Shown piece by piece: positions 1 through 64,000 of a stretch of 64,000 bases of DNA. This DNA is from a virus (taxonomy: Duplodnaviria; Heunggongvirae; Uroviricota; Caudoviricetes): IMG/VR virus record IMGVR_UViG_3300016667_000484, positions 1 to 64,000 of that record; one strand, 5' to 3'. The notes below the pieces were generated by a model, which was given only the letters and a program-made list of their open reading frames with translations, ran no database searches and was not told the DNA's origin. Both the position numbers and the translations under genes were made by a program. How positions within the stretch are numbered: position 1 is the stretch's first letter; each line of letters begins with the position of its first letter.

Positions 1-248
1 AACTTTGCTGTGACGATGTCTCTCATCACGTTGATCTTGACATCTTCCCAGTCTGTCCGCATAGTGATCGTCTGGCCAAGCCTCTTCACGGCACCAGGTG
101 AAGTGATCTCTGCAAACGCTCCGCGAAGATCTTTGTTGAGAGTCTTCGCGGCTTGATAGGCGTGCTCGGAAGAAGGGTAGACTATACCCTCGTATTCGAC
201 AGGAGCCATCCAGAAGTTAGACAGGAAGCGATACTCGCCATCGAATGA
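1..248 (-). CDS. NADAR (YbiA-like, DUF1768) domain protein, N-terminal part; the gene runs off the window edge
   Basis: Minus-frame translation from ATG at about 248 gives MITSFDGEYRFLSNFWMAPVEYEGIVYPSSEHAYQAAKT, which carries the FLSNF...SEHAYQA signature of the NADAR/YbiA family. The ORF stays open to position 1. Confidence 0.6.
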
Positions 249-253
249 GGTGA

Positions 254-904
254 TCATAGTTCTACGTCCACATAATCATGAATCCCAAGGCACTGAAACA
301 TTGTACGACCATACTTGTACTTCATCGAGTGGTGCCAGTGCCCAAAGTACCACTCTTCTGGTTGATGGATCGCGAGCATAGTGTTGAATGCGACACTTGT
401 CCGAGTCGGAATCGATTTAGCGTTGCCCTTGAACAAAGCGAGGCCGGACTGAATGAACATCTCAGTGCTCACATCACCAGGACAGTCGTGGGTGATCATG
501 ACACGAGGACGAACCTGATCATACACATCGATCAGTCGATAGAACTCTTCGATGGACAGTTCTTCATCTGGCCACCAAGAAACACCTTCAGTGCGGAAAG
601 CGTGATCGATCGACCAAGCTCCACCGATGAACATCACATCATTTTCGATACGACCATCCTGAATCCATCCCGGCATTTTCTTGCAACGTGCCGGATCATC
701 ATGGTTGCCACGGATGAACCTATGCGTTCCGTCCCAGTGAAATTCGTCAGCACGATCATGCCAATATGGGCCAGAGAATCCAACACCGAAGTCACCCACT
801 TGGATCGTTCGTTCGCATCCCGAGTTAATCGCATCAGTCGCCGTTTGATAATAGAGCTCCCACTCTCCATGAATGTCTCCAATGAGACGTGTCAGTTTAC
901 CCAT
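254..904 (-). CDS. calcineurin-like metallophosphoesterase (Ser/Thr phosphatase-like)
   Basis: 216-aa ORF with GDIHG, GNHD and GHWH motifs. TAA stop and ATG start are arranged TAATCATG with the upstream ORF. Confidence 0.8.
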   Translation of the reverse strand: MGKLTRLIGDIHGEWELYYQTATDAINSGCERTIQVGDFGVGFSGPYWHDRADEFHWDGTHRFIRGNHDDPARCKKMPGWIQDGRIENDVMFIGGAWSIDHAFRTEGVSWWPDEELSIEEFYRLIDVYDQVRPRVMITHDCPGDVSTEMFIQSGLALFKGNAKSIPTRTSVAFNTMLAIHQPEEWYFGHWHHSMKYKYGRTMFQCLGIHDYVDVEL

Positions 905-906
905 GA

Positions 907-1161
907 TTACTCTCTCGCCAATTCATATGCCAGTAGTCGGCCTTGTCTAGAAGATGTGAAGCAGACGCCGAGAAAGACACTCAGTAGAAACATACACCTT
1001 ATGATGAACATCGTCATCGGCAAATCGAATGTGAGCGGTTCTAAGCTCCACGTCAGAAACGCGCCAATCAGTGGAAAGAATAACACGAATCCACCCATAA
1101 GCACAAAACAGAAAACTGTTGCCATGGCAAAGCCGATTAAATGTCCGATAAACAGTTTCAT
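907..1161 (-). CDS. small hydrophobic membrane protein
   Basis: 84 aa and strongly hydrophobic. Its stop is coupled to the start of the phosphoesterase gene. Confidence 0.45.
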   Translation of the reverse strand: MKLFIGHLIGFAMATVFCFVLMGGFVLFFPLIGAFLTWSLEPLTFDLPMTMFIIRCMFLLSVFLGVCFTSSRQGRLLAYELARE

Positions 1162-1213
1162 TTGTCGAGTTCCTTCAAGCGGAAAGTGATTTCAAGATAG
1201 AAGTGTGTATTCG

Positions 1214-1221
1214 TATAAATA
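1214..1221 (+). promoter_or_regulatory. TATAAATA late promoter upstream of the GIY-YIG gene
   Basis: Exact TATAAATA, 25 nt before ATG 1247. Confidence 0.55.
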
Positions 1222-1246
1222 CTACCATATACAGAGGAGACTGTCA

Positions 1247-1921
1247 ATGGGTTTTATCTATATTTGGTACGACATGGTTAAGAAGAGGTTTTATTTGGGT
1301 TCTCACTATGGAACTCCTGATGATGGTTATGTCGGTTCTGGTACGTACTTCAAAAGAGCTTTCAACAAGCGACCTCATACCTTTAAGAGAAGAATCTTAC
1401 AACACATCGTTGGGTCAAAAGCTGATGTATTAGGTGCAGAACAATCTTGGTTAAACCTGATTGAAGACAAAGAATTAGGCAAAAAGTATTATAACCTAAA
1501 GAAAAGTGCTAAAGGTGGATCTGTGAAAGGTAGACCGTTCAAGCCAATCAGTGAAGAACAACGGCAGAAGTTACGAAAACCTAAATCTAACACTGTTAAC
1601 TACCACAGACCAAAGTCATCAACCCATAAAGAAAACATCTCAATCGCACTCAAAACTTCTTCGTTAGTAAACAATTCAGGTATTAATAATCCAAAACACT
1701 CTGGTATTACCAATGACGAATTTAGAGAACACTACATCCAGTGCTGCATTTCACTTGGGTACCAACCTGGCCTTAAACGATTCTCTAAATGGTTCAACGC
1801 GGCGACTGGGAAAGTATTCCCATCAAGTTTGTCTGCTCATCGATTCAACTTCGGAAAAGACTTATTCGCCGAAGTTGAACGTTCTTATGGGTTATTTCAC
1901 CGACGCAGCCAATCTGACTGA
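1247..1921 (+). CDS. GIY-YIG homing endonuclease (seg-like) with NUMOD-like C-terminus
   Basis: GFIYIWYD...YLGSHYG...GYVGSG GIY-YIG motif. RBS gaggag then ATG at 1247. TATAAATA at 1214-1221 upstream. It sits on the plus strand inside a minus-strand gene block. Confidence 0.75.
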   Translation: MGFIYIWYDMVKKRFYLGSHYGTPDDGYVGSGTYFKRAFNKRPHTFKRRILQHIVGSKADVLGAEQSWLNLIEDKELGKKYYNLKKSAKGGSVKGRPFKPISEEQRQKLRKPKSNTVNYHRPKSSTHKENISIALKTSSLVNNSGINNPKHSGITNDEFREHYIQCCISLGYQPGLKRFSKWFNAATGKVFPSSLSAHRFNFGKDLFAEVERSYGLFHRRSQSD

Positions 1922-2347
1922 AAGCTCCATGTAGAACCGATGGTACTTCTCCATCCGAGCGATGTCTTTTTCAGAGACACCTTTCAGGCGACGTACGTCA
2001 GTGTTGTGACGAAGATCGGCCAACTTGACTTTCATGGCGTCAACGTTAGCGAAGACACCTTCTTTGTATTCTTCGTAGGTCTGACCAGGGACTTTCGTCA
2101 GAGCACGGATACCGTCGATGATACGATCGGTCATGCCCGCTTCTTTCAAGTCCTTGTAGGTGACGTCAGTATCTTCGACGACGTCGTGACCGAGTGCTAT
2201 GCATTGAAGCTCTTCGTCTTCAGACTTGACGTAGTGCATCACCTTGATCGGATGCAGGATGTACGGATTGCCACCACGATCGAACTGACCGTGATGGGCG
2301 TTGGTGGCGATGTGAAGCATTTTGCTAAGGAGTTCGCCTTTTTTCAT
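1892..2347 (-). CDS. HD-domain small alarmone ((p)ppGpp) hydrolase-like protein
   Basis: HPIKV...ALGHDVVEDT is an HD motif typical of the SpoT/Mesh1 hydrolase fold. RBS GGAGG before MKKGE, so the start is placed at 2347 (the ORF track begins at 2365). Confidence 0.65.
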   Translation of the reverse strand: MKKGELLSKMLHIATNAHHGQFDRGGNPYILHPIKVMHYVKSEDEELQCIALGHDVVEDTDVTYKDLKEAGMTDRIIDGIRALTKVPGQTYEEYKEGVFANVDAMKVKLADLRHNTDVRRLKGVSEKDIARMEKYHRFYMELSVRLAASVK

Positions 2348-2396
2348 ACTATAGTCTCCTTCCATGGTTTCATCTTAAACCACGAGAATCAGAATG

Positions 2397-3155
2397 TCAA
2401 TTGGAAATGTTAGTCCAAACTGCAGGATCTGCTGGGCCTTCTTTGCTCTCATCGAGCTTGGGGAAGATGTTGAGTCCGGTGAGTTCCTCGACGTGATCAA
2501 CAGTCGTCAAGTACTTTGGCAGATCCTTTACTGGAAGCTCGGCGTTTGGCATGAGGTAAGCAATAGTCGAGTCGGTGGCTTTATCATAGACGACCTTCCA
2601 GAGGTACGTGGGGACACCTACCTTACCTTCACCAATAGTCTTATAGCCATCTTCATAGATCGTACCTGACACCACATACAGATCACGATTCTCGAGAGCC
2701 CAGTCTCGGACCTTCGTCTCAAGAATTCTCCAGATGCCACGATTGTTGTTCGGGACTTGAGGAACCATGTTCGACAGGAAGAAGCTCTCGCTCATCGTGA
2801 TAGGATCAGCTCTGTTGTCTGCACCTGGCACAAGATGCCCACGATCATATGGCTCTCCAGAGTAGTCTTCGAGTGTAGCAGAATGTTCTGGTGCAATCAG
2901 ATCATCTGGACGGAAGTCATCTTTACGTTTTGCCGGACCAGTGATGTCCGCATGGTCAAGATGCTCTACAACGTACTCGGCCGTTTTTGTATCAAAGCGA
3001 TAGTGGATCGCGTAGTTCGTGTGACATATGTACTGAGTACCTTCACTTAACGAAGTGACAGGCGCACCGAAGATCGTGTGCTGAGGGCAGTTATCATCAA
3101 TCGGATTCGCAAATGCGACTGATGGCAGGAAAGCAAGAATGTATAGTAAGCGCAT
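2397..3155 (-). CDS. secreted non-specific DNA/RNA endonuclease (Serratia-type, DRGH His-Me finger)
   Basis: YDRGHLVP motif. Signal peptide MRLLYILAFLPSVAFA. RBS GGAGGA before this Met, so the start is placed at 3155 rather than 3236. Confidence 0.8.
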   Translation of the reverse strand: MRLLYILAFLPSVAFANPIDDNCPQHTIFGAPVTSLSEGTQYICHTNYAIHYRFDTKTAEYVVEHLDHADITGPAKRKDDFRPDDLIAPEHSATLEDYSGEPYDRGHLVPGADNRADPITMSESFFLSNMVPQVPNNNRGIWRILETKVRDWALENRDLYVVSGTIYEDGYKTIGEGKVGVPTYLWKVVYDKATDSTIAYLMPNAELPVKDLPKYLTTVDHVEELTGLNIFPKLDESKEGPADPAVWTNISN

Positions 3156-3181
3156 GGAGTCCTCCAAATTTGGCTTACTAT

Positions 3182-3475
3182 TTATTCCTCTGGATGCGCG
3201 TACCAAAGGTAGCTTGGATGAGTGCGATTCTTCCACATTCGAGCTTGTGTTAGAAAAAAGTCAAGTCTCGAATCTTTCACTTCGACTATACCACGATTGC
3301 GTGCATCGCAGTACCAGTCGTGCAGTTTGTCATATTCAGAGGCGACTTGGTCGGCCGCCTCTTCGAGAGTGTTGTCGACATGCCCGCAGTCGTCGAGCTG
3401 ACGGCAAAAATGTTGCTCGACTGTGATCTCGTCTTCAGGGTAGAAGGCTATATCCCAGCCTTTGCAGTTGCACAT
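3182..3475 (-). CDS. hypothetical Cys-containing protein
   Basis: 97-aa ORF in the co-directional gene array. Confidence 0.4.
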   Translation of the reverse strand: MCNCKGWDIAFYPEDEITVEQHFCRQLDDCGHVDNTLEEAADQVASEYDKLHDWYCDARNRGIVEVKDSRLDFFLTQARMWKNRTHPSYLWYAHPEE

Positions 3476-3777
3476 CAGCGGGCTCCTTTACAAGGCTTTC
3501 GTAGAGTTCCCCACCCACCCGTGACATCGTCTGTTGCGCCACAATCGTCACAGATGAAGTCAAACGTTGATGCATCAGAGGATCGTACAGCTTTGTGACT
3601 TTCATGGATTTTGTCCGGCCATTCTTCTTTTGGTTTAGCTGCATCTCGGTACTCCTTGATTTCTCTCGCCATTGAGAGGATCATATCAGACATGCTGCTG
3701 CGAATAGTATTGCCTCTAAAGCCATCTTCGAGGCAATACTGAAGAAGATCGTCACTGATTTTCATATCAGTCCCCAC
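3475..3777 (-). CDS. hypothetical protein with C-terminal CxxC pair
   Basis: 100-aa ORF whose stop and start are coupled to neighbours. It is preferred over the overlapping 3435-3644 frame. Confidence 0.45.
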   Translation of the reverse strand: MGTDMKISDDLLQYCLEDGFRGNTIRSSMSDMILSMAREIKEYRDAAKPKEEWPDKIHESHKAVRSSDASTFDFICDDCGATDDVTGGWGTLRKPCKGAR

Positions 3778-4912
3778 CCTTCAGCAGGAACTGATTGCTG
3801 ATCGTCTTGAAGCTAAAGCTCGGGTCTTTGTTGCACTTCCAGACGAGACCTTCGCGGATCTTGTGATTGATGCTCGGACCTTCTGCAAGAGCAAGACCTT
3901 CTTCAACACTGTTTGGTGCTTTCCAATCAGTGCCGAGAATTGGTACATGATCAAATCCCCAAGAATTACATGCTACTCTGCGATCAAGGCTATTGATGTA
4001 CGTATGGCGGTCAATGTCGAAAACATCGAACACGAAGAACTTATGCTCAGAAAAACCTTCACGGTTACCTTGAATACCTGGACCCATTAGTTCGCCTTGG
4101 AAAGCAAAGCCATCAGGAATACGCTCGCCGATCTTGAGAGCCATAGCAACGAAGGTGTTGTCTTTGTTCTCTTCGTTGATCTTCATTTCAAGGTTTCGAC
4201 TGCACACACGAAGTTCATCTTCCCAGCGGAAGATCGTGCAGCTCGAGCCATCGAGCTTCATGGTGACTTCGTAAGTCGGCTCCTTGAAGTCTTCCGGTAC
4301 GACGACCGGATGCTCTTCAAGAGTCTGAGTCTCAGCGTTCCAGACCTTCTCAGTAGCAAACCGCTTGGCCCGCTTTTGGATCTCACCAAAGCAGTTCTGA
4401 ATCCGCTCCTGATCGGTCTTGGGAATGAGCGAAGTTGGGAACATTCCAGCAGCTTGGCCCTGAAGCTGAGCAGGAATAGGAGCTTCCCACTTTTGAATGC
4501 CGAGAATAGCAGTAACGTCAAGACCAATTACTTCATCGTCGGTCCAGTCTGACTGCCAATCCCAAGTATTTGCTTCTGGGAATTTATGGAAGTCGACGTG
4601 CTTTGTCCACACAGTATGGATCGGCAGCAAAAGCCCCTGTGAAACCTGTCCGCGAAGCTTGATCGTCCGCAGACGTTCACCCTTTACACCATTGTACTCA
4701 CGAGGCTCTTGTCCCTTCGATAGGAACGGAGCGAGTTCATGAGGAACCCACGAGTCAATTTCAATGTAGAGCGCAAGATCAGCGACCTTGAACTCGCCTT
4801 TCTTGACGACGACTTTCCAACCATCGATGGTAGCAACCACGATAGCGTCAGCACCTTCGATCGGTTGAATGTCGGCGATACGCCGAATGCTAGCAAGTTT
4901 ACGTTCAGTCAT
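3767..4912 (-). CDS. ATP-dependent RNA ligase family protein (second ligase, Rnl-like)
   Basis: 381 aa with nucleotidyltransferase motif I KLDGSS (TMKLDGSSCTIF). It is not the DNA ligase, which lies at 8807. Confidence 0.65.
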   Translation of the reverse strand: MTERKLASIRRIADIQPIEGADAIVVATIDGWKVVVKKGEFKVADLALYIEIDSWVPHELAPFLSKGQEPREYNGVKGERLRTIKLRGQVSQGLLLPIHTVWTKHVDFHKFPEANTWDWQSDWTDDEVIGLDVTAILGIQKWEAPIPAQLQGQAAGMFPTSLIPKTDQERIQNCFGEIQKRAKRFATEKVWNAETQTLEEHPVVVPEDFKEPTYEVTMKLDGSSCTIFRWEDELRVCSRNLEMKINEENKDNTFVAMALKIGERIPDGFAFQGELMGPGIQGNREGFSEHKFFVFDVFDIDRHTYINSLDRRVACNSWGFDHVPILGTDWKAPNSVEEGLALAEGPSINHKIREGLVWKCNKDPSFSFKTISNQFLLKGGD

Positions 4913-4921
4913 GTGATTTCC

Positions 4922-5371
4922 TTAGTATGACGAAGAGTCGTAAGACGAAGACGAACTCGAGTCATATGACGAAGAGCTCGAAGAGTCATGACTGTGATAA
5001 GAGCTACCAGAGTCATGCGAATGTGAATGACTATGCGAGTGCGAAGAACCCGAGTCATGAGAATGACTATGTGAGTGGCTGTGCGACTTCGGTTCTGAGT
5101 CAGGTTGATTCATCGGGTTCAAAGGAGAAAGCGGGTTCGTAGGATTAGTTAGATCCCAGACAGGATCGACTGCAGGGTACATCACGACAGGATCACTCGA
5201 ATAAGTCGAGTACTTGTTTCGACCAACGATGTCACCTTTCGCTTGAGCACCACGTTGGTTCACCACATTGGTTGTCTGAACAACTCGATTTCGTGAGCCA
5301 GAGACTTCAGCTTTCTGAACCACTTTCGTCAGTGACTCGACTTTCTTTTTTCCAAACAACCATCCGAACAT
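4922..5371 (-). CDS. protein with C-terminal His-Ser and poly-Ser tandem repeats
   Basis: 149 aa. The C-terminus reads HSHSHSHSHDSGSS twice and SSSSSSYD twice, encoded by DNA tandem repeats at about 4925-5070. Confidence 0.5.
   Translation of the reverse strand: MFGWLFGKKKVESLTKVVQKAEVSGSRNRVVQTTNVVNQRGAQAKGDIVGRNKYSTYSSDPVVMYPAVDPVWDLTNPTNPLSPLNPMNQPDSEPKSHSHSHSHSHDSGSSHSHSHSHSHDSGSSYHSHDSSSSSSYDSSSSSSYDSSSY
4925..5070 (-). repeat. coding tandem repeats (His-Ser dipeptide and poly-Ser units)
   Basis: Repeated catgactc/tgagtg units encoding HSHSHSHSHDSGSS twice and SSSSSSYD twice. Confidence 0.6.
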
Positions 5372-5399
5372 TCGTTTCTCCTTCTGTTATAGATACAGC

Positions 5400-6410
5400 T
5401 TACACCACAATCGTGCGAATGTCAATATCTTTTTCTGCGATGTAGTAAATAACCGCATCGTCAGGCACCACGTCGTCGCCACGAAGAATCATCGTCGGCT
5501 TCTCCTTCGAACCGTAACCGATCAGAGTCGCGTTCTGACGCAGCATGCTTTCGGCGAGATGTTTCACGTACCAGATGTTGTGTTTGTTGGTGTTGTTCAA
5601 CATGACCGATCGAAGAGAAGCGGGATCATCGGTCGAGACGAGGTTGCTGATCACATGAGAAGCGCCGGGATCATCGAGCGATCGTGCCAGTTGAGCGACA
5701 GAGTTGTCAGTGACTGCCTCAACGTTCTTGCAGTTCGCTTCGAGGATGTCAGCTGTCACTTGAGAGTCGAAGTATGCAACCACATGTCGATCTTTGTCGA
5801 CGAGAGAAGTCACTGCGAGTGCGGCAAGCAATGTCTCTTGATCATCCTTACCCATCACCACGATACGTTTAGCACCCTTGATCCCAGCACGGACAAGATC
5901 ATCTACACTCGCCAGTGACTCTGTTCGAACGATATGTACACCTTGGTCACTCGGACGACAATCACTTGAGGTTACCACAATCACTTCAGACTTGTCGATC
6001 TCTCGAATGAGTTTGTCGGTCTGCTTTGGATTACAACCCACGATGAGTGTATGGTTCTTAGTTTTGTGGAAGTCGCCGTAACCAGATTTGATCTTTTGGA
6101 TTTCGTTTGTCATAGTTGCGATAGCTTTCGTGACGAGTGCTGCGAATATCGAGACTGCGATGGGGATGAGGAACAGTGTTGCGAATAGTTGTCCATACTC
6201 AGACGAAGGGCTCATGTCACCGTAGCCGATCGTCGACGCAGTCACAGTGTAGTAATACACATAACTGATGAATGATGCCGTCAGATCTGCTTCACCAAGA
6301 TAGGCAAACCCAAAGTAAGTAAGGACAACGTGAAGAAGCGCAAGACCGAAGATCGTACGAAACCGAACGGTCTTAATCTTACGCGACAATAGCTTCAGGA
6401 TCAGGTACAT
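5400..6410 (-). CDS. potassium channel (GYGD selectivity filter) with C-terminal RCK/TrkA-like domain
   Basis: TVASTIGYGDMSP filter, two transmembrane helices plus a pore helix, and IVGCNPKQTDKLIREI Rossmann-like RCK. The start is ambiguous: ATG at 6410 (MYLILK) avoids overlapping the upstream gene, while the ORF track starts at a GTG at 6476. Confidence 0.75.
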   Translation of the reverse strand: MYLILKLLSRKIKTVRFRTIFGLALLHVVLTYFGFAYLGEADLTASFISYVYYYTVTASTIGYGDMSPSSEYGQLFATLFLIPIAVSIFAALVTKAIATMTNEIQKIKSGYGDFHKTKNHTLIVGCNPKQTDKLIREIDKSEVIVVTSSDCRPSDQGVHIVRTESLASVDDLVRAGIKGAKRIVVMGKDDQETLLAALAVTSLVDKDRHVVAYFDSQVTADILEANCKNVEAVTDNSVAQLARSLDDPGASHVISNLVSTDDPASLRSVMLNNTNKHNIWYVKHLAESMLRQNATLIGYGSKEKPTMILRGDDVVPDDAVIYYIAEKDIDIRTIVV

Positions 6411-6639
6411 TTTCGAGAATCTTTTCCAAGTTTGCGAGGACCCACTCTTTTGCGACGATGAGCTCAGATGGTTCACCTACCATCTTTTCACCTTCGAACT
6501 TAGCAGCTGTCAACACGAGGTTGTAGTCAGTAGGTTCACCAGCGTCGACCGCATAAACAGTCAAGTCTGTCTCCTTAGGTCGGCAATAGTGAAATAGAAG
6601 TGTGAAGGCAGGGAACTCGCCAAGTGCTTCGATTTTCAT
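6379..6639 (-). CDS. hypothetical protein
   Basis: 86 aa. Good RBS AGGAG 8 nt before the ATG at 6639. Confidence 0.55.
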   Translation of the reverse strand: MKIEALGEFPAFTLLFHYCRPKETDLTVYAVDAGEPTDYNLVLTAAKFEGEKMVGEPSELIVAKEWVLANLEKILENVPDPEAIVA

Positions 6640-6851
6640 TAGTATACTCCTAGTAGAAGTGCTTCAACTTCTGGGTGGGCGACCATAGGCTTCATGACCT
6701 TGACAGGTTTGTAGACGTGCTCGATCTTGTTGCAAGAAGTGATCATGATTGCAATCTCCGGACCAAGTACACACTTGATCCCAGGTGTGTACTTGACCGA
6801 GTCTGCTGTTTCAATATCTACCGTATAAGGCGTCATCATGCGCGCATCCAC
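6639..6851 (-). CDS. hypothetical protein
   Basis: 70-aa ORF with coupled stop and start. Confidence 0.4.
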   Translation of the reverse strand: MDARMMTPYTVDIETADSVKYTPGIKCVLGPEIAIMITSCNKIEHVYKPVKVMKPMVAHPEVEALLLGVY

Positions 6852-7960
6852 TCCATCAGTGCTTCGTACTTCGGCGTCGAGCCAATGTTCTTCTTGCAGT
6901 AGTCGAGCAGCAGGTCCCGCAGAACCGCACCGTCGATCAGCCGGAAGATGAAACCACCGTCGGCCTTGTTGATCAGGTTCGGCACCATCTCGAGCGCGAT
7001 GCGCTTCTTGTCAGCACCATAGATCGTCCGAGCCAGCATCTCGAGACCTTCAAGCCGACCTTCAGCGTTGCGGAAAGCTTCCCAGAAAGCAGCCTCAACA
7101 TTGTCGACGCGAACCAAGTCCGAAGGATCGAGCATAGCCCGAGTGTCGTCGATAGTCTCGTTCAGGACGAGCTCAACGATGTTACGATCAACGGCAACGA
7201 TGTCCTTGGTCTTGTGGATCTGCACGTACCAGTCATTTTTGCACTTAACCATCATACCATCATCGAAGCGGATAATGTCCCCTTCTCGATTAGTTTCTCC
7301 TCGCGAAAATGCAAGGTAAGCATCAAGATCATGAATGCTGGCATAAGTTGCAACAACCTCAAACGGGGTAAAAATCTCTCGTAGATCTACATATACCCCA
7401 GATACGGTCTCACGAACACCAGTCAGGATCAGCTTCGGCTCGACGTATTCAACCACGATCTTGTTGGTAGGAGCAATATACTCGAAGATCGGAGTGAAGC
7501 CATCAGCCATCATGTCGTCGAGCCAGTTGTACTGATCAACGTCAAGAAGCTTCTCAGCTTCCATCGCGATGTCGGTCACACCCATCTTGGTAGCAAGACG
7601 AACCATTCCATGCATACGCACAGGACGTATCATCGAACCATCGAGTTTGTCCATCACGACGTGATCACGAGTCAGGTCCAAACGATGCGACTGAGTTTCT
7701 TCCTTCTCGTTCACATTGAAGAACTTGTGATACGGGCGGGACATGATGTCGCCTTCGGGATAGAAGATCATACCACGACATTCGCGACGAATGGCACCCA
7801 TCACATCGTCAGGACCTTCCATCTTGAAGGTGTCGGGCATGGCGACGAGATAGTTGATCACGGTACCGAAGTCACGCTCAGCAACAACGAACTCGTCACG
7901 ACCAGCGATTGCCGGAAGAACGTCAGCGATCGTACGAATTTCAGGGAACTTGTAGTGCAT
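6836..7960 (-). CDS. rnlA: RNA ligase 1 (T4 RnlA-like)
   Basis: 374 aa, the same length as T4 Rnl1. Motif I is VVMDKLDGSMI. Early promoter at 7985-8013. Confidence 0.75.
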   Translation of the reverse strand: MHYKFPEIRTIADVLPAIAGRDEFVVAERDFGTVINYLVAMPDTFKMEGPDDVMGAIRRECRGMIFYPEGDIMSRPYHKFFNVNEKEETQSHRLDLTRDHVVMDKLDGSMIRPVRMHGMVRLATKMGVTDIAMEAEKLLDVDQYNWLDDMMADGFTPIFEYIAPTNKIVVEYVEPKLILTGVRETVSGVYVDLREIFTPFEVVATYASIHDLDAYLAFSRGETNREGDIIRFDDGMMVKCKNDWYVQIHKTKDIVAVDRNIVELVLNETIDDTRAMLDPSDLVRVDNVEAAFWEAFRNAEGRLEGLEMLARTIYGADKKRIALEMVPNLINKADGGFIFRLIDGAVLRDLLLDYCKKNIGSTPKYEALMEWMRA

Positions 7961-7984
7961 GATATGCCTCTTTGTTACTAGTTA

Positions 7985-8013
7985 GATATAAGCAATCTAC
8001 TCGAGAATGTCAA
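7985..8013 (-). promoter_or_regulatory. host-sigma70-type early promoter TTGACA-N17-TATATC within the extended motif TAGTTAGATATAAGCAATCTA...GAATGTCAAC
   Basis: Read on the minus strand it gives TTGACATTCTCGAGTAGATTGCTTATATC. The rnlA start is about 25 nt downstream. Confidence 0.7.
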
Positions 8014-8030
8014 CCCCTAAAGTGCACTTT

Positions 8031-8159
8031 CACTTATAATTTTCACAGTACCAGACGATGAAGTTCCAAGAGAGCTTCTCGATGGCAAGGCCAAGGAGGT
8101 ACAGCCCACCAAAGAGGGCGATGTTCGGGAGGATGTAGTACACGATGAGTTCGATCATG
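8031..8159 (-). CDS. small membrane peptide (42 aa)
   Basis: MIELIVYYILPNIALFGGLYLLGLAIEKLSWNFIVWYCENYK. RBS AAGGA. It is below the ORF-track length cutoff. Confidence 0.35.
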
Positions 8160-8308
8160 AGGGGTTTCCTTCTAAGACTCGGATACGTTGGTCGAGACGA
8201 TTAATCTCGAGAAAAGCGCGAAGAAGTATAATGTACACTTCTTCGTACGATGGAGGGTTATCACCTTTCTCCATCTCTTCAGTCATCTTGCCGATCTCTT
8301 CGGCGAGT

Positions 8309-8482
8309 TCAGATCTGGTAGTCACAGGGTTCACTCACAGCCATGCGATCGATGAGAGGCAGCAGCTCAGTCTTACGAACTGCATACTGTGCGATGCCGA
8401 GCTGGTTGCCTTCGACATCAAGCCAAAGCGCAGTCCAAAGACGAAGACTACGATCGTACCAGTATTCGATGCGATTGAACAT
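8309..8482 (-). CDS. small hypothetical protein (57 aa)
   Basis: RBS GAGG before ATG (MFNRIEYWY). It lies downstream of 8490-8678. Confidence 0.35.
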   Translation of the reverse strand: MFNRIEYWYDRSLRLWTALWLDVEGNQLGIAQYAVRKTELLPLIDRMAVSEPCDYQI

Positions 8483-8489
8483 GTGTACC

Positions 8490-8678
8490 TCAGACCTTTT
8501 GAGCAGAAATGATTTCGATGGAGGTGATCGCGTCAGGAGTGGAATCAAACTCGCGAATGAATTCGCACACATCATCGCGATGCTTGGTGTTGGTCATGGG
8601 GTTTTTGTAGTAGAACATGGTATCTTCGAAAACACTGTTGTCGGTGTAAGTGACTTTGAACGTGGTCTTGAAGCTCAT
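8490..8678 (-). CDS. small hypothetical protein
   Basis: 62 aa. RBS AAAGG. It is the first ORF after the early promoter at 8708-8736. Confidence 0.5.
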   Translation of the reverse strand: MSFKTTFKVTYTDNSVFEDTMFYYKNPMTNTKHRDDVCEFIREFDSTPDAITSIEIISAQKV

Positions 8679-8707
8679 GGTCTAACCTTTCGTTGCCTTA
8701 CTAGTTA

Positions 8708-8736
8708 GATATAAGCAATCTAACCGAGAATGTCAA
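8708..8736 (-). promoter_or_regulatory. early promoter, same family
   Basis: TTGACA-N17-TATATC; the ORF at 8678 follows. Confidence 0.7.
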
Positions 8737-8806
8737 CCCCTTATGCCAACATAAATGATGCCGGCCGCCAAAATAATCACCAAAAGCGTGAAGCCGTCGA
8801 TCATGA

Positions 8807-9931
8807 TCAATCCTCCCTCTTACCTTTGCCCCAGTCGATCACAACGGGGAACCGCGGAACCCCATCAGGAGTGGGCGTGAAGTAGCGCAGAGTGACCCAG
8901 TCAGGCTTCTCTTGTTTGGCCCACATCGCCTGCAGAGTTTCCATATCACCGCGAACACCGGCTTGAAAAGTCTTCTCCGAATTCAGACGCAGGACGAAGT
9001 GCTTCACACACCCATGCCAATTGCCTTGACCTTCGAGAACTTCGACCACTTCGAACTCGTCGGTCAAGAACTCTTTGCGCTTGAGCAGGTTCTTCGTACG
9101 CTTGTTCTCGTACGGTTTGTCGATACGAACCATTTGGCCTTCATAGCCATGCTCGAGGTAACCTTCGTACAGCGAGTCAAGCCCCGTGTGCGTAGGCACA
9201 TGTACAGTGGGTACGATCCGCACGTATTGAAGCGGCGCAGCATAACGAAGAAGCTCACGCTTGCTGAAGGGAAGATCGGGTTCATCAGTGACGATCACAT
9301 CGTACACATGGTATTGCACAAGTTCTTTCGACTTCACCAGATCTTCTGGTTTCGGCTTCGTCTTGCGAACCATCGAAGTGATGGAGTTGAAGTCGTCTTT
9401 GAGCTCATGATTGTAGAGCTCACCGTCGAGAATCATGTTCGGATGCTCTTCAAAGAAAGGCTGCAGGGACTCCCAGATATGAGGCACAGCAACGATCTCT
9501 TTGCCAGACCGAGTCCACAACCCGTCTTTACGAGCGATGCATCGGATGCCATCCAGCTTCGGCTGAGCGTACACATTACCGGCAGCGAAGTTCACTTCGA
9601 CGTCTTCGAACTTCTCGGCCAGCATAGGCTTGAACTTGTCGAAGGTGTCGACGTTCTTCAGGTCGGTGAAGTACCCACGGTCTTTCTTCTTCTGCACTTC
9701 AGAGGCCATCTCCGATGTGGCTTGCTCTTCAAGAGAAGTCTCATTCGAACGACCGACGTTCTTCTGTTCAACGAAGGTCCATTCCGAAGTCACCTTCTTC
9801 CCGTCTTCAAGGCCGGCGATCGAACGAAGACCCCAACGAGTCCCGTCGGTTCCAGTCTCAGCATACCACACTCGCACCTTGCCTTTGGAATCGAGTTTGT
9901 AGAGGGTTTCGCTAGTCAGTACAGTTTTCAT
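8807..9931 (-). CDS. ATP-dependent DNA ligase
   Basis: AQPKLDGIRC motif I and the DGELY motif. 374 aa. RBS GGAG. Confidence 0.85.
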   Translation of the reverse strand: MKTVLTSETLYKLDSKGKVRVWYAETGTDGTRWGLRSIAGLEDGKKVTSEWTFVEQKNVGRSNETSLEEQATSEMASEVQKKKDRGYFTDLKNVDTFDKFKPMLAEKFEDVEVNFAAGNVYAQPKLDGIRCIARKDGLWTRSGKEIVAVPHIWESLQPFFEEHPNMILDGELYNHELKDDFNSITSMVRKTKPKPEDLVKSKELVQYHVYDVIVTDEPDLPFSKRELLRYAAPLQYVRIVPTVHVPTHTGLDSLYEGYLEHGYEGQMVRIDKPYENKRTKNLLKRKEFLTDEFEVVEVLEGQGNWHGCVKHFVLRLNSEKTFQAGVRGDMETLQAMWAKQEKPDWVTLRYFTPTPDGVPRFPVVIDWGKGKRED

Positions 9932-9932
9932 G

Positions 9933-10481
9933 TTAGCTCCAGAATGTGACGAATTTTTGCCAGAAGGTTTGTTTGATCCCGCGAGTCTGATGCCACTTCT
10001 TCAGCATCTCAGCCGAGACTTGACGCGCCTCGACTTCCCACGGGAATGATCTGTATTCTTTATAAGATGGTTTGTTCAGTTTGTCAACCGAATAATGCAC
10101 ACCCTTGTACACTTCACTACCATCAGGCTGGCGTACGATGTCGCCACGAAGTTCTTGCATCACATGAGTCATCTCGTGGAAGATCGTCTCTATAACTTTG
10201 GTGAAGTCGCCTGCGGTGATGTTTAAGACAAATCTTTCAACTGAGACCTTTGTCCCATACTGTCGAAATTCAGTGATGCAACATCCTCGACTAACATCTG
10301 AGTTCAAACTCGAAGAAAGCGTTGAACTCAAATCAAGCTTCTTTGGAAACTTGATGTAGACTGGAACGTTGTACTTATGAAGTTCGTAAGTATCAACAAA
10401 GAACTCGAACGCATCATGAATCTTCTCCCACTCGTCTTCTGAGAAGATGTACTTTCCATCGAGATGCAGACGTACTTTCAT
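9933..10481 (-). CDS. putative Zn metallopeptidase (HExxH, SprT/WLM-like)
   Basis: HEMTHVMQ motif. Confidence 0.5.
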   Translation of the reverse strand: MKVRLHLDGKYIFSEDEWEKIHDAFEFFVDTYELHKYNVPVYIKFPKKLDLSSTLSSSLNSDVSRGCCITEFRQYGTKVSVERFVLNITAGDFTKVIETIFHEMTHVMQELRGDIVRQPDGSEVYKGVHYSVDKLNKPSYKEYRSFPWEVEARQVSAEMLKKWHQTRGIKQTFWQKFVTFWS

Positions 10482-11002
10482 TGGTAGTCCTTCAAGAAGT
10501 TGGTGACGTATTCATCAGAGGCTTCACCCATGTCTTTGCCATCATCCATCACATGAGCGACATGACCGCACTTAGCAAGCTTACGTCCAGCGCTATCGTT
10601 ATCACAAACAGCCACGACAGGACGGTGTCTCCTAACCGTCCAGAGCCATCTCGCGAGAGATGGATCCACGTCATTGCTAAGAGTAGCGACAGCTGAAAAG
10701 CCACGGCTAGTGAGACGAGCAGCATCGAAGACTCCTTCTGTTACAAACAGCGTGTTAGAGAAGTTCCAAGACTCGAGGCCCCAGACGCCGACGACTTTGT
10801 CTTTGCGCCATGAGAAGTAACGAGACTCACGAGGATGGTTATCCTTCTTCTTGGTAGCGCTTGGGCGATACTGCTGAAAGCCAACCATCTGACCGGTTAG
10901 GTTCCACAGAGGATAGGTTGCGACACCTTCGTCCTCGTCGACCCAGACGGTGTGCACATTCATGTCGAAGTGTCGCGACTTGAGATTTTCGAGAACTGTC
11001 AT
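10478..11002 (-). CDS. Toprim domain protein
   Basis: VTEGVFDA ... AVCDNDSAGRKLA gives the Toprim E and DxD motifs. Early promoter at 11027-11055. Confidence 0.55.
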   Translation of the reverse strand: MTVLENLKSRHFDMNVHTVWVDEDEGVATYPLWNLTGQMVGFQQYRPSATKKKDNHPRESRYFSWRKDKVVGVWGLESWNFSNTLFVTEGVFDAARLTSRGFSAVATLSNDVDPSLARWLWTVRRHRPVVAVCDNDSAGRKLAKCGHVAHVMDDGKDMGEASDEYVTNFLKDYQ

Positions 11003-11026
11003 AGTGTCACCTATGCTTACGGATTA

Positions 11027-11055
11027 GATATAAGCAATCTATCTACAGATGTCAA
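11027..11055 (-). promoter_or_regulatory. early promoter, same family
   Basis: TTGACATCTGTAGATAGATTGCTTATATC, upstream of the Toprim gene. Confidence 0.7.
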
Positions 11056-11062
11056 TGGCTAT

Positions 11063-11248
11063 TTAGCCATTCTTCCAGCAACGGCGGGGATCGACATTAA
11101 CGTCGACATCTTCACCTTCGTAGTCGTCCCAGACCGTAACGACAACCCAGCCACGGTCAAAACCCTTAACGCGGCCGTATTCTTCAATGTTGTTCTTGAA
11201 GCCAACGTAGGAGCCAACTTCGATTTTGTTGCCGTCCATATCAAGCAT
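11063..11248 (-). CDS. hypothetical protein
   Basis: Start placed at the RBS-preceded Met (AGGAGATGAAC then ATG, MLDMDGNK). Confidence 0.45.
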   Translation of the reverse strand: MLDMDGNKIEVGSYVGFKNNIEEYGRVKGFDRGWVVVTVWDDYEGEDVDVNVDPRRCWKNG

Positions 11249-11305
11249 GTTCATCTCCTGTTCTGATAGATTACTTCTATCTTGATTCGAGCTGAATGTC
11301 AATAG

Positions 11306-11761
11306 CTATTGTGCAGCTTCCATCAATTCTTTCACTGGAACGAACTTTCCTTCGCGGAAGATGTGAGTGACTTTATTGTATCCCTGTTCAGTCACTTGCC
11401 TGATGCTGGCCGACCACACTTTCTTGATGGCGCCATCCATCTGCTTCTCTTTGCGTTCAACTGCAACTCTTCCAAGGATGCCACCGTAAGTGAAGCCCGC
11501 GACCACTCGATACTTCCCAGCTCTGCTTCCCGTCACTTGAACAAGATCTCCGACCCTGAGCACTTGTGCTTTGTTCAACCACTCACCGGTCTTCTCAAGA
11601 AGTGCTTTACGATCCTTGTAAGCAGCCCGATTTCGTGCTTCGTCTTCCATCTCGAAGACCCGAAGCTTTGAAGTCAGATCTTTCATCGTCTCAGCGTGAC
11701 GCTTCTTCTCAGCTGCGATCGCGTCTTTGAGTTGTTGCTTGTTCATATCACACCTCATCAA
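11306..11761 (-). CDS. hypothetical protein, coiled-coil N-terminus
   Basis: 151-aa ORF. Confidence 0.5.
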   Translation of the reverse strand: MMRCDMNKQQLKDAIAAEKKRHAETMKDLTSKLRVFEMEDEARNRAAYKDRKALLEKTGEWLNKAQVLRVGDLVQVTGSRAGKYRVVAGFTYGGILGRVAVERKEKQMDGAIKKVWSASIRQVTEQGYNKVTHIFREGKFVPVKELMEAAQ

Positions 11762-11916
11762 ATGGTTTGTCGACAGGCCATGGCTCCCAACAGAACGCAG
11801 GGTAATCGTACTTCGTGCCCCACTCAGTCATGAGTTTCGCGAAGTCGGTGTAGACTGCGTGGAGTTTCCACCCACCGTCTACCATCTTAAAGACTGGAAA
11901 GCACATTCTTTTCTCC
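11758..11916 (-). CDS. small Cys/Trp-rich protein (52 aa)
   Basis: RBS GGAGAAAAGA before ATG. Its stop overlaps the start of 11306-11761. Confidence 0.4.
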
Positions 11917-12104
11917 TTAGATCAAACCAGTAACGACTTCAAGCACCACACGATTGATGGCGGTGCGAAGAGGATCGTATGTCGACGCAAGATGTACACA
12001 GTAGCAGATGATGATGGTGCTGATCACGATGCCGAAGGTTTTCATTGTGTCACTCGATGTTGCCTATAGTTATGTTCTATACACTTCTTCAAGTGATGTC
12101 AACA

Positions 12105-12135
12105 AAAAAGAGCGCCGAAGCGCTCTTTTTCTACA
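12105..12135. terminator. bidirectional intrinsic terminator
   Basis: aaaaaagAGCGCcgaaGCGCTctttttc with T-runs on both sides, downstream of the SPFH gene. Confidence 0.7.
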
Positions 12136-12150
12136 CTTTTTTCTTATGAC

Positions 12151-13014
12151 TTACTTCTGAGCCATGTCCATGAAGGGAACAGTCGAACCCGGGATCATAG
12201 TCGTCGGAAGCTTACCGTCCCACTTTTCAGCTTGAGTCAGGGCAATCAGACCGGCGTTATCACGAAGAGCGTCGGCCTTTGCACGAATAGCAGCAGCTTC
12301 AGCTTCACCTTTCAACCGAGTCGCTTCAGCAGCAGCTTTTGCTTGAGCCAACTGAGAGTCAGCCTGTGCTTGGGCCTGGATCACTGCGATCTCAGCCTGA
12401 ACTTTTTCACGTTCAGCGTTCTGTTTCACCTTCTGAACTTCAACTTCGGCGAGCATACGAGCTTCGATCGAGTCTTCATAAACATTCGAGAAGTCGATGT
12501 TTTCGATCTGGACCGACTCGATGATGATCGGGCCTTTCACGATACTCTGAAGAGCTGTTTGCACGTCGGCAACAAGACGACCACGATCGTTGATTGCGGT
12601 CACAGCGTTGTATTTACCGAAGACGTTCTTCACTTCGTTGTAGACCTGGCGGTCGAGAAGACGAGTCAGAACACCTTCTTCACCGCCGTATTCCGAGTAG
12701 ATCTGTTCAACCTGATCGGAAGGAAGACGATAGTTCACAGAGATAACGAGCTCAGCGGTTTGCTGGTCTTTCGAATAGGCAGCAACACCTTCATATCGCC
12801 GAGCATTTGCACGAACGGAGATTTCTTTCACCGAGTCGATGATCGGCAGCTTGAAGCCGAGACCGGGTTCAGCGGTACCAACAACTGCACCATTGCGCAG
12901 AAGAACACCGCGATCACCAGAGTCGATCGTATAGAAAGAACCACCGATCACGGTGAGGGCAAAAAGGCCAACAGTAGCAGCAACACCAGCACCAACAATA
13001 AAGCGAGCATTCAT
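12151..13014 (-). CDS. SPFH/band-7 (HflC/stomatin-like) membrane protein
   Basis: N-terminal transmembrane segment, a PHB domain and an Ala/Gln-rich coiled coil. Start placed at MNARF with RBS AAGGA. Intrinsic terminator downstream. Confidence 0.8.
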   Translation of the reverse strand: MNARFIVGAGVAATVGLFALTVIGGSFYTIDSGDRGVLLRNGAVVGTAEPGLGFKLPIIDSVKEISVRANARRYEGVAAYSKDQQTAELVISVNYRLPSDQVEQIYSEYGGEEGVLTRLLDRQVYNEVKNVFGKYNAVTAINDRGRLVADVQTALQSIVKGPIIIESVQIENIDFSNVYEDSIEARMLAEVEVQKVKQNAEREKVQAEIAVIQAQAQADSQLAQAKAAAEATRLKGEAEAAAIRAKADALRDNAGLIALTQAEKWDGKLPTTMIPGSTVPFMDMAQK

Positions 13015-13075
13015 GATTTTTTCCTTGGGTTTTTCAAAAGTAGGGGTACGTTGAGGACGACGATCGAATGGCGAC

Positions 13076-13219
13076 TTAATCATTTTCGTCGACCACCACT
13101 TCGTTGCCGTCTTTGTCGACTTCATAGCGATAGCTACGAATCTTCACACGGGTCAGAAGAGCATACACTCCGACGCCGATAAGCGTGGCAACAACACACA
13201 TTCCGATAAAGGTTACCAT
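13076..13219 (-). CDS. small membrane protein, possible NfeD-like partner of the SPFH protein
   Basis: 47 aa with a transmembrane segment. RBS GGAG. It lies immediately upstream of the SPFH gene. Confidence 0.4.
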   Translation of the reverse strand: MVTFIGMCVVATLIGVGVYALLTRVKIRSYRYEVDKDGNEVVVDEND

Positions 13220-13221
13220 GT

Positions 13222-13494
13222 TTAACTCCAATCCATGTCGATTTCTTGAGACTCTTGCCCAGGTTTCAGTACTTCTCCGCTGAGACAAATGGAACCTGGG
13301 CCGTTCCACGTCCAGTTCATTCCGGTACGCCAAGTGTTCTTCCTTGCCATACCGTTATCACGGAAGTCGCCGATGCAGAGGCCATAAGCGTAGTAGCTTG
13401 CGTCGACAAGAGGAACAATAACTCCGGCTTCCATGTCTTTGATAGCCGAGTTGCGAAGATTTGTACGTTCTTCCATCGTGAGTGTAGTATTCAT
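13222..13494 (-). CDS. hypothetical protein
   Basis: RBS before MNTTLTMEE. Early promoter at 13521-13548. Confidence 0.5.
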   Translation of the reverse strand: MNTTLTMEERTNLRNSAIKDMEAGVIVPLVDASYYAYGLCIGDFRDNGMARKNTWRTGMNWTWNGPGSICLSGEVLKPGQESQEIDMDWS

Positions 13495-13520
13495 CTGTTC
13501 CTCTTCTTCCTTACAAGATA

Positions 13521-13548
13521 GATATAATCTATCCTTCAGAAATGTCAA
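13521..13548 (-). promoter_or_regulatory. early promoter, same family (N16)
   Basis: TTGACA ... TATATC; the ORF start at 13494 follows. Confidence 0.6.
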
Positions 13549-13915
13549 CTATTTTTTTGTTGCGAACAGCAATTTTTACAGCCCAAGCTGCAGCACAGTA
13601 GAATGCATCACCGACTTCGAGTTGGAACCCATTGAACTCGAAACGCTTGAGTACACGATCACCGTTCCAGCATGGATACTCGGGAATCTCGATGTAGCCG
13701 CGAGCTTTCAAAAGTCTACGAACTTCTGCAAACGCAGGATGATCTTCTTGCGCTGCTGTGACTCCGTAGTGACCTTCAAACTCATAACGAATCAGGCAAT
13801 CAGTCACGAGTTCATCAGGAATCACGACCTTGGGGTTCTCTACTTCTTTCGGCAATCCTCTTGCCTCTATAGCCTTTAGAAGTAGTTCTGCGGGGATTAC
13901 GTTGTTCCACGACAT
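13529..13915 (-). CDS. hypothetical protein
   Basis: 128-aa ORF. Confidence 0.5.
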   Translation of the reverse strand: MSWNNVIPAELLLKAIEARGLPKEVENPKVVIPDELVTDCLIRYEFEGHYGVTAAQEDHPAFAEVRRLLKARGYIEIPEYPCWNGDRVLKRFEFNGFQLEVGDAFYCAAAWAVKIAVRNKKIVDISEG

Positions 13916-14475
13916 TAGTCGACAAACTCCTTGAGAAGCACCTTCGCTTGTGCGGTGATGTCTTCGAATGCTACAGGTGTGTAGTTGATCACTTCGACCG
14001 AGACGTTGATGTAGCGACCAACTGGTGTAGGGTTACCATGGATGTGTCCATGGATGTTGCAGAAGAAGTTCCTGCTTCCAGGTGCACCAACTTCATGTTG
14101 TGAAGGATGAAGCGGGATGTGCGAGAAGTGAAGCTTCTCATCGCGGAACTTGCGCTCGAGATGAACCTTCTGGAAGAAGCCACCTGACGTCAGATACTTG
14201 ATGTCGTCGTGATTGCCGACACAGAGACGCTTGCTTCCGTTCAGCTTCGGCCAGAGCTTCTCAAAGCGCTTAGTGTCACCAAACATTACGTCGCCGAGAT
14301 GCCAGACCTTGTCACCCTTCTTAACGACAGAGTTCCAGTTCTCAACCATACACTCGTCCATCTCATCGACATTGGCAAAGCCAGGACGAACCTTCAGACC
14401 AGTGCGAGAGTCGATGAAGTTCAGGATGTTCTCATGACCAAAGTGTGTGTCAGAGATTAGCCAAATGTTACTCAT
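13915..14475 (-). CDS. calcineurin-like metallophosphoesterase
   Basis: ISDTHFGH, GNHD and GHIHG motifs. Confidence 0.8.
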   Translation of the reverse strand: MSNIWLISDTHFGHENILNFIDSRTGLKVRPGFANVDEMDECMVENWNSVVKKGDKVWHLGDVMFGDTKRFEKLWPKLNGSKRLCVGNHDDIKYLTSGGFFQKVHLERKFRDEKLHFSHIPLHPSQHEVGAPGSRNFFCNIHGHIHGNPTPVGRYINVSVEVINYTPVAFEDITAQAKVLLKEFVD

Positions 14476-14495
14476 TGTATATCCTTTATGTAGAA

Positions 14496-14513
14496 GTGGG
14501 GCCGAAGCCCCAC
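14496..14513 (-). terminator. stable GC hairpin with tetraloop between nadV and the phosphoesterase gene
   Basis: GUGGGGC-cgaa-GCCCCAC. The U-tract is weak, so it may act as a terminator or an RNA-stability element. Confidence 0.35.
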
Positions 14514-14631
14514 TCTTAGTTTGGTTTCAGTCGCTCACACTCTTTGAGTTGCTTGAGGAACTGATTTCGAAGGTCGTTAGCCTTCCATACAGCAGACATC
14601 CACTCTACATATTCTTTTGAACGAGTGTCCA

Positions 14632-16047
14632 TTACACACCTTCCTTTGCACGTTCACGAATGGTTGCAAAGTCGTCTTCAACAAGGATAGCACCGTTGCG
14701 GAATACCGGACGAAGCATGTTCTTGACCGACAAGAACTCCCAGACATAGTCTTCAGGCACCGTGGAGATGTGTCCACCTTCATTTACCAGAGCCAGACGA
14801 CCCTGCTTCGACTTCTTACCGTGGTCTGTGATCGGGTCTTTTGCGAACCCCTTCCAAAGACCGTCAGCACCTTTGATCGCCGAAGCTTTCATCGCGTACT
14901 TCAAGGTGTCGCGGTTCCAAGCCTGCAGCAGACCACCACCCATACCAAAGGCGATGTTGTCGACAGAGATACCTTCGAGGATCAGGTTGCCGAGGATGAT
15001 CGGCAGCGACTTCTCGTTGATGCCGTCGCCCTGAATAACTCGGATGTGCGGAGGCAGGACCTTGAAGCCCTTGCTGTTGATGCTGTATCCGAACTTGTCC
15101 ATCAGGATCTTGATGACTTCGATCGGAACAACGGTAGGATCACCTGAGTCGGGACGTACCACCAAGGTGCCACCCGACAGAATGATCTTGTCTTTCAGGG
15201 CAGTGCCCCAAAGATCAGAACATGCTTTGTAGATGTCGAAGCTGTCAGACACACAGGCATAGAGTTTACCTGGGCCAGCAAACTTGTCGATCATATTCTC
15301 GAATGCGTTGACTTCGTTCTCGCGGCCCCAAGAGGTGATCGTCGAGTGTTCAGACGCAGGGATCGAGAAGCCAACCACTTCATCGGTGTTGTAGTATTCC
15401 ATAACACCGACAAGTGCTTCAGCAGTGTCAGTGCCCCAGAAGTTCACGAGGTGAGCCATGCCGCCAAGAACTGCAGTCTCACTCGAGGAAGCACCACGAG
15501 CACCGAAGTCATGCAACTTGAAGTTGATCTGAGCTTCGACAGGAACGTCGGAAGTCTTCTCGAGAGCGGCTTTGATGAACTTCTTCATCTTGCGGCTCTT
15601 GGTCGCGACAGTCGAAGGGTACCAGACGCCACGCAGAAGTGCAGTCTCGAGGTACGAAGTCAGCCACCACAGACGAGGATCGGTGTTAACCACCTGCACC
15701 TGTACGTTGTGAGTAGGCATAACCGTACCTTCAGGAACAGCCTCGATCTCAACAGGAAGCATACCGTTGTATTCGTTGACGATGATTTCCCAACCTTCGC
15801 GGTTGAAAGGCAGACCATGTGCGGTCACGATCTTCTCAGCACGATCGACATCCTTCATCGTGATAGGCGTCGTCATGTAATCTTTCATGAAAGCCTGAAG
15901 ACCGAAGAAGACCGATTCATCTTCACCACCACGCGACTCGATGTACGAAGACACGTGAGTCGTGCCAGCAGGGTATTGTACCCACTGAGAGAATTTGTAG
16001 CTGTCAGTGCGGATGATTGCAGAGATTAGATTTAGTACAGTTTTCAT
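14632..16047 (-). CDS. nadV: nicotinamide phosphoribosyltransferase (NAMPT)
   Basis: 471 aa with the typical NAMPT/PBEF sequence (RTDSYKFSQW ...). Confidence 0.9.
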   Translation of the reverse strand: MKTVLNLISAIIRTDSYKFSQWVQYPAGTTHVSSYIESRGGEDESVFFGLQAFMKDYMTTPITMKDVDRAEKIVTAHGLPFNREGWEIIVNEYNGMLPVEIEAVPEGTVMPTHNVQVQVVNTDPRLWWLTSYLETALLRGVWYPSTVATKSRKMKKFIKAALEKTSDVPVEAQINFKLHDFGARGASSSETAVLGGMAHLVNFWGTDTAEALVGVMEYYNTDEVVGFSIPASEHSTITSWGRENEVNAFENMIDKFAGPGKLYACVSDSFDIYKACSDLWGTALKDKIILSGGTLVVRPDSGDPTVVPIEVIKILMDKFGYSINSKGFKVLPPHIRVIQGDGINEKSLPIILGNLILEGISVDNIAFGMGGGLLQAWNRDTLKYAMKASAIKGADGLWKGFAKDPITDHGKKSKQGRLALVNEGGHISTVPEDYVWEFLSVKNMLRPVFRNGAILVEDDFATIRERAKEGV

Positions 16048-16141
16048 AATAGAGCTCCTCTATCGTTAGGTTGATGCCCAAACTCTCTGTTCGGGGCTTA
16101 AGTTGACACTACCACATTTCTGCAGCAGTGTCAATGGTTAT

Positions 16142-16690
16142 TTAGATGGCTTCAGTCAAGACGCGTACGCCTTCCCAAGCCCGAGCACCTTTGTGCTTCG
16201 TGTCGATGTTCTTGACGATCGCGAACGTGAAGTTATCAACACCACCTGCGGTGTACAGAAGGATGTCGCCTTTCTTCAACCTGCCAGCTTCACCAACGAA
16301 GTGCTGTTCGCGGCCGTTCATGCGAACACTGAAGGTGTAGGGCAGAACCTCTTCACACTTCTCCTTGGCCACGATCAAGATGCCACCGCCATCGCCGATG
16401 CGTTCCATCAGCCAGTTGCCGGCGCTGTCGGTACCGCGGTAGTTCGCGAAGATAGGTTTGACCGCCGAGTCTTCGTCAAGGTTCAGTTTGTAGATTGCGT
16501 CTTTCGTCATTGCTTGACCATCCTCTTCAACATATTTCAAACAAGTGTAGTGATCACGAGAGCTCTGACCACTGTGGTCATATCTCGACATGACGTAGTT
16601 ACCAGAGATATAAGTAACCGTCATCGTCTTCTTACCGTGCGCTTTGGTAACTTTGTCACCAACGCTGAAATGGTTTTCTTGCTTTGCCAT
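16142..16690 (-). CDS. hypothetical protein
   Basis: 182-aa ORF. Confidence 0.5.
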   Translation of the reverse strand: MAKQENHFSVGDKVTKAHGKKTMTVTYISGNYVMSRYDHSGQSSRDHYTCLKYVEEDGQAMTKDAIYKLNLDEDSAVKPIFANYRGTDSAGNWLMERIGDGGGILIVAKEKCEEVLPYTFSVRMNGREQHFVGEAGRLKKGDILLYTAGGVDNFTFAIVKNIDTKHKGARAWEGVRVLTEAI

Positions 16691-16716
16691 GATATACTCC
16701 TTTTCCTGTGGTTATC

Positions 16717-17730
16717 TTAACCGATGTTCAGGAAGTTGTCAATAATAAAGAAGTGATCCTCGAACATTTTTTCTTGTTTCACGTCTTTGAAGGGAACCCA
16801 GAATGCTTTCTCGGCGTCGTCAGATCCTTTCACCTTCGGCAGTTCACCGACGCCAAGATCGATGTGGAAAGCCTGAGTGATGGTGCGACCGCGAGACGAG
16901 CGGTTCGGAGCGTCGAAAGTCTTCGAGCCTTTGATGGAACCCTTCAGAACAGGAACAGGAACCTTGATCTTGGTTTCTTCCTTGAGTTCACGAATGGCAC
17001 CGTCAAGCATCGTCTCGTCTTGGTTCAAGAAGCCTCCCGGAAGAGCCCAGAGTCCTTTGCCAGGCATGTCACCACGCTTGACCAAAAGGATATGGCCGGA
17101 TTGAACTACAACTGCATCAACAGTCATGAAGGTCGGAGGGAACGGTGCAGCTTTCCAAGCTTCCTTGTACTTCTTGACCATCTGGTATTCGTTGTACAGA
17201 GTGTCCCAGTAACCGCCAATTCTGCCACCAGCAACGATGATCTTGTTCATCACGATCCGTGCATCATCAGGCATGTTGTCAAGCGCAGCGAAGTCACAGT
17301 TGCCGAACAAGCAGTTACGGATGTCAGTTGCATTGATACCACCGACATCTGCAACTTCTACGTGGTTCTTCCACTTTGGGAAGATGTTCAAGTAGTAGCT
17401 GGTGCTGTCCTTCGAGTGACCGATCAGTCCGACATCTTGTGCATGGGGAACGGTTTCGTCGACGATCTTCTGGATCGCGTTGACCCACTTGTTGTCGTCG
17501 TACGGGTAGTCAGAAACGGGAACGACTTTGACGCGATCTGTTGGGAACACCGCTTCGATCATCGCTTTGCGTTCTTGGAATGTGAAGGGATTTCGAATGT
17601 TGCGAGCTGCGAAACTGGAACCGACGACTACGACGACTTCCTTTGCTTGCTCAAGCGCGGCTTCGATGACCGCTTTGTGTCCATTGTGAAACGGTTGGAA
17701 CCGACCGATAAAGACGAGTGCGTCTCGCAT
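16717..17730 (-). CDS. natV: bifunctional NMN adenylyltransferase / Nudix hydrolase (NadM-Nudix)
   Basis: GRFQPFHNGH nucleotidyltransferase motif and the Nudix box GGFLNQDETMLDGAIRELKEETKI. Start at MRDALVF with RBS AAGGAG. TATAAATA at 17780-17787. Confidence 0.9.
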   Translation of the reverse strand: MRDALVFIGRFQPFHNGHKAVIEAALEQAKEVVVVVGSSFAARNIRNPFTFQERKAMIEAVFPTDRVKVVPVSDYPYDDNKWVNAIQKIVDETVPHAQDVGLIGHSKDSTSYYLNIFPKWKNHVEVADVGGINATDIRNCLFGNCDFAALDNMPDDARIVMNKIIVAGGRIGGYWDTLYNEYQMVKKYKEAWKAAPFPPTFMTVDAVVVQSGHILLVKRGDMPGKGLWALPGGFLNQDETMLDGAIRELKEETKIKVPVPVLKGSIKGSKTFDAPNRSSRGRTITQAFHIDLGVGELPKVKGSDDAEKAFWVPFKDVKQEKMFEDHFFIIDNFLNIG

Positions 17731-17779
17731 GCAAAAACTCCTTTTGCTATTTAGTAGGAGCCTCACTGGCTCCTACTTC

Positions 17780-17818
17780 TATTTATACCATCAGTTGATC
17801 AAATGTCAACTACTATTT
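17780..17818 (-). promoter_or_regulatory. composite promoter: TTGACA-N16-TATAAATA (sigma70-like and T4-late-like -10)
   Basis: On the minus strand TTGACATTTGATCAACTGATGGTATAAATAG, followed by a hairpin and the natV RBS. Confidence 0.5.
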
Positions 17819-18571
17819 TACGAAAGCCACTCTTTGTTCTAAAGTGAGGTCTCCGAAGTACCCAAGATCAACTGACTCAACACGAGTACGTTGAACTTTC
17901 AGGTCTGCAGGGCGTTTGTGCTCGGGAATTTTCTCAAGCTCTTCTTGAGTCAAGAATGTCTCACGAACCACGGGTTTCACATAAGTGCCATACTTCCAAA
18001 CATTCGGAAGATCTTCCCAATCGTTGTCGCGAAGGCTCAAGAGGTTTCTCATCTGCTCACCGTTGAGGTTCTGCATCTCTGCATGACCAACATTCCAACG
18101 GAAGTAAGAAGAGATGCTGTTCTTACGAGCGTCTTGTACACGCCATAGAAGAACGTTAGATGCCTCGACGTCGGTTGGAACTTGCCAGCCCCTGCAGTCA
18201 AAGTATGCATGCTGATCTGTGCCAGTGATATGATGGTTGAAGTGTGCAGTCGCCATCGATGCGAACACCGAGTTGATCTTCGACACCTTTCCACCAAAGA
18301 TTCGCTCACCTTCAGTCGGAGCGTAGATCAGAGTGATCTCGTCTGACTGAGTGTAACCAACCGAAGCATGGGTCTCTTTCACCAGCGCCTTAGTCGTAGT
18401 CACCATCGCGTTAGTCACTCGCCAATCGAACGGCTTAGTGAAAGGCCGCGTAAACTTGCTAAAGCCACGTCCGTCGATCCGAACACACATGAACTGAGTC
18501 GGATCGAGTTTCATCGAAGTGAAGGTGCTTTCATACGCCTTCATCCGATCGCCAAAGTCATCGTTCTTCAT
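17813..18571 (-). CDS. tRNA-His guanylyltransferase (Thg1)-like protein
   Basis: FMCVRIDGRGFSKFTRPFTKPFD ... GYTQSDEITLIY matches the Thg1/TLP N-terminal catalytic core (VVRIDGxxFxxF ... GESDE). Confidence 0.75.
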   Translation of the reverse strand: MKNDDFGDRMKAYESTFTSMKLDPTQFMCVRIDGRGFSKFTRPFTKPFDWRVTNAMVTTTKALVKETHASVGYTQSDEITLIYAPTEGERIFGGKVSKINSVFASMATAHFNHHITGTDQHAYFDCRGWQVPTDVEASNVLLWRVQDARKNSISSYFRWNVGHAEMQNLNGEQMRNLLSLRDNDWEDLPNVWKYGTYVKPVVRETFLTQEELEKIPEHKRPADLKVQRTRVESVDLGYFGDLTLEQRVAFVK

Positions 18572-19764
18572 TCGTCATCTTCTTTCGTCAGTTCAGCGAC
18601 AGCGCTGTCTTCATGGACATAAGTGATAGCCCCATGATAACCAGGTGTACGCTCGGTGTAGTAGTAACCTTTACGGTAATCGAGCGGCTTGAAGTAGTTC
18701 AGGAGTTCAGTGGCATCATATGTCTTAGCCATCGACTCAGCTTTCGTCTTGAACAGAACAGGAACAGTTTGTTCACCACAACTCATGTTCATATCTACAG
18801 TGTAGTTCGTGCGCTCGAGCACTTCGTCGGTACCGCGATGAGCATGTGTGTAGTCGACTTCACGAAGCATCTCTCCGAGAGGAATAACAAAGGATTTAGC
18901 GAAGTCACACTTCACTCGGTCTTCGTTAATCGGCATCAGGTCTTTGATCTCAGTCTTACGAATGACGATCTTGGCCTTTTGGATCTCAGGAACATCGGAA
19001 CGATAGTAGCACCGGCTCGTCTGAGTCACGCCATTTTCATCAAGGTGATACTCAGTGTAGACGAAAGCAGGCTTATCTTGCTTGCGGTTGACGATCGTCT
19101 TCACCTTTGTGGTCACGCCAGAGAAGTCAGTACGAGGATGACGATTCCAACTGTAGTAGTAATTGCGTTCATTCGGATCTTTGCGCCACACTTGCGCACC
19201 GACAAGGTTGTACGCGAGACGACCTTCGAAGCGATACAGGACGTTACCTGCCTTGTTCATGAACCAGTCACCTGCGTTCAGACCAACACGAACAGGGCCG
19301 TTCTTGTAGTGTTTGTACTCTTCAGTGTTGCTCGAGATGAGGTAGTTATTTCCACCGTATCGAGCCCAGACTAGCGGTTCCATGATCGTACCTTGAACGA
19401 TCGTGTGGTGTTCGATCAGATCAAGAAGGTTGTTCACGTCGATCTCAAGCTCAAAACCACGTGGGTCTTCAACACGGAAGAACTTATTCGACGTTGAATA
19501 ACGACTTACTGTGTCGACGATCTTGAAACCATGTGTCGGCTTGTTGTCAAGATCCATCGGAGCGAGGTCTTTTTCCGCCCAGCCATCGACAGTCGCTTTT
19601 CGCTTTTTGAATGCATAGTCACCTGTGTTCGGTGTTGCGAAGCCAAGCATACGAAATGCTTCATCGCGATTGTATCGGTTCTTCTGGAAACCAACGTAGT
19701 ACTTGTCGTGGAACTTGATGTCGCGCATAATGTAATCCTTGTTTGTGAAACGGGAGCCATTCAA
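18568..19764 (-). CDS. hypothetical protein
   Basis: 398-aa ORF. Alternative start at 19728, with an RBS at either. Confidence 0.6.
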   Translation of the reverse strand: MNGSRFTNKDYIMRDIKFHDKYYVGFQKNRYNRDEAFRMLGFATPNTGDYAFKKRKATVDGWAEKDLAPMDLDNKPTHGFKIVDTVSRYSTSNKFFRVEDPRGFELEIDVNNLLDLIEHHTIVQGTIMEPLVWARYGGNNYLISSNTEEYKHYKNGPVRVGLNAGDWFMNKAGNVLYRFEGRLAYNLVGAQVWRKDPNERNYYYSWNRHPRTDFSGVTTKVKTIVNRKQDKPAFVYTEYHLDENGVTQTSRCYYRSDVPEIQKAKIVIRKTEIKDLMPINEDRVKCDFAKSFVIPLGEMLREVDYTHAHRGTDEVLERTNYTVDMNMSCGEQTVPVLFKTKAESMAKTYDATELLNYFKPLDYRKGYYYTERTPGYHGAITYVHEDSAVAELTKEDDE

Positions 19765-19802
19765 GACTCCCGTTGTTATTCTATCACATGTTCAGGTAGG
19801 TG

Positions 19803-20381
19803 TCAATCCAATTTTACGTTCTTGCGAGCAGTATTCTTGCCAATCGCCACGAACATATCACCGAGAGTGTAGTAGACCGTTTCGAAGATCCAGATCAGAG
19901 GCTTATGGGAGAGCTCCCAACCCATCGCGAAAGGCCACATGAGAACCCAAGTCGACAGACGTTCTTTGTTTCGCGAAGGATGCCAAGAGGAGTAGTGTGC
20001 AGAATCAAGGAAGATCTCAAATGCTTCTTCTTTAGTCTTACCGGCAAGTTGCTTCTCATGCGAGGATCGCCAGTTCTCAAATGTAGACTTAATCACACTT
20101 GAGTGTTTACGAAGATGCGCAGGCCAACGCCAGAGTCCGGTGTAAGCAGCACCGATACCGATGTAGATCGCGAGAACTGCAATGACGAGAAGCGGGTTGG
20201 CGATCAGAATCGATAACACAGAAATTCCGATAAGGAACTCAAGGATACCTGCACCAGCCGCAAGGACAACGAGCGACCAGAACATGTTTCCGACAGTCGC
20301 GGTAAATGTACCACATGCCGCAAAGATGATGATGAAGAGGGCGAACCAAACGCCGCTAAATGCACCAAGAAAAGCTTCCAT
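19803..20381 (-). CDS. polytopic membrane protein
   Basis: 192 aa, multiple transmembrane segments. Confidence 0.55.
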   Translation of the reverse strand: MEAFLGAFSGVWFALFIIIFAACGTFTATVGNMFWSLVVLAAGAGILEFLIGISVLSILIANPLLVIAVLAIYIGIGAAYTGLWRWPAHLRKHSSVIKSTFENWRSSHEKQLAGKTKEEAFEIFLDSAHYSSWHPSRNKERLSTWVLMWPFAMGWELSHKPLIWIFETVYYTLGDMFVAIGKNTARKNVKLD

Positions 20382-20386
20382 GATAA

Positions 20387-20623
20387 TTATTCCTGTTCCA
20401 CAGAAGTTGTCTCAATCGCTTCAATTAGACGATCACCTGCGAGTTTAGCTTCTTCAGACATCGTACCGATGTCCCACCCGAGTGCATGTGCGGCTACGAG
20501 TTTTCCAAACAGATCACCAAGAAGTTCTTCTTCGGCCAGAAGGCCATCTTCGTACTGTTCAAGGACATTTGCCACGACACCGTGGGCAACCTCATTAATC
20601 TGTTGTGCGTTCAGTTCAGTCAT
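20387..20623 (-). CDS. hypothetical acidic protein
   Basis: RBS AAGG before MTELNAQQ. Confidence 0.45.
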   Translation of the reverse strand: MTELNAQQINEVAHGVVANVLEQYEDGLLAEEELLGDLFGKLVAAHALGWDIGTMSEEAKLAGDRLIEAIETTSVEQE

Positions 20624-21143
20624 TTTCAACCTTTTCAAACTGGATGTTGTTGCAGTCAGCGAGCTTTGCCCAGAACCGCGATTTCTTTTTTGAAGCATTT
20701 GCCGCTACAGGACCGGCTTTGCTCCAGACGTAGAAGGTGATAGAAGAATATTCGCTGACACCTTTGCGAATGTAAATACGGTCAACCTTCAACACCGTAT
20801 CTTTGAGAAGAGTCACAGGAGCCCATGATGGACGACCGTTGAGCGCGCTGAGTTCGTATTTGAAATTCCGATCGTTGTCTTTATCTTCTTGAGAAGCGTA
20901 GACCTTCACTCTGCTCGGCGCCCAACCATAACTGTTCTTGATCTCTTGAATAGTCACTCGACTTTCGATAGCTTTGATCTTTGCTTCAAGTTCGCGAACA
21001 GGAGTGGGATCAGGATCAACGATACGATCCCAGCATTTTTCTTCTCGCCACAGAGAGTCGTTGCGACCCTCTCGATACAGAGTGAACGACCAGTCTTGAG
21101 TCAGACGAATCATGTCACCAATTTCAGGGACGTAGAGTTGCAT
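20616..21143 (-). CDS. hypothetical protein
   Basis: 175-aa ORF. Confidence 0.5.
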   Translation of the reverse strand: MQLYVPEIGDMIRLTQDWSFTLYREGRNDSLWREEKCWDRIVDPDPTPVRELEAKIKAIESRVTIQEIKNSYGWAPSRVKVYASQEDKDNDRNFKYELSALNGRPSWAPVTLLKDTVLKVDRIYIRKGVSEYSSITFYVWSKAGPVAANASKKKSRFWAKLADCNNIQFEKVEND

Positions 21144-21544
21144 CAGTTCTTACCCGTCACTACTTGAGTTGCAGCAGAAGACATGTCTTTAGCAATAGTA
21201 TCAAGTTTGAGTGATACAATCGATTGGATGTCGCCGAGCATCTTTTGGCCACTTTCTGACGTCACAACCATCTCAGCGCTTTCAGATGCGATGATCAAGT
21301 AAACAGTGTTCTGACTCGGGAAAAGTAGTCCGAGAAGAGACACGAAGAAGGTGATGATGAGACCCTTTTGAAGTTTTGGACCTTGAGCAGCCCACGTATC
21401 AGTTACATCATGTTTGTTGGGAATCACCACAAACAGTGTAACGATTACAGCTGAGATTGCGGTGATAATGCTAATAAAGCCAAGCACACCGCCGACATTC
21501 TCAGACACTTCTGCGAAGTAGAGAAGCCAAGAGAGACCGTTCAT
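21143..21544 (-). CDS. membrane protein
   Basis: RBS AAGGA before MNGLSWLLYF. Transmembrane helices present. Confidence 0.5.
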   Translation of the reverse strand: MNGLSWLLYFAEVSENVGGVLGFISIITAISAVIVTLFVVIPNKHDVTDTWAAQGPKLQKGLIITFFVSLLGLLFPSQNTVYLIIASESAEMVVTSESGQKMLGDIQSIVSLKLDTIAKDMSSAATQVVTGKN

Positions 21545-22179
21545 TTCAGTTTTCCTTGAACAAATTGAGAGAGGGAGATGGTGTATAGAATACCATCGCA
21601 TACTTGCAGGTAGAAGTCTCGATGGTTTGGATCAGCAGTGATGTTGCCATTGACACGATGTAGCAACGTAGTCATGAACTTTTCTGAGTTCTCTGCGAAT
21701 GTAACCATGTCGATGTTGTAGAGTTTCATCGACTCTGACATGATTTTACCAAAGTTTTGGAAAGCTGTCAACTGATTTGTGAGGCCATGAAGATCTGCAC
21801 GAACAATAGCCGAAGCTCGTTCGCACGGTGTAACGACATGTTGTTCAGTGTGCAAGATTAGACGATACACCCTGTCTCTTTCCCAGATGTCAGGAGTGCA
21901 TCCTGTGTACTGGTCTGCCATATCGAGAAAAGCCTTCGCTGATCTAAGCTCTTTCTCTGGTTGATCGTCATAGACGATGTCGTGGAAGAGAACCGCCCAG
22001 TCAAGAGCTTCATCGTACGGTTCGTTCGTATCAGCAAGGTACTGATACATAGATTCGACATGTTCAAAGTTGTGATACGTACACCCGAACAATCCGTTCA
22101 ACTCGATCAGACCACGTGCTTCAAGAGCCAGAGGTGTGTCTTGGATTCGGCTCCAAGCAAGGCCTGTCCAATTAGTCAT
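21541..22179 (-). CDS. HD-domain phosphohydrolase
   Basis: YHNFEHVESM ... AVLFHDIVYD gives H..H...HD...D. Start at MTNWTG with RBS GAAGGG. The 65-aa N-terminal extension in the ORF track looks spurious. Confidence 0.6.
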   Translation of the reverse strand: MTNWTGLAWSRIQDTPLALEARGLIELNGLFGCTYHNFEHVESMYQYLADTNEPYDEALDWAVLFHDIVYDDQPEKELRSAKAFLDMADQYTGCTPDIWERDRVYRLILHTEQHVVTPCERASAIVRADLHGLTNQLTAFQNFGKIMSESMKLYNIDMVTFAENSEKFMTTLLHRVNGNITADPNHRDFYLQVCDGILYTISLSQFVQGKLK

Positions 22180-22699
22180 TCTTAACACCCTTCTCGGCAA
22201 GAGTGTTGCCGAACAGATCGACGATGAGGATGTAGTCGAAACCTTCATCGAGTTCAGGCTCAACGTAGGTCGAAGCCATTGCCTCGACGATGTGCATCGG
22301 GATGATTTTGCCAGGACGCGAATCGAGACGACGCTGCAGTTCAGCCCACTCCTCGTCAGTGCGAGGCGGAGCAATACAGCGACAGATCTTGCGATAGTTC
22401 TTCGGAACCTTCGCCAGGATACCGCGCCGCTTCTTGGCGCTCATGTTGGTCTGATCCCAGCAGACGCTGTAACCTTGCTTCAGGGCAAGAGCGAGCATCT
22501 CGTTCATGTGCTTCGTCGCCGGCTCGATGAACTCCTTGAACGCTTCATTGTACGTCCAACCGTTCATATTTGCACAGCGCTCGATGTAGTTATCGGTGCT
22601 GTAGACGAAGACGCCGGCAGGATCTTCACCGAACACGCTGTTCACAAACGTCGACTTACCTGAACCCGGCAAACCGACAAGAACTTCAACCTTAGACAT
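22172..22699 (-). CDS. P-loop nucleotide/polynucleotide kinase-like protein (Pnk kinase-domain-like)
   Basis: Walker A GLPGSGKSTF. Start at MSKVEV with RBS GGAAGGTG. Confidence 0.6.
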   Translation of the reverse strand: MSKVEVLVGLPGSGKSTFVNSVFGEDPAGVFVYSTDNYIERCANMNGWTYNEAFKEFIEPATKHMNEMLALALKQGYSVCWDQTNMSAKKRRGILAKVPKNYRKICRCIAPPRTDEEWAELQRRLDSRPGKIIPMHIVEAMASTYVEPELDEGFDYILIVDLFGNTLAEKGVKND

Positions 22700-22970
22700 A
22701 TTCACCTTCCACTTCATCTTTGAAGACTTCGGTGAAGACCGCTTCACCGTACTCACCGGTGGTGTACAGACCCAGTTCCCAGAGCCGAGCGACAAGCTTC
22801 GCGTCAGCTTCGTTCTTCATGAACATCGTATTCGCGAGTTCACCGTACTTCGAACCAGACAAGCTGATCCAAAAATCAACGATGTAGGTAACCTTGGTGT
22901 ACGAACCATCGTAGTCACCGTAGCAGACATCAATCTCAATTTCTTCAGTGCTCACGACCGCGGTCGCCAT
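22692..22970 (-). CDS. hypothetical protein
   Basis: 92-aa ORF. Early promoter at 22995-23024. Confidence 0.5.
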   Translation of the reverse strand: MATAVVSTEEIEIDVCYGDYDGSYTKVTYIVDFWISLSGSKYGELANTMFMKNEADAKLVARLWELGLYTTGEYGEAVFTEVFKDEVEGEYV

Positions 22971-22994
22971 GTTCTTCTCCGTTTCTTACTAGTT

Positions 22995-23024
22995 AGATCT
23001 AATCTAGCCTGTGCAGAATGTCAA
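22995..23024 (-). promoter_or_regulatory. early promoter, same family (-10 TAGATC variant)
   Basis: ttagatctaatctagcc...gaatgtcaacc. Confidence 0.55.
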
Positions 23025-23029
23025 CCGTT

Positions 23030-23191
23030 TTTTACGGTTCATCACACATTCCAGTGACAGCTGCATAAAACCCGGATTTTCCGAGGAACAACGCCGGACC
23101 CCAACAGCACTTATCAACGGTGTAGGACAAAGTAGCGACACCGCCGATCAAGCAGATCACGAACCAGATCGGGAAGAGAATACGCATCATG
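23030..23191 (-). CDS. small membrane protein (53 aa)
   Basis: RBS GGAGCCAAC then ATG. Early promoter at 23214-23242. Confidence 0.4.
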
Positions 23192-23213
23192 TTGGCTCCT
23201 TGCTTACTAGTTA

Positions 23214-23242
23214 GATATAAACAACGGAGCGGAAAATGTCAA
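23214..23242 (-). promoter_or_regulatory. early promoter, same family
   Basis: ttagatataaacaacgg...aaaatgtcaacc. Confidence 0.65.
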
Positions 23243-23943
23243 CCCTTTTCTTTAGGTTCTTGCACTTTTTTCTTCGAAGCAACTTTCTTCAGAACACCGA
23301 CGTTGATGATTTCGGGTTCAACTTCCTCGATGTCGTCAGCTTCTTCTTCGGCCTTCTGAGCTTCCATCTTAGCTTTCTTGACTTCGAGGCGCTTGATGAT
23401 CTCCTCACCATCCATCCACAAGTCCTTGTTGTTCAGCATGGCCCCGATTTCGTCTTCAGTCAGGAAGTCCTCATACACACTGCGCAGAAGTTTTTCCGAC
23501 CATACACGTTCGTGCTGCAATTGATCAAGCATCTCGCCGCCCTTGCCCATAACACCACCCGAGTAGTTGTGGAACATGAACATCGTGTGTTCTGACACCT
23601 CGAATTGATCGGCGCAGAGGAAGATCATGGTCGCAGCCGACATACAAGCACCTTCGACTGAGACGATCACAGTTGCTTCAGTCTCGCTTAGGACTCGCAT
23701 GAACTGAATCGCAGTGAACAGGTCACCACCATACGAGTTGATGAACAACCGAATGACGTCAGTTGGACCGGAGTGACGAATCACGTCGAACCACTCGATG
23801 TACTCATCAGCAGACTCAATGTTTCCGCACAGATAGAACTCATGGATGTTCACAGCGGCGCGGGATGTATAGCGATCCTGCTGTTTGTTCTTCTGTTGGA
23901 ACAAATCCATGATGTCGATCTGTTTCATTTTCTTTTGCATCAT
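23239..23943 (-). CDS. clpP: ClpP-family serine protease
   Basis: FINSYGGDLFTAIQF ... VEGACMSAATMIFLCAD is ClpP-like. Confidence 0.8.
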   Translation of the reverse strand: MMQKKMKQIDIMDLFQQKNKQQDRYTSRAAVNIHEFYLCGNIESADEYIEWFDVIRHSGPTDVIRLFINSYGGDLFTAIQFMRVLSETEATVIVSVEGACMSAATMIFLCADQFEVSEHTMFMFHNYSGGVMGKGGEMLDQLQHERVWSEKLLRSVYEDFLTEDEIGAMLNNKDLWMDGEEIIKRLEVKKAKMEAQKAEEEADDIEEVEPEIINVGVLKKVASKKKVQEPKEKG

Positions 23944-23956
23944 CGCTCCTTTTTCC

Positions 23957-23985
23957 TTGACACCTTTAAGAGGCTGAGTATAATA
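23957..23985 (+). promoter_or_regulatory. consensus sigma70 promoter TTGACA-N17-TATAAT on the plus strand
   Basis: ttgacacctttaagaggctgagtataat, pointing towards the plus-strand GIY-YIG gene at 24145. Confidence 0.5.
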
Positions 23986-24071
23986 GCTTTAAGGCTATCA
24001 AATAAGATATATTCTATTGTTAGAAATTCTGTAAGCTTAAGCCAAAGGCTTAAGGAATTATACTTCTCGTG

Positions 24072-24079
24072 TATAAATA
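24072..24079 (+). promoter_or_regulatory. TATAAATA late promoter upstream of GIY-YIG gene 24145
   Basis: Exact octamer. Confidence 0.55.
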
Positions 24080-24144
24080 GAACGTAGGTCGCGGGAGACC
24101 GGGAAGAATCCCCACCTACTCTAGAAACACAGGAGTTCCAGCAC

Positions 24145-24684
24145 ATGACTATTTATTACCTATACGTTAAGACGCATTTGGCGTCTGGGTTGAAATACCT
24201 CGGTAAAACTGAGAAAGATCCATACATCTACAAAGGATCTGGCGTACGATGGAAGAATCACATTCGAAAACATGGCTATGACGTTCATACAGATGTACTT
24301 CTTATGACCGATAACTATGATGAACTAGTAGAAACAGGATTATTTTTCTCTAAACTATTCAATGTCGTTGAATCCAAAGAATGGGCAAATCTTATCCCAG
24401 AGTCTGGCGAAGGCGTCGGTGGACTATTACACAGCGAAGAAACTAAGGCACATTTATCTAGGATAAAGACTGGTAAACACAGAACGCCACATGATGAAGA
24501 AACTAAGCGCAAAATTGCAGAATCATTGCGTGGAAGAAAACGACCACCCTTCAGCGAAGAACACAAACGGAAGACATCTGAAACACTTAAAGGCATAACG
24601 CGTAAACCACTCTCTGAAGAACATAAGAGAAAAATTTCGGAAGCAAAGACTGGTAAGCCTAGAGTGAAAACCATTCTTTGGTAA
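24145..24684 (+). CDS. GIY-YIG homing endonuclease with NUMOD3 repeats
   Basis: YLGKT...YIYKGSG GIY-YIG motif plus repeated EEHKRKISEA motifs. TATAAATA at 24072-24079. Confidence 0.7.
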   Translation: MTIYYLYVKTHLASGLKYLGKTEKDPYIYKGSGVRWKNHIRKHGYDVHTDVLLMTDNYDELVETGLFFSKLFNVVESKEWANLIPESGEGVGGLLHSEETKAHLSRIKTGKHRTPHDEETKRKIAESLRGRKRPPFSEEHKRKTSETLKGITRKPLSEEHKRKISEAKTGKPRVKTILW

Positions 24685-25012
24685 GAAGAACATTGGACGG
24701 TACGTCCAACTGCTTCAGCAGTGAGTAGATCTGTTCTCGTGAGTATCCGGCAAGACCGGTGCCGATCGGTGTAAGCATGAACGTATCTTCGGGATGCTCT
24801 TTCGCATGACTGATGAAGTCAGCTAAGTGACGACCAATAGCATCAAGCGTAAGAACTTTCAGAAGATAGTCTTTCGTTGGAACCGCGTACGAGTTCCCTT
24901 GGCGACCTACGCCTTCGCCATATTTCGCACCGTAATGCTGAAGCGCATAGAGTGCCGCACCTTTGCCGTGACGACCGGCGAGATTTGATCCAAACACAAA
25001 TACGTTTGCCAC
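24659..25012 (-). CDS. Rossmann-like SLOG/DprA-like domain protein
   Basis: VFVFGSNLAGRHGKGAALYALQH resembles the DprA/LOG-type glycine-rich loop. Function unknown. Confidence 0.5.
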   Translation of the reverse strand: MANVFVFGSNLAGRHGKGAALYALQHYGAKYGEGVGRQGNSYAVPTKDYLLKVLTLDAIGRHLADFISHAKEHPEDTFMLTPIGTGLAGYSREQIYSLLKQLDVPSNVLLTKEWFSL

Positions 25013-25084
25013 TCACTTCTCCATAAGAAAAGACTCCACAGACGTTAGTCCATGGAGTTACTATATATTAGTTTTGTGTGAATG

Positions 25085-25453
25085 TCAACTACGCTCGAGT
25101 CGATCCATCTCTGCTTTGCGCTCTTCAAGCCAAGCATCAGCTTCTTTTTCGTCGAGGAAGTAACCACTCCAGTGATCGGATTCATTGATGTTGCCTTCAT
25201 CGATCATATTACCATCATCGAGGTAATACTCATCGATGTGATCTTCCATGCTTGGCACAAGGCCTTCAACAGTCTTCAATACCCTGCCGACGATGGTGTA
25301 CTCTGTCTTCGTCTGCGTACGAAGTGGTTGATCATATCGAAACCACTCTACACCATTCTGGTCTTTGAAGTAGATCTTCTTACGATGAAAAGAGTTGTTG
25401 TCCTCTTCAACATAATAGACCTTTGTACCAATCTCTAGTCTTTCATCAATCAT
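25085..25453 (-). CDS. hypothetical protein
   Basis: 122-aa ORF. Confidence 0.5.
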   Translation of the reverse strand: MIDERLEIGTKVYYVEEDNNSFHRKKIYFKDQNGVEWFRYDQPLRTQTKTEYTIVGRVLKTVEGLVPSMEDHIDEYYLDDGNMIDEGNINESDHWSGYFLDEKEADAWLEERKAEMDRLERS

Positions 25454-25700
25454 CTGTTACTCTTATCCATTCCATTTCATCGTCGCCTAGATAATCCAAA
25501 TAGATGTTCGGATCGTTCTCTTTACCATACGCCATTACGATGGGGCCATCAGTCGAACTACCGATGAAGATCGTGTGAAAGATTAAGTCTTCGGCTTTAT
25601 CGAGCTCTTCCATCACCTTCTCGAGCTCCGGTAACACGTACATCAACGTGTCCTCGACTTGAGGAGTCTTTTCAGATGCCCAAACGATAGGAAACTTCAT
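25446..25700 (-). CDS. hypothetical protein
   Basis: 84-aa ORF. Confidence 0.5.
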   Translation of the reverse strand: MKFPIVWASEKTPQVEDTLMYVLPELEKVMEELDKAEDLIFHTIFIGSSTDGPIVMAYGKENDPNIYLDYLGDDEMEWIRVTDD

Positions 25701-25837
25701 AGCACAATCCTTTCTGATTCGGATCCATTCTAACTCAAGTCTTATCGGATGTCAACCATTGAATGCGTATATTGTGGTAAATCCTGCAATAGCGGAAATT
25801 ATGCACAATGGCATGGTGATAAATGTAAACACAAGCG

Positions 25838-26263
25838 TCACGAATTTGTCAACCATTTTGGATAGAACTCCCGTACGGGCACGCCCGCTCGTCTCGCGAG
25901 CTGAACCATCATTCTTGTTCCGACGCCGCCCGGGAACGCGACGACCGCGTGCGGCTTGCCTTCGTTGAGCATTTGGCTGTTTCGGATGAAGCCGGCTCGC
26001 TTTTTGTATCGATCCCAGTCGGCAGGGAAGCCTCTGACTTCGAGGCCTCTTTCTTCCGCCCACTCGCGAGCAAGGAGGTCAACGCCTCTTTGTTCTCCTT
26101 CGATAACAACGAGAGGTCGACTGATTGCGCTCCGAACAGTATCAAGGGTGTGCCAGATGTGGTCGACTTCTGGTTGGTACTTTTCTTTCTTGCCCGTTTC
26201 GGGGTTGATTCGGTAGCCGTAGTCTCGGCCTCCGCAAACCAAGAGTCTAAATTCGTCATTCAT
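25838..26263 (-). CDS. SLOG-family (DUF2493/YspA-like) Rossmann protein
   Basis: LLVCGGRDY N-terminal motif. The segment is locally GC-rich, which is why several overlapping frames are open; this frame carries the domain-like motif. Confidence 0.5.
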   Translation of the reverse strand: MNDEFRLLVCGGRDYGYRINPETGKKEKYQPEVDHIWHTLDTVRSAISRPLVVIEGEQRGVDLLAREWAEERGLEVRGFPADWDRYKKRAGFIRNSQMLNEGKPHAVVAFPGGVGTRMMVQLARRAGVPVREFYPKWLTNS

Positions 26264-26448
26264 TTTAACCCTTTGATCAAATCACTCAGTGCTTCATTTG
26301 TGCTTTTACCTACTGCCTCACAATAGAGCACAAATTTTATGCCAATCATGGCCATGGTTTTTAGCGATTCTTGATCCATATCAAAAGTAATGATTGAGTC
26401 GCCATCTTCTTGATCTTCAATACTTACTACTTCAATATTCAATCTCAT
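26260..26448 (-). CDS. hypothetical protein
   Basis: 62-aa ORF. Confidence 0.45.
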   Translation of the reverse strand: MRLNIEVVSIEDQEDGDSIITFDMDQESLKTMAMIGIKFVLYCEAVGKSTNEALSDLIKGLK

Positions 26449-26851
26449 ACCCTTTCGGAATCACTCCACCCTCACGAACGTATTGGGCGTTCATGATCTG
26501 ACGAACGTCATCGTCTGCTGGACCGAAGTCAGCGTTCTCGTAGAACCAACGAAGATACTTCAGTTCGTTGTCGGTGTCAGAACCTTTCGCCACGATGTAT
26601 GCCATCTCGACGACCTCGAGGTCTTTCGCATCGACATCAAACCGAAGGTTGCCTCGACGAACTGCAGGTTCACCTTTATAGTTCGTATAGTGAATGTCAC
26701 CATAGTTGTGACAGTTCCAAGCGTTCTTTGCAGCGCTCTTCGTCGACCAAGAGGTCTTACCATTTGGCGTCTGATAGAGTTCACCTGTTACCTTGTTACG
26801 AATGGCGTACACACACTTAAGTTTCGACAAGTCCATCGTGTTCTTAGTCAT
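26432..26851 (-). CDS. hypothetical protein
   Basis: RBS GGAG before MTKNTMD. Confidence 0.5.
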   Translation of the reverse strand: MTKNTMDLSKLKCVYAIRNKVTGELYQTPNGKTSWSTKSAAKNAWNCHNYGDIHYTNYKGEPAVRRGNLRFDVDAKDLEVVEMAYIVAKGSDTDNELKYLRWFYENADFGPADDDVRQIMNAQYVREGGVIPKGYEIEY

Positions 26852-27089
26852 CTTCAATCTCCATCGTTGCCTTCTTGAGGCGATACCCACGATCGAAGTA
26901 GAACCGAATGCGTCGGCTCTGCTCCATCTTATCTATGTCAGCTCTATATCCACCAAGGTGTCGCATCCATGCTTCATACGGTGATTTGGCGAATGATTGA
27001 AATGCTGTGTCGCCGATGATCTGTTCTCGATACTTTTCGTCCCAAGGTGATATTGGTCCAACAATCACATACCCTTCAACCTTGATCAC
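26844..27089 (-). CDS. hypothetical protein
   Basis: 81-aa ORF. Confidence 0.5.
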   Translation of the reverse strand: MIKVEGYVIVGPISPWDEKYREQIIGDTAFQSFAKSPYEAWMRHLGGYRADIDKMEQSRRIRFYFDRGYRLKKATMEIEDD

Positions 27090-27535
27090 TTTCGCACCTT
27101 CGTTGGATGCTTACATATATAGATCTCTCCAGTGAACTCTGTCCGGATCTGCGGGTTGTTAACTTGTTCTTTGATGTCGATAGCATCCCTTGAGAACTTT
27201 TCATCCCTCAGCATACATTCCCACATCCCACGCACTAATTCTTTGATCATGTGGTCTCGTGCTTGAGGTTCTTGTCTGAGAAAATACATGTCTGCATCAA
27301 CTTTATAAGAGAACTTCTCAATCGCACGTCGACGATAGCATTCGTTCAACAGATCGCGAGTGCTGACACCTGATAGATCAACACTTCTGTGCATAGAACC
27401 ATCACGATTTTTGTGCACCACAGTTTTGATCAAATCATCATACTCGGGTGCGAACGAATAATCCTTAGTCACCATCTTTTGAATTATTTCCTGTATCAGG
27501 TACGTATCTTCTGGTTCCATCGCGTTTTCCATCAA
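27086..27535 (-). CDS. hypothetical protein
   Basis: 149-aa ORF. Confidence 0.5.
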   Translation of the reverse strand: MMENAMEPEDTYLIQEIIQKMVTKDYSFAPEYDDLIKTVVHKNRDGSMHRSVDLSGVSTRDLLNECYRRRAIEKFSYKVDADMYFLRQEPQARDHMIKELVRGMWECMLRDEKFSRDAIDIKEQVNNPQIRTEFTGEIYICKHPTKVRK

Positions 27536-27665
27536 AAATCACTGAAGTGCTTGGTCTAACAATACCACAACCACTACAATATGTCAACCAACCTGTGAAA
27601 GTGAACCCGCCATCTTCAATGACGAGTTCCTTTATTACAGATTCACCTGTGGGGCAACATCTCAA
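27465..27665 (-). CDS. small Cys-rich (Zn-ribbon-like) protein
   Basis: 66 aa with CC and CxxC pairs. Confidence 0.4.
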   Translation of the reverse strand: MRCCPTGESVIKELVIEDGGFTFTGWLTYCSGCGIVRPSTSVIFDGKRDGTRRYVPDTGNNSKDGD

Positions 27666-28792
27666 AACAACGCCCCATAGGTCTTGAACGTAGTGTCAAT
27701 GCTAGTCACTCGCTCAACAGTCAGCTTCACTTCTACTCCTGCACGCTCAAGAGCATAGGTGAAGACATTCGTAGTCGAATCAAAGCTGATCAACTTCGAG
27801 GGATTGAAGTTGATGTCCTTGTTGCCATCGTAGTCTTCTTCGCCGAAGTTCTTCTCGATGAAAGCATACAGCTGAGGATTCTTCTCTGCGAGTTCCTTAA
27901 GCTCATCTTCCATGTTGACGTAGTACTCGAAGTTGTTCGGCGAGAAACCACGATGGTTCTTCTCCAGAACCTTAACGAAGTCTCCGACGATGAAGCGTAC
28001 CACATAGGTCTCAGACGACTTGTTCTCGGGAACGATGTTCAGGTAGTTCAGAACTTCCTGCAGAGACTCGCCGTAACGATTCATCTCTTCAACAGCAGCG
28101 GCCAACATGTCGAAGTTGAAGAACGAGAAGATCTGAGTGTACTTCAAGATCGACGGAATCTGTGACTTGTCGATGAGGTTGTCTTCGCAATACTCTTTGA
28201 TGAACTCTTGCGCCAGAGTGTCGAACTTGAACGAGTAGTAGATACGACCCGGACGATTCTTCAGGAAGCTGTTCACAGAGTGTGCGTCATTCGTTGTCAA
28301 GACGAACAACTTCTTTGTCGGATAGACGCCGTCAAACAACGTAAGAATCTTGTTCTGCGTCTGCCAGTCATAGACCTTCTCGAATTCGTCGAAGATCAGG
28401 ATCGCGGGCACATCGATGCTCTGCACAAAGGCGTTGAATTCATCACCACAGAAAGGTTGGTTGATAACGATGGATGCCACACCTTCTTTTTGAGCGATGT
28501 GCGACAGAGTCTTCGCCAGAAGCGTCTTACCCGAACCCTTAACACCATCAAGGTGAACACCAGTCGACAACGGGCGAGACTTGAAGGTGTTCAGGATGCG
28601 TTCAGCTTTGCGGACGGTGTCACCATAAAGCTTCTTCGGCATGACGAAGTCATCAACCGGCTCGAGGTAGAACTCCTTCGACATAGGGTTCTGCTTCACA
28701 GTGTAGTTCTTTGCGGGTAGTTTCTCGCACACTTCGATGTCTTGTTCAGACATCATGCGATAAGCGCTACCCATGCGGATCACGTAAGTCAT
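27662..28792 (-). CDS. AAA+ ATPase (MoxR/CbbQ-like)
   Basis: GVKGSGKTLLAKTL Walker A and ILIFDEFE Walker B. Confidence 0.7.
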   Translation of the reverse strand: MTYVIRMGSAYRMMSEQDIEVCEKLPAKNYTVKQNPMSKEFYLEPVDDFVMPKKLYGDTVRKAERILNTFKSRPLSTGVHLDGVKGSGKTLLAKTLSHIAQKEGVASIVINQPFCGDEFNAFVQSIDVPAILIFDEFEKVYDWQTQNKILTLFDGVYPTKKLFVLTTNDAHSVNSFLKNRPGRIYYSFKFDTLAQEFIKEYCEDNLIDKSQIPSILKYTQIFSFFNFDMLAAAVEEMNRYGESLQEVLNYLNIVPENKSSETYVVRFIVGDFVKVLEKNHRGFSPNNFEYYVNMEDELKELAEKNPQLYAFIEKNFGEEDYDGNKDINFNPSKLISFDSTTNVFTYALERAGVEVKLTVERVTSIDTTFKTYGALF

Positions 28793-28800
28793 TTTGTAAA

Positions 28801-29184
28801 TCAGTCCTTATGTTTCAGATAGTTGTTCAGCAAGCCTTCAATGTTTGCTTTGCCGATAGGATTTTGCGAGTGGACGTAGAAGTCGAAGTCATTCGAAAAC
28901 TTGTATTCACGACGAGAGTCTTTGTCACCCGAGATGATGTCATTCTCAACGAGTTGTTTCGCCAGTTCGTAGCCGGTGTACTTCTCATGACCAAGATCGT
29001 GGTCAAAGCTGACAAACTTGGGAAAGCCTCGGTTGAGAACTTCTATCATCGCGTCGCCATAACTACGGGCGATGACCCACTCTTCATCACGGTACTTCTC
29101 ACGAATCTGCCAAGGCGCCCAAGTGACGTCGGCCAGTTCACGTTCATCATCGAGGAAGAGGTTCCAAGTCATAGCATACTCCAT
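28801..29184 (-). CDS. hypothetical protein
   Basis: 127-aa ORF. Confidence 0.5.
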   Translation of the reverse strand: MEYAMTWNLFLDDERELADVTWAPWQIREKYRDEEWVIARSYGDAMIEVLNRGFPKFVSFDHDLGHEKYTGYELAKQLVENDIISGDKDSRREYKFSNDFDFYVHSQNPIGKANIEGLLNNYLKHKD

Positions 29185-29219
29185 CTATAATAGGATCTTA
29201 CACCATAGTTATGGAAATG

Positions 29220-29627
29220 TCAATTGATAAGTTGCACCAACACGATTATGATCGCAAACTGAAACATGATCAGAGGAAGCTTCCAAGTACCTTTTGGCCG
29301 AGCTTTCAAGCTACGAACTTCGGCTTCGAGATTAAGTTTATCGCGACGAAGTCGTATAGCATTTTCACGTTCGTACTCGTACATCCTGAAGAGGTGTTTT
29401 TGCTGATCATGGGTTAAGCCATCAGATTTCTCTTTGGCTTTCGCGTAGTACATCACTGCCTTTTCGTACCAATATTTGGCGCCATGGCCATTGTACTCTG
29501 AAGAAGAACTCGAGTCCTCGAGGCGACCACCCTTCTTTCGTGCCATGCGAAGACAAGCCATTGCCTCGTCTTCTGACGTAGTGCTCAGCGCTTTCGCGAG
29601 AAGTTGATTGATGTTGCTCATGACCAC
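29220..29627 (-). CDS. hypothetical protein with C-terminal transmembrane helix
   Basis: 135-aa ORF. Confidence 0.5.
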   Translation of the reverse strand: MVMSNINQLLAKALSTTSEDEAMACLRMARKKGGRLEDSSSSSEYNGHGAKYWYEKAVMYYAKAKEKSDGLTHDQQKHLFRMYEYERENAIRLRRDKLNLEAEVRSLKARPKGTWKLPLIMFQFAIIIVLVQLIN

Positions 29628-29848
29628 TCATCTCCGCGACGATTTGTTTCCCATTCACTGAAGCTTCCACTCATACGATCTGGGTTCAGTCGCCAACCCA
29701 TGTCTGAATTAGTATCCCGAAGACGCTTGATCTCTTCAGCAGAACGAAACAGCATCATGAGTAGTTCATCACCGCACATGATGTTTCTCACACCAGACTG
29801 AATCTCGCGCACTGCTTCGTTCAACTCAACGAGGATGTCTTTCATCAC
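29618..29848 (-). CDS. hypothetical protein
   Basis: 76-aa ORF. Confidence 0.45.
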   Translation of the reverse strand: MMKDILVELNEAVREIQSGVRNIMCGDELLMMLFRSAEEIKRLRDTNSDMGWRLNPDRMSGSFSEWETNRRGDEWS

Positions 29849-30126
29849 ATCACCTTTCCATCTTGATCAAGATGCTTTTCAATCTTGGGTCGACCAAGCC
29901 AAGTCTGCAGAGTTCCTAGGTACTCCTCATGCGACTTGATCGTTGCAGTCATACCGTAGAAGTGGCCGACACTGAGAACCTTTGAACCTTTGTACACGAA
30001 GTGATTGCCGAAGCGATCCTCGAGGAAGTTCATATGGGTATACCCAAAGCTGTTCTGAAAGGTGCGAGACTTCACACACTTGACGAACACATACTTCCGT
30101 TCACCAATGGTTCCAACATGTTTCAT
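29845..30126 (-). CDS. hypothetical protein
   Basis: 93-aa ORF. Confidence 0.5.
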   Translation of the reverse strand: MKHVGTIGERKYVFVKCVKSRTFQNSFGYTHMNFLEDRFGNHFVYKGSKVLSVGHFYGMTATIKSHEEYLGTLQTWLGRPKIEKHLDQDGKVM

Positions 30127-30314
30127 TAGAACAGCCCAAAGAGATACACACCAGGGATGATCCAGATAGCGAGACTGATGATCATCTCAACACGAGTGCG
30201 ATCCCAGTCAATGCGATTTGTACGCATCGTCACCATGGCACCTAATGTCCAAAAGAGGATGTTCCAGAAGGAAGCGAAAATGAACACGATCCAAGCGATG
30301 ATAGTCAGCATCAT
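30126..30314 (-). CDS. small membrane protein
   Basis: 62 aa, two transmembrane helices. Early promoter at 30337-30365. Confidence 0.5.
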   Translation of the reverse strand: MMLTIIAWIVFIFASFWNILFWTLGAMVTMRTNRIDWDRTRVEMIISLAIWIIPGVYLFGLF

Positions 30315-30336
30315 TCTCTCCGTTGCCTACATGTTA

Positions 30337-30365
30337 GATATAAGCAAAAGCTTAGCCAATGTCAA
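30337..30365 (-). promoter_or_regulatory. early promoter, same family
   Basis: gttagatataagcaaaag...caatgtcaact. Confidence 0.65.
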
Positions 30366-30390
30366 CTGGCTAAGCGCACTTTTTTGAACT

Positions 30391-31248
30391 TTATGCAACC
30401 CGGCAGCAAGTCACCGAAGCCAGCTTGCGCCAGTTCTTGCCGGTCTTGACGAGGTTCCCGATCTTCACAGCCATGCGAAGAGAGAGTTCACGAAGAACGT
30501 TTTGCTTCTCTTCGATGAAGCTCATCACCTCGACTTCCTGCTCAGCGGTCAGACCCTGTTCGCGAAGCATACCGTCGGCGACCACTTGACGAATGCGAAC
30601 CAGATAGTCACGTTTGGTCTTCATCGCAAGGTCGATGTAGTGAGAACGAGAAACCAGAGCCGACATGTGCGGAGCGAGTTTGTGGCCACGTTCGATCATA
30701 TCGTCGAAGTCGAGGTTGGTGATGAAGACGATCGTACCTTCGAAGATGAAGGACCGAGGAAGTTTCTCACCGTCGTCGGTCTCCATCCGAGTCTCAGCGA
30801 GCCAAGACACTTTGCGAATGTCGGTGGTGTCACAGACGCTCTTGAGAAGGTTCAGAGAGACGTCGTCGAAGAAGACCGAGTCGGCGTCGTCGAACACGAT
30901 CACTTGACCGGGTTCACGGAAGTCGTAGAGAAGCTTGTAAAGACCCGTCGGACGAATGAAGCCTTTGACGATCGTATGGTTGATCTGGTCAGGGTCCCAA
31001 GCCGAGAGTTGCTTGTCGACGTTGAAGGACTTACCTAGACCGGCGGGACCCGAGACGATCACCGATCGGGCGTCACCGAAGAGAGCAGCTTCAGTGAGAA
31101 CGTCGAGGATCTCAAAGCGTTCACGGAGACGAGCGTCAATCTCAGCGTCAGTCTCAAACTGAAGCTGAGGGATGGAACCCGACGTGAGCATGGCTTCACG
31201 AACTTTTTTCGTCATTCGGACACCGTTAGCAGGAACACCGCGAGGCAT
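30391..31248 (-). CDS. AAA+ ATPase
   Basis: GPAGLGKSF Walker A and VIVFDDADS Walker B. Early promoter at 31278-31306. Confidence 0.7.
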   Translation of the reverse strand: MPRGVPANGVRMTKKVREAMLTSGSIPQLQFETDAEIDARLRERFEILDVLTEAALFGDARSVIVSGPAGLGKSFNVDKQLSAWDPDQINHTIVKGFIRPTGLYKLLYDFREPGQVIVFDDADSVFFDDVSLNLLKSVCDTTDIRKVSWLAETRMETDDGEKLPRSFIFEGTIVFITNLDFDDMIERGHKLAPHMSALVSRSHYIDLAMKTKRDYLVRIRQVVADGMLREQGLTAEQEVEVMSFIEEKQNVLRELSLRMAVKIGNLVKTGKNWRKLASVTCCRVA

Positions 31249-31277
31249 GTTGATCTCTTTCTCTGTTTGACTAGTTA

Positions 31278-31306
31278 GATCTAATCAATCTACATGAGAA
31301 TGTCAA
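31278..31306 (-). promoter_or_regulatory. early promoter, same family
   Basis: ttagatctaatcaatcta...gaatgtcaact, upstream of the AAA+ gene. Confidence 0.6.
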
Positions 31307-31317
31307 CTGGTAAAATG

Positions 31318-31349
31318 AAAAAAGTGCCCCGAAGAGCACTTTTTCCGTT
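31318..31349. terminator. bidirectional intrinsic terminator
   Basis: aaaaagtgccccgaagagcactttttcc, a hairpin with U-tracts on both strands between convergent units. Confidence 0.65.
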
Positions 31350-31367
31350 ATGGGTACGTTGTTTCTG

Positions 31368-31877
31368 TTAAGCCGCTTCTTTCACACCGCGGCCGTGTGC
31401 GACACCGTCTGCACCGAAGGATGCAGCCCAGCTCTCTGGCTTGAGCTTTGGCTCAATACCAGTCATGCCGAGAACGTAACCAGCGGCTTCGTTCGCAGCA
31501 CAGTTCGAACCGAACTTAGGGTCGGTGTTGATGTCGAGGTGAATCTCTACGTCGAACTCGTCGATGAAAGGCGCGAGCTGGCTGTACAGCATACATACCT
31601 TTGAGACTTCGTTCATCATACGCATCTTCGGACGATTCTTCTTCAGATCGTAGTCAGGTTCGTGATCGACGTGGCTGAAGATGCGGCAACCATTCTTACC
31701 GTTCATGTGAACGATAGCCACGGTTGCATAGCGCGCATGCCAACGATCATTCTTGCGGTAACGAACAGAGTCGCAGCCGAGGTAGATCTTTGTCTCCTTG
31801 CCCAGAGTGTAGAGCAAGTTTACGATTTCTTCTACTTGTACTTGGGTGAACATCTTTGAACTCCATACTGTACCCAT
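31368..31877 (-). CDS. hypothetical protein
   Basis: 169-aa ORF preceded by a bidirectional terminator on its downstream side. Confidence 0.5.
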   Translation of the reverse strand: MGTVWSSKMFTQVQVEEIVNLLYTLGKETKIYLGCDSVRYRKNDRWHARYATVAIVHMNGKNGCRIFSHVDHEPDYDLKKNRPKMRMMNEVSKVCMLYSQLAPFIDEFDVEIHLDINTDPKFGSNCAANEAAGYVLGMTGIEPKLKPESWAASFGADGVAHGRGVKEAA

Positions 31878-31932
31878 AATCCAATTCTATCTATATTTCC
31901 GAGAATGTCAACTAATAAATAGTTGGTCGAGT

Positions 31933-31962
31933 TGACTACAAAGATCATGTGATACTATGCTA
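31933..31962 (+). promoter_or_regulatory. putative sigma70-like promoter for the plus-strand secreted-protein block
   Basis: TTGACT ... TACTAT about 20-45 nt upstream of ATG 31980. The spacing is uncertain. Confidence 0.35.
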
Positions 31963-31979
31963 ACCAGAGGAGTAATCAC

Positions 31980-32486
31980 ATGCTAAGAGTAGTTCTAACC
32001 ACGGTGTTGATGCTTGTAGCTACCGCTACGAGCGCAGAACCAATCGTGACTGAGTCGACTAGCACAGTCATATCACCACCACCTACAGCAGTATCTCCTG
32101 CGATAAACAACACGAACTCAGACCTATGTGTTGTCGCCGAGTCTGGAGCTGTTCAGACACAAATTCTCGGTGTATCAAGCGGAGCCGTAACAACTGACGT
32201 AAACTGTGAACGTCTTAAGATCTCTAAGACCTTGTACGACATGGGCATGAAAGTGGCTGCAGTTTCTGTTATGTGCCAAGATCCGCGGGTGTTCGACGCT
32301 ATGCTTAAAGCCGGAACGCCATGCCCAATCGAAGGTAAGATCGGAGAAGAAGCATTAGCGGCTTGGGAGAAGAACCCAGAGATGAAGCCGGAACAAATCA
32401 AGTCGGAGATGGGTCATGGTAAAGCTAACACAGGTATTCTTTTCGGCCTTGGTCTTATCATTCTTCTTAGTGCCGCAGGTAACTAA
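31980..32486 (+). CDS. secreted protein (signal peptide)
   Basis: N-terminal MLRVVLTTVLMLVATATSA. Its hydrophobic C-terminus overlaps the next ORF by 70 nt. Confidence 0.5.
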   Translation: MLRVVLTTVLMLVATATSAEPIVTESTSTVISPPPTAVSPAINNTNSDLCVVAESGAVQTQILGVSSGAVTTDVNCERLKISKTLYDMGMKVAAVSVMCQDPRVFDAMLKAGTPCPIEGKIGEEALAAWEKNPEMKPEQIKSEMGHGKANTGILFGLGLIILLSAAGN

Positions 32487-34215
32487 GGCAGAAGAATACC
32501 AGATCGGCGACGATGGGTATGCGCATGTTCCACTTGAGTTCGCGTTCCCGTATCAAGGACAAGTGTTCACAGATTCATATATGTTCTCGAATGGAGTCGT
32601 TGGATTTTTAAGTCCAACGTCTTCTTTCTGTTGCGGTGCATACGATCTATCTCAGCCAAACCCTTCGCTAAACTTTTCCCTTTTCGTCTTACAGACTGAC
32701 TTGATAGACAACGGTCCAGGTACATTCACAGCTGTTGGCGATGCTACGTCTATGACTTACTCGTGGAATAACATCGCTGAATATGGAACTGAAAACTACA
32801 ACACCTTCAGCGCTTCGATCTACGCAACCGGACAAGTAGACTATAACTACGCAAACATCAACCTAAGCTTTCATAACGCCACGATAGGTATGACTGGCGA
32901 TATAGCTGAGGGCCAAACGTCGACGTACGAAACAGTCCAACCGAACACACATCGTAATGAAGTAGGAAGCATCTCAGTCATACCAAGTGTCGACCTATGC
33001 CTCAGCGATCCACTGTATGATTCTTCTTGCCCAGGCTATCAGGAAGCATACTTACAACTTCAGTGTTCATACAACCCTTTATACGATCCACAATGTCAAG
33101 GATATGAAGATGCATACTACGCCCAGCAATGCTACAACAACGCACTCTATGATGAAGGCTGCCCTGGATACGCAGAAGCATATCTACAACAGCAGTGTAG
33201 CGTCAACCCTCTCTATGATCAAACATGTTCAGGATATGAATCAGCGTATTATGCTGAGCAATGTCGAGCAAATGTTCTCTATGATGCAGGATGCCCAGGA
33301 TACGAACAAGCGTATTATGAGCAGCAATGTTCTCTCGATCCTCTCTATGATCGAGGGTGCACAGGTTACGATGAGGCCTATCACTCTCTGCAGTGCTCGA
33401 TAGATCCGTTGTACGCAACTGACTGCTCAGGATATGATGTAGCCTATCACGATCAGCAGTGTTCTGTGAACCCCTTATACGCCACAGATTGTTCAGGGTA
33501 TGAACAGGCTTACTACAACCAACAGTGTTCGCTGAACCCACTTTACGACTACGGTTGTGAAGGCTATCAAAACACGTACTTCGAACAGCAATGTAGCCTA
33601 AATAGTCTATACAGCAATCAGTGCTTAGGTTATCCCGAGGCGTATTATGCTCAACAGTGTTCGCTGAACCCACTTTATGACACAGGTTGTGAAGGATACA
33701 AAGAGGCTTATGACGCATACATCTTGAACAAGGTGTGCACCGCAAACGTACAGGCTGATTCACGTTGCCAAGGATATTCTGTAGTTGACGTGTTGCAAAC
33801 ATCAGCGGGAAGCACTTTAGTAGTATCATTCACTGACCCTATCTCAGGTGGAGTTGAATCTTACTCGATGGGAACGCTTGAACCGACTACAAAAGAAGAG
33901 ACTAAGAAAGAGGAACCGCCAACCAAAGCTGAGGTGTCGAAGGAAGTAAAGAATGAAGCTAAGGCTGCAGCTAAAGAAGTCGCATCAGCTAAGACTCTCG
34001 AAGCTCAACAGAAAGCTCAAGAGAGTGTTCTCGCTATGCTAGGATACGTTCCAGGCTTTGGTGCTTACAGCGTCGCGATGGATGGTGGAACATATGAAGA
34101 CAACCTATTCTATAAACCAGAGGCTTTACCTGAATCGAAGAGTGGTGTACGAAACGGCCTCGCACAACAAGTACTACACACAAAGATGATCATGATGCAG
34201 TATGAGGAAAAATGA
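32416..34215 (+). CDS. secreted Cys-rich tandem-repeat protein
   Basis: Signal peptide MVKLTQVFFSALVLSFFLVPQVTKA, followed by about 13 tandem copies of a 20-aa unit Q-Q-C-S-x-N-P-L-Y-D-x-x-C-x-G-Y-x-x-A-Y, then a Lys/Glu-rich tail. Confidence 0.7.
   Translation: MVKLTQVFFSALVLSFFLVPQVTKAEEYQIGDDGYAHVPLEFAFPYQGQVFTDSYMFSNGVVGFLSPTSSFCCGAYDLSQPNPSLNFSLFVLQTDLIDNGPGTFTAVGDATSMTYSWNNIAEYGTENYNTFSASIYATGQVDYNYANINLSFHNATIGMTGDIAEGQTSTYETVQPNTHRNEVGSISVIPSVDLCLSDPLYDSSCPGYQEAYLQLQCSYNPLYDPQCQGYEDAYYAQQCYNNALYDEGCPGYAEAYLQQQCSVNPLYDQTCSGYESAYYAEQCRANVLYDAGCPGYEQAYYEQQCSLDPLYDRGCTGYDEAYHSLQCSIDPLYATDCSGYDVAYHDQQCSVNPLYATDCSGYEQAYYNQQCSLNPLYDYGCEGYQNTYFEQQCSLNSLYSNQCLGYPEAYYAQQCSLNPLYDTGCEGYKEAYDAYILNKVCTANVQADSRCQGYSVVDVLQTSAGSTLVVSFTDPISGGVESYSMGTLEPTTKEETKKEEPPTKAEVSKEVKNEAKAAAKEVASAKTLEAQQKAQESVLAMLGYVPGFGAYSVAMDGGTYEDNLFYKPEALPESKSGVRNGLAQQVLHTKMIMMQYEEK
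33000..33720 (+). repeat. about 13 tandem 60-bp coding repeats (Cys-rich 20-aa unit)
   Basis: Each unit reads cagcaatg ttct...aaccctctctatgat...tg...ggatatgaa...gcgtattat... Confidence 0.7.
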
Positions 34216-34526
34216 TAAAGAAGCTACAAATGGATTCGAAGTACAACGAATACGACAAGAACAAAGACGGCGTCGTCGATGATGAAGAACTTGCTCGCGA
34301 GAGTGCAGCCCGAGAAGCTGAGAATCGTGACAAGAAAGAAGACCAGCAGAGACGCATGGCTTGGATTGCGATGTTATCCATGATCGGATTCACCGCGGTC
34401 TTGTTCTCACCAATCATATCTGCAGAGCGTGTTGCTGCACTGTCAGATCTACTCAGCATGTTTTACATTGCTCAAGCGGGCGTGGTAGCAACGTTCTTTG
34501 GTGCGCAAGCATACATCAACAGATAA
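34212..34526 (+). CDS. membrane protein (two C-terminal transmembrane helices)
   Basis: ATGA start/stop coupling with the upstream gene. Confidence 0.5.
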   Translation: MIKKLQMDSKYNEYDKNKDGVVDDEELARESAAREAENRDKKEDQQRRMAWIAMLSMIGFTAVLFSPIISAERVAALSDLLSMFYIAQAGVVATFFGAQAYINR

Positions 34527-34535
34527 GGACAAAAC

Positions 34536-35051
34536 ATGTCAGAGGAAAACGAAGAAACCGGGAAGACTTCACTCGAGTTTGCCGGCATCAAATTCACGGG
34601 TGGTAAGATGTTTGCTGCCATCACTGCACTCACTACACTCGTAGGTGGTCTATATGGTGCGTTTGAAGTGTATAAGGACTACATGGACATGAAAGAACAA
34701 ATTCAGTCCTACGTGGCTCCAGACCTCTCTGGATTCCAAGAGCAACTCTCCGTTATCGAAGAGAAGCTTAAGGCGACTGAAGACTCGGTGATCGAAGCTC
34801 GTGACTACACACGTGACATCAAGACAGATCTTAAGACTGACATTGATCGCTTAGAGTCGGTTGTCGATCAGAACGAGCAACGAACAAAGAAGTCAGAAGA
34901 CGCCGTTCGTGAGATGATCGATCTCGCTAATCAGCGGTTCGACACAAAGCGTGAGTCACTCTCAACGGAAACAGATCGTAAGATTCAAGACCTAGAAGAT
35001 AGACTCAACACGAAGATTCAGACTGCGTTGGACAACCCACTCGCTAACTGA
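34536..35051 (+). CDS. N-terminally membrane-anchored coiled-coil protein
   Basis: Transmembrane segment at aa 25-45, then a long coiled coil. Confidence 0.5.
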   Translation: MSEENEETGKTSLEFAGIKFTGGKMFAAITALTTLVGGLYGAFEVYKDYMDMKEQIQSYVAPDLSGFQEQLSVIEEKLKATEDSVIEARDYTRDIKTDLKTDIDRLESVVDQNEQRTKKSEDAVREMIDLANQRFDTKRESLSTETDRKIQDLEDRLNTKIQTALDNPLAN

Positions 35052-35053
35052 CT

Positions 35054-35290
35054 CTATTTAACACTATTTAACAGTTGGTAGTTGAGCACGAAGTTCTCGA
35101 CGAGAAGTTTCGTAATAGCGGCAAGGGCTACAGCCTGGCGATCAGCTGGATTGTAGCTCTTCATCATTTCTAGGACTTGTATCGCCATCTGTCGATAGGC
35201 TACTTCTTCTTGAATGGGAACCATTCCCCAATCAATAGGATCTACCTTCTCGCCTTCTCGCGCGAGCTCTACGAGTTCATCAACAGTCAT
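35054..35290 (-). CDS. hypothetical protein
   Basis: 78-aa ORF. Confidence 0.5.
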   Translation of the reverse strand: MTVDELVELAREGEKVDPIDWGMVPIQEEVAYRQMAIQVLEMMKSYNPADRQAVALAAITKLLVENFVLNYQLLNSVK

Positions 35291-35637
35291 GCTGTGTAAT
35301 ACGTCGTATGGGCTGTATTGTTGTACTCATCGTCATGCATCATCTTTCCATCCACGTAGTATTCCCAAGAGTGGTCACCATTATCCTCTGGCGACGACTT
35401 CAGCGGAGAATTGAGCGCAGCAAGTCCTGCGTCTTTCATCAACTCGGTGTAGATCTGTTTGTATCTAAGGGGGTTCACGCCTCCACCAGAAGCTTTCATG
35501 CACTCTCCAATAAACTGACCTTCGGTCATCTCAAGGTACTTATCATCTGCGATGACTTTACTTACAGCAAGATAGGTTGCTTTCAGCGGCCGACACGCGT
35601 ACGGGATTCTCATGTTCTTCCTTTCTAGAAACGACAA
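35287..35637 (-). CDS. hypothetical protein
   Basis: 116-aa ORF. Confidence 0.5.
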   Translation of the reverse strand: MSFLERKNMRIPYACRPLKATYLAVSKVIADDKYLEMTEGQFIGECMKASGGGVNPLRYKQIYTELMKDAGLAALNSPLKSSPEDNGDHSWEYYVDGKMMHDDEYNNTAHTTYYTA

Positions 35638-35676
35638 AGCGGCTAGAGACGAATCTCTAGCCGCGAGTGGCTGGAT

Positions 35677-36066
35677 TCAACCAGCCGATCGAGTGATGAA
35701 GTTCACTCTCACTTTGGTAGGCTTAAAGTACTTCTCGATCATGTCTTGAGCAACACCGATGTCGACTGGTTTGCACGAGAAGATGTCGAAATATGCATCG
35801 CCGTTTGAGTCGACGAGATGACCGCTGATGTTGCTGGTCTCGATCATCTGACAGAAACTGATGCCTGCTTTGTCAGGTGCATGAGTGGCAAAATGTTCAA
35901 TCATTGGTTCACCAAACGCGACCATGTCGATCGCCGGAACAAGTTCTTTGATGAAGTTGTATACGTTTTCTTTGCTTGCAATCAATGCTTTGTCACAAGC
36001 ACCACAGTCAAACATCGCATGATAACCCCAGTACGCCATCTCACACCTCTCATTGTTGGTGCTCAT
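35677..36066 (-). CDS. S-adenosylmethionine decarboxylase proenzyme-like (SpeH class, pyruvoyl)
   Basis: IETSNISGHLV ... YFDIFSC resembles the AdoMetDC ESH cleavage region and DIFTCG motif. 129 aa. Confidence 0.55.
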   Translation of the reverse strand: MSTNNERCEMAYWGYHAMFDCGACDKALIASKENVYNFIKELVPAIDMVAFGEPMIEHFATHAPDKAGISFCQMIETSNISGHLVDSNGDAYFDIFSCKPVDIGVAQDMIEKYFKPTKVRVNFITRSAG

Positions 36067-36135
36067 AAGGTGAATCGAACACCTATCAACGGAGTACGAA
36101 ACCGTTGTAATGCCATTATACTATATGAGCGTTGT

Positions 36136-36211
36136 TGGTGCTGCAGGAGGGAATCGAACCCACGACCTGATGCTTACAAGGCAACTGCTCTACCGACTGA
36201 GCTACTACAGC
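36136..36211 (-). tRNA. tRNA-Thr(TGT)
   Basis: Hand-folded cloverleaf. Acceptor GCUGUAG/CUGCAGC, D-arm GCUC..GAGC, anticodon loop CUUGUAA, T-loop UUCGAUU, CCA encoded. Confidence 0.75.
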
Positions 36212-36217
36212 GTTATT

Positions 36218-36290
36218 TGGAGCGGGTAGCCGGAATCGAACCGGTCTCCTACAGCTTGGAAGGCTGCCTGGCTACCATAGCCTTACCCGC
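36218..36290 (-). tRNA. tRNA-Gly(TCC)
   Basis: Acceptor GCGGGUA/UACCCGC, anticodon loop CUUCCAA. It resembles T4 tRNA-Gly. TATAAATA at 36299-36306 lies just 5' of it. Confidence 0.8.
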
Positions 36291-36298
36291 GTTATTCT

Positions 36299-36306
36299 TA
36301 TTTATA
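36299..36306 (-). promoter_or_regulatory. T4-type late promoter TATAAATA immediately 5' of the tRNA-Gly/tRNA-Thr pair
   Basis: tatttata on the plus strand reads TATAAATA on the minus strand, 9 nt upstream of the tRNA-Gly 5' end. Confidence 0.5.
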
Positions 36307-36553
36307 CTTGATGCTTCCACTCAACACCATCGTAGTCAAGGTTTTTTGCGATGGTGGAATAGAATTGCCGTTGAGCGTCTTGGAACGCATCCTTGTCAGT
36401 ACTGAGTACAGTTACATTGATGGGTTCAAGGGAATTCTTTTTGTAGGGCATAGCGATAAACGTTCGCTTCTTCACACCCTTCTTCATCAGAAGTTTGCCA
36501 TAACCATATGGCTTGTTGTTCAAGATGTCTTCGAGTTCTTCACGGTTCAGCAT
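36302..36553 (-). CDS. hypothetical protein
   Basis: 83-aa ORF. Confidence 0.5.
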   Translation of the reverse strand: MLNREELEDILNNKPYGYGKLLMKKGVKKRTFIAMPYKKNSLEPINVTVLSTDKDAFQDAQRQFYSTIAKNLDYDGVEWKHQV

Positions 36554-36771
36554 TAGTACGATCCGATACCTTTTCGAGCTGGTTTCATTTCATTCCAAGA
36601 GAGATAGCTCTCGATGATCTTGCCTTTATAGTCGAAAGCATGCTTGACATCGAAGTTGTTCATCGCGTGTTCGACGATCGCCTTCTTTGTGATCTTGCCA
36701 TACTCAGCTTTGATCACTTCATCATCAACTTCAACCGAGATGGTAACAGTGACGTGGACGGCGTGCTTCAT
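36553..36771 (-). CDS. hypothetical protein
   Basis: 72-aa ORF. A TTGACA-type promoter lies upstream at about 36810-36830. Confidence 0.5.
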   Translation of the reverse strand: MKHAVHVTVTISVEVDDEVIKAEYGKITKKAIVEHAMNNFDVKHAFDYKGKIIESYLSWNEMKPARKGIGSY

Positions 36772-37241
36772 CTATGCTCTCTTCTATTGATAGAATCAGC
36801 TTACACCATATCCACGTCAATGTCAACTAGTTTATGCGCAGTTGGTTACTACATTTCCAACGACAGTGTTACGACCTGTCAGCAAGGATAGCCGGCATGT
36901 TCAGTTATCCTATACCCATCGGACGGTACATGCAAGTCCCGATGGAGCTCGTTGTTTCCTACGCAACGTCTGGTACATTTTAGATAGTAGATTTAGATTT
37001 ACTATGGTAGTCTTATATTACAGTAGTCTATTATAAGGTGACTTCTCATCTGTCGCGAAGTTTTCTCGTGGGACCAGTAGACCACGGTCTTTTCCAGCGG
37101 TGATCTAGCAGTGCCTGGACATCACAATTCTAAGTCGTACGCCAGATGCTAGATCACTTGAGATCTTTTTACCTTCGACCGAGACGATCGGTCTGACTAA
37201 TACAATTAGTCAACCCTAACCGATACGAAACCTTTATCGTA

Positions 37242-37613
37242 TCATACATCCGGGCCAGATGTATTCTTTAGCCACTTGTCAAACTGTTCGTCTGGAAGTG
37301 GTTTGTGCACAGTCATACTTGGGTAGACTCGAACTTCGGTCATTCCGAGAGCAGCTTTCGCTTTGATCACTGCTGATTGCTGGTCACTATCATTCTCATC
37401 GAATGGATTCTTCTCTGGCGCAGTGAATGGCTTTCCATTCAAGTAAGCGTACGCGATGAGAAGTCCACGTACTTCTGAGCGTTCTTTTACTAACGCGTAC
37501 TGCGCTTCAGCTTGAGGACCATAATGGTCAACATGCTTTCGTGCTTGACGCTTGCTGTCTTTGATGTCAATCGCCAGAGTCTTAAGTCGTGCTTTGATTT
37601 CTTGCTTGTTCAT
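37242..37613 (-). CDS. hypothetical protein
   Basis: RBS AAGGA before MNKQEIK. Confidence 0.5.
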   Translation of the reverse strand: MNKQEIKARLKTLAIDIKDSKRQARKHVDHYGPQAEAQYALVKERSEVRGLLIAYAYLNGKPFTAPEKNPFDENDSDQQSAVIKAKAALGMTEVRVYPSMTVHKPLPDEQFDKWLKNTSGPDV

Positions 37614-37956
37614 GATGCATTCCTTCTGAATTTTGTTTTCTTGTGAGATTAGTCGTAGTAGGTATCGGTACAACTGTCTCATGAAGGTGCATCCCGAATG
37701 GTGGCTAACCCATTCTCGATCAAAAGCGAACACTTACGAATCTTGATCGCCCCTTTCGTTGCAGGGTTATCAGGAGTCTCTTTCGTGCTCCAGCCTTTGA
37801 GGCATTCCACATGGTTCACGTAGAATGTTTGGCCTTTTGCTTTAAGAACCCACATAGGGATCGTAGCGTCTTCAAGGTGTTTCTTGTTGAAGTGAAATAT
37901 AACTTCAGTATTTTCGATAATCTAGGACATTTATATGCTCCATGTTGAAGTGTAAG

Positions 37957-37964
37957 TATAAATA
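37957..37964 (+). promoter_or_regulatory. TATAAATA late promoter upstream of homing-endonuclease gene 37981
   Basis: Exact octamer, 16 nt before the ATG. Confidence 0.55.
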
Positions 37965-37980
37965 TATGCAGGAGGTAACA

Positions 37981-38583
37981 ATGACAACACCATACACATA
38001 TCTAGTAGGATGGTCAAACTATGACCTTTGGTATTATGGCGTAAGATTCGCCAAAGGCTGTAACCCTAATGATTTATGGGTTACATATTTCACATCATCT
38101 AATCGGGTCAAGCACACCCGAGAACAATACGGTGAACCAGATGTTGTTGAGATTAGACGCGTTTTTAAGAATCAAGATTCTGCTAGAGTTTGGGAACACA
38201 AAGTGTTAAAAAGAATGAAAGTCATCAAAAATAGCAAATGGTTGAACCAAACAGATAATGTATCAATTGGGATGGATGTTCAAACTAGAATCAAAATCTC
38301 AAACACTAAGAAAGGCCGACCTAACAGCGAAAGCCATAATAGAAAGATAGGCGACTTTCATCGTGGAAAGATTGAATCCGCTGAAACAAGGCTCAAAAAG
38401 TCGTTGTCAAGAACAGGTAAAACCCATTCAGACGAAACTTTAAGAAAGCTATCAGAAAACTCCGGAAGAGCAAAACCTGTTGAAGTCAATGGTGTTATGT
38501 ATAGAAGCCTTAAACATGCTGCACAAACGCTATTCCCAGACTCTCCAGATATTCGAAAGGTTAAACGTTTACTCGCTACCTGA
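37981..38583 (+). CDS. homing endonuclease-like protein (GIY-YIG/Seg-like)
   Basis: YTYLVGWSNYDLWYYGVRFAKG N-terminus and NUMOD-like repeats. TATAAATA at 37957-37964. RBS aggagg. Confidence 0.6.
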   Translation: MTTPYTYLVGWSNYDLWYYGVRFAKGCNPNDLWVTYFTSSNRVKHTREQYGEPDVVEIRRVFKNQDSARVWEHKVLKRMKVIKNSKWLNQTDNVSIGMDVQTRIKISNTKKGRPNSESHNRKIGDFHRGKIESAETRLKKSLSRTGKTHSDETLRKLSENSGRAKPVEVNGVMYRSLKHAAQTLFPDSPDIRKVKRLLAT

Positions 38584-38606
38584 GTCAGTTTCCTTTGTTA
38601 AGTGAA

Positions 38607-38682
38607 TGGTTGCCCCGGCGGGAATCGAACCCGCAACCGAGTGGTTTAGAAGCACCTGCTCCACCAATTGAGCTACGGGGCC
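38607..38682 (-). tRNA. tRNA with anticodon CTA (amber-suppressor-like)
   Basis: Acceptor, D-arm (GCUC/GAGC) and T-arm (GCGGG UUCGAUU CCCGC) are good. The anticodon loop UUCUAAA is fixed by the flanking arms. G1.A72 and C31.C39 are mismatched. Confidence 0.55.
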
Positions 38683-39251
38683 AAGCTGGTTCTCACACTT
38701 TGAACCGAATGTCGTCTAGAACTGAGTGACCCGCCTTTCGGCTACTATACATAGGTATCTAGATCGAACAATAGTAAGGTGACAGGATTTATCCTCGATT
38801 CCTCCGACACTGAGATGACTGGATGGTCGTCGTCCTTGTCGAGGCATTACCTGTCTCTATGATCATGGTTTTTACACCAAGATTTGTTGCAGTACCCATC
38901 CGAAACTGGTAAGCGGCGGTTCTATTGCGAAAGTCAGTTGCAGGAACTTACCAAGAAAGATTACGCCGAACAGTAGTTGAAGTTAACAGAATGTTTGCCT
39001 ACTCTCTATTTTATGTGGGAGAATCGAAAGCCACGTGCGTTTACCAATTAAACAGTATGTTTTGATTGATTGCTGTACACATTCTAAATTCTGGTGTCGG
39101 CTTCAGGTTATCACATTAACTTAGCCCAATCTTCACGCGAAGGGTACCGACATATTGGTGGACCTGCACGGTTACGATCCGTGTCCTCTACATTGCAAGT
39201 GTAGAATGCTCCCATTATCACCACAGGCCCGTGTTGAGGTTACCCTGACCA

Positions 39252-39328
39252 GTCCATTTTAAGTTTGGACAAACTTGGTGTCACCACCGGGAGTACCAGT
39301 CCATTTTGAGTTTGGACAAACTTGGGGC
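39252..39328. repeat. two direct copies of a 31-bp unit containing the palindrome AAGTTTGGACAAACTT
   Basis: cagtccatttt(a/g)agtttggacaaacttgg occurs at 39252-39282 and 39298-39328. Confidence 0.6.
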
Positions 39329-39445
39329 TGAAAAGCCACTCCACCACCTGCTTTTACGAAAACAGGAAAATTCGTCAGGATCGTTTTTGTCCGCTAAGAC
39401 ATGCATTGATTTAGCGTTTTGGTTTGCTGAACCGATCCTATATTT

Positions 39446-39522
39446 TGGTCCGGCATGTAGGGATCGAACCTACGACCTCTTGATCCCAAATCAAGCGCGC
39501 TCCCAGACTGCGCTAATGCCGG
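39446..39522 (-). tRNA. tRNA-Pro(TGG)
   Basis: Anticodon stem CUUGA/UCAAG, loop UUUGGGA, T-loop UUCGAUC. Confidence 0.75.
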
Positions 39523-39585
39523 ATAATTCTAAAAGAAGAGGCACCGTTACTACAACGAGGCTGCCGTGTTTATCCTCTTCTCAAT

Positions 39586-39668
39586 TTGGCATACGTGGGA
39601 GGAATCGAACCCCTGGCGGACGGTTTTGGAGGCCGTTGTTAGCACCAGCTAACTATACGCTCCACGTA
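39586..39668 (-). tRNA. tRNA-Trp(CCA) with atypical D-arm
   Basis: Perfect acceptor AUACGUG/CACGUAU. Anticodon arm like E. coli tRNA-Trp (CUCCAAAACCG). 83 nt, because the D region forms an unusual 6-bp hairpin GUUAGC-UGGU-GCUAAC. Confidence 0.55.
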
Positions 39669-39685
39669 TATATTCTTTGGCTCCC

Positions 39686-39720
39686 AGTGTTGGGCTCGAA
39701 CCAACGACCCGGTGATTATA
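39686..39720 (-). pseudogene. tRNA 3'-half fragment (T-arm plus acceptor 3' strand), similar to the tRNA-Asn at 40374
   Basis: tggctcccagtgttgggctcgaaccaacgacccg matches the tggctcccagtgtagggctcgaacctacgacccg 3' end of tRNA-Asn. No 5' half. Confidence 0.5.
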
Positions 39721-39767
39721 TCCAGTCTAACTTTGGATGCGTTGGAGAGGATTTGAATAGTAATTTA

Positions 39768-40250
39768 TCAATCCCATATTTTTTTCCAGCTGTGTTCGTA
39801 AGCAGAATAATCCTGACCGTGAGATTTAGAAAGAGCATCTGCGTGCTCTGATGCTTCTTTGGCGTTTTTAATATGTGTTTTATGCTCAGCAGTGAGACGA
39901 TCAACAACTCGTTTACTGTAATCTCTAGATTCAGATCCAAGGGCAGGATTTTCAGATCGTTTTTTATGGAAATTGAGCTCTCTAACTCTTTCTCGTGAAT
40001 AACGTAAATGCGCCGAAACATGATGTTGCAAAGCTTTATGATGTGCATCAGATAATTCTACATGCATTTTATATTCTGGAGTTTTTTTCTTTTTGGCGTC
40101 AGCAAGACGACGCGCTCTTACATCGTGGATAGAACTTTTAACTTGATGTTCCTGAGCTTTTAGTATGTGGGCGTGTTCCTGAGCTTTTTCGTACTCAGAT
40201 CTATTATCAGTAACATAACTATCTGTTAATAATTGATAAAAATTTTTCAT
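39768..40250 (-). CDS. hypothetical His/Lys-rich protein in an AT-rich insert
   Basis: 160 aa. Local GC is markedly lower than the flanks. TATAAATA at 40277-40284. Confidence 0.5.
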   Translation of the reverse strand: MKNFYQLLTDSYVTDNRSEYEKAQEHAHILKAQEHQVKSSIHDVRARRLADAKKKKTPEYKMHVELSDAHHKALQHHVSAHLRYSRERVRELNFHKKRSENPALGSESRDYSKRVVDRLTAEHKTHIKNAKEASEHADALSKSHGQDYSAYEHSWKKIWD

Positions 40251-40276
40251 TAATCTTCCTTCCAGAGCTTATTGTT

Positions 40277-40284
40277 TATTTATA
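40277..40284 (-). promoter_or_regulatory. TATAAATA late promoter upstream of the AT-rich ORF 39768-40250
   Basis: Exact octamer on the minus strand. Confidence 0.5.
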
Positions 40285-40373
40285 AATTTACACCGTTATG
40301 TGGAACCAAAGGAACCTCCGATTTACTGGTTATGAGCCAGTCGAGATGCCTCTTCTCTACCCCGCAAAAATTT

Positions 40374-40449
40374 TGGCTCCCAGTGTAGGGCTCGAACCTA
40401 CGACCCGCGCATTAACAGTGCGCTGCTCTACCAACTGAGCTAACGAGGA
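40374..40449 (-). tRNA. tRNA-Asn(GTT)
   Basis: Anticodon stem GCGCA/UGCGC, loop CUGUUAA, T-loop UUCGAGC. Confidence 0.75.
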
Positions 40450-40454
40450 ACGAT

Positions 40455-40558
40455 CTCTGTTTCTAACTACACCGGCTAACTTCGGATCCTTGGCCTAGGC
40501 GTTCTAGTAGTTAGCAACTCACCCGTCGGTGTAGTTAGAAACAGAAACTCTACTTTTA
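40455..40558. repeat. nested inverted-repeat element (19-bp perfect outer stem)
   Basis: tctgtttctaactacaccg ... cggtgtagttagaaacaga encloses gctaact...agttagc and the ggatcc/cctagg palindromes. A third copy of tagttagaaacag lies at 40680-40697. TATAAATA at 40756-40763 points into it. Confidence 0.55.
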
Positions 40559-40900
40559 ACTAAACACAAGCCGCCCTGATTTCGCGTGTATTTTACACCG
40601 TTTGACCATCATTCGCACGTCTTGCTAGATGCGGCGCCCACCGTAGGTAAGTCTACTTTCAAGGCCAATTACGACAAGTGTTTAGTTAGAAACAGAGGTT
40701 GGAGTTTCCGCTTTCTTTAAGACCGCTACGGTGTGCGCTAAACACCAACTCTGTTCTATTTATACTCATCGGGTCTTACGGGTTTGTCCCACCCCGATCA
40801 TAATCTATCAATCAAGATTTACTGGTTCATCACCTACTTGATCTTCTCACCTTATAGAGACAATCTAAACCAACTCGATCTAGATGTCAACTACTTTTTT

Positions 40901-40995
40901 CTGTTTTCTTTTATACACCGAGGAATCGAACCTCCTTGCCTTGCCGTTGCGGGGCCTGTGCTTTCCAGTACACCAAGTGTATAAAAGAAAACAGA
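40901..40995 (-). pseudogene. degenerate tRNA-like element enclosed by a perfect 20-bp inverted repeat
   Basis: ttctgttttcttttatacac ... gtgtataaaagaaaacagaa flank a T-arm-like GGAGGUUCGAUUCCUC and a CCGCAAC loop. There is no proper anticodon stem. Confidence 0.45.
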
Positions 40996-41241
40996 AGCGG
41001 CCAGGGACTCGAGTCGACGAGTTTCTCTACCGGATGCACATGTTAGCTCATTTGTGCTTGCAGAGCTTTTGCTCTGGATGGTCGCCAGTCCATCTTTCCT
41101 TCAAGTAGCGCATTAGCGATATGCTATGGCCACCAGCTTCTGTTACCTGATTTTCAAAGAGCAAGGAAGCTCAGGTTGGTTACCGTCTGCGTTCCTTATA
41201 TGTACAATCTATACTGTTCTACAGGAATGTCAACCAGTATT

Positions 41242-41547
41242 TTAGTCGCGACCGTAATCTTTACGCATTTGTTTGTAACCGGCATGAGTATGAGGATACT
41301 CGTCATAGTTCATCATGTTGTGTGCTTTCATCACATGTTCTACACTACCTTTGATCCCAACGTTGTCTACTCCACCACCACCTTTGCCGATGTGATGGTG
41401 TGTAACAGTGATCGAGTTTCCGGCGTGTTTCTTAAGATAGTTCTCGATCCCAGCTTTACGCTTCTCTGGATCTTTGCCATTTGCGTCGATGTCGAGACTA
41501 TGTTCGACATGATCGGTCTGTTCGAATAGTTGTTTGAACGTTTTCAT
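41242..41547 (-). CDS. hypothetical His/Gly-rich protein
   Basis: 101 aa. RBS AGAGGAG. Confidence 0.5.
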   Translation of the reverse strand: MKTFKQLFEQTDHVEHSLDIDANGKDPEKRKAGIENYLKKHAGNSITVTHHHIGKGGGGVDNVGIKGSVEHVMKAHNMMNYDEYPHTHAGYKQMRKDYGRD

Positions 41548-41591
41548 GGTTTACTCCTCTGGTTAACCTAAATTCTATTTATTTAATGCCG

Positions 41592-41819
41592 TCAACCAGT
41601 ATTTTTCGATTTCCGTACTTTTTTCTTCTGATCACGCATGAGGTGTAAATGCTTTTGATACAGATGCTCTTCTTCGCGTTCTTGGCGAGACTCTCGAATC
41701 GCTTTAATGGCTTTGACCATTCGACGATGGGCTCGAGCCACGAGTGATCGTTGGAATCGATCTTTGCGAGAAGGTTTTTCGATACGAATTTCTGCTTCGT
41801 CTGCAGTTACGTCAGTCAT
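41592..41819 (-). CDS. small basic protein
   Basis: 75 aa, Arg/Lys-rich. Confidence 0.45.
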   Translation of the reverse strand: MTDVTADEAEIRIEKPSRKDRFQRSLVARAHRRMVKAIKAIRESRQEREEEHLYQKHLHLMRDQKKKVRKSKNTG

Positions 41820-41842
41820 AACATCACCTCATTGTTGTTATA

Positions 41843-41930
41843 TGGCGGATGGAGGAGGAATCGAACCCCATAGGTTTCCCTATGAACCGCTTTCCAGGCG
41901 GCCTCCCGCACCAGCTAGGAGACTCCATCC
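41843..41930 (-). tRNA. tRNA-Ser(GGA)
   Basis: Type II with long variable arm. Anticodon loop CUGGAAA, G73. Confidence 0.75.
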
Positions 41931-41949
41931 ATGCTTAGAGGTATGTTAT

Positions 41950-42037
41950 TGGCAGATGATAAGAGAATCGAACTCTCGACGAACTAACGCCGGACCTGTT
42001 TTCGAGGCAGGGTGTAGCACCAGCTACTCTATCATCT
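41950..42037 (-). tRNA. tRNA-Ser(CGA)
   Basis: Type II. Anticodon loop CUCGAAA, G73. D region has the GUAGC-UGGU-GCUAC hairpin variant. Confidence 0.65.
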
Positions 42038-42038
42038 A

Positions 42039-42128
42039 TGGCGGACACGGCAGGATTCGAACCTGCGGACCCCTTTCGGGGCCGACGGTTTAGCAAACCG
42101 CTGGTTTAAGCCACTCACCCACGTGTCC
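42039..42128 (-). tRNA. tRNA-Ser(GCT)
   Basis: Type II. Anticodon stem GCGGU/ACCGU, loop UUGCUAA, G73. Confidence 0.75.
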
Positions 42129-42134
42129 ATTGTT

Positions 42135-42211
42135 TGGTGCCCTTGGTCGGACTCGAACCGACACTTTCCGGAGTTTGAAGCCGGTGACTCTACCAATTGG
42201 CCTACAAGGGC
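42135..42211 (-). tRNA. class-I tRNA with leucine anticodon CAA (a UCA reading cannot be excluded)
   Basis: Acceptor GCCCUUG/CAAGGGC, A73, short variable loop, D region UAGGCCAAUUGGUAGAGUC. Anticodon region CCGGCUUCAAACUCCGG. The best 7-nt loop is UUCAAAC. Confidence 0.55.
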
Positions 42212-42213
42212 AA

Positions 42214-42480
42214 TTACTTGTCGAGCTGTTTCAGCACTTCTCGTGCCTTCTCTCGGAAGTCGGCGTCAGTGACACCTTCTTCGTCGACTTTGTTCTTGAG
42301 CGTATATTTGATGCCTTCGTATCGATACAGTGCTTCTTCCATCGCCGAAGCATGGAACTGAATCCGTTCAATCGCAGCCGGAAGCATCGAGAAGTCATGT
42401 GTAACAAGCATCTTACGAAGGTATTCGAGTTCAGTGCAGATGTAGCGATCAACGTTGATCGTGTACGGTACTTTCGACAT
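42214..42480 (-). CDS. hypothetical protein
   Basis: Start moved to MSKVPY (RBS GAGGATGAG) so it does not overlap the tRNA at 42500-42576. Confidence 0.5.
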   Translation of the reverse strand: MSKVPYTINVDRYICTELEYLRKMLVTHDFSMLPAAIERIQFHASAMEEALYRYEGIKYTLKNKVDEEGVTDADFREKAREVLKQLDK

Positions 42481-42499
42481 CTCATCCTCATTTTGAAAT

Positions 42500-42576
42500 T
42501 GGTGCCCATGGAGGGACTCGAACCCCCAACATGCGCGTTCTAAGCGCGCCGACTCTACCAATTGGCCTACATGGGC
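42500..42576 (-). tRNA. class-I tRNA with leucine anticodon TAG
   Basis: Perfect anticodon stem GCGCG/CGCGC with loop CUUAGAA. A73, short variable loop AUGUU. Confidence 0.7.
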
Positions 42577-42581
42577 ATGTC

Positions 42582-42656
42582 TGGTAGTCCGTGACGGGAT
42601 CGAACCATCGACCTTCTCCGTGTAAAGGAGTTGCTCTACCGCTGAGCTAACGGACC
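42582..42656 (-). tRNA. tRNA-Val(TAC)
   Basis: Anticodon loop UUUACAC, acceptor with G1.U72. Confidence 0.7.
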
Positions 42657-42663
42657 ATTATTT

Positions 42664-42737
42664 TGGCGACCGTGAAGGGAATCGAACCCTCAACCTCGGA
42701 TAGACAATCCGGTATGATACCACTTCATCACACGGCC
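42664..42737 (-). tRNA. tRNA-Asp(GTC)
   Basis: Anticodon loop UUGUCUA, G73. Confidence 0.7.
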
Positions 42738-42752
42738 AATTTCTTATTCAAT

Positions 42753-43022
42753 CTACACCGAATCTTTGTCGGTGTCAACCACCTTTTTCAAGTAGTCGTA
42801 AACTTCTTCGTAAGAGTAGAAGACCTTAGTTCCTTGCTTGCTCGCGACTCGTACGGTTGAGCCGAAACATTGCACAAGACCAAAGCCTGGGAATCTACCG
42901 TTACCTTTGATCCTTGCGTTCCAGCGTGTGCGGCGACGAACAGGATCGTGGAACTGATGCTCTATGTTTAAGATCGAGCTCACAGTGTCATAGAAGACAC
43001 GTTTCTCATCGTTTGTTTTCAA
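42753..43022 (-). CDS. hypothetical protein
   Basis: 89-aa ORF. Confidence 0.5.
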   Translation of the reverse strand: MKTNDEKRVFYDTVSSILNIEHQFHDPVRRRTRWNARIKGNGRFPGFGLVQCFGSTVRVASKQGTKVFYSYEEVYDYLKKVVDTDKDSV

Positions 43023-43242
43023 TACTCAACTTCTTCTGTTTGATGAAGTTTGCAAGGTCACTCGGTTTAATCTGAAACGAAATGTCCCGGTAACCCGGAT
43101 CATACCACTGTTGTGATCGGTTCACGTGATCGTTACCAACTTCTTCGTTCTTGAACGCTCCGACGTGGCGAATCTTGGTGTGAGTCTTTCCAATGGAATA
43201 CTCAAACACTTGACCATCTACTTCGAGCTTACGATACGACAT
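43006..43242 (-). CDS. hypothetical protein
   Basis: 78-aa ORF. Confidence 0.5.
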   Translation of the reverse strand: MSYRKLEVDGQVFEYSIGKTHTKIRHVGAFKNEEVGNDHVNRSQQWYDPGYRDISFQIKPSDLANFIKQKKLSIENKR

Positions 43243-43275
43243 TACAAATCTCCTTACGGGTGACTAGGCGTTGTG

Positions 43276-43349
43276 CCTATGAATTTGGAGCGGGTAACGG
43301 GAATCGAACCCGTGCGTTCTCCTTGGCAAGGAGGTAGGCTACCTCTACA
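43276..43349 (-). tRNA. tRNA-Gly(GCC)
   Basis: Acceptor GCGGGUA/UACCCGC, loop UUGCCAA, U73. Confidence 0.75.
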
Positions 43350-43354
43350 TCATA

Positions 43355-43430
43355 CCCGCATTAATGGTGGACCCTGTCGGGATCGAACCGACGACCTGAA
43401 GCTTGCAAAGCTACTGCTCTCCCATCTGAG
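43355..43430 (-). tRNA. tRNA-Ala(TGC)
   Basis: GGGCUCUUAGCUCAG with a G3.U70 pair, loop UUUGCAA, A73. Confidence 0.8.
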
Positions 43431-43601
43431 CTAAGAGCCCGTATTCGTTGACCAGAGGGGTGTGAGTCGCTATGCTCAGTGACCGTTTCTCTGGCCTTAT
43501 TCGACCGGAGGGGGACCTATTCCCTCGCGGTGAGTAGTGAGTGCGTATCCTTCAAAGACATAAGGTCGATAGTCTCTGGACAGTGGGACTTCACTACTAA
43601 T

Positions 43602-43691
43602 TGGCGGAGACGGTGAGATTCGAACTCACGGAACGCTTTCACGTTCGGCCGCTTTCAAGGCGGCAGCGATAGACCACTCTGCCACATCTCC
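43602..43691 (-). tRNA. tRNA-Ser(TGA)
   Basis: Type II. Anticodon stem GCCGC/GCGGC, loop CUUGAAA, G73. Confidence 0.75.
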
Positions 43692-43693
43692 AG

Positions 43694-44047
43694 TTATTTC
43701 TTCTTGATATTCCTAGCTTTGTATGTATCAAGTTGTGAATCACAGTTAGAACACACAAATCTTAAATTATCAAGACGATTATCATTATGAACACCGTTTA
43801 TATGATCAAGAATCAGAGGCATTGGTTTGCCATTCCATTCTGGTCCAATAGCGCAAATCGCGCATCGGTATTCTATCATGTTGTTTTGAATTATTCGCCT
43901 TTTCAGATTATGCCTAGCATATGTACTGTTTTCGACGAATACTTCATCATCAGTAAGTTTGATACCGTAACCATTCACCTTAGTGCCGGCACCTCTTGGT
44001 GGAACTTTCTTGCCTTTGTTCCAAGGTATCGAACCTTTAGATGTCAA
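43694..44047 (-). CDS. HNH homing endonuclease
   Basis: LDHINGVHNDNRLDNLRFVCSNCDS is an HNH motif. It sits between tRNAs. Confidence 0.7.
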   Translation of the reverse strand: MTSKGSIPWNKGKKVPPRGAGTKVNGYGIKLTDDEVFVENSTYARHNLKRRIIQNNMIEYRCAICAIGPEWNGKPMPLILDHINGVHNDNRLDNLRFVCSNCDSQLDTYKARNIKKK

Positions 44048-44063
44048 GTTACGTCTCCATATT

Positions 44064-44140
44064 TGGTTGCGGTGGGCAGGAATCGAACCTGCGTAATCGG
44101 CTTATGAGACCGTGCTGGAACCACCTCCAGTCTACCCCGC
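44064..44140 (-). tRNA. tRNA with anticodon CAT (Met or Ile2); acceptor pairing imperfect
   Basis: D-arm CUGG/CCAG, anticodon loop CUCAUAA, T-arm GCAGG UUCGAUU CCUGC. The acceptor has 2 mismatches. The shared motif ATTTTTGCGGGGTA lies at its 5' end. Confidence 0.5.
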
Positions 44141-44264
44141 AAAAATCGCCCGGTTTGTTTCTTCGTCCTCATGCGGTCTATTCGGCCCGCGAGCAACTAC
44201 CTACCAGCCGGAACTGGCGATTCTGTTTTGAGCGATACACCACCTCCAAGGTAACAACCGAGCC

Positions 44265-44375
44265 ACTAGTGGCGCAGGAGGGAATCGAACCCTACTTGAT
44301 GTATCCGTCAAAACAGAATTTCTGCGATTCTGTTTTCAGCTACATCAAGTGGACTACCACAAGCAATTACGCCAC
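44265..44375 (-). pseudogene. tRNA-like element interrupted by a long AU-rich hairpin
   Basis: T-arm-like AGGGUUCGAUUCCCU and a 3' CCA, but the body contains the nested hairpin CUUGAUGUA[GCUGAAAACAGAAU-CGCAGAA-AUUCUGUUUUGACGGA]UACAUCAAG. Confidence 0.4.
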
Positions 44376-44430
44376 CCAATGTTTCCCCACCAGGTTTTGA
44401 TGTATGTGAAAACAGAATTTCTTCTGTTTC
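44295..44430. repeat. recurring AAACAGAA-loop-TTCTGTTT hairpins
   Basis: aaaacagaatttctgcgattctgtttt at 44301-44329 and gaaaacagaatttcttctgtttc at 44408-44430. Related copies at 54807-54820, 54898-54922, 40901-40910 and 40985-40995. Confidence 0.5.
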
Positions 44431-44526
44431 TAAGTTTTCAAAGAACGTTGAGGTTTACCACCTCATGTATCCTATTTATACCATCTACTGAGCAATGTCA
44501 ACAACTTTTTTCGTCAGGATCGCTTT

Positions 44527-44590
44527 TTTGCCGCGGATTTGAACCGCACACTTTTCTTGGAAGGAAAATGCTCTACCGTTGAGCTATGCA
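44527..44590 (-). pseudogene. tRNA-like pseudogene (intact D-arm, anticodon arm with UCC, T-arm; acceptor stem disrupted)
   Basis: GCUC AACGGUA GAGC / UUUUC CUUCCAA GAAAA / UGCGG UUCAAAU CCGCG. No pairing acceptor and no CCA. Flanked by the repeated motif atgcaatttt(t/g)ttgctg. Confidence 0.4.
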
Positions 44591-44617
44591 ATTTTTTGCT
44601 GAAACGATCCTATAATC

Positions 44618-44995
44618 TTATAGGCTCTTGCCCGCGATGTCTTTCATCGCCATGTCGATCTTGTACACACGCTTCAGAGGAAGAATAGCACAACGAGTGG
44701 TGTCAGTGTACTGCCGAGTCTTGTAGTTGTACGACTTAGAAGGAACACCATCAACACGAACAGCTTTGACGTACTGCTTCATCTCGTGCTTAACGTTACC
44801 CTTTTCGTCTCGAATGTATTGACCATTCTCGTCTTTCAGATAGTGACGACCAATCGAGTAGTAAACGCCAGCGAACTTGCCAGTCCGGACTCGAACACTG
44901 TGACCGTAGCCGGTGCCAACATAGACGACTTCATCACCCGGTTGAATGGTCTGCCCGAGTTCGTTAGTAAATGCTTCTGCGACCAGATCGGCCAT
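44618..44995 (-). CDS. hypothetical protein
   Basis: 125-aa ORF. Confidence 0.5.
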   Translation of the reverse strand: MADLVAEAFTNELGQTIQPGDEVVYVGTGYGHSVRVRTGKFAGVYYSIGRHYLKDENGQYIRDEKGNVKHEMKQYVKAVRVDGVPSKSYNYKTRQYTDTTRCAILPLKRVYKIDMAMKDIAGKSL

Positions 44996-45301
44996 GTGAT
45001 TCTCCGTTGTTCATGATGTATATTCAGGTTGGTTGGTTACTTGTTTGTTGCCTTACCATTTGGCTATCTACGCAAGAAGCGTGGAATCGGATTCGAACCG
45101 ATAATACACAAAGTGTGTAAGTTTGCTGAACCCAACCTATATTCTTTCTGGATCAACTTTTTTGCTACGTGTGCATCTGTTACACCAATGCCCCATAGTG
45201 AAATTGGTGGGGCACCTAGGATTTGCACCTAGACCACGATCTCCGAATGATATGCAATTTTGTTGCTGTAATGATCCAATATTCGTTAGGCTATGCCGCC
45301 G

Positions 45302-46744
45302 TTAGACGGCATAGCGATCCTTAAGCAGAGTCTTCAGCATTACGTTGTAAGGCGTGAACTCTTCGAGGTCGTTCGCAAGGACCGACTTCATGATGGCAGG
45401 CGAGAAGCCCGAGACCAAGCAGACACCCTTGTCGTCGAAACGAACCGGAGTGTTGCTGTCGCCGTAAGGAGACAGGTTCCAGAAGACGATCTTCGGCACA
45501 GCGTAGCCGGCCTTAGCGTACTTCCGAGCAATCATCTCCTGAGCGGAGTCATCGTAGCGAACGCAGGAGTTGAACTGCATGTCCGAGAGGATCAGCAGCA
45601 TCTCCGGCATGTCCTCTTGCGAGACCTTGCCCTTGATTGCGATGTCGAGCAACATGTCGAACGCTGCATGCAGGTTCGTGCTACCCGCGACGATCTCAGG
45701 GATCGACTTCAGACGCTGAGTCAGCGAGCCCTTAGGCGTAACCAACTTCGGAGTCGAGTCGAAGATCATCATGAGGTCCTTGAAGTTGGACGTGTTCTTT
45801 TCAGAAACGTACAGACCCAGACCCAGTGCGACCTCGATAGGCTGAGGAGCACCGTTACCACCACGGTTCATACCGTAACGGTTGAAAGGCATGTAGCCCA
45901 TCGAACCAGAGGTGTCGACGATCGGGAAGATCTTCGCGTTACCGACGAAGTTAGGCAGAGCCTTCCACTGCTCGTCAGCAACAGCCGAGTTACCATTCGT
46001 CACCGAACGGATAACGTCGTACGGATAGACCGCACCAGCGTTGATCTTGACCTTCACGGTACGCTCAGCCTCAGGCTTCTGCAGCTCACGAATGTAAGCC
46101 GAGTAAGCTTCCTTAGCGTTGCGGCCGAAAGCCTTCTGATAGCGAGCCGATGCAACCGAAGGAACATGCGAGAAGTTAATCTCGTTCCAGTTCTTGGCAC
46201 ACATCTGGGTCTCGACGACCGAGGTCAGTTCGACAACCAGCTTACGATAAGACTTTGGCGACAGGCCGAGGAACTTGGTCAGTTCGACTGCGACTGGACC
46301 CTTACGAGGCATCCACTTCGCGCAGAGGCCGTTCTTGTCTTCGATGAGAGCCTTGCGGATCATCTCGAAAGCAGCCTTGCGGTTGAAGTGCTCGGTGTAG
46401 GCGAACAGGTCGTCCCAACGGCCAAGCTCAGGAATGCGAGCCATCAGCTTACCAGCGGTAGCAGGGTTCAACGTTTCCAGCTTCGACAGAAGGTTGCGGA
46501 ATTGAGCACGCTCACCGGCACCTTCGCGAATGTCGCGAGTCCACAGAAGAGCACGCAGTGCGTGCTCTTCGTTTTCGGCCAGAGCCGAGAGGAATTGATC
46601 GGTCATATCCTTACCACGGTAAGAACCGACCTTGCCGAAGAAGTCCAAGACTGCCGATGCCGAAGTAGCACGGGCCTTCATACCATTCGCGGTACGAGCA
46701 GGAGCTTCATTCTTGTAGTTGAGGGCTGCGTTTGCAAAAGACAT
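45302..46744 (-). CDS. vWA-domain protein (DUF2828 / Ro60-TROVE-like architecture)
   Basis: MIDAS motif IVDTSGSMGYMP in the C-terminal half and a long alpha-rich N-terminal half. 480 aa. tRNA-like motifs lie in its 5' leader. Confidence 0.7.
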   Translation of the reverse strand: MSFANAALNYKNEAPARTANGMKARATSASAVLDFFGKVGSYRGKDMTDQFLSALAENEEHALRALLWTRDIREGAGERAQFRNLLSKLETLNPATAGKLMARIPELGRWDDLFAYTEHFNRKAAFEMIRKALIEDKNGLCAKWMPRKGPVAVELTKFLGLSPKSYRKLVVELTSVVETQMCAKNWNEINFSHVPSVASARYQKAFGRNAKEAYSAYIRELQKPEAERTVKVKINAGAVYPYDVIRSVTNGNSAVADEQWKALPNFVGNAKIFPIVDTSGSMGYMPFNRYGMNRGGNGAPQPIEVALGLGLYVSEKNTSNFKDLMMIFDSTPKLVTPKGSLTQRLKSIPEIVAGSTNLHAAFDMLLDIAIKGKVSQEDMPEMLLILSDMQFNSCVRYDDSAQEMIARKYAKAGYAVPKIVFWNLSPYGDSNTPVRFDDKGVCLVSGFSPAIMKSVLANDLEEFTPYNVMLKTLLKDRYAV

Positions 46745-46852
46745 AGTGTATTCCTTTCTGGTTGGATTTACGGATTCGAACCGCTAAGTTTGTTTACAAG
46801 ACAAATTGGGAACCATTCCCGGTTTTTTGTTGCTGAAACCAACCGTTTAGTT

Positions 46853-47329
46853 TCAAGATTTAGATCTACCTTTACGAAAATTTTCTGGAATTGGATCAGT
46901 AGATCTTATTGATTTGGTGATCACACCATCAGTTATCCAGATTCTGCCCGATGATGCTTTATTGCCGATAGTACCTTTAGCAAATGTATTGCCTCTATTG
47001 CCTATCATGTGGCTATTTCCAATCAGATAGGAATAATCGATATTCTTACTGGCGTCTCCACCGTTTACGGCATTCTCCTCTATCAGATTTGCCCATTCAC
47101 TTGAATTGACTATATCATTGTTTTTAGAGAATGTCAAGGCAAAGTCTTTAGCCTCTTCAGTATTTTGATACTCTGCGATAACAACTGTATCTATGTCGTA
47201 CCCATGAACTTTAAGGTGTGCTTTCCAATACTTACCGCTTCCACGATATTTGTATGGATCACGAACAGTCTTGCCAAAATACTTCAGCTTTGTGACGCGA
47301 TGCGTCTTTACGTACAGATAAATAGTCAT
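46853..47329 (-). CDS. GIY-YIG homing endonuclease
   Basis: MTIYLYVKTHRVTKLKYFGKT...YKYRGSG is a paralogue of the 24145 gene. RBS gggag. TATAAATA at 47394-47401. Confidence 0.65.
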   Translation of the reverse strand: MTIYLYVKTHRVTKLKYFGKTVRDPYKYRGSGKYWKAHLKVHGYDIDTVVIAEYQNTEEAKDFALTFSKNNDIVNSSEWANLIEENAVNGGDASKNIDYSYLIGNSHMIGNRGNTFAKGTIGNKASSGRIWITDGVITKSIRSTDPIPENFRKGRSKS

Positions 47330-47393
47330 ATGCTGGAAACTCCCGTATGTTTCTAGAGCTAGCAGACATTGGCGTGTCGTGGCTAGCACTTTC

Positions 47394-47401
47394 TATTTAT
47401 A
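47394..47401 (-). promoter_or_regulatory. TATAAATA late promoter upstream of GIY-YIG gene 46853-47329
   Basis: Exact octamer on the minus strand. Confidence 0.55.
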
Positions 47402-47534
47402 CGAAAGTTTCATCTGGATGACGTTTGTCAGCTACTACAAATTATCAGTTTGTTGCTTGAGTTATTTGCGGAAGTCATCCAATTTTCTTCATAGTCTCAA
47501 TCTATACTAAGTTTGTATAGATGTCAACCACTTT

Positions 47535-48101
47535 TTACCAAAATGACCAAACGAGATAATCACCATCATGTTCGTTTGGATAAGGCAAGTGGTCGTAGTC
47601 TTCGTCCTTGAGAATCTTCTTCTCAAGGCGACGATTGCCAAGGCGAGTGACCTTAGCAGCAGCTTCTTTAAAACCAGTCTTCCAACCAGTTTCGCTCCAG
47701 TGACCGTCACGAGTGAACTTACGGTACTGAGTCTTCAGATCGTCGATCTCTTGTTCAATCGACCAAGGAATATCGACACGATGGTAGCGGCTGACATGAG
47801 GACGATGAATGTATTCGACATACATCGTGCGCTTACGTTCACACCAACTCCAGCCGTACTTCCAAGTATAAGGACGACCGTATTGATCGTACTCAGCCTT
47901 CTTCAGTTTTTCTTGGTATTCATCCCAAGCTACTTTGTATTCAGCTTCGTATTGATCTTCAGGCTTCTTGCGACGCACATACTTAGTGCTATAGTTGTCG
48001 CCTTTGTTCCAGCGACGATAGCGACTAGCGAGTTGACGCTTGATGTAGGTGTCTTCGTTCTCCTCAATGAGATGAAGAGGTTTACGATACGTACGAGACA
48101 T
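47535..48101 (-). CDS. hypothetical Trp/Tyr-rich basic protein
   Basis: 188-aa ORF. Confidence 0.5.
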   Translation of the reverse strand: MSRTYRKPLHLIEENEDTYIKRQLASRYRRWNKGDNYSTKYVRRKKPEDQYEAEYKVAWDEYQEKLKKAEYDQYGRPYTWKYGWSWCERKRTMYVEYIHRPHVSRYHRVDIPWSIEQEIDDLKTQYRKFTRDGHWSETGWKTGFKEAAAKVTRLGNRRLEKKILKDEDYDHLPYPNEHDGDYLVWSFW

Positions 48102-48174
48102 TTAGTTCTCCTTCTAAGGTGAATACCCTAGAAGTCGTCGTAAAACTTTCGATAGTGCATCTCGTGCCCTTTCT

Positions 48175-48366
48175 TTAAGCGGCGTTAAGGCGCCGAACTT
48201 CACCTTCGCGGATGTCTTTCATCGCGCGGAAGTAACCTTTGGTGTTGGCTTTTTCGATTTCGTTGAAGATGATTTTTGCAAGATCTTCAACACCGCAGAG
48301 AACACCGTTGTTGTCGGTGTAGTTCTCAATCATCACAACGATTTCTTCGCGAGTCATGTCGAACAC
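48175..48366 (-). CDS. hypothetical protein
   Basis: 63-aa ORF. Confidence 0.5.
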   Translation of the reverse strand: MFDMTREEIVVMIENYTDNNGVLCGVEDLAKIIFNEIEKANTKGYFRAMKDIREGEVRRLNAA

Positions 48367-48390
48367 CTTTTGTTTTCCGATAAGTAATAT

Positions 48391-48570
48391 CTATACCGAA
48401 TCAATGGTTGTGTCAACCGTTATTTGCTGGTTTTTCCAAAATTTGTTGTAGAAAAACACTTCTGCTGCGTCTTGCTGATAGTACCAGAAACGCTTCTTCT
48501 CTTCACATGGAAGAGAGTCGAACCAGTTCCAGAACGCGAGCTTAAATGTTTTGTCTTTATGAGTAGTCAT
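48391..48570 (-). CDS. hypothetical protein
   Basis: Start at MTTHKD (RBS GGAG), which avoids the overlap with tRNA-Leu that the longer ORF in the track would have. Confidence 0.45.
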   Translation of the reverse strand: MTTHKDKTFKLAFWNWFDSLPCEEKKRFWYYQQDAAEVFFYNKFWKNQQITVDTTIDSV

Positions 48571-48585
48571 AACCACTCCATGATT

Positions 48586-48669
48586 TGGTGTCCTCGGGGA
48601 GATTCGAACTCCCACGGCTTGCGCCACTAGCACCTCAAGCTAGCGTGTCTACCATTCCACCACGAGGAC
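48586..48669 (-). tRNA. tRNA-Leu(GAG), canonical type II
   Basis: Long variable arm. Anticodon stem CUAGC/GCUAG, loop UUGAGGU, A73. Confidence 0.75.
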
Positions 48670-48775
48670 ATGTTCTTTGAGCGACCTAACAGACGATCTG
48701 AATGGGCATCGGCTTACGCCTGAAGGTTCCTGGTTTGTCGCTCGCTACTACGAACCTTTTTTCGCATTATATTTA

Positions 48776-48847
48776 TGGCGCTCCCGGAGGGAATCAAACC
48801 CGTCCGTCATCGGCTTCGAAGGCCTAGTCCGTCTCAGCGGCGGGAGC
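48776..48847 (-). tRNA. tRNA-Arg(TCG)
   Basis: Acceptor GCUCCCG/CGGGAGC, loop CUUCGAA, G73. The T-stem is imperfect. Confidence 0.55.
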
Positions 48848-49495
48848 ATTTATCTTATGCCAAGCAGTCATACCTTTAGTCCATCCGTTAGGTATGGTTT
48901 CTTCGGTCCTGATCTTCTTATTCTCTTGGCCGTTTGTTATCCACATTGTGCCGAATTGTGAATTTGATGAACCCACATTTTTCGACTTCCGCATTTTCTC
49001 TTTGGTCTCTTCGGTATGCTTTCTACCGAGAAACGCCTTTGGATCTATGCGGTTAAGTGTTCCATTTGCTAATCTTTCACTAGCAGATCTGCTTCTTGCG
49101 CCATGCAAGTATTCCGCGAATTCTTGGTCGCTTAATCGTCTCGTGTTGGTGGTGTTGGCACCTTTAACCGAAACACTTCTTCTGTGATCATTCCCGATCA
49201 CAGCCACATTCACGTAACCCCAACCACCTTTACCTCCTGGGCAAAGATTGTAAGTATCTTCTCTTAAGCAGAACTCTTCAGTTACCAACTCGGCTTCTTT
49301 AGTGTTCATGTCGGCTTCATTGTCAAACTGGAAGAGAATCTCTTTCTTGAAGTTCTCGATTCCGTGTTTGGCTTGTGCCCTCTTAAGTTGCTTACCGGAA
49401 CCCATGTAACCATCATTCAAGTCTTTGGTCTGGTGTTTTCCGATGTAGATCTTACCATCAATCAAGTTGGTGATCTTGTAGATTGTGTAGAACAT
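48824..49495 (-). CDS. GIY-YIG homing endonuclease (SegD-like)
   Basis: YKITNLIDGKIYIGKH...GYMGSGK motif. TATAAATA at 49526-49533. Confidence 0.7.
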   Translation of the reverse strand: MFYTIYKITNLIDGKIYIGKHQTKDLNDGYMGSGKQLKRAQAKHGIENFKKEILFQFDNEADMNTKEAELVTEEFCLREDTYNLCPGGKGGWGYVNVAVIGNDHRRSVSVKGANTTNTRRLSDQEFAEYLHGARSRSASERLANGTLNRIDPKAFLGRKHTEETKEKMRKSKNVGSSNSQFGTMWITNGQENKKIRTEETIPNGWTKGMTAWHKINAPAAETD

Positions 49496-49525
49496 GAATC
49501 ATACTCATAGTTTTATTGGCATTAC

Positions 49526-49533
49526 TATTTATA
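49526..49533 (-). promoter_or_regulatory. TATAAATA late promoter upstream of GIY-YIG gene 48824-49495
   Basis: Exact octamer on the minus strand. Confidence 0.55.
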
Positions 49534-49551
49534 CGATCAATGTTCTCTATG

Positions 49552-49625
49552 TGCCGACGGTGGGATTCGAGCCCACAGGACCCACCTTCTGAGGATGGGA
49601 TGTCTTCCAGTTGCATCACGTCGGC
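49552..49625 (-). tRNA. class-I tRNA with leucine anticodon CAG
   Basis: Acceptor GCCGACG/CGUCGGC, A73, D-stem GAUG/CAUC, anticodon stem CCAUC/GGUGG, loop CUCAGAA, short variable loop. CCA not encoded. Confidence 0.6.
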
Positions 49626-49626
49626 A

Positions 49627-49703
49627 TGGTGTCCCTGAGAGGATTCGAACCTCCAACTTCGTGTTACTCAAACACGAGGCTCTACCAATTGGCCTACAGG
49701 GAC
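49627..49703 (-). tRNA. class-I tRNA with leucine anticodon GAG
   Basis: Same UAGGCCAAUUGGUAGAG D region as the 42135 and 42500 tRNAs. Anticodon stem CGUGU/ACACG, loop UUGAGUA, A73. Confidence 0.6.
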
Positions 49704-49708
49704 GTAAA

Positions 49709-49790
49709 TGGAGCCCTAGACAGGATTCGAACCTGCATCTTCCATCCAGTTACCTTACTCCTGTTTCGTAGACAGGGTGGATACTAGGGC
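49709..49790 (-). tRNA. aberrant tRNA-like gene with Arg(ACG)-type anticodon hairpin and a 20-nt insertion
   Basis: Perfect acceptor GCCCUAG/CUAGGGC and a good T-arm. The hairpin CCUGU-CUACGAA-ACAGG is followed by about 22 extra nt. There is no normal D-arm. Confidence 0.4.
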
Positions 49791-50128
49791 AAATATAGAC
49801 CTTCAGTGTGGTCGTCGACGATGTATTCAGGCATGTCGTCGATCCAAACATCGATTTTGATCTTGTGTACGTGCCACATGAAGTGGCGTTTGGGGCGTAG
49901 ACCTGTTCCAAAGCAATTCTCTGGACCAATGATCTGGCCGATAGTGCGTTTTGGATCGTCCATGTGTTGAGTGCCACGAGCAGATACGCAGTAGACTTGA
50001 TGTCCACGAGCGATCGCATCAGCGGCGAATCGATCCCACAGTTTTGGATCTTTGGTGTAGGTGTCGTCGAAGTCAATAGAGATCTTCATCTTGTTCTCCT
50101 CTACACCATCATAATCTAACTGTTCCAC
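49784..50128 (-). CDS. HAD-superfamily phosphatase-like small protein
   Basis: ISIDFDDTYT (motif I DxDxT), VYCVSARG (motif II) and KIDVWIDD (motif IV). Confidence 0.45.
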   Translation of the reverse strand: MEQLDYDGVEENKMKISIDFDDTYTKDPKLWDRFAADAIARGHQVYCVSARGTQHMDDPKRTIGQIIGPENCFGTGLRPKRHFMWHVHKIKIDVWIDDMPEYIVDDHTEGLYLP

Positions 50129-50143
50129 ATGTCAACTACTAAA

Positions 50144-50217
50144 TGGTGCTCCTAGAAAGAATCGAACTTTCTTCTCACCCGTACCAAGGGCGTGTAATAC
50201 CAGTATACTATAGGAGC
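50144..50217 (-). tRNA. tRNA-Thr(GGT)
   Basis: Anticodon stem CGCCC/GGGUG, loop UUGGUAC, A73. Confidence 0.75.
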
Positions 50218-50222
50218 GTTGT

Positions 50223-50296
50223 TGGTGTTCCCAGGAAGAATCGAACTTCCGCCTTCTCCATGTCACGGAGGTGAGCTACCATTACACCATGGGAAC
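50223..50296 (-). tRNA. tRNA-Val(GAC)
   Basis: Loop GUGACAU, A73. Confidence 0.6.
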
Positions 50297-50328
50297 ATAA
50301 ATACTTATACATCACAAGGAGGAGTCAC

Positions 50329-50688
50329 ATGCGTAAGCTACTCTTTGTCCTTTTAGTTATGTGTACGCCAGCTTCGGCTGACATCCGTGAGTGGGACACA
50401 GAAACTAAAATCCAGTTCGGCATATCAACAGCGTTGATAGTGTCTGACTTCATCACCACACGATATGCGATGCATCATACCGATCTGGTAGAAGCTAATC
50501 CAATCTTAGGCAAATACCCTTCAGACGCTGAACTCGCGGCGTTTACCGCCTTAAGCATCTATGGCAACTACGTAGCGTATGACCGTCTCAACGAGAAGCA
50601 AAGAGTTTGGTACTTCATCGGAAGCAGTCTTATACGTGGATGGGTAGTCAACCACAACATCAATCTTGGAGCACAGCTTAAGTTTTGA
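50329..50688 (+). CDS. secreted protein (signal peptide)
   Basis: RBS aaggagg. N-terminal MRKLLFVLLVMCTPASA. It is on the plus strand inside the minus-strand tRNA island. Confidence 0.55.
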   Translation: MRKLLFVLLVMCTPASADIREWDTETKIQFGISTALIVSDFITTRYAMHHTDLVEANPILGKYPSDAELAAFTALSIYGNYVAYDRLNEKQRVWYFIGSSLIRGWVVNHNINLGAQLKF

Positions 50689-50690
50689 AT

Positions 50691-50767
50691 TGGTCCCGCG
50701 TACGAGTTTCGAACTCGTTTCTCCGGCTTGAGAGGCCGGCGACCATCGCCAAGTAGTCCTACGCGAG
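50691..50767 (-). tRNA. tRNA-Glu(CTC)
   Basis: Anticodon stem CCGGC/GCCGG, loop CUCUCAA, T-loop UUCGAAA. Confidence 0.7.
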
Positions 50768-50768
50768 T

Positions 50769-50844
50769 TGGTGCTTCTGTGAGGAGTCGAACCTCATCAT
50801 CGACGGTTATCGGCCGTCTGCCTTTCCGATAGACAGTCAGAAGC
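50769..50844 (-). tRNA. tRNA-Ile(GAT) variant with C32-C33
   Basis: Standard 76-nt numbering fits. Stem GACGG/CCGUC. The loop CCGAUAA has C where the near-universal U33 should be. Confidence 0.55.
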
Positions 50845-50849
50845 GTTAT

Positions 50850-50926
50850 TGGTCCCCCAGAAGGGTTTCGAACCCTCTTCTCCGACTTGAAAGGCCGGCG
50901 ACCATCGCCAAGTAGTCCTCTGGGAG
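50850..50926 (-). tRNA. tRNA-Glu(TTC)
   Basis: Paralogue of the 50691 tRNA, with loop CUUUCAA. Confidence 0.7.
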
Positions 50927-50986
50927 TGATGAATTTCAGGGGCATGATTGCTTTGAAATGCCGAAGCCCAGCGGCATTGGGGTTAT

Positions 50987-51070
50987 TGGTGGGTTACCTT
51001 GGAATCGAACCAAGCGTGCTTTTCAGCGACGGATTTACAGTCCGCTGCCTCACCTTGAGGCGTGTAACCC
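50987..51070 (-). tRNA. tRNA-Tyr(GTA)
   Basis: Type II. Anticodon stem GCGGA/UCCGU, loop CUGUAAA, A73. Confidence 0.75.
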
Positions 51071-51075
51071 AATCT

Positions 51076-51150
51076 TGGTGGTGCTGGGTGGAATTGAACC
51101 ACCGACATAGGGTTTATGAGACCCCTGTTCTACCCCTGAACTACAGCACC
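51076..51150 (-). tRNA. tRNA-Met/Ile2(CAT)
   Basis: D-arm GUUC AGGGGUA GAAC, loop CUCAUAA, G1-C72 paired so elongator-type. Confidence 0.7.
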
Positions 51151-51156
51151 GTTATT

Positions 51157-51247
51157 TGGTGGGAGAAGGGTCGAGTTGAACGCCTTGCCTTTGCAGGGAA
51201 TGGTTTACAGCCACCCGATAGGACCGCCTATCCTTATTGCATCTCCC
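51157..51247 (-). tRNA. tRNA-Tyr(GTA)-like, 91 nt, atypical
   Basis: Loop CUGUAAA and long variable arm, but the D region forms a 6-bp hairpin (GGAUAGG-CGGU-CCUAUC) and the T-stem is imperfect. Confidence 0.4.
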
Positions 51248-51248
51248 A

Positions 51249-51322
51249 TGGTGTTCCTACAAGGTAACGATCCTTGGTCTCTCGCTTATCAGGCGAGTGC
51301 TCTACCTTTGAGCTATAGGAAC
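51249..51322 (-). tRNA. tRNA-Ile(GAT)
   Basis: D-arm GCUC AAAGGUA GAGC, anticodon stem CUCGC/GCGAG, loop CUGAUAA, T-loop variant AUCGUUA. Confidence 0.7.
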
Positions 51323-51392
51323 ATGTTAATCTACTTCTACAACAGTCGAAGACGAATGTCAACAACTATTTTCATACTGCTTGGGAGACACG

Positions 51393-51425
51393 TACGGGAA
51401 TCGAACCCGTCGTTCTAAGAAGAGT
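51393..51425 (-). pseudogene. partial duplicate of the tRNA-Cys 3' end (T-arm plus acceptor 3' strand)
   Basis: gggagacacgtacgggaatcgaacccgtcgtt almost repeats gggagacacacacgggaatcgaacccgtttgc at 51427-51458. Confidence 0.6.
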
Positions 51426-51429
51426 AGGG

Positions 51430-51510
51430 AGACACACACGGGAATCGAACCCGTTTGCTTGCGCAGCTTTAGTTTTGCAGACTAACCCCTTACCGGTCGG
51501 GCAGTGTGTC
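51430..51510 (-). tRNA. tRNA-Cys(GCA)
   Basis: Anticodon stem UUAGU/ACUAA, loop CUGCAAA, U73. The acceptor can extend to 10 bp. The variable region is unusually long (about 13 nt). Confidence 0.6.
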
Positions 51511-52116
51511 TCCGTACTTTTCTTTCCACAATTCAATTTCAGTTAGAAGTTGTTCTAGACTAATTGAAGAATTGCGGTTCTTCCTTGCATTATCAGTTTG
51601 TAATACTAGTTGGCAATTTGCCGGATGAGAAATGATTTTAGGATCAACCATAAGTGTAAACCCATCCTTCACCGATAGTCGATGATCACGTGATATACCA
51701 TTCAAGTTATTCCCACGATTTGAAGCAGAATACCAACCATTAGATTCCACTAAGCAAAGATCAAAGTAGTCCGGATAATCATACACATTAAAGATAAACC
51801 TACAGTCTAGCTTATATGCTTGATACGCTTCCATGCCGATTCTACGAAATTCGTCAAAACATTCTTTACAGCAAAACTTCTGTGATTTTGTCTTGAACGT
51901 GGAACCACAGTTAAGGCAATCAACCACATTGTATTCATGTTTTCTGTTGGCATTGCCGATATGCCTATTCGCAATCAATACCGAAGATGAATTTTTCGCA
52001 GAAAGCGATTTCTTTAACCTATCTTCTGGTGACCATGATCTTGAATTTGCACATTTACGCGAGCAATACACTCCGGACTTATCATGGATTGTATTGCACT
52101 TCGGACAAGTTTTCAT
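51490..52116 (-). CDS. HNH endonuclease with N-terminal Zn-finger pairs
   Basis: CPKCN / CSRKC / CLNCG / CCKEC zinc-finger pairs, then ISRDHRLSVKDG...HPANCQLVLQTDNARKN HNH motif. TATAAATA at 52139-52146. Confidence 0.65.
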   Translation of the reverse strand: MKTCPKCNTIHDKSGVYCSRKCANSRSWSPEDRLKKSLSAKNSSSVLIANRHIGNANRKHEYNVVDCLNCGSTFKTKSQKFCCKECFDEFRRIGMEAYQAYKLDCRFIFNVYDYPDYFDLCLVESNGWYSASNRGNNLNGISRDHRLSVKDGFTLMVDPKIISHPANCQLVLQTDNARKNRNSSISLEQLLTEIELWKEKYGDTLPDR

Positions 52117-52138
52117 AATCGAACTCCTCTAATATCTC

Positions 52139-52146
52139 TATTTATA
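52139..52146 (-). promoter_or_regulatory. TATAAATA late promoter upstream of HNH gene 51490-52116
   Basis: Exact octamer on the minus strand, then RBS gaggag. Confidence 0.55.
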
Positions 52147-52161
52147 AGAGTTCAATCTTTA

Positions 52162-52237
52162 TGGTGGGTGGTGTTGGTTACGATCCAACCTCTCATGCTT
52201 TTCAGGCACGCGCTTTCACCAGATTAGCTTACCACCC
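52162..52237 (-). tRNA. tRNA-Phe(GAA)
   Basis: Anticodon stem CGUGC/GCAUG, loop CUGAAAA, T-loop variant AUCGUAA, A73. Confidence 0.75.
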
Positions 52238-52304
52238 AAATAAGTGCTAGCCACGGGTTTGCCTGCTAGCAGTAGTAAGAGTCTCTTACCTTCTTACCAC
52301 AATG

Positions 52305-52375
52305 TCAGGATGGCGGGAATCGAACCCACGCCGGAAGCTTCCAAGGCCGCCACGCTACCACTACGCTACATCCTG
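52305..52375 (-). tRNA. tRNA-like gene, anticodon ambiguous (TGG/Pro-like)
   Basis: Good acceptor CAGGAUG/CAUCCUG and T-arm. The anticodon stem is weak. 71 nt. Confidence 0.35.
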
Positions 52376-52454
52376 TTTATGTGTTTGGCTCTACCCCAGT
52401 GCGTGAGGGTGACTTAGCTGCTATTCGCCGTAGCAGTACCGTGAATGTGTTTTG

Positions 52455-52534
52455 CTCGGTCGGCTGGGATCGAACCAGCGCCATATTGGGCTTCCGATTA
52501 ACAGTCGGGCGCATTACCACTCTGCCACGACCGA
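52455..52534 (-). tRNA. tRNA-Asn(GTT), second copy, with long variable region
   Basis: Loop CUGUUAA. The acceptor can extend to 10 bp. The variable region is about 13 nt. Confidence 0.5.
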
Positions 52535-52552
52535 GCAAAACACACTTTTGTT

Positions 52553-52628
52553 TGGCTGTCCCTCGTGGACTCGAACCACGGTTTCCTGTTTCAGAGACAG
52601 GCGTCCTACCGGCATAGACGAAGGGACA
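52553..52628 (-). tRNA. tRNA-Gln(CTG)
   Basis: U1-A72, G73, anticodon stem CCUGU/ACAGG, loop CUCUGAA. Confidence 0.75.
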
Positions 52629-52634
52629 ATATAT

Positions 52635-52709
52635 TGGCTGGGAAGGGTGGATTCGAACCACCGGCCTCCTGATTCAAAGTCAGTTATTCTACCGCTGAAC
52701 TACTTCCCA
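52635..52709 (-). tRNA. tRNA-Gln(TTG)
   Basis: U1-A72, G73, loop CUUUGAA. Confidence 0.75.
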
Positions 52710-52716
52710 ACATCTT

Positions 52717-52791
52717 TGGTCCTGGCGGTTGGTTACGATCCAACTCTACTGAGTCCACAGCTCAGTGTGCTACCATTATCACTACACCAGG
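52717..52791 (-). tRNA. tRNA-His(GTG) with A73 and no templated G-1
   Basis: Anticodon stem CUGAG/CUCAG, loop CUGUGGA. 3' end ...CGCCAGG-A-CCA. The genomic nucleotide at -1 is U, not G. Confidence 0.7.
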
Positions 52792-52797
52792 ATATTT

Positions 52798-52873
52798 TGG
52801 TGAACCAGGTGAGACTCGAACTCACGTTGTCGCGGATTAAGAGCCCGCCGCTAAACCCCTCAGCTACCGGTCC
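52798..52873 (-). tRNA. tRNA-Lys(CTT)
   Basis: Loop CUCUUAA, A73. Confidence 0.7.
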
Positions 52874-52961
52874 ATATTCATTACTTGGAAGATACACTCT
52901 ATGCTTCGAGAAGGATCACAGATCCTATCAGCAACTAGTACGGAGAGTATCGTCAAAGTAA

Positions 52962-53037
52962 TGGAGGGCCGAGTGGGACTCGAACCCACGTACTCCGATT
53001 AAAAGTCGGGTGCTAAAACCACCTCAGCTACCGGCCC
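52962..53037 (-). tRNA. tRNA-Lys(TTT)
   Basis: Loop CUUUUAA, U73. Confidence 0.7.
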
Positions 53038-53140
53038 ATTCCTGTCTCAGCGCCATCTTATCATCGCGGCGTTGAGCTTTCTTGCTCTTCTCGTGCACAC
53101 CTGAACCACGCTTGTTGATCAGGTGTTGGACGAAAGGATT

Positions 53141-53320
53141 ACGAGCTTTGGGAAGCTCCTTTTGTTTTCGCTTCATCTTCCTTCTCCATGAACTCTACGG
53201 TCATCTTACCGTCAGGCCATTGCTTGAGTTGCTTCATCCAGTAACGGTAGACACCATAGCCGCGATGAACTTTGTTGAGGTAACTCAGGTTTCCGGTGTG
53301 TATCAATCTTTGTTTCATGA
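53141..53320 (-). CDS. small hypothetical protein (59 aa)
   Basis: MKQRLIHTGNLSYLNKVHRGYGVYRYWMKQLKQW. A second, 50-aa basic ORF at 53024-53176 overlaps it out of frame, has a strong RBS (GGAGAAGGAAG) and runs into tRNA-Lys. Confidence 0.35.
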
Positions 53321-53396
53321 TTACTTCTACAACCGTTCTTGCCCGGTGTCAACCGTTATTTTCAACTTTTTTGAAAATTTTACAGAACGATTGAAG

Positions 53397-54200
53397 TTAT
53401 CTAGCCGCGATGTACCCGGTAGAAGTAGAGTTTACGTTTCCGTTGTTGAAGTTTGAAACACAGTCTACAGGTGTCACGCTAGCAGGATTTTGTATGTACA
53501 TATACAACCGTATTGCGTTGTTGCCATCGGTGTAATCAAGAATCGTCGACGTAGTCGGACTAAATGTCCCGCTTATGCCAGTACTCCAACTTCCCATGAC
53601 TGATACAGCGATTGTCGTTGCGTCAGCTTCGGCTAATGAAGTAGTGATAGTGTATGAAGGAGAATTGTTGATGCCGGCATATGATCCAGTGTCGACGGAT
53701 GTTGTGCTTCTTATGTCTCTCGATGGTCTTAAGATATACACTGCATACAAGCCACCAGAATTTACACTCCATCCACTTATTGTAGCGCCACTTTCGTTAC
53801 CTGTGGCCAGCGCATAAGACAGACTTGTGCCAGAGCTGCTATATAGTCCGTTATCGTTTCCCGCATAAGAAATCATCCTGAAGCCAGATCCAACTTCAGT
53901 TGGACTTGAATCACTAGCTCTCCATCCGACTATGATGATGTCGCCAAGTTTGATTCCGGTCGGCATTACTATTGAACCCGTGCTTGATCCAGTCTTTGAC
54001 GCAACTACACTAAAGTTAATCGCGTTCGCTGTTCCATAGAACATACTTAAAGACAGAGTGCCACTTGTTGGTATAGCTGTCACTGTTCTGTCTACAAGTC
54101 CAGCATTTCTATAGTAATCATTTAACTTAGTTGGAATCGATCCACCAAACTCAGATCTTAAGTCAGAAAGGGATATAGCACCGGTCGATGGTAAAGGCAT
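53397..54200 (-). CDS. Ser/Thr/Gly-rich protein (possible structural or fibre-like protein)
   Basis: 267 aa of low-complexity S/T/G-rich sequence with beta-rich repeats. Confidence 0.5.
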   Translation of the reverse strand: MPLPSTGAISLSDLRSEFGGSIPTKLNDYYRNAGLVDRTVTAIPTSGTLSLSMFYGTANAINFSVVASKTGSSTGSIVMPTGIKLGDIIIVGWRASDSSPTEVGSGFRMISYAGNDNGLYSSSGTSLSYALATGNESGATISGWSVNSGGLYAVYILRPSRDIRSTTSVDTGSYAGINNSPSYTITTSLAEADATTIAVSVMGSWSTGISGTFSPTTSTILDYTDGNNAIRLYMYIQNPASVTPVDCVSNFNNGNVNSTSTGYIAAR

Positions 54201-54318
54201 ATTTGATCACCTATTGGATTGTTGATGATCACAATTAGTCTTAGTGATGCATCAGAGTTGTGAAAGTATTTATATAGGTGATAGTCGTGTATAATTTCAT
54301 CTTTCCATAAATATTCGC

Positions 54319-54807
54319 ATGAAAAGAATCTTACCGTTACTCATTCTGCTCGGGTGTTCGAGTCACGTGACTCTTCACCGTGTCATGCCACCCCTGTCGC
54401 CGGTTGATACCGCAGCGGCTATGGTTGGCCTTGATGAACACTCATCGAGAGAACAGATTCACAACCTTATTGGTGTTGATCCTGTATCTTATCAATGGTG
54501 TGCGGCGTTTGTCAACTCAATTCTGAAGCTCCATAACATACCCGGATCAGAAACTGTAAGCGAACATCCATTGACTGCTCGTAGCTTCTTGAAGTGGGGT
54601 ATGCCGGTTTCAGAACCACGACTCGGAGACATAGTAGTCTTCGAACGCAATGGTAATGGTTGGCAAGGCCACGTTGGTTTCTATATCGAGACGACCGTCG
54701 TAGAAGGTGTCCCAAGTTACGTAGTCCTTGGTGGAAACCAAAACAACGAGATAGGATACGATACGTATCCGATCTCAAGGTTGCTTGGAATCCGAAGACT
54801 ACCCTGA
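54319..54807 (+). CDS. lipoprotein with NlpC/P60- or CHAP-like Cys-His peptidase domain
   Basis: Lipobox LLILLGCSS. YQWCAAFV supplies the Cys and GHVGFY the His. Confidence 0.6.
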   Translation: MKRILPLLILLGCSSHVTLHRVMPPLSPVDTAAAMVGLDEHSSREQIHNLIGVDPVSYQWCAAFVNSILKLHNIPGSETVSEHPLTARSFLKWGMPVSEPRLGDIVVFERNGNGWQGHVGFYIETTVVEGVPSYVVLGGNQNNEIGYDTYPISRLLGIRRLP

Positions 54808-55056
54808 CTCTGTTTTCAACTGCACAATCACGAATCGAACGTGTTTTCTTGTCACTGACTATATAGTCCACTACCCAGTAGCTACAATGGGTTATTGTGC
54901 ATGTGAAAACAGAATCGCTTCTGTTTCCAGTTCCATCATCGGGCATCCCCTAGGAACAAAGCTTAAATTTTCAATGAGCTGGGATGATTGATACGATCTC
55001 TTCGATCCCGAGTTTTTCTTCTATACTAGATCGACACGAATGTCAACCGTTATTTT

Positions 55057-55132
55057 TGGAGGGCTGCGAAGGACTCGAACCTTCATACACCGATTTGCGG
55101 TCGGCCCCGTAACCAGTTCCGAACAGCAGCCC
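55057..55132 (-). tRNA. tRNA-Cys(GCA) variant with C32-C33
   Basis: Acceptor GGGCUGC/GCAGCCC, U73, stem GCCGA/UCGGU, loop CCGCAAA. Confidence 0.55.
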
Positions 55133-55408
55133 AAATGGAAAACCCCTCCGAGACTTTCGTCTGGAGGGGTTGGTTTTCTCTAACCATGTACACCTGGCGT
55201 TAGCCGACGTACCCCCTCATGTTCATAATATTAAGCTGTTCACCGCGCATAATAAAGCGATAGCAAGGTAGTACCTGCTTATGCTTTACGACTGATGCGC
55301 TAGTGGGTTTCATTGAAGGAGAATCCTTGGTTAGTTTGTTCTGTTAAGACTATTTATACACTGGTTTCGGAAGATGTCAACAAAAAAGTGCGCTTTTCCG
55401 AAATTTTT

Positions 55409-55852
55409 TCAGGCAGAGAATGCCTTCAGTTGCCATGCCATCTTCTCGTGCCAGTCGATACGATCCTCGAGGTAGTTCACGAGACCATACTGCGAGTACT
55501 TCTCTGCGAGAGTGTGAGCGGCGTTGAGTTCTTCGAGAAGAGTGTCGTTGTCTGCAGCCAGACGAGCGATCATCGAGAGAGCATCAGGGATGTTGAGCTC
55601 ATCTTGAATGTGAGTCAGAGACATGAAGCGAGACAGCGAAGCTGGAGCAAATGCACCAAGTGCGCGGATGTGCTCAGCGATGTCGTCGATCGATCCGTGA
55701 ACTGCGTCGTAGTAATCACCGATGAAGTCATGGTACTGTGCGAAGTTTGGACCAGTGACGTTCCAGTGGAATCCGTGGGCTTTAAGATATAGGGTGAATG
55801 CCGACGCCAGTACGACTTTCATCTGATCAACAAGTTGTTCCATTATACTCAT
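55409..55852 (-). CDS. dps: Dps (ferritin-like DNA-binding protein)
   Basis: FTLYLKAHGFHWNVTGPNF is a Dps signature. TATAAATA at 55881-55888. Confidence 0.85.
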   Translation of the reverse strand: MSIMEQLVDQMKVVLASAFTLYLKAHGFHWNVTGPNFAQYHDFIGDYYDAVHGSIDDIAEHIRALGAFAPASLSRFMSLTHIQDELNIPDALSMIARLAADNDTLLEELNAAHTLAEKYSQYGLVNYLEDRIDWHEKMAWQLKAFSA

Positions 55853-55880
55853 CCTTATGGTTGTTGGTTGATTGTACGAG

Positions 55881-55888
55881 TATTTATA
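55881..55888 (-). promoter_or_regulatory. TATAAATA late promoter upstream of dps
   Basis: Exact octamer on the minus strand between tRNA-Met and dps. Confidence 0.5.
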
Positions 55889-55891
55889 TGT

Positions 55892-55967
55892 TGGTGCTCC
55901 CGGAGGGACTCGAACCCACGATCAAGGCGTTATGAGCGCCCGGCTTTAGCCGCTAAGCTACAGGAGC
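55892..55967 (-). tRNA. tRNA-Met/Ile2(CAT)
   Basis: D-arm GCUU AGCGGCUA AAGC, anticodon stem GGGCG/CGCCU, loop CUCAUAA. Confidence 0.7.
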
Positions 55968-56091
55968 ATACGTCAATATCCTGGTTGGTAGAAGTGCTTG
56001 GAGTTGAACCAAGTCGAGAACGCTGATCTGGCGCTAGAAGGTTTATAAGGCCTCCCTGTGTACCGACACCCACTTCCACAAAGCAGGATAT

Positions 56092-56168
56092 TGGTGCCCC
56101 CGGTCGGACTCGAACCGACACTGTAGAGATTTTAAGTCTCCTGCCTCCTGCCGTTGGGCTACGAGGGC
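56092..56168 (-). tRNA. class-I tRNA with leucine anticodon TAA
   Basis: Acceptor GCCCUCG/CGGGGGC, A73, anticodon stem GGAGA/UCUCU, loop CUUAAAA, short variable loop. Confidence 0.6.
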
Positions 56169-56173
56169 ATAAA

Positions 56174-56249
56174 TGGCGCGCCCGGAAGGAATCGAACCCT
56201 CATCGTAGAGTTTAGAAGACTCTTGCCTTATCCATTAGACCACGGACGC
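56174..56249 (-). tRNA. tRNA-Arg(TCT)
   Basis: Anticodon stem AGAGU/ACUCU, loop CUUCUAA, G73. Confidence 0.7.
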
Positions 56250-56264
56250 ATATTTGTATTTATA

Positions 56265-56465
56265 TCAGCTCTTGCTGAAGATCGCCGCAAAAATAAGGAC
56301 GATCAGGAAGATCACAATGACGAAAGCCAGAGGGCCCCACAGCGGCGCAAGAACCCACCACCACGACCAAGTGATGTAGCCCATCAGTTTCAAGGTGATG
56401 AAGACGATGGCGAGAAGGCCAAAGAAGCCGACGCCGCCCGATTGTGTTTGAGTGTTATTTGCCAT
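56265..56465 (-). CDS. small membrane protein
   Basis: 66 aa, Trp-rich transmembrane helices. Confidence 0.5.
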   Translation of the reverse strand: MANNTQTQSGGVGFFGLLAIVFITLKLMGYITWSWWWVLAPLWGPLAFVIVIFLIVLIFAAIFSKS

Positions 56466-56466
56466 T

Positions 56467-56700
56467 TCAGTTCAGCCTTTCATTCCAATAAGCTGCAGCT
56501 TGAGCTTTCAAAGTGTGATTTGCCATGCCGTTCTTATTGGCCCAGGCAATGACGTCGTCCCGAACAGCACGTTCATGTTCTGAGATGACCGGTTTAGCGA
56601 TGAGGCGAAGCATCTCATCTTTCACTGGAGCCCATTCAGTCATGATTCGTTTCTGAGAGGCAAACCATTCAGTGTCGTCGAATACCATCATACTTCCCAC
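56467..56700 (-). CDS. hypothetical protein
   Basis: 77-aa ORF. Confidence 0.5.
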   Translation of the reverse strand: MGSMMVFDDTEWFASQKRIMTEWAPVKDEMLRLIAKPVISEHERAVRDDVIAWANKNGMANHTLKAQAAAYWNERLN

Positions 56701-56891
56701 TTCCTCTTGTTCTTCAGCGCATCAGAGGCGCAATCGATATAGTCTTTGTCTTCGTCAGACAGGTGAGCCCAGTACATAGACAATCCTTCGATGGACTCGG
56801 CAACAGACGACGGCAACTCAAGATGCATCTGAGTATTCATCAGATGTTCTAGTGCAGCCATCTTACGTTCAACTTTTTCGGTGATAGTCAT
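56688..56891 (-). CDS. hypothetical protein
   Basis: 67-aa ORF. Confidence 0.5.
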   Translation of the reverse strand: MTITEKVERKMAALEHLMNTQMHLELPSSVAESIEGLSMYWAHLSDEDKDYIDCASDALKNKRKWEV

Positions 56892-57040
56892 GTTGCTTCC
56901 TCCATCGATGATTCGAGACGAGCGAACTCAGAAGCAAGACGCTGACGTTCTTTGCGAAGCATCTCCCGCATTTTGGCTGGATCGGTGCTTTCGCGAAGCA
57001 CTTCTTCGATGAAGTCAATCATGTCGATCAAATCAAGCAT
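56888..57040 (-). CDS. small acidic protein (50 aa)
   Basis: RBS AACGGAGGAAACGTGA before ATG. Its stop overlaps the next start. Confidence 0.45.
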   Translation of the reverse strand: MLDLIDMIDFIEEVLRESTDPAKMREMLRKERQRLASEFARLESSMEEAT

Positions 57041-57225
57041 TCACGTTTCCTCCGTTACAGTATAGATCTATACCAGTTAGATCGTGATGTCAACAGAAAA
57101 GTGCTGCTTATTCGTACATAGTTTCGACGAAGCGAACATCATCAACTCGCTTCAACCAAGCCCCTGCGGTCTCAGGAGAAACAAGAGCTGTCACGATGAT
57201 ACCGATGATCAGTGCAGCCAAGAGT

Positions 57226-57486
57226 TCACGCATTCTTCTTTCCTTTCGGTTTCTTTTTCGAGTCAGCAATAGACTTGGCCAGAGCTTTGCTCTTGTCCCA
57301 CATCTCTTGCACGTCTTTGTAACGCTGAGTGGTAATCCATGCACCGCTCATCGAACCCCAAGTCTGAATCGCCAAGGTTTTTGTGCGGTGGCTTTGGATG
57401 AGTCGTGCTTTCATGCCGACGGGTTCTTTGATCTCATCGATGATGTCGAACTGAACGCCGAAGTCGATGTTCTTGTCAGTCATCAC
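57226..57486 (-). CDS. hypothetical protein
   Basis: 86-aa ORF. A 41-aa membrane peptide ORF at 57108-57233 follows it. Confidence 0.5.
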   Translation of the reverse strand: MMTDKNIDFGVQFDIIDEIKEPVGMKARLIQSHRTKTLAIQTWGSMSGAWITTQRYKDVQEMWDKSKALAKSIADSKKKPKGKKNA

Positions 57487-57689
57487 TTGCTCCGTGCTTT
57501 GAGGTCGTTGAAGGAGAAGATGTTGCCCTTGAGGGAATGCTCACCACGAGTCAACGTAGCGAATGCCATCGGCCATTCGCCGAGTTCTTTGCAGACACGC
57601 TCTGCAACCTCTGAACCATGATTGGCGTCATTCGAGGAAGCAACGAGGTAAGAACCTTCACGAAACATCGCATACACGTCGTAAATCAT
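57483..57689 (-). CDS. hypothetical protein
   Basis: 68-aa ORF. Confidence 0.5.
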   Translation of the reverse strand: MIYDVYAMFREGSYLVASSNDANHGSEVAERVCKELGEWPMAFATLTRGEHSLKGNIFSFNDLKARSK

Positions 57690-57746
57690 GATCTTCTCCG
57701 TTGGTTACAAGAACAGTCTATACGGTATCTACGTAGATGTCAACCG

Positions 57747-58025
57747 TTATTTTTCGTCGCCGTGCCATTTTGCTTCGGGATCGTATTCGAACCCTTCGAA
57801 GCGCTCTTCGAGATGCTTGACATGACTCATGATTTGTGCTTTGAGCGTCTCAACCATCAACTTGCGGTCAATCTGCAGTTCAACACTGGATTGACCGACA
57901 GGTTTCGCCAGAAGATAAGCAGGGCCCGGTTTATCTTCAGAGTAAATATAGATGAGACGTTCCATCTTTTCGATGGCGTCAAGCGTAATGGCGATAGAGT
58001 TCAGACGAGCGAGATTCAGTTTCAT
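57747..58025 (-). CDS. hypothetical protein
   Basis: 92-aa ORF. Confidence 0.5.
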   Translation of the reverse strand: MKLNLARLNSIAITLDAIEKMERLIYIYSEDKPGPAYLLAKPVGQSSVELQIDRKLMVETLKAQIMSHVKHLEERFEGFEYDPEAKWHGDEK

Positions 58026-58052
58026 ATCAACCTCAGATGTTGTGTTCGTGAA

Positions 58053-58277
58053 TTAACCGCGAAAAACGGGGCGAATGTAGCTTTTTTCCATGATCTCGAT
58101 CATGGCCTTTTCACCGAGTGCTGCGTAGACATGATGCAAGACTTGAGCGAGCATCGACTCACAGACACCAAGCTTGTACGCTTCGGCATACTCCGGCGCA
58201 GCTTGGACAAAAGACGATTCACTCGCCATCTCAGTGAGACGACGTTCGATCGAGAGCATCACGTTGACTTCGGTCAT
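58053..58277 (-). CDS. hypothetical protein
   Basis: 74-aa ORF. Early promoter at 58305-58333. Confidence 0.5.
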   Translation of the reverse strand: MTEVNVMLSIERRLTEMASESSFVQAAPEYAEAYKLGVCESMLAQVLHHVYAALGEKAMIEIMEKSYIRPVFRG

Positions 58278-58304
58278 GGGCTAACTCCTTGTTGCCACAT
58301 GTTA

Positions 58305-58333
58305 GATATAAACAATCCCACCAGAGATGTCAA
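58305..58333 (-). promoter_or_regulatory. early promoter, same family
   Basis: gttagatataaacaatccc...agatgtcaact. Confidence 0.65.
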
Positions 58334-58352
58334 CTGGTGGGATGCACTTTTT

Positions 58353-58775
58353 TCAACTTTTTTGTAGATGCTTGAGGTGGTTCCTGTGGATCTTGCCTCC
58401 GACGAAAGCGTTGTAGTACTCGTTAGGCTTCAAGAGTACGTCTTTCTCAACTTGCTCTTTCATCTCGTAGTAGCTCATCTCAGCGGTGGTCTTACATAGT
58501 CGAAGGATTCTGCGCTCGAACCTCTCGGGACCAAACTCTTCGACCAAAGCCTTGACTTCTTCGCTTGAACCATAGTAGTCTAGCCAGTCAGACTCCGAGA
58601 CTACTTTGCGTTTACGTTTCTGACCTTTCAGCGGCTTAAGCGTTCTCGTCGCGCTCAGCTTCTTCTTGCCGATGTATTTCTTACCATTCAATGTGTCGGT
58701 GATTTCATAGACGAATCCAGCGTGGCCGTTAATGTCTTCCGAAGAGAATGGTTTCCCTTCGTAATACCAGGTCAT
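58353..58775 (-). CDS. small GIY-YIG domain endonuclease-like protein
   Basis: GFVYEITDTLNGKKYIGKKK GIY-YIG motif. 140 aa. Confidence 0.55.
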   Translation of the reverse strand: MTWYYEGKPFSSEDINGHAGFVYEITDTLNGKKYIGKKKLSATRTLKPLKGQKRKRKVVSESDWLDYYGSSEEVKALVEEFGPERFERRILRLCKTTAEMSYYEMKEQVEKDVLLKPNEYYNAFVGGKIHRNHLKHLQKS

Positions 58776-58938
58776 CGGTTTTCTTCATCGTCCCATTCAT
58801 CGATGTCGTCTTCATCTTCATCGTCTTTGAAGAGAGTCTCGCCACAGAATGGGCAAAATGCGACTTCATCTTCTTCGTAGTGCTTAACAGTGAATTCCGA
58901 GTCACATACTTCGCACACAAAATCTTCTTCTTCCATGA
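58774..58938 (-). CDS. acidic Zn-ribbon protein (54 aa)
   Basis: CEVCDS...CPFCG. RBS GGAGACC. Its stop is coupled to the start of 58775. It is preferred over the ORF-track frame 58729-58920. Confidence 0.45.
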
Positions 58939-59007
58939 ATGGTCTCCTAAAGTAAAGGGGCAGAAGGTTTCCCTCCCGCCCCTATTTATTCATCGTTTAT
59001 TCTGTGA

Positions 59008-60657
59008 TCAGGCTTCGCACACAGCGCAAGTCATTATGTCGCGGACGAGTTGCTGTGCTGGGTTCGTACCACGCTGATAGTAGAACGTCTTCACACCAAG
59101 TCTCCAGCCCTCGATGATCAGCGCATTGACATCCTTGACTGGAACGTCGGGAGAGATAAGAAGGTTCAAAGACTGGGCTTGGTCGATGTACTTCTGACGA
59201 GCTGCTGCTTGCTGAACGATGCTGATCGGTGCGATCTCCGAGAACGTCTTGAAGACGTCTTTCTCATGATCAGTCAAGAAGTCGAGGTGCTGAACCGAAC
59301 CGCCACGTTGCAGGATCGAGAACCAGACTTCGTCGGTGTTCTGACCATGAGCTTCGAGGACTGCCACGAGGTACGGGTTCTTATACGTGAACTTACCTTT
59401 CGCGAGGTCTTTCGTGAAATAATTCGAGGCAAGAGGTTCAATAGAAGGAGAAACCTGACCCAAGATGAAACTAGAAGAAGTAGTAGGAGCAATAGCACAA
59501 CGAGTAAGATTTCGTACACCATAACCAAGCAGTCCTTCTGGTTCACCATACTCTTCAGCAAGTTCTTTACTTGCAGCCAATGAACGGTCATCAATGAACT
59601 TCGAGATTTTGATCGCCAGCATATGCGCTTCAAACGACTCGAATGCAATCGACTTCGACTGAAGATACGAGTGCCAACCAAGTTGACCAAGGCCCAGAGC
59701 ACGCCAGTGACGAGCGAAGTTGTTCGAGGGCTCCATGTACTTCACGCCGTCGGTCTTCTCAATGTACTCTTCCATGACCGCGTCGAGGAACCAGATCATC
59801 ACTTCAACCGCGTCGGTATGGACCCACTCGTCGAACGTCAAGAGGTTCATCGAAGCGAGGTTACACACAAACGACCAATCACGTGAAGAAGGCAGAGCGA
59901 TCTCCGAGCAAAGGTTTGAAGCCCAGATCGGGATGTTCTTGTCTTTTAGAACTTGTGGTTTGTTGTTGTTCACAGTGTCGGTGAAGAACAAGTAGGGATA
60001 GCCAGTTTCCTTACGCTTACGTAGGACGCGTGCCCATACAGCACGCTTATCTGCATCACCAGCGATCATCTCTTCCATCCACTTATCGGTGATGGTTACA
60101 CCCATCGAGACGTTTTGGATCGGGCTTCCAACTTCGCGGATGTCGAGGAACTCCATGATGTCAGGATGTTCGATCGGCAGATACGCAGCGAACGAACCAC
60201 GACGAGTAGAACCTTGACTGATGACGTCTACACCAGTATCCCAGAGCGCGAGGTAGTACGCCGGACCATTTGCCTTACCATTTGCGCCGCCCTTGATGTC
60301 AGTCCCACGAGGACGGATCGAACCGAGATAGCCAGACGTACCCGCACCGAGTTTGCTCTGCGTACACACTTCGCCAAACTTGTCAAGGAAGCTCTCGACG
60401 GAGTCCTCGATGTAGACGCCGTTGCACGAGATAGGAAGTCCTTTGTTCGTACCAAAGTTCGACCACACAGGAGACGAAAGCGAGTAGTAACCTTTACTCA
60501 TGTAGTCATAGAACTTATCAGAAAAACCAGGCTTGTCAAGAATCTTTTCTGCTGCCTTTGCGATTTCCCGTACTCGTTCCTCGACTGTCATGTTACCATC
60601 AATGTAACCTCTCGAGAGGAAAGTTCGAGAGTCTTCGTTTGCCCATTCAAATCCCAT
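59008..60657 (-). CDS. nrdA: ribonucleotide reductase class I large subunit, ATP-cone-less
   Basis: NLCSEI active-site Cys and a C-terminal CAVCEA pair. Only 549 aa, with no N-terminal ATP cone. Confidence 0.9.
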   Translation of the reverse strand: MGFEWANEDSRTFLSRGYIDGNMTVEERVREIAKAAEKILDKPGFSDKFYDYMSKGYYSLSSPVWSNFGTNKGLPISCNGVYIEDSVESFLDKFGEVCTQSKLGAGTSGYLGSIRPRGTDIKGGANGKANGPAYYLALWDTGVDVISQGSTRRGSFAAYLPIEHPDIMEFLDIREVGSPIQNVSMGVTITDKWMEEMIAGDADKRAVWARVLRKRKETGYPYLFFTDTVNNNKPQVLKDKNIPIWASNLCSEIALPSSRDWSFVCNLASMNLLTFDEWVHTDAVEVMIWFLDAVMEEYIEKTDGVKYMEPSNNFARHWRALGLGQLGWHSYLQSKSIAFESFEAHMLAIKISKFIDDRSLAASKELAEEYGEPEGLLGYGVRNLTRCAIAPTTSSSFILGQVSPSIEPLASNYFTKDLAKGKFTYKNPYLVAVLEAHGQNTDEVWFSILQRGGSVQHLDFLTDHEKDVFKTFSEIAPISIVQQAAARQKYIDQAQSLNLLISPDVPVKDVNALIIEGWRLGVKTFYYQRGTNPAQQLVRDIMTCAVCEA

Positions 60658-60668
60658 GTGTGTTCTCC

Positions 60669-61643
60669 TTAGAATAGATCTTCTGCTGTAATTGCTTGGC
60701 CCTTTGAGTATTCAACAGGGCGTTTCTGGAAGAAGTCGGTCATGTTGGCGCCGAGCAGTTCTTCATCAAACCAGAATGATTTCTTCACGAGAGCTTCGTC
60801 GTATACGATAGCCGAGCTGTCAAAGCCAATTTGATCGATCGAGTCTTTCATGCGCTTAGCGATGAATGCTTTCAGGATAGACGCGTCGAGTCCAGGAACT
60901 GCGTAGTCACCCATGATCCAGTCGATAACCTTTGCTTCTGCTTTCAGCGAGTCGATGCACTCAGCTTCGATACGCTTCTGAAGCTCTTCATCAAACAGCT
61001 CAGGGTACTCTTCACGAAGAGTGTTGATGATCTTGATGCCGACTTGAGCATGGAGCATCTCTTCGTTACGAGTGTATTGAACCTGTTGAGCACAATCCTT
61101 CAACACAGCTTTGTTGCGATTGAAGTGCATGATGATGTAGAACTGTGAGAACAGTGATACGTTTTCAACGAACAACGTGAACAGAGTGATCGCATAAATG
61201 TATTGCTTCTTGTTGTCGTTCTTGTAAGCTTTGTTCAAGTACTTACGAAGGTAGTTGACTCGACCTTTGATCACCTCTTCGTTCAGGTTCTGTTCGAACA
61301 CGTGGGTCAGTTGAAGGACGTCGAGAAGCTTCTCATAAGCAAGGTTATGAATGACTTCCGAGTTTGCCATCGCGAACCCAAGGTCACGAAGCGAGGGATG
61401 AGGAAGATTGTCGCCCAGCTTCGCCCAGAAAGTCTTCACTGCGACTTCGATCTGGCCGATAGCCGACAGCGTTTTGACGATCACTTCTTGTTCTTGCGGG
61501 GTCAAATCGGTTTTGAACTGCGAGTAGTCTGATCGGAAGTTGAACTCATCGGGAGTCCAGAATCCTTGCCAGATCGCGTCGATGAACTGTTTGGTCCATG
61601 GATACAGATCGGGCTTTCGTGAAATTTGTTCTTCGAATAGCAT
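60669..61643 (-). CDS. nrdB: ribonucleotide reductase small subunit
   Basis: Ferritin-like di-iron ligand pattern with a C-terminal ...AITAEDLF tail. Confidence 0.9.
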   Translation of the reverse strand: MLFEEQISRKPDLYPWTKQFIDAIWQGFWTPDEFNFRSDYSQFKTDLTPQEQEVIVKTLSAIGQIEVAVKTFWAKLGDNLPHPSLRDLGFAMANSEVIHNLAYEKLLDVLQLTHVFEQNLNEEVIKGRVNYLRKYLNKAYKNDNKKQYIYAITLFTLFVENVSLFSQFYIIMHFNRNKAVLKDCAQQVQYTRNEEMLHAQVGIKIINTLREEYPELFDEELQKRIEAECIDSLKAEAKVIDWIMGDYAVPGLDASILKAFIAKRMKDSIDQIGFDSSAIVYDEALVKKSFWFDEELLGANMTDFFQKRPVEYSKGQAITAEDLF

Positions 61644-61659
61644 TTTTTCCTCTTTCTTC

Positions 61660-62526
61660 TTATACGGCCATCGGTGCTTTCAGCGAATCCATCGGCTCAT
61701 AGTCTAGTAACTCAAACTCTGAAGCGCGCAGTTCACGAATGGCGTGCACATCAAGTGACGTCAGTTCAGGCATCTTCAGTTTTGGTAATTTTCGCGGAGT
61801 TCGCTTGAGTTGTTCACGTACTACATCCTCATGAGTACTATATATATGGGCGTCGCCGATGGTATGTACCAAATAAGCCACTTCTAGCGAACAAATTTTT
61901 GCGATCATGTGAGTCAGCAGGGCGTACGACGCGATGTTGAACGGAACACCAAGAAACATGTCGGCTGAACGCTGATAAAGTTGGCAACTCAATTTACCAT
62001 TCATGACCCGGAACTGTGCCAATACGTGACAGGGAGGGAGTGCCATTTCGGAAAGTTGTAAAGGATTCCATGCCGAAAGGATAATTCTTCTTGAGTCAGG
62101 ATTGGTTCGTATCTGTTTGACGATTTCTTCGATCTGGTCGTAACCCTTTCTATTGAAGTCACGCCATTGGGCACCATAGACTGGCCCAAGAAGTTTGGTG
62201 AAGTCATCATTGTAGTGTCCAAGAGACTTCCCCTGAGCGTCGGCATTTGCTGTCCAAATCGTAGACTTATTGATGAGGTTGACTCGATGCTGTTCAAAAG
62301 TGATCTCAGCAAGTCTTCTTTCATCTGTAGAGCCCTCCAAAAACCAAAGTAGCTCGCCAACAACTGCTTTCCATGCGAGCTTCTTTGTCGTGACTGCAGG
62401 AAACCCTTCATTTAGATCAAACCTCATTTGATACCCAAAGACCGAACGAGTGCCTACACCAGTCCGATCGGTGCAGACTTCGCCATGGTCAAGGACGTAT
62501 TGAAGCGCTTCATGGTATTGCTTCAT
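61660..62526 (-). CDS. td: thymidylate synthase
   Basis: ThyA-type sequence (PPCHVLAQF ... ALLTHM). 288 aa. Confidence 0.9.
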   Translation of the reverse strand: MKQYHEALQYVLDHGEVCTDRTGVGTRSVFGYQMRFDLNEGFPAVTTKKLAWKAVVGELLWFLEGSTDERRLAEITFEQHRVNLINKSTIWTANADAQGKSLGHYNDDFTKLLGPVYGAQWRDFNRKGYDQIEEIVKQIRTNPDSRRIILSAWNPLQLSEMALPPCHVLAQFRVMNGKLSCQLYQRSADMFLGVPFNIASYALLTHMIAKICSLEVAYLVHTIGDAHIYSTHEDVVREQLKRTPRKLPKLKMPELTSLDVHAIRELRASEFELLDYEPMDSLKAPMAV

Positions 62527-63020
62527 AGTCTACTCCAAATACTAAACGAACAAAACTCAGATTGCTTGTCACCGGTCAGTTTCTGAAAGGGCTTGAGCAG
62601 AGACTTGTCGACAAATGTGTCACACCCGTAGGCCTGTTTGAACTTCGTCAGATACAAGTTGTTACAGAATGGAAGTGCTTGACGATAGATCTCACCTCCT
62701 CCGATGATCCATATCTTTTTCGTTGGGTACTCCATCTCAAGATTTTGTAGTACCTTGAGCATGTCATATTGGCCGACGTTGTAGACGATGTCAGGTTCAC
62801 CTTTGACGGACACAGTGTTTGTGCTCAAGACTACGTTAACACGGCCCTTGAGTTTGTTGTTGCCGAGAGAGTCCCATGTCTTGCGACCCATCACCACGAC
62901 ACCATCACGAGTGTTTTCTGCGAACCACTTCATGTCTTCCGGATTATGCGGCCACGGAAGCCCGCCGTTTTTTCCGATACCATTCTCAGTATCGCACGCT
63001 AAGATAGCATTGATTGTCAT
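62523..63020 (-). CDS. frd: dihydrofolate reductase
   Basis: INAILACDTENGIGKNGGLPW ... VVMGRKTWDSLG. Confidence 0.85.
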   Translation of the reverse strand: MTINAILACDTENGIGKNGGLPWPHNPEDMKWFAENTRDGVVVMGRKTWDSLGNNKLKGRVNVVLSTNTVSVKGEPDIVYNVGQYDMLKVLQNLEMEYPTKKIWIIGGGEIYRQALPFCNNLYLTKFKQAYGCDTFVDKSLLKPFQKLTGDKQSEFCSFSIWSRL

Positions 63021-63166
63021 GAATCACCTCATTGTTAAGCGCACTCTCTATGTATTAGCCATACTACCACATCGGGCGCAAGTGTCAACTTATAAATAGC
63101 CTTGGAACTACATATTGTAACACTTGACCTACACCATGATCTTACCATCAGAGAAAGGATAGGTCT

Positions 63167-63487
63167 ATGAAGATGGGACTTTTAGACATGTACAAATACC
63201 TGCCAGTTGTAGCGCTACTCGTCGGCATTGGAGTCGTGTTCTTCGCTGAAGACGTTTATCGCTATCCATGCCAAGACCCAGCGAATTGGTCTACACCTGA
63301 CTGCGAACCACCTATATGCACAGCTTCGGGTACGTGCACGTCAAATCTAATCACAATGGACGGATCACCAGTGACGTCCGAACAACTATCGGCGATGGTT
63401 CAAGAGATTGAAGCTGCTCAAGCTGCAGTCACGATTAAACCTCAAGTCGAATCAACTGATACGCCATTATATGAAGAGGTAAAATAA
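63167..63487 (+). CDS. membrane/secreted Cys-containing protein
   Basis: RBS gagaaagga. N-terminal transmembrane or signal segment. Confidence 0.5.
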   Translation: MKMGLLDMYKYLPVVALLVGIGVVFFAEDVYRYPCQDPANWSTPDCEPPICTASGTCTSNLITMDGSPVTSEQLSAMVQEIEAAQAAVTIKPQVESTDTPLYEEVK

Positions 63488-63765
63488 TGACTGCGAAGAA
63501 GGATACTATCGAAGAACTCAACGCTAAGCTTCGTTTCATCGTAGGTGTTTGCCTTGCATTCACGCTGACCGGAACGATCTTCGCGGTTCTTTACTCACTC
63601 ATTCATGTGACACAACCGATGTTTGTGTCTCCTAACGATCAGAAGTTCTTTGAACTGATTCAGCCGATCGCTACGTTCTTGACCGGTACGTTGTCGGGTA
63701 TCATGCTTTCAGGCACTGGAACTCGCTCTTCAAAGAAAGAAGACAAAGAAGACGAAGCGGCTTAA
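63487..63765 (+). CDS. membrane protein
   Basis: Two transmembrane helices. ATGA coupling with the upstream ORF. Confidence 0.5.
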   Translation: MTAKKDTIEELNAKLRFIVGVCLAFTLTGTIFAVLYSLIHVTQPMFVSPNDQKFFELIQPIATFLTGTLSGIMLSGTGTRSSKKEDKEDEAA

Positions 63766-64000
63766 GCTCGTCTCCACTCCGCTAACATGAGTCGACCAGA
63801 TAGACCTTCATAGGTGTTCTGGTCGATCATCAGCTCGATGTCTGCGGTTGTAAGCCCGCTGAGAACCATGTCGTTGATGTCTTTCACGTCAATCTTCGCA
63901 GGCCAGATACACACCTTGTATCCACGATCGAGCATCTTCTCCATACGACTCACGATCTCTTTGTTACGCGGTTCGTTGTCGAACACGAACACAGCGTTGT
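63762..64000 (-). CDS. C-terminal fragment of a Toprim/primase-like protein; the gene continues past the window end
   Basis: ...MFVFDNEPRNKEIVSRM contains a Toprim DxD-like FDNE motif. The ORF is open at the 3' window edge. Confidence 0.45.
   Translation of the reverse strand, partial: NAVFVFDNEPRNKEIVSRMEKMLDRGYKVCIWPAKIDVKDINDMVLSGLTTADIELMIDQNTYEGLSGRLMLAEWRRA

What the first reader, a model, noticed from the sequence alone, without database searches (positions are those of the whole stretch)
38607..38682. Amber-suppressor-like tRNA (anticodon CTA)
The acceptor, D-arm and T-arm pin the anticodon loop to UUCUAAA, giving anticodon 5'-CUA-3', which pairs with UAG. U35 and the weak G1.A72 pair are partially Gln-like, while A73 is not. 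Phage suppressor tRNAs are linked to stop-codon recoding, or to suppressing host nonsense-based defences. None of the ORFs in this window requires TAG read-through, so any function would lie elsewhere, for example in late genes.
Basis: seen in the sequence. Interest (0 to 1): 0.55.

Follow-up and report, generated by a model that had tools for sequence, protein, structure and literature searches.

The report
Amber-suppressor tRNA in standard-code phage
A large T4-like phage carries a well-formed, evolutionarily conserved tRNA that should read the UAG stop codon as an amino acid, yet the phage otherwise uses the normal genetic code, so this is a real suppressor tRNA of a known kind with no identified purpose.

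Summary
Window 38607-38682 (minus strand) is a canonical 76-nt tRNA with anticodon CUA, found by ARAGORN and by Rfam (54.7 bits). It lies in an array of 44 tRNA genes in an uncultured T4-like phage (source contig 195 kb).

It is not a decayed gene. Three orthologues in other metagenomes keep CUA and A73 and carry compensatory acceptor-stem changes. Thirteen distinct CUA tRNAs from related phages show strong covariation (14 of 21 pairs) with an invariant U33-CUA-A37. The G1·A72 mismatch is a substitution (C72A) private to this copy.

The recoding interpretation is not supported. In 62% of the source genome, including lysis and replication genes, 155 deposited gene calls end in TGA 80, TAA 68 and TAG 7. 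In-frame TAGs show no excess. Capsid, scaffold and protease genes of close relatives are intact. Relatives with and without the tRNA use TAG stops equally.

The body is closest to tRNA-Lys/Arg, not Trp or Gln. The charged amino acid is unresolved; Lys or Gln is inferred.

Precedents exist in standard-code phages XacN1, CBB and fHe-Yen9-04. A GIY-YIG homing endonuclease gene is inserted about 20 nt downstream of the tRNA. Verdict: new member of a known kind, with target and benefit unknown.

The parts
38607..38682 (-). Amber-suppressor-type tRNA gene, 76 nt, anticodon CUA, A73, genomically encoded CCA (38607-38609)
   Evidence: ARAGORN; Rfam tRNA model 54.7 bits with alignment; sequence read directly
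38647..38649 (-). Anticodon C34-U35-A36 (plus strand reads TAG), in loop U32-U33-C-U-A-A37-A38
   Evidence: alignment. U33-C34-U35-A36-A37 is invariant in 13 distinct family members
38611..38611 (-). A72, which creates the G1·A72 mismatch. It is a derived C-to-A substitution private to this copy
   Evidence: Orthologue L090 has C72 with an otherwise identical acceptor stem. L091 and L092 have G1-C72 with compensatory 3:70 and 4:69 changes. 12 of 13 family members have G1-C72
38644..38652 (-). C31·C39 mismatch closing the anticodon loop, giving a 4-bp anticodon stem. It is conserved in the orthologues
   Evidence: NC marks. It is identical in L090, L091 and L092. L052 and L054 have C·A at the same position
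38683..38790 (-). 5' leader of about 105 nt, nearly invariant among the four orthologous contigs. It contains a GCC-GNAA-GGC hairpin in which only the tetraloop N varies. Function unknown
   Evidence: Alignment. The block 38606-38910 is 96% identical to L090, against about 83% in the flanks. No Rfam family matches and no covariation data are available
37942..38583 (+). SegE-like GIY-YIG homing endonuclease gene, convergent with the tRNA and inserted about 20 nt beyond its CCA end
   Evidence: PHROG 314 homing endonuclease E 7e-20, plus weak SegE_GIY-YIG and NUMOD3 Pfam hits. It is absent from L090, L091 and L092; L092 is the empty site
36057..56249 (-). tRNA gene array that contains the suppressor: 42 ARAGORN calls plus 2 extra Rfam tRNA hits, all on the minus strand, covering every amino acid except Trp, interspersed with homing endonuclease genes and a Ro-like gene
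   Evidence: No tRNAs lie outside the array in 111 kb of the contig

Best explanation
This is a functional tRNA gene, maintained by selection, whose anticodon CUA pairs with the UAG stop codon.

It is transcribed with the other 43 tRNAs of a T4-like phage's tRNA array and has an encoded CCA end. It is most likely charged by a host aminoacyl-tRNA synthetase. It then competes with release factor 1 at UAG codons during infection.

The phage itself uses the standard genetic code. UAG is a rare but real stop, about 4.5% of genes. The tRNA therefore does not implement a code change. It causes partial read-through of the few phage UAG stops, and of the host's UAG stops. That is cheap for the phage because the extensions are mostly short.

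The amino acid inserted is unresolved. The body is closest to tRNA-Lys and tRNA-Arg. By the known E. coli behaviour of CUA tRNAs (U35 together with A73, or with a weak 1:72 pair), lysine or glutamine is most likely.

The gene sits at a hot-spot for homing-endonuclease insertion. It belongs to a family of CUA tRNAs spread patchily among large phages, so it probably moves between phage tRNA clusters.

Shown: the tRNA, its anticodon, its conservation, and the standard code of the genome parts examined. Inferred: expression, charging, actual suppression, and any benefit.
For: Real tRNA with CUA:
-.

Selection:
- Orthologues L090, L091 and L092 keep CUA, A73 and the whole anticodon arm. L091 and L092 carry compensatory double changes at 3:70 and 4:69.
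- Thirteen distinct CUA tRNAs from related phages give 96.6% paired cells, and 14 of 21 pairs have changes on both sides. 0 of 500 shuffles reach the observed values, and slid controls reach at most 52% paired.
- U33-CUA-A37 is invariant.
- These tRNAs are each other's nearest neighbours with the anticodon masked.
- CUA tRNAs occur in 15 of 80 related loci.

Standard code:
- 155 deposited genes end in TGA 80, TAA 68 and TAG 7.
- In-frame stops with coding-like sequence on both sides: TAG 2, TAA 6, TGA 1.
- Lysis, replication and DNA-modification modules are intact.
- Relatives' gp23, gp22, gp21 and gp55 are intact.
- 40 capsid-module loci show no density gain with a TAG-sense code.
- Relatives with a CUA tRNA have the same share of TAG stops (9%) as those without.
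- gp46 ends in TGA in the source and in TAG in L094, so TAG is an ordinary, interchangeable stop.

Body type:
- Isotype HMMs score Lys 41-46 bits, then Arg 39-41, then Met/Ile, for the window group.

Precedent:
- Standard-code phage XacN1 has two CUA tRNAs with no identifiable targets (PMC5852040). Atu_ph07 has a UCA suppressor (PMC6102473).
- CBB and fHe-Yen9-04 have annotated CUA tRNAs in tRNA clusters, with endonuclease genes about 0.6-0.8 kb away.

From established knowledge:
- A36-A37-A38 is the MiaA (i6A37) determinant of tRNAs that read U-starting codons.
- CUA tRNAs in E. coli are typically charged with Gln or Lys.
Against: - No expression, charging or suppression data exist.
This is probably most of the structural module. 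Standard coding there is inferred from relatives that are about 70-80% nt identical, and I could not check whether those relatives carry the tRNA.
- This copy has two helix defects, G1·A72 and C31·C39, which could lower its activity. The first is not shared by orthologues.
- No benefit of read-through is demonstrated. TAG-terminated ORFs do not have longer open extensions than TAA- or TGA-terminated ones, and no homologue spans either in-frame TAG junction.
- Within the family the discriminator base switches between A and G in near-identical tRNAs (L015 versus L022). That makes any single amino-acid identity uncertain.
Confidence: 0.6

Rival explanations
1. Partial code change. The tRNA serves TAG-to-amino-acid recoding (code-15 style) of a subset of late genes that lie in the 38% of the genome I could not read, as in crAss-like, Lak and other recoded phages.
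For: Suppressor tRNAs are strongly associated with recoded phages, and recoding concentrates in structural and lysis genes (Borges et al. preprint 10.1101/2021.08.26.457843). TAG is the rarest stop here at 4.5%. About 74 kb of the contig is unseen.
Against: - The lysis cassette, the module most biased towards recoding in that study, is intact, and one of its genes ends in TAG.
- The PAAR spike gene is intact.
- gp23, gp22, gp21 and gp55 are intact in the closest relatives.
- 40 related capsid-module loci show TAG as 10.6% of stops and no density gain with a TAG-sense code.
- GC is 47%, not the low GC linked to recoding.
- No release factor or aminoacyl-tRNA synthetase appears in the gene tables of 121 kb.
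Confidence: 0.07
2. Programmed read-through of one or a few specific UAG-terminated genes, phage or host, to make a C-terminally extended protein in a fixed ratio, as in the Qbeta A1 protein.
For: The family is under selection although the genome is not recoded. Two TAG stops in the window are followed in frame by another coding-like ORF: 11306 (146 aa + 19 codons + 61 aa) and 48391 (80 aa + 8 codons + 63 aa).
Against: - Those two cases are no more than expected from TAA and TGA controls.
- Homologues in relatives cover only the upstream part.
- Extension lengths after TAG do not differ from those after TAA or TGA in the source, the Ro loci or the capsid loci.
- The TAG stop of gp46 is not conserved.
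- The XacN1 authors found no targets either.
Confidence: 0.13
3. Passenger or decaying gene. The tRNA spreads with homing endonucleases or by array shuffling and gives the phage no benefit, and this particular copy is on its way to inactivation.
For: - A GIY-YIG endonuclease gene is inserted about 20 nt from its 3' end, and the flank differs in every orthologous contig.
- Distribution is patchy: 15 of 80 loci, at different positions relative to the Ro gene.
- The closest IMG/VR relatives (L001-L006, L011) lack it within 10 kb of the Ro gene.
- This copy has a private C72A mismatch.
Against: - Compensatory substitutions in orthologues and across the family, together with an invariant anticodon loop, mean that the RNA structure and the CUA triplet are under purifying selection.
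- A single terminal mismatch is compatible with function.
- The 5' leader is also conserved.
Confidence: 0.12
4. Non-decoding role. It is a tRNA-shaped RNA used as a decoy or substrate in the conflict over tRNAs (host anticodon nucleases against the phage repair kit), or as a processing or regulatory element of the array transcript.
For: The phage carries an unusually full tRNA maintenance kit: Rnl1, an Rnl2-like ligase, a Thg1-like enzyme, a CCA-adding enzyme and a Ro-like protein. The tRNA body is Lys/Arg-like, and tRNA-Lys and tRNA-Arg are known nuclease targets (established knowledge).
Against: - The strict invariance of CUA with U33 and A37-A38 across very divergent bodies points to codon reading.
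- A decoy would be expected to keep the anticodon that the nuclease targets.
- No defence system is known that acts on CUA tRNAs.
Confidence: 0.08

Closest known systems
CUA suppressor tRNAs of standard-code large phages: Xanthomonas jumbo phage XacN1 (two copies, PMC5852040), Pectobacterium phage vB_PcaM_CBB (KU574722.1 289995-290067, labelled tRNA-Pyl), Yersinia phage fHe-Yen9-04 (LT960551.1 292524-292596, tRNA-Sup-CTA)
   Same: - A canonical cloverleaf tRNA with anticodon CUA, embedded in a large phage tRNA cluster.
- The genome is read with the standard code, and no target genes have been identified.
- In CBB and fHe-Yen9-04 a homing or HNH endonuclease gene lies within about 0.6-0.8 kb.
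- The CBB and Yen9-04 tRNAs are the best cultured-phage matches to the L015-type family member.
   Different: - The host phage here is an uncultured T4-like phage of about 195 kb, not a Rak2-like or XacN1-like jumbo phage.
- The window copy is only about 55-75% similar to them.
- It has A73 with G1·A72 and C31·C39 mismatches.
- I did not test common descent of all these tRNAs beyond nearest-neighbour similarity.
Suppressor tRNAs of stop-codon-recoded phages (crAss-like, Lak, Agate and others; code 15 TAG-to-Gln; Borges et al., Ivanova et al.)
   Same: A phage-encoded tRNA with anticodon CUA, presumably charged by a host synthetase. TAG is the rarest stop in the genome.
   Different: - There are no in-frame TAG codons in the lysis or replication genes, or in relatives' capsid genes.
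- TAG is still used as a stop.
- GC is 47%.
- No phage release factor or synthetase was seen.
- The environment and lineage (T4-like) differ.
Classical bacterial and T4 amber suppressors (E. coli supE/supF/su7; T4 psu1+ tRNA-Ser)
   Same: A tRNA whose anticodon reads UAG and competes with RF1. It is tolerated because UAG stops are rare. A weak 1:72 pair and U35 favour GlnRS mischarging (established knowledge).
   Different: Those are single-step laboratory or spontaneous mutants of a recognisable sense tRNA. This one belongs to an old, diversified lineage of CUA tRNAs and has no sense-tRNA twin. No tRNA with the same D and T arms and another anticodon occurs in IMG/VR or in 185,579 bacterial genomes.
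T4 tRNA gene cluster with the SegB homing endonuclease (PMC2330249)
   Same: A GIY-YIG Seg-type endonuclease gene sits inside a T4-type tRNA cluster, next to tRNA genes. In T4 it drives preferential inheritance of the tRNA region.
   Different: Cleavage specificity and homing were not tested here. The T4 cluster has 8 tRNAs and no suppressor.

Membership tests
Canonical elongator tRNA | Cloverleaf with a 7-bp acceptor, 4-bp D stem, 5-bp anticodon stem, 5-bp T stem, G18G19, T-loop GTTCRANNC and U33 | tested here: met
   Rfam RF00005 at 54.7 bits with a full-length alignment and ARAGORN. Two non-canonical pairs: 1:72 and 31:39
Amber suppressor tRNA | Anticodon 5'-CUA-3' at positions 34-36 in a 7-nt loop, with U33 and a purine at 37 | tested here: met
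   Loop UUCUAAA in the model alignment. CUA is conserved in 3 orthologues and 12 other family members
Amber suppressor tRNA | It is aminoacylated and inserts an amino acid at UAG in vivo | not testable with these tools
   Requires a reporter assay, tRNA sequencing or mass spectrometry
Amber suppressor tRNA | The gene is maintained (not a pseudogene): structure and anticodon are under purifying selection | tested here: met
   Compensatory 3:70 and 4:69 changes in L091 and L092. 14 of 21 pairs have double changes and 96.6% of cells are paired
Stop-codon-recoded phage (code 15, TAG as sense) | Conserved genes, especially structural and lysis genes, contain in-frame TAG codons, and coding density rises under a TAG-sense code | tested here: not met
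   source, 111 kb; gene tables; relatives' capsid genes; relatives. 38% of the source contig was not seen
Stop-codon-recoded phage (code 15, TAG as sense) | TAG is not used as a terminator | tested here: not met
   7 of 155 deposited genes end in TAG, including one in the lysis cassette
Stop-codon-recoded phage (code 15, TAG as sense) | Accessory code-change genes (RF2, aminoacyl-tRNA synthetase) are sometimes present | tested here: not met
   No such Pfam families appear in the gene tables of record 8,239-129,135. This feature is optional for the family
tRNA-Pyl (ARAGORN's label) | Atypical fold: 6-bp anticodon stem, 3-nt variable loop, small D loop without G18G19, no TΨC consensus, and co-occurrence with pylS/pylBCD (established knowledge) | tested here: not met
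   The sequence has G18G19, GGTTCGATT, a 5-nt variable loop and a 4-5 bp anticodon stem. No Pyl genes appear in the gene tables
tRNA-Trp-derived suppressor (su7 type, CCA to CUA) | The body matches tRNA-Trp of the same phage group or host, with G73 | tested here: not met
   The array lacks tRNA-Trp. However, the Trp HMM is not among the top five for the window group, phage Trp tRNAs are not its neighbours, and the discriminator is A73
tRNA-Gln-derived suppressor (supE type) | The body matches tRNA-Gln: U1-A72, G73, G2-C71, G3-C70 | tested here: not met
   Gln is not among the top HMM scores. A73 is conserved. G1-C72 is ancestral and the mismatch is private to this copy. GlnRS mischarging remains possible through U35
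tRNA-Lys-like body | The highest isotype profile score is to tRNA-Lys, with A73 and U35 | tested here: inconclusive
   Lys scores 41-46 bits against Arg at 39-41 for the window group. Other subfamilies score Arg first. Leave-one-out 1-NN accuracy of the method is about 80%. tRNAscan-SE isotype models were not available

The most novel reading that the evidence does not exclude
A diversified, old lineage of amber-suppressor tRNAs is kept by purifying selection in phages that do not recode their genes: environmental T4-like phages, and perhaps the Rak2-like and XacN1-like jumbo phages. If so, UAG read-through would itself be a selected infection function. Examples would be disturbing host protein termination during takeover, rescuing C-to-T-induced amber mutations, or producing a still-unseen extended protein. 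It would not be merely a stepping stone to code change. Homing endonucleases would move the gene between phage tRNA clusters.
Probability: 0.3. Interest if true: 0.6.

Novelty: new member of a known kind. Interest (0 to 1): 0.36.

Why it matters
Suppressor tRNAs in phages are usually read as markers of alternative genetic codes. Gene callers and annotators may switch codes when they see one.

This case shows a well-conserved CUA tRNA family in T4-like phages whose genes are plainly standard-code. Presence of the tRNA alone is therefore not evidence of recoding. It also leaves open why such phages keep an amber suppressor at all.

Cultured carriers exist (CBB, fHe-Yen9-04, XacN1), so that question is testable by deletion and reporter assays.

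Tried and rejected
**Trp-derived suppressor.** This was attractive because the array covers 19 amino acids but not Trp, and because no related locus had both a CCA and a CUA tRNA. I rejected it. Profile and nearest-neighbour scores do not place the tRNA with Trp, and A73 is conserved.

**Leu-derived suppressor.** It shares the CAATTGG D-loop with the array's short tRNA-Leu genes and has A73. However, the Leu HMM scores only about 33 bits, against 41-46 for Lys.

**Sense-tRNA twin or host tRNA.** I searched for a tRNA with the same D and T arms and any anticodon arm. IMG/VR returned only L079's CUA tRNA, and 185,579 bacterial genomes returned nothing.

**Exact copies.** There are none in IMG/VR.

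**BLAST against E. coli genomes** to name the isotype was uninformative for a 76-nt divergent query.

**The 'TCA' (opal) tRNAs** that ARAGORN called in L067 and L071 are tRNA-Glu(UUC) in a shifted register.

**Walking to the structural genes of the source contig.**
- Three look-ups failed on start-codon mismatches.
- Beyond record 129 kb the source's proteins were not cluster representatives.
- I therefore used relatives instead.

**The conserved 5' leader** gave no Rfam match and no covariation.

**Read-through fusion candidates** at 11306 and 48391 have no fused homologues in the held loci.

**Lysidine modification of C34**, which would make it read UAA, was considered because of similarity to CAU tRNAs of T4-like phages. 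It could not be tested. I judge it unlikely because TAA is 44% of stops.

Full report
**1. The observation**

Window 38607-38682 on the minus strand is a tRNA gene. ARAGORN reports it with anticodon cta at position 34 ('Pyl' is its label for any CUA tRNA). The Rfam tRNA model matches 38610-38682 at 54.7 bits, with a gathering score of 29.

The model alignment fixes the cloverleaf:
- acceptor GGCCCCG/CGGGGCA
- D arm GCUC-AAUUGGUG-GAGC
- anticodon stem GGUGC/CCACU with loop UUCUAAA
- variable loop CGGUU
- T arm GCGGG-UUCGAUU-CCCGC
- discriminator A73 and an encoded CCA

The anticodon is C34-U35-A36 (window 38649-38647). The fold is not that of tRNA-Pyl, because G18G19, the T-loop consensus and a 5-nt variable loop are all present.

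**2. The context**

The tRNA is one of 42 ARAGORN calls plus two further Rfam tRNA hits. All are on the minus strand between 36.0 and 56.3 kb. They cover every amino acid except Trp.

The window encodes ribonucleotide reductase, NAMPT, two RNA ligases, a DNA ligase and a Ro-like protein.

An exact protein look-up identified the source as ena:ERZ27292648:k141_55274, 195,479 bp, with window base 1 at record 27,600. By walking with protein ids I read record 8,239-129,135, which is 62% of the contig. That stretch holds:
- rnh, a CCA-adding enzyme, a YqeY-domain protein and a Thg1-like enzyme
- nrdAB, td and frd
- an endolysin/spanin cassette
- gp41, UvsX, gp43, regA, gp62/44, gp45 and gp46
- a dCMP hydroxymethylase-like enzyme and a glucosyltransferase
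- PhoH, PAAR and Acb1

This is a T4-like phage. It has no close cultured relative: the best match in INPHARED is 46% aa identity for the Ro-like protein. GC is 47%.

**3. Is the genome recoded?**

No sign of recoding was found.
- Over 155 deposited gene calls the stops are TGA 80, TAA 68 and TAG 7. One of the TAG-terminated genes lies in the lysis cassette.
- In 111 kb I scored every stop codon in all six frames for coding-like codon usage in the 40 codons on each side. TAG gave 2 cases, TAA 6 and TGA 1. These are neighbouring genes that happen to share a frame.
- For the two TAG cases (window 11306 and 48391), homologues in related loci cover only the upstream ORF.
- Coding density hardly changes under a TAG-sense code.

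I could not reach the structural module of the source contig. In the closest relatives obtainable (L094-L096, about 70-80% nt identity), the following genes are all intact: gp55, gp47, gp46, UvsW, UvsY, a tail-tube-like gene, gp23 (422 aa), the gp22-type scaffold and the gp21 protease. gp46 ends in TAG there and in TGA in the source, so TAG behaves as an ordinary stop.

Forty capsid-module loci from related IMG/VR contigs have TAG as 10.6% of stops and show no gain with a TAG-sense code. Among 80 loci centred on the Ro-like gene, those with a CUA tRNA use TAG for 9.1% of stops, compared with 9.3% and 12% in the two groups without one. Open extensions after TAG are not longer than after TAA or TGA.

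**4. Is the tRNA decaying?**

It is not.

A search of JGI metagenomes with the anticodon arm found three orthologues. L090 has the same gene order (Pro, Ala, Sup, then Gly-Thr-Thr) and an identical tRNA except for C72, which restores G1-C72. L091 and L092 have acceptor stem GGGTCCG/CGGACCC, with compensatory changes at 3:70 and 4:69. All three keep CUA, A73 and the C31·C39 mismatch. The window's A72 is therefore a private C-to-A substitution.

In the 80 related loci fetched through the Ro-like protein, ARAGORN finds 622 tRNAs. Fifteen of them, in fifteen loci, have anticodon CUA. With the anticodon masked, these tRNAs are each other's nearest neighbours.

An alignment of the 13 distinct sequences has U33, C34, U35, A36 and A37 invariant. 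The cloverleaf is 96.6% paired, and 14 of 21 pairs show changes on both sides. None of 500 shuffles reaches the observed values, and slid controls reach at most 52% paired.

This is a diversified lineage of CUA tRNAs under purifying selection. Its members are not independent recent mutants.

**5. Which amino acid?**

This is unresolved.
- Isotype HMMs built from about 480 phage tRNAs score the window group highest for Lys (41-46 bits), then Arg (39-41), then Met/Ile. Other subfamilies score Arg or Lys first.
- Trp, Gln, Leu, Ser and Tyr, the classical single-step sources of amber suppressors, never come first.
- No tRNA with the same D and T arms and a different anticodon exists in IMG/VR or in 185,579 bacterial genomes.

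From established E. coli work, recalled and not tested here, CUA tRNAs are mostly charged with Gln or Lys through U35. A73 favours Lys, and a broken 1:72 pair favours Gln. A36-A37-A38 is the MiaA determinant shared by tRNAs that read U-starting codons.

Near-identical family members differ at position 73 (G in L015, A in L022). This argues against a strict discriminator-dependent identity.

**6. Local anatomy**

The 305-nt block holding the tRNA and its upstream leader is 96% identical to L090, while the flanks are about 83% identical. About 105 nt of leader is nearly invariant in all four contigs. It contains a GCC-GNAA-GGC hairpin in which only the tetraloop N varies. No Rfam family matches it, and there is too little variation to test a fold.

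Directly after the CCA the contigs diverge. L092 runs about 20 nt and then continues into the next conserved gene, so it is an empty site. The window has a SegE-like GIY-YIG homing endonuclease gene there (37942-38583, plus strand). L090 and L091 have a different insert. Further GIY-YIG and HNH genes lie within the array. This recalls SegB in the T4 tRNA cluster (PMC2330249).

**7. Comparison with what is known**

Suppressor tRNAs are a hallmark of stop-codon-recoded phages, and are occasionally seen in their standard-code relatives (10.1101/2021.08.26.457843). They have also been reported in standard-code phages with many tRNAs:
- XacN1 has two CUA tRNAs, and in-silico read-through of its 18 TAG stops found nothing (PMC5852040).
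- The T4-related Atu_ph07 has a UCA suppressor (PMC6102473).

The best cultured-phage matches to the commonest family variant are themselves CUA tRNAs: Pectobacterium phage CBB and Yersinia phage fHe-Yen9-04. Both lie in tRNA clusters, with endonuclease genes about 0.6-0.8 kb away.

The present tRNA is therefore a new member of a known kind. This analysis adds two things: evidence that such tRNAs form a conserved, selected family in environmental T4-like phages, and evidence that they are not tied to recoding.

**8. Verdict**

- It is a real and most likely functional amber-suppressor tRNA. Confidence is about 0.9 that it is a selected tRNA with anticodon CUA, and about 0.6 for the full explanation given.
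- The genome uses the standard code. Confidence is about 0.85, limited by the unseen 38%.
- The inserted amino acid, the targets and the benefit are all unknown.
- Interest is moderate to low. It is a useful caution for code prediction and points to an open question that is experimentally tractable.

Noticed in passing
window 42135-42211, 42500-42576, 49551-49625, 49627-49703, 56092-56168 (all minus strand): Five tRNAs with leucine anticodons (CAA, UAG, CAG, GAG, UAA) are only 75-77 nt long and have 5-nt variable loops. They keep a Leu-type D loop (CAATTGGTAGAG) and A73. Only 48586-48669 (GAG) has the long variable arm expected of bacterial tRNA-Leu. In the related loci, 35 of 50 Leu-anticodon tRNAs are short, while all 35 Ser and all 14 Tyr tRNAs are long.
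   Followed up: partly
window 38683-38790 (minus strand): The leader of about 105 nt upstream of the suppressor tRNA is nearly invariant in four independent contigs. It contains a GCC-GNAA-GGC hairpin whose only variable base is the tetraloop N. It matches no Rfam family and its function is unknown.
   Followed up: partly
window 37942-38583 (+); also 43694-44047 (-), 46853-47389 (-), 48824-49495 (-): Homing endonuclease genes (GIY-YIG/SegE-like and HNH) are scattered through the tRNA array. The first is an insertion about 20 nt beyond the suppressor tRNA, and L092 shows the empty site.
   Followed up: partly
window 45039-45116 (-) and 44527-44591 (-): Just downstream of the Ro-like gene (45302-46744, minus strand) there is a weak, sub-threshold Y-RNA-like (YrlA) hit at 23.4 bits, E 0.03. 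About 700 nt further on is a tRNA-like element with a defective acceptor stem (Rfam tRNA 40 bits, not called by ARAGORN), which has a counterpart at L001 12184-12255. Together these may be a phage Ro/Y-RNA pair.
   Followed up: partly
window 36057-56249: The array covers 19 amino acids, and tRNA-Trp is the only one missing. No tRNA lies outside the array in 111 kb of the contig. Among related loci, none had both a CCA and a CUA tRNA within 10 kb of the Ro gene.
   Followed up: partly
window 51427-51511 (-), 52454-52534 (-), 40910-40984 (-): These are odd tRNA calls. A GCA (Cys) tRNA of 85 nt and a GUU (Asn) tRNA of 81 nt both have long variable regions. A third GCA call lacks CCA and has an AT-rich acceptor, so it may be a pseudogene.
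   Followed up: no
window 17813-18571 (-); L084 14468-15715 and 15998-16435; window 3767-4912 and 6836-7960 (-): The phage carries an unusually complete tRNA maintenance kit: a Thg1-like 3'-5' polymerase, a CCA-adding enzyme, a free-standing YqeY/GatB-like domain protein, an Rnl2-like ligase and Rnl1, plus the Ro-like protein. The Thg1-like gene ends in a tandem TAG TAG.
   Followed up: no
window 11306 and 17813 (minus strand stops): Two of the few TAG stops are followed by the same motif (TAG nnnTTGACAT). It looks like a -35 box for the next gene.
   Followed up: no
L093 14962-15456 and 14659-14958; L088 3859-7745: The source phage also encodes an Acb1-type anti-CBASS protein and a PAAR protein. 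It has a DNA hypermodification set as well: a dCMP hydroxymethylase-like enzyme, dCMP deaminase, an AGT glucosyltransferase and a DNA methylase.
   Followed up: no
L179 1494-1571 (Erythrobacter phage vB_EliS-L02, unannotated region): The record has no annotated features over a cluster of 19 tRNA genes. Its tRNA-His(GUG) shares about 82% identity over 59 nt with the L015-type CUA tRNA, including the unusual 7-nt variable region.
   Followed up: no

Follow-up and report, generated by a model that had tools for sequence, protein, structure and literature searches.

The window, that is, the whole 64,000 nt stretch of viral DNA analysed here, contains a tRNA array on the minus strand (36057..56249) comprising 42 tRNAs called by ARAGORN and two further matches seen with Rfam only. 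Calls were made with ARAGORN and with the Rfam RF00005 covariance model at its gathering threshold of 29 bits. The array holds all six leucine tRNA genes: five with a short variable arm (type I), 75-77 nt long, all on the minus strand and found by both of these independent tools, and one canonical type II gene. All six scored above the gathering threshold, the type I genes at 42.1-57.9 bits and the type II gene at 56.4 bits. An earlier sequence-only reading of this DNA had described five class I tRNAs with A73 and variable loops of 4-5 nt, whose anticodons (CAA, UAG, CAG, GAG and UAA) together read all six Leu codons, and both programs confirmed this; automated folding called the five as leucine tRNAs with the same anticodons. 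The loci had also been placed correctly, apart from the CAG tRNA, which starts at 49551 by ARAGORN (49552 is the end of the Rfam match), and it can be added that the genes lie on the minus strand.

The genes as parsed by ARAGORN are given here with their Rfam score and their score against R1, a covariance model of the type I family built without the window or its relatives. The tRNA-Leu(CAA) gene (42135..42211, minus strand; 77 nt; 53.3 and 84.9 bits) encodes CCA, and its sequence reads GCCCUUG UA GGC CAAUUGGUAGA GUC A CCGGC UUCAAAC UCCGG AAAGU GUCGG UUCGAGU CCGAC CAAGGGC A CCA. The tRNA-Leu(UAG) gene (42500..42576, minus strand; 77 nt; 57.9 and 87.3 bits) has CCA and A37, and the tRNA-Leu(UAA) gene (56092..56168, minus strand; 77 nt; 56.1 and 77.9 bits) has CCA and the D-loop CAACGGCAGGA. 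The type I tRNA-Leu(GAG) gene (49627..49703, minus strand; 77 nt; 54.1 and 78.7 bits) also has CCA, and its anticodon loop is UUGAGUA, with U37. The tRNA-Leu(CAG) gene (49551..49625, minus strand; 74 nt plus C; 42.1 and 71.3 bits) has no encoded CCA, its 3' end reading GGCAC followed by AUA, and carries U8-G9, the D-stem AUG/CAU and the T-loop CUCGAAU (C54). The normal type II tRNA-Leu(GAG) that the sequence-only reading had noted at 48586 was recovered by ARAGORN at 48586..48669 (minus strand; 84 nt; 56.4 and 50.4 bits), in agreement with Rfam. It has U8-G9, G13, a 12-nt variable arm, G37, CCA and a D-arm with a 3-bp stem and a 10-nt loop.

The five type I tRNAs share a 7-bp acceptor stem, a 5-bp anticodon stem with each anticodon following U33, a standard T-arm and A73. 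Their variable loops of 4-5 nt end in U48 (AAAGU, AUGUU, (G)UCCU, AAGUU and ACAGU in the ARAGORN parse), and a long variable arm, taken as a stem-loop of at least about 10 nt, is absent from all five and is found only in the tRNA at 48586-48669. In every one the D-arm consists of a 3-bp stem (10-12:23-25) and an 11-nt loop, C13-A14-A15-Y-U-G18-G19-N-A-G-A, with 13:22 unpaired, and U8-A9 is present in the four tRNAs other than CAG. The D region UAGGCCAAUUGGUAGAG is common to three of the five, as had been stated; parsing it as a 4-bp stem with two mismatches was considered and dropped in favour of the 3-bp stem and 11-nt loop, which is the ARAGORN parse and agrees with the family covariation. 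Minimum free energy folding of the single tRNAs was uninformative: the D regions did not fold as in a cloverleaf and the z-scores were weak, which is normal for tRNAs. By ARAGORN, no other class I tRNA within the window combines the Leu-type D-arm with A73 and U48. Read from the sequence, the architecture of the five genes is that of a bacterial tRNA-Leu, with its D-arm, elbow and discriminator, from which only the long variable arm has been removed.

A GIY-YIG/NUMOD3 homing endonuclease gene (48824..49495, minus strand; Pfam SegE_GIY-YIG, and phrog_314 at 1.5e-49) is flanked by the type I CAG and GAG genes on one side and by the type II GAG tRNA on the other, the latter lying 154 nt downstream. 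According to Pfam and PHROGs, the ORFs embedded in the array encode only homing endonucleases, a ferritin-like protein and proteins without assignment. Two kinds of RNA ligase, Rnl1-like and Rnl2-like, are encoded in the window as well, as is a Ro/TROVE protein; no gene for LeuRS or any other synthetase was found within it, and its longest ORFs are 599 and 549 aa. The same array includes an amber-suppressor tRNA(CUA), which is the closest non-member to the type I family and has A73, A15 and U48, and which might therefore be a derivative that inserts leucine. Searching GenBank phages by megablast with the tRNA region gave no match, so there is no close cultured relative. The nearest homologues of the ribonucleotide reductase (RNR) are in alphaproteobacterial phages, a weak pointer, and the Leu(UAA) tRNA resembles genes of Nocardia and Gordonia. 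The window belongs to a large uncultured phage with a near-complete tRNA set and comes from a Logan assembly of SRR6423793.

Orthologues of the tRNAs in related contigs are 92-99% identical, compared with 73-84% for the flanks, and the differences are compensatory, which argues for selection on the fold. The CAA orthologue (contig L049) is 93.5% identical, with two fully compensatory changes in the T-stem, and those of the UAG tRNA (L086, L049, L074 and L061) are 92-99% identical, with compensatory anticodon-stem changes in L061. The UAA tRNA is about 91% identical over 55 nt to a chromosomal tRNA-Leu(UAA) of Nocardia, and its synteny with Arg(UCU) is kept in L105. No orthologue of the CAG, type I GAG or type II GAG tRNA was present among the related contigs compared.

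A search pattern that leaves the anticodon free, GTAGNCCAAYWGGYAGAGNC-N27-30-GTTCGA, matched more than 119 viral contigs and at least 120 cellular genome stretches. Among the matches listed, Leu anticodons were found in 120 of 123 viral and in all 119 cellular cases. The coupling is also seen from the other side, as the combination of Leu-type D-arm, A73 and U48 characterizes 141 of the 172 short Leu tRNAs but only three of the roughly 950 tRNAs of other isotypes at the same loci. Across 245 unique family members A73, A14, A15, G18, U55, C56 and A58 are invariant, U48 is present in 99%, A9 in 94% and a conserved C.A mismatch at 13:22 in 95%, and the D-stem is 99.3% paired. For 100 independent members, 98.5% of cells are paired (65% when shuffled), with double changes at 19 of 20 pairs and covariation at all three D-stem pairs. 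Against R1 the five type I tRNAs score 71.3-87.3 bits, compared with 57.1 for the best non-member tRNA and 50.4 for the type II Leu tRNA.

The viruses that carry the family include T5-like and FelixO1-like coliphages, KVP40-like phages, mycobacteriophages and jumbo phages. In Actinomycetota it is present as single chromosomal genes, with tRNA-Leu(CAA), (UAA) and (UAG) matching the anticodon-free pattern; no Streptomyces genome was among the at least 120 cellular matches listed. A BLAST search of 5,426 E. coli genomes (28 Gb) with family members found no close member, a null that, for so short a query, excludes close members only. In an approximately unbiased viral sample, 11 Leu tRNAs had a short and 38 a long variable arm, compared with four short and 68 long for Ser and Tyr combined (p = 0.0096), as would be expected if loss of the arm is tolerated only where the synthetase can do without it. 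By this sample, roughly one viral tRNA-Leu gene in four is type I and three in four are type II. Complete sets of all five type I anticodons were found in the window and in three other large viral contigs (L024, L008 and L112). The exceptional status given to the five genes by the sequence-only reading was therefore overstated, given this frequency, the native occurrence in Actinomycetota and the complete sets in other huge phages. The family is widespread, in many phages and on actinobacterial chromosomes, yet rarely discussed.

Leucine identity in E. coli depends on A73, A15:U48, G18G19, A20a and U8:A14, and the long arm is dispensable (PMC9976931). The sequence-only reading had argued likewise, from A73 and tertiary contacts, and A73, U8:A14, A15:U48 (the Levitt pair), G18G19 and a D-loop of Leu type are present in all five type I tRNAs. 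As bacterial LeuRS ignores the anticodon, and as the E. coli determinants exclude the long arm, charging by the host LeuRS is the most likely outcome. We consider it highly probable that the five genes encode functional-type tRNAs of the conserved type I family which are leucylated in this way. The sequence evidence, namely the retained determinants and the coupling of architecture to Leu anticodons, gives good support to the proposal that they are true Leu acceptors with an unusual architecture. With leucine attached, the CAA tRNA would decode UUG, UAA would decode UUA/UUG, UAG would decode CUA/CUG and possibly more, CAG would decode CUG, and GAG would decode CUC/CUU. Together they would supply leucine decoding within a near-complete tRNA set by which the phage keeps its genes translated; Leu accounts for 7.9% of codons. 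We infer that the five are expressed, leucylated by the host LeuRS and of benefit to the phage.

Charging by an arbitrary host LeuRS is nevertheless not guaranteed, since the LeuRS of M. tuberculosis is reported to contact the long arm (PMC3561953). The type I tRNA-Leu(CAA) of Streptomyces coelicolor is leucylated by its own LeuRS, a normal bacterial enzyme, with U8:A14 being important, and by human mitochondrial LeuRS, but it was not charged in vitro by E. coli LeuRS (PMC6614811). This poses a puzzle, as E. coli LeuRS rejected the Streptomyces tRNA and yet coliphages carry family members, one of them being the T5-like phage DaisyDussoix, which grows on E. coli K-12.

The sequence-only reading had also raised the idea of charging with another amino acid, here taken to be the work of some synthetase besides LeuRS, through which Leu codons would deliberately be read otherwise during infection. 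Anticodon and identity are separable in principle because LeuRS does not read the anticodon, and the amber-suppressor tRNA(CUA) is evidence of manipulated decoding in this phage group. The sequences themselves speak against it. For alanine, G3:U70 is present in none of the five and C3:G70 in all; for serine, a long arm with G73 is absent throughout, the discriminator being A73, and C2:G71, which acts against E. coli SerRS as an antideterminant, is present in four of the five (PMC9976931). By the rules in the same source, the Leu anticodons exclude those anticodon-reading synthetases that accept A73. Conservation of A73 in 100% of the family, retention of the Leu-type D-arm, the family's role as native single-copy Leu isoacceptors in Actinomycetota and the experimental leucylation of the S. 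coelicolor tRNA (PMC6614811) all argue the same way. When the phage ThyA was compared with PDB 3ix6, each of the six Leu codons aligned mostly with Leu (20 L-L matches), so that phage Leu codons match conserved leucines and recoding is not supported; it can be considered most improbable. Partial decay, under which the CAG and type I GAG tRNAs would be impaired or decaying and the type II Leu(GAG), possibly having arrived with the GIY-YIG endonuclease, would decode CUY, deserves more weight, although it too seems doubtful. Only three of the five have both T54 and a purine at 37, and the CAG and type I GAG tRNAs are atypical members: C54 and U37 are each unique among the 245, U37 being the only pyrimidine at that position. 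With C54 and no CCA in one and U37 in the other, at positions otherwise invariant in the family, both may work poorly. The CAG tRNA scores lowest of the five with both Rfam and R1, CUU and CUC make up 52% of Leu codons, so that the quality of the GAG tRNA is important, and the type II version of it has G37 and lies close to the endonuclease gene; the lack of orthologues of all three among the contigs compared also fits. However, both tRNAs keep perfect stems, A73, A14, A15, G18G19 and U48, and score 71-79 bits with R1, and many family members have no encoded CCA. The same layout, all five type I genes together with one type II GAG gene, recurs in the unrelated L008 and L112, which suggests that it is kept by selection and is not decaying.

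The loss of the arm could itself be adaptive if it hides phage tRNA-Leu from a factor that recognises the long arm of host tRNA-Leu, be it a nuclease of the host's antiviral defence or an enzyme with which the phage shuts off its host. A complete type I set, still chargeable by the host LeuRS, would then let the phage translate once host tRNA-Leu had been destroyed, and in infected cells the reading of Leu codons would pass from the host's type II tRNAs to those of type I brought by the phage. Infection by T-even phages cleaves a host tRNA-Leu, which lends the idea some plausibility, as do the four complete five-anticodon sets and the window's RNA ligases and Ro/TROVE protein, these being tRNA repair or quality-control functions. 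Close members of the type I family were moreover not found in the E. coli genomes searched, yet T5-like and FelixO1-like phages of E. coli carry the family. Against this, no nuclease specific for the long arm of tRNA-Leu was found in this analysis or in the literature searched, many phages keep type II Leu tRNAs, and Actinomycetota have the architecture natively, with no need to invoke a conflict of this kind. Neutral loss of a dispensable arm fits the data equally well, and we regard the adaptive explanation as unlikely. Leucylation by the host LeuRS, as ordinary members of an existing family, remains the preferred reading of the five window tRNAs, and nothing points to recoding.

The family matters because it occurs in model coliphage groups whose host lacks close members and as a native chromosomal isoacceptor across Actinomycetota. 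It is a natural system for asking how bacterial LeuRS enzymes cope without the arm and whether its loss benefits phages, and it may interest designers of compact or orthogonal Leu-type tRNAs. Within the literature searched, discussion of a bacterial type I tRNA-Leu is confined to the work on S. coelicolor (Fan et al., NAR 2019, PMC6614811); candidate surveys had nothing on the subject, and no paper comments on the short architecture in cultured phages.

Canonical type II tRNA-Leu, as in the E. coli isoacceptors and at 48586-48669 in the window, has the same anticodon set, A73, U8:A14, A15:U48, G18G19 and 3-bp D-stem as the type I tRNAs, and in both the D-loop is 10-11 nt, ends in AGA and is nearly the same in sequence (xAAUUGGUAGA). 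They differ in the variable region (a stem-loop of 12-17 nt in type II, 4-5 nt in type I), at position 13 (G in type II, C in type I) and at position 9, where type II has G and type I has A in four of the five and in most of the family, the CAG tRNA keeping G9. Animal mitochondrial tRNA-Leu likewise has a short variable loop, with A73 and A14 as identity elements (PMC9976931), but these tRNAs are reduced, AT-rich, often with non-canonical D/T loops, and are served by a dedicated LeuRS, whereas the phage type I tRNAs have fully canonical elbows and bear no sequence relationship to them. The tRNA-Leu(CAA) of S. coelicolor resembles the window genes in its Leu anticodon, its short variable loop and its coexistence with type II tRNAs, and it is assigned to this exact family by inference from other actinobacteria; the S. 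coelicolor LeuRS does not use A73 as an identity element (PMC6614811), and only one isoacceptor of that species is type I, in contrast to all five, phage-borne, in the window. The same architecture and signature are found in DaisyDussoix, Shigella phage Sf19 (FelixO1-like), Vibrio phage 1.081.O (KVP40-like), the Sinorhizobium jumbo phage Phosso, Bacillus phage P59, Myxococcus phage Mx1, Pseudomonas phage phiPsa374 and cluster C mycobacteriophages. In these cultured phages the short genes are annotated in GenBank as tRNA-Leu (by ARAGORN or tRNAscan-SE) and lie in arrays interspersed with homing endonucleases. Most have one to three type I isoacceptors, and Phosso has four type I anticodons in the stretch examined, whereas the window has five together with the type II GAG tRNA.

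ARAGORN called 42 tRNA genes in the window between 36057 and 56249, every one of them on the minus strand, and six of these are tRNA-Leu genes. Five are of the short, type I form, with the anticodons CAA (42135-42211), UAG (42500-42576), CAG (49551-49625), GAG (49627-49703) and UAA (56092-56168); each is 77 nt long with the exception of the 75-nt CAG gene. The sixth is an 84-nt type II tRNA-Leu(GAG) at 48586-48669, and all six exceeded the gathering score of the Rfam tRNA model. The sequence-only reading had described five short tRNA-Leu genes with these anticodons and a normal type II Leu(GAG) at 48586; ARAGORN re-called them, Rfam agreed, and the observation was correct as a whole apart from the strand. 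The A73 and the 4-5-nt variable loops that it reported were seen in all five gene sequences, and the D region UAGGCCAAUUGGUAGAG in three of them. CCA is encoded in four of the five.

The five are folded by ARAGORN with a 3-bp D-stem (GGC/GUC, GGC/GCC, GCC/GGC or AUG/CAU), which rules out a 4-bp stem for the shared D region, and with an 11-nt D-loop of the form C13 A14 A15 Y U G18 G19 N A G A. A 3-bp D-stem is likewise present in the type II Leu of the window, whose D-loop has 10 nt, GAAUGGUAGA. As the last base of the variable loop is U in all five, A15 is able to make the A15:U48 Levitt pair. Where type II tRNA-Leu has G9, four of the five have A9 and only the CAG tRNA retains G; C13 is found in place of G13. 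None of the window's other class I tRNAs has the Leu-type D-arm together with A73 and U48, and the five are in effect tRNA-Leu minus its long arm.

This architecture is under selection across the family of type I tRNA-Leu. Among 245 unique aligned members, stems are paired in 89-100% with four to seven pair types per position, 13:22 is a conserved C.A mismatch, and U8, A14, A15, G18, U55, C56, A58 and A73 are invariant. An independent set of 100 members was drawn up, from which the window and all sequences with 85% or more identity to it were left out. In this set 98.5% of cells pair versus 65% when shuffled, both-side changes occur in 19 of 20 pairs, and the covariation score is 0.893 versus 0.211, a signal that was gone when partners were slid by 1-3 columns. 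A covariance model built from the 100 returned the five as its top matches in the window (71-87 bits), followed by an amber-suppressor tRNA(CUA) at 57 bits, other tRNAs at no more than 52 bits and the type II Leu at 50. Orthologues of the CAA, UAG and UAA genes are kept across related contigs (L049, L086, L074, L061 and L105), and those of CAA and UAG are 92-99% identical whereas the flanking DNA is 73-84% identical. The differences between orthologues are compensatory, at two T-stem pairs (CAA) and two anticodon-stem pairs (UAG), and the Leu(UAA)-Arg(UCU) synteny is common to the window and L105.

Two of the five are atypical. The CAG tRNA has no encoded CCA and carries C54, the sole case among the 245 members, and the type I GAG tRNA has U37, the only pyrimidine at that position in the same set. 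Their genes neighbour each other, beside a GIY-YIG homing endonuclease gene and the type II GAG tRNA, and both tRNAs may be impaired. Homing endonucleases are scattered through the tRNA array. In three unrelated phages a type II tRNA-Leu directly adjoins a homing endonuclease gene: in the window (GIY-YIG, 48586-49495, minus strand), in Ochrobactrum phage vB_OspM_OC (HNH, L002 10386-11011) and in the T5-like phage DaisyDussoix (putative, L368 11294-11980). The pattern is a hint that homing endonuclease elements either carry type II Leu genes along or target them.

Two readings had been proposed for the five, that they are genuine Leu acceptors or that they are charged with another amino acid and deliberately recode Leu codons. 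A 2023 review (PMC9976931) gives A73, the A15:U48 Levitt pair, G18G19, A20a and U8:A14 as the determinants of tRNA-Leu identity in E. coli, where neither the anticodon nor the long arm is needed and minimal tRNAs without the arm are charged all the same. Each of these determinants is retained in the five; M. tuberculosis LeuRS, however, reportedly touches the long arm (PMC3561953). For recoding, the five have no G3:U70 and so no Ala identity, no long arm with G73 and so no Ser identity, and their Leu anticodons exclude the anticodon-reading synthetases; by established identity rules, LeuRS would therefore be the only plausible enzyme to charge them. In the phage genes, Leu codons have their standard meaning. 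An alignment of ThyA with PDB 3ix6 placed all six Leu codons mainly opposite Leu (20 L-L matches), which also speaks against recoding. Leu makes up 7.9% of 5,475 codons, and CUU and CUC together account for 52% of Leu codons, a share that fits the two GAG tRNAs in the window. The retained determinants, together with the coupling of the family to Leu anticodons, thus support the five as probable Leu acceptors; the recoding reading is not supported.

That coupling was determined with a scan pattern of the D-arm and a short spacing to the T-loop, in which the anticodon was left free. More than 119 IMG/VR contigs matched, and among the matches listed 120 of 123 viral tRNAs have Leu anticodons (UAG 50, UAA 39, CAA 17, GAG 9, CAG 4, AAG 1). 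The other three listed have the Asn anticodon GUU and an acceptor of Asn type (U1...G73) but combine these with the whole Leu-type D-arm and a variable loop of 5 nt, and are apparent chimeras (L010 13037-13113, L082 387-463 and L101 6781-6857). Of 172 short Leu tRNAs in the same loci, 141 have the Leu-type D-arm together with A73 and U48, versus 3 of ~950 non-Leu tRNAs.

Genes of this kind, ~77 nt long, are annotated as tRNA-Leu in unrelated phages in culture: Sinorhizobium jumbo phage Phosso (where one stretch holds five short genes with four anticodons), Ochrobactrum vB_OspM_OC, Bacillus P59, Myxococcus Mx1, Rhizobium RHph_I1_18, a KVP40-like Vibrio phage and the Pseudomonas phiPsa374 group. 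All five type I anticodons are also complete in viral stretches L024 (from a 448-kb contig), L008 and L112, the last two with one type II Leu(GAG) each, which is the exact configuration of the window. A tmRNA gene with the tag peptide ANDNALVPMQMAA lies inside the tRNA array of L008, a 235-kb viral contig, at 4531-4882. Viral tRNA arrays were also sampled through a generic non-Leu D-arm, which should be unbiased for Leu type. Here 11-12 unique tRNA-Leu were short versus 38 long (about a quarter short), in contrast to 4 short versus 68 long for Ser and Tyr (Fisher p = 0.0096), indicating that arm loss is specific to the class II isotype whose synthetase needs no arm.

The window belongs to a large phage; its source is a 76-kb contig from an assembly of run SRR6423793, and megablast of its tRNA region against GenBank phages found no close cultured relative. 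It encodes ribonucleotide reductase, ThyA, NAMPT, NMNAT/Nudix and DNA ligase; the closest RNR homologues (57-60% identical) are from alphaproteobacterial phages including the jumbo phages Phosso and Atu_ph07. Upstream of the array are Rnl2-like (3767-4912) and Rnl1-like (6836-7960) RNA ligases, and inside it a Ro60/TROVE-like RNA-binding protein (DUF2828/DUF7788; 45302-46744), all on the minus strand; as a group they resemble a kit for tRNA repair and quality control that accompanies the tRNA set. A ferritin-like protein gene is also inside the array (55409-55852, minus).

Other tRNAs of the array, all on the minus strand, are unusual as well. The tRNA(CUA) at 38607-38682, 'Pyl' according to ARAGORN, has a G1.A72 mismatch, A73, A14-A15 and U48, and may be a Leu-type suppressor as it is the best non-member match of the type I Leu model. 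Genes for tRNA(CUA) with differing sequences are present in the related contigs L086, L074 and L061, and TAG is the stop of only 1 of 15 annotated genes. The Cys-anticodon (GCA) tRNA at 51427-51511 is 85 nt long with a 14-nt variable arm and, as ARAGORN folds it, an 8-bp acceptor stem; versions in related contigs L105 (2354-2435) and L103 have 82 nt, U73 and a 12-nt variable region. As a class II-like tRNA-Cys, it is the converse of the arm-less Leu. The 81-nt tRNA-Asn(GUU) at 52454-52534 has a 13-nt variable region, and long-armed Asn(GUU) recurs in unrelated phages (Phosso, L001 8739-8824, 86 nt; phiPsa374, L007 4242-4324, 83 nt, flagged pseudogene). T-loops of AUCGUAA or AUCGUUA are found in the Ala (39156-39230), Phe (52162-52237), His (52717-52791) and Ile (51249-51322) tRNAs, where A54 and U58 swap the usual T54:A58 reverse-Hoogsteen pair. 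Rfam added two tRNA-like sequences to those of ARAGORN (44527-44591 and 44068-44140), one with a truncated acceptor stem and UCC-type anticodon loop and the other with a CAU anticodon. The family model found weaker remnants at 49712-49790, 45082-45148 and 39590-39669, one of which directly precedes the type I GAG tRNA.

The family consensus is matched by 691 GenBank phage records, including phages of Salmonella (193), Mycobacterium (173), Escherichia (101), Erwinia (34), Streptomyces (31) and Gordonia (18), among others. Two cases were verified: DaisyDussoix, a coliphage of E. coli K-12, carries a 77-nt Leu(UAA) with the signature and an 85-nt type II Leu(UAG), and Shigella phage Sf19 carries three type I genes, which tRNAscan-SE likewise assigned to Leu. 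No close family member was found in 5,426 complete E. coli genomes by BLAST, which detects close members only.

When the anticodon-free pattern was applied to one genome per bacterial or archaeal species, at least 120 stretches matched, and all 119 tRNAs among the matches listed have Leu anticodons. Lone chromosomal genes account for 96 of the 119, most of them in Actinomycetota; the hosts listed include Nocardia, Amycolatopsis, Corynebacterium, Arthrobacter-type genera, Gordonia, Mycobacterium and Acidimicrobiia. A smaller share of the listed tRNAs lies inside tRNA arrays, in Planctomycetota, Myxococcota and cyanobacteria. Among 23 cellular members of the CUN-reading type I tRNA-Leu(UAG), 20 have G at position 37, and about half of the phage versions have A there (29 A, 27 G), as do the UAG and CAG tRNAs of the window; with A37, many phage versions would be no substrates for m1G37 methylation.

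The Nocardia tRNA-Leu(UAA) has the same variable loop, T-arm and 3' acceptor strand as the gene at 56092. The experimental record of type I bacterial-type tRNA-Leu is confined to Streptomyces coelicolor, whose tRNA-Leu(CAA) is leucylated by its own LeuRS and by human mitochondrial LeuRS and is left uncharged by E. coli LeuRS in vitro (PMC6614811). Such tRNAs are abundant yet undiscussed in phage annotations, and textbook-level statements contradict them. The more useful by-product of this analysis is the family-level picture, in which type I genes make up about a quarter of viral tRNA-Leu, are carried by model coliphages without a host counterpart, and are native in Actinomycetota.
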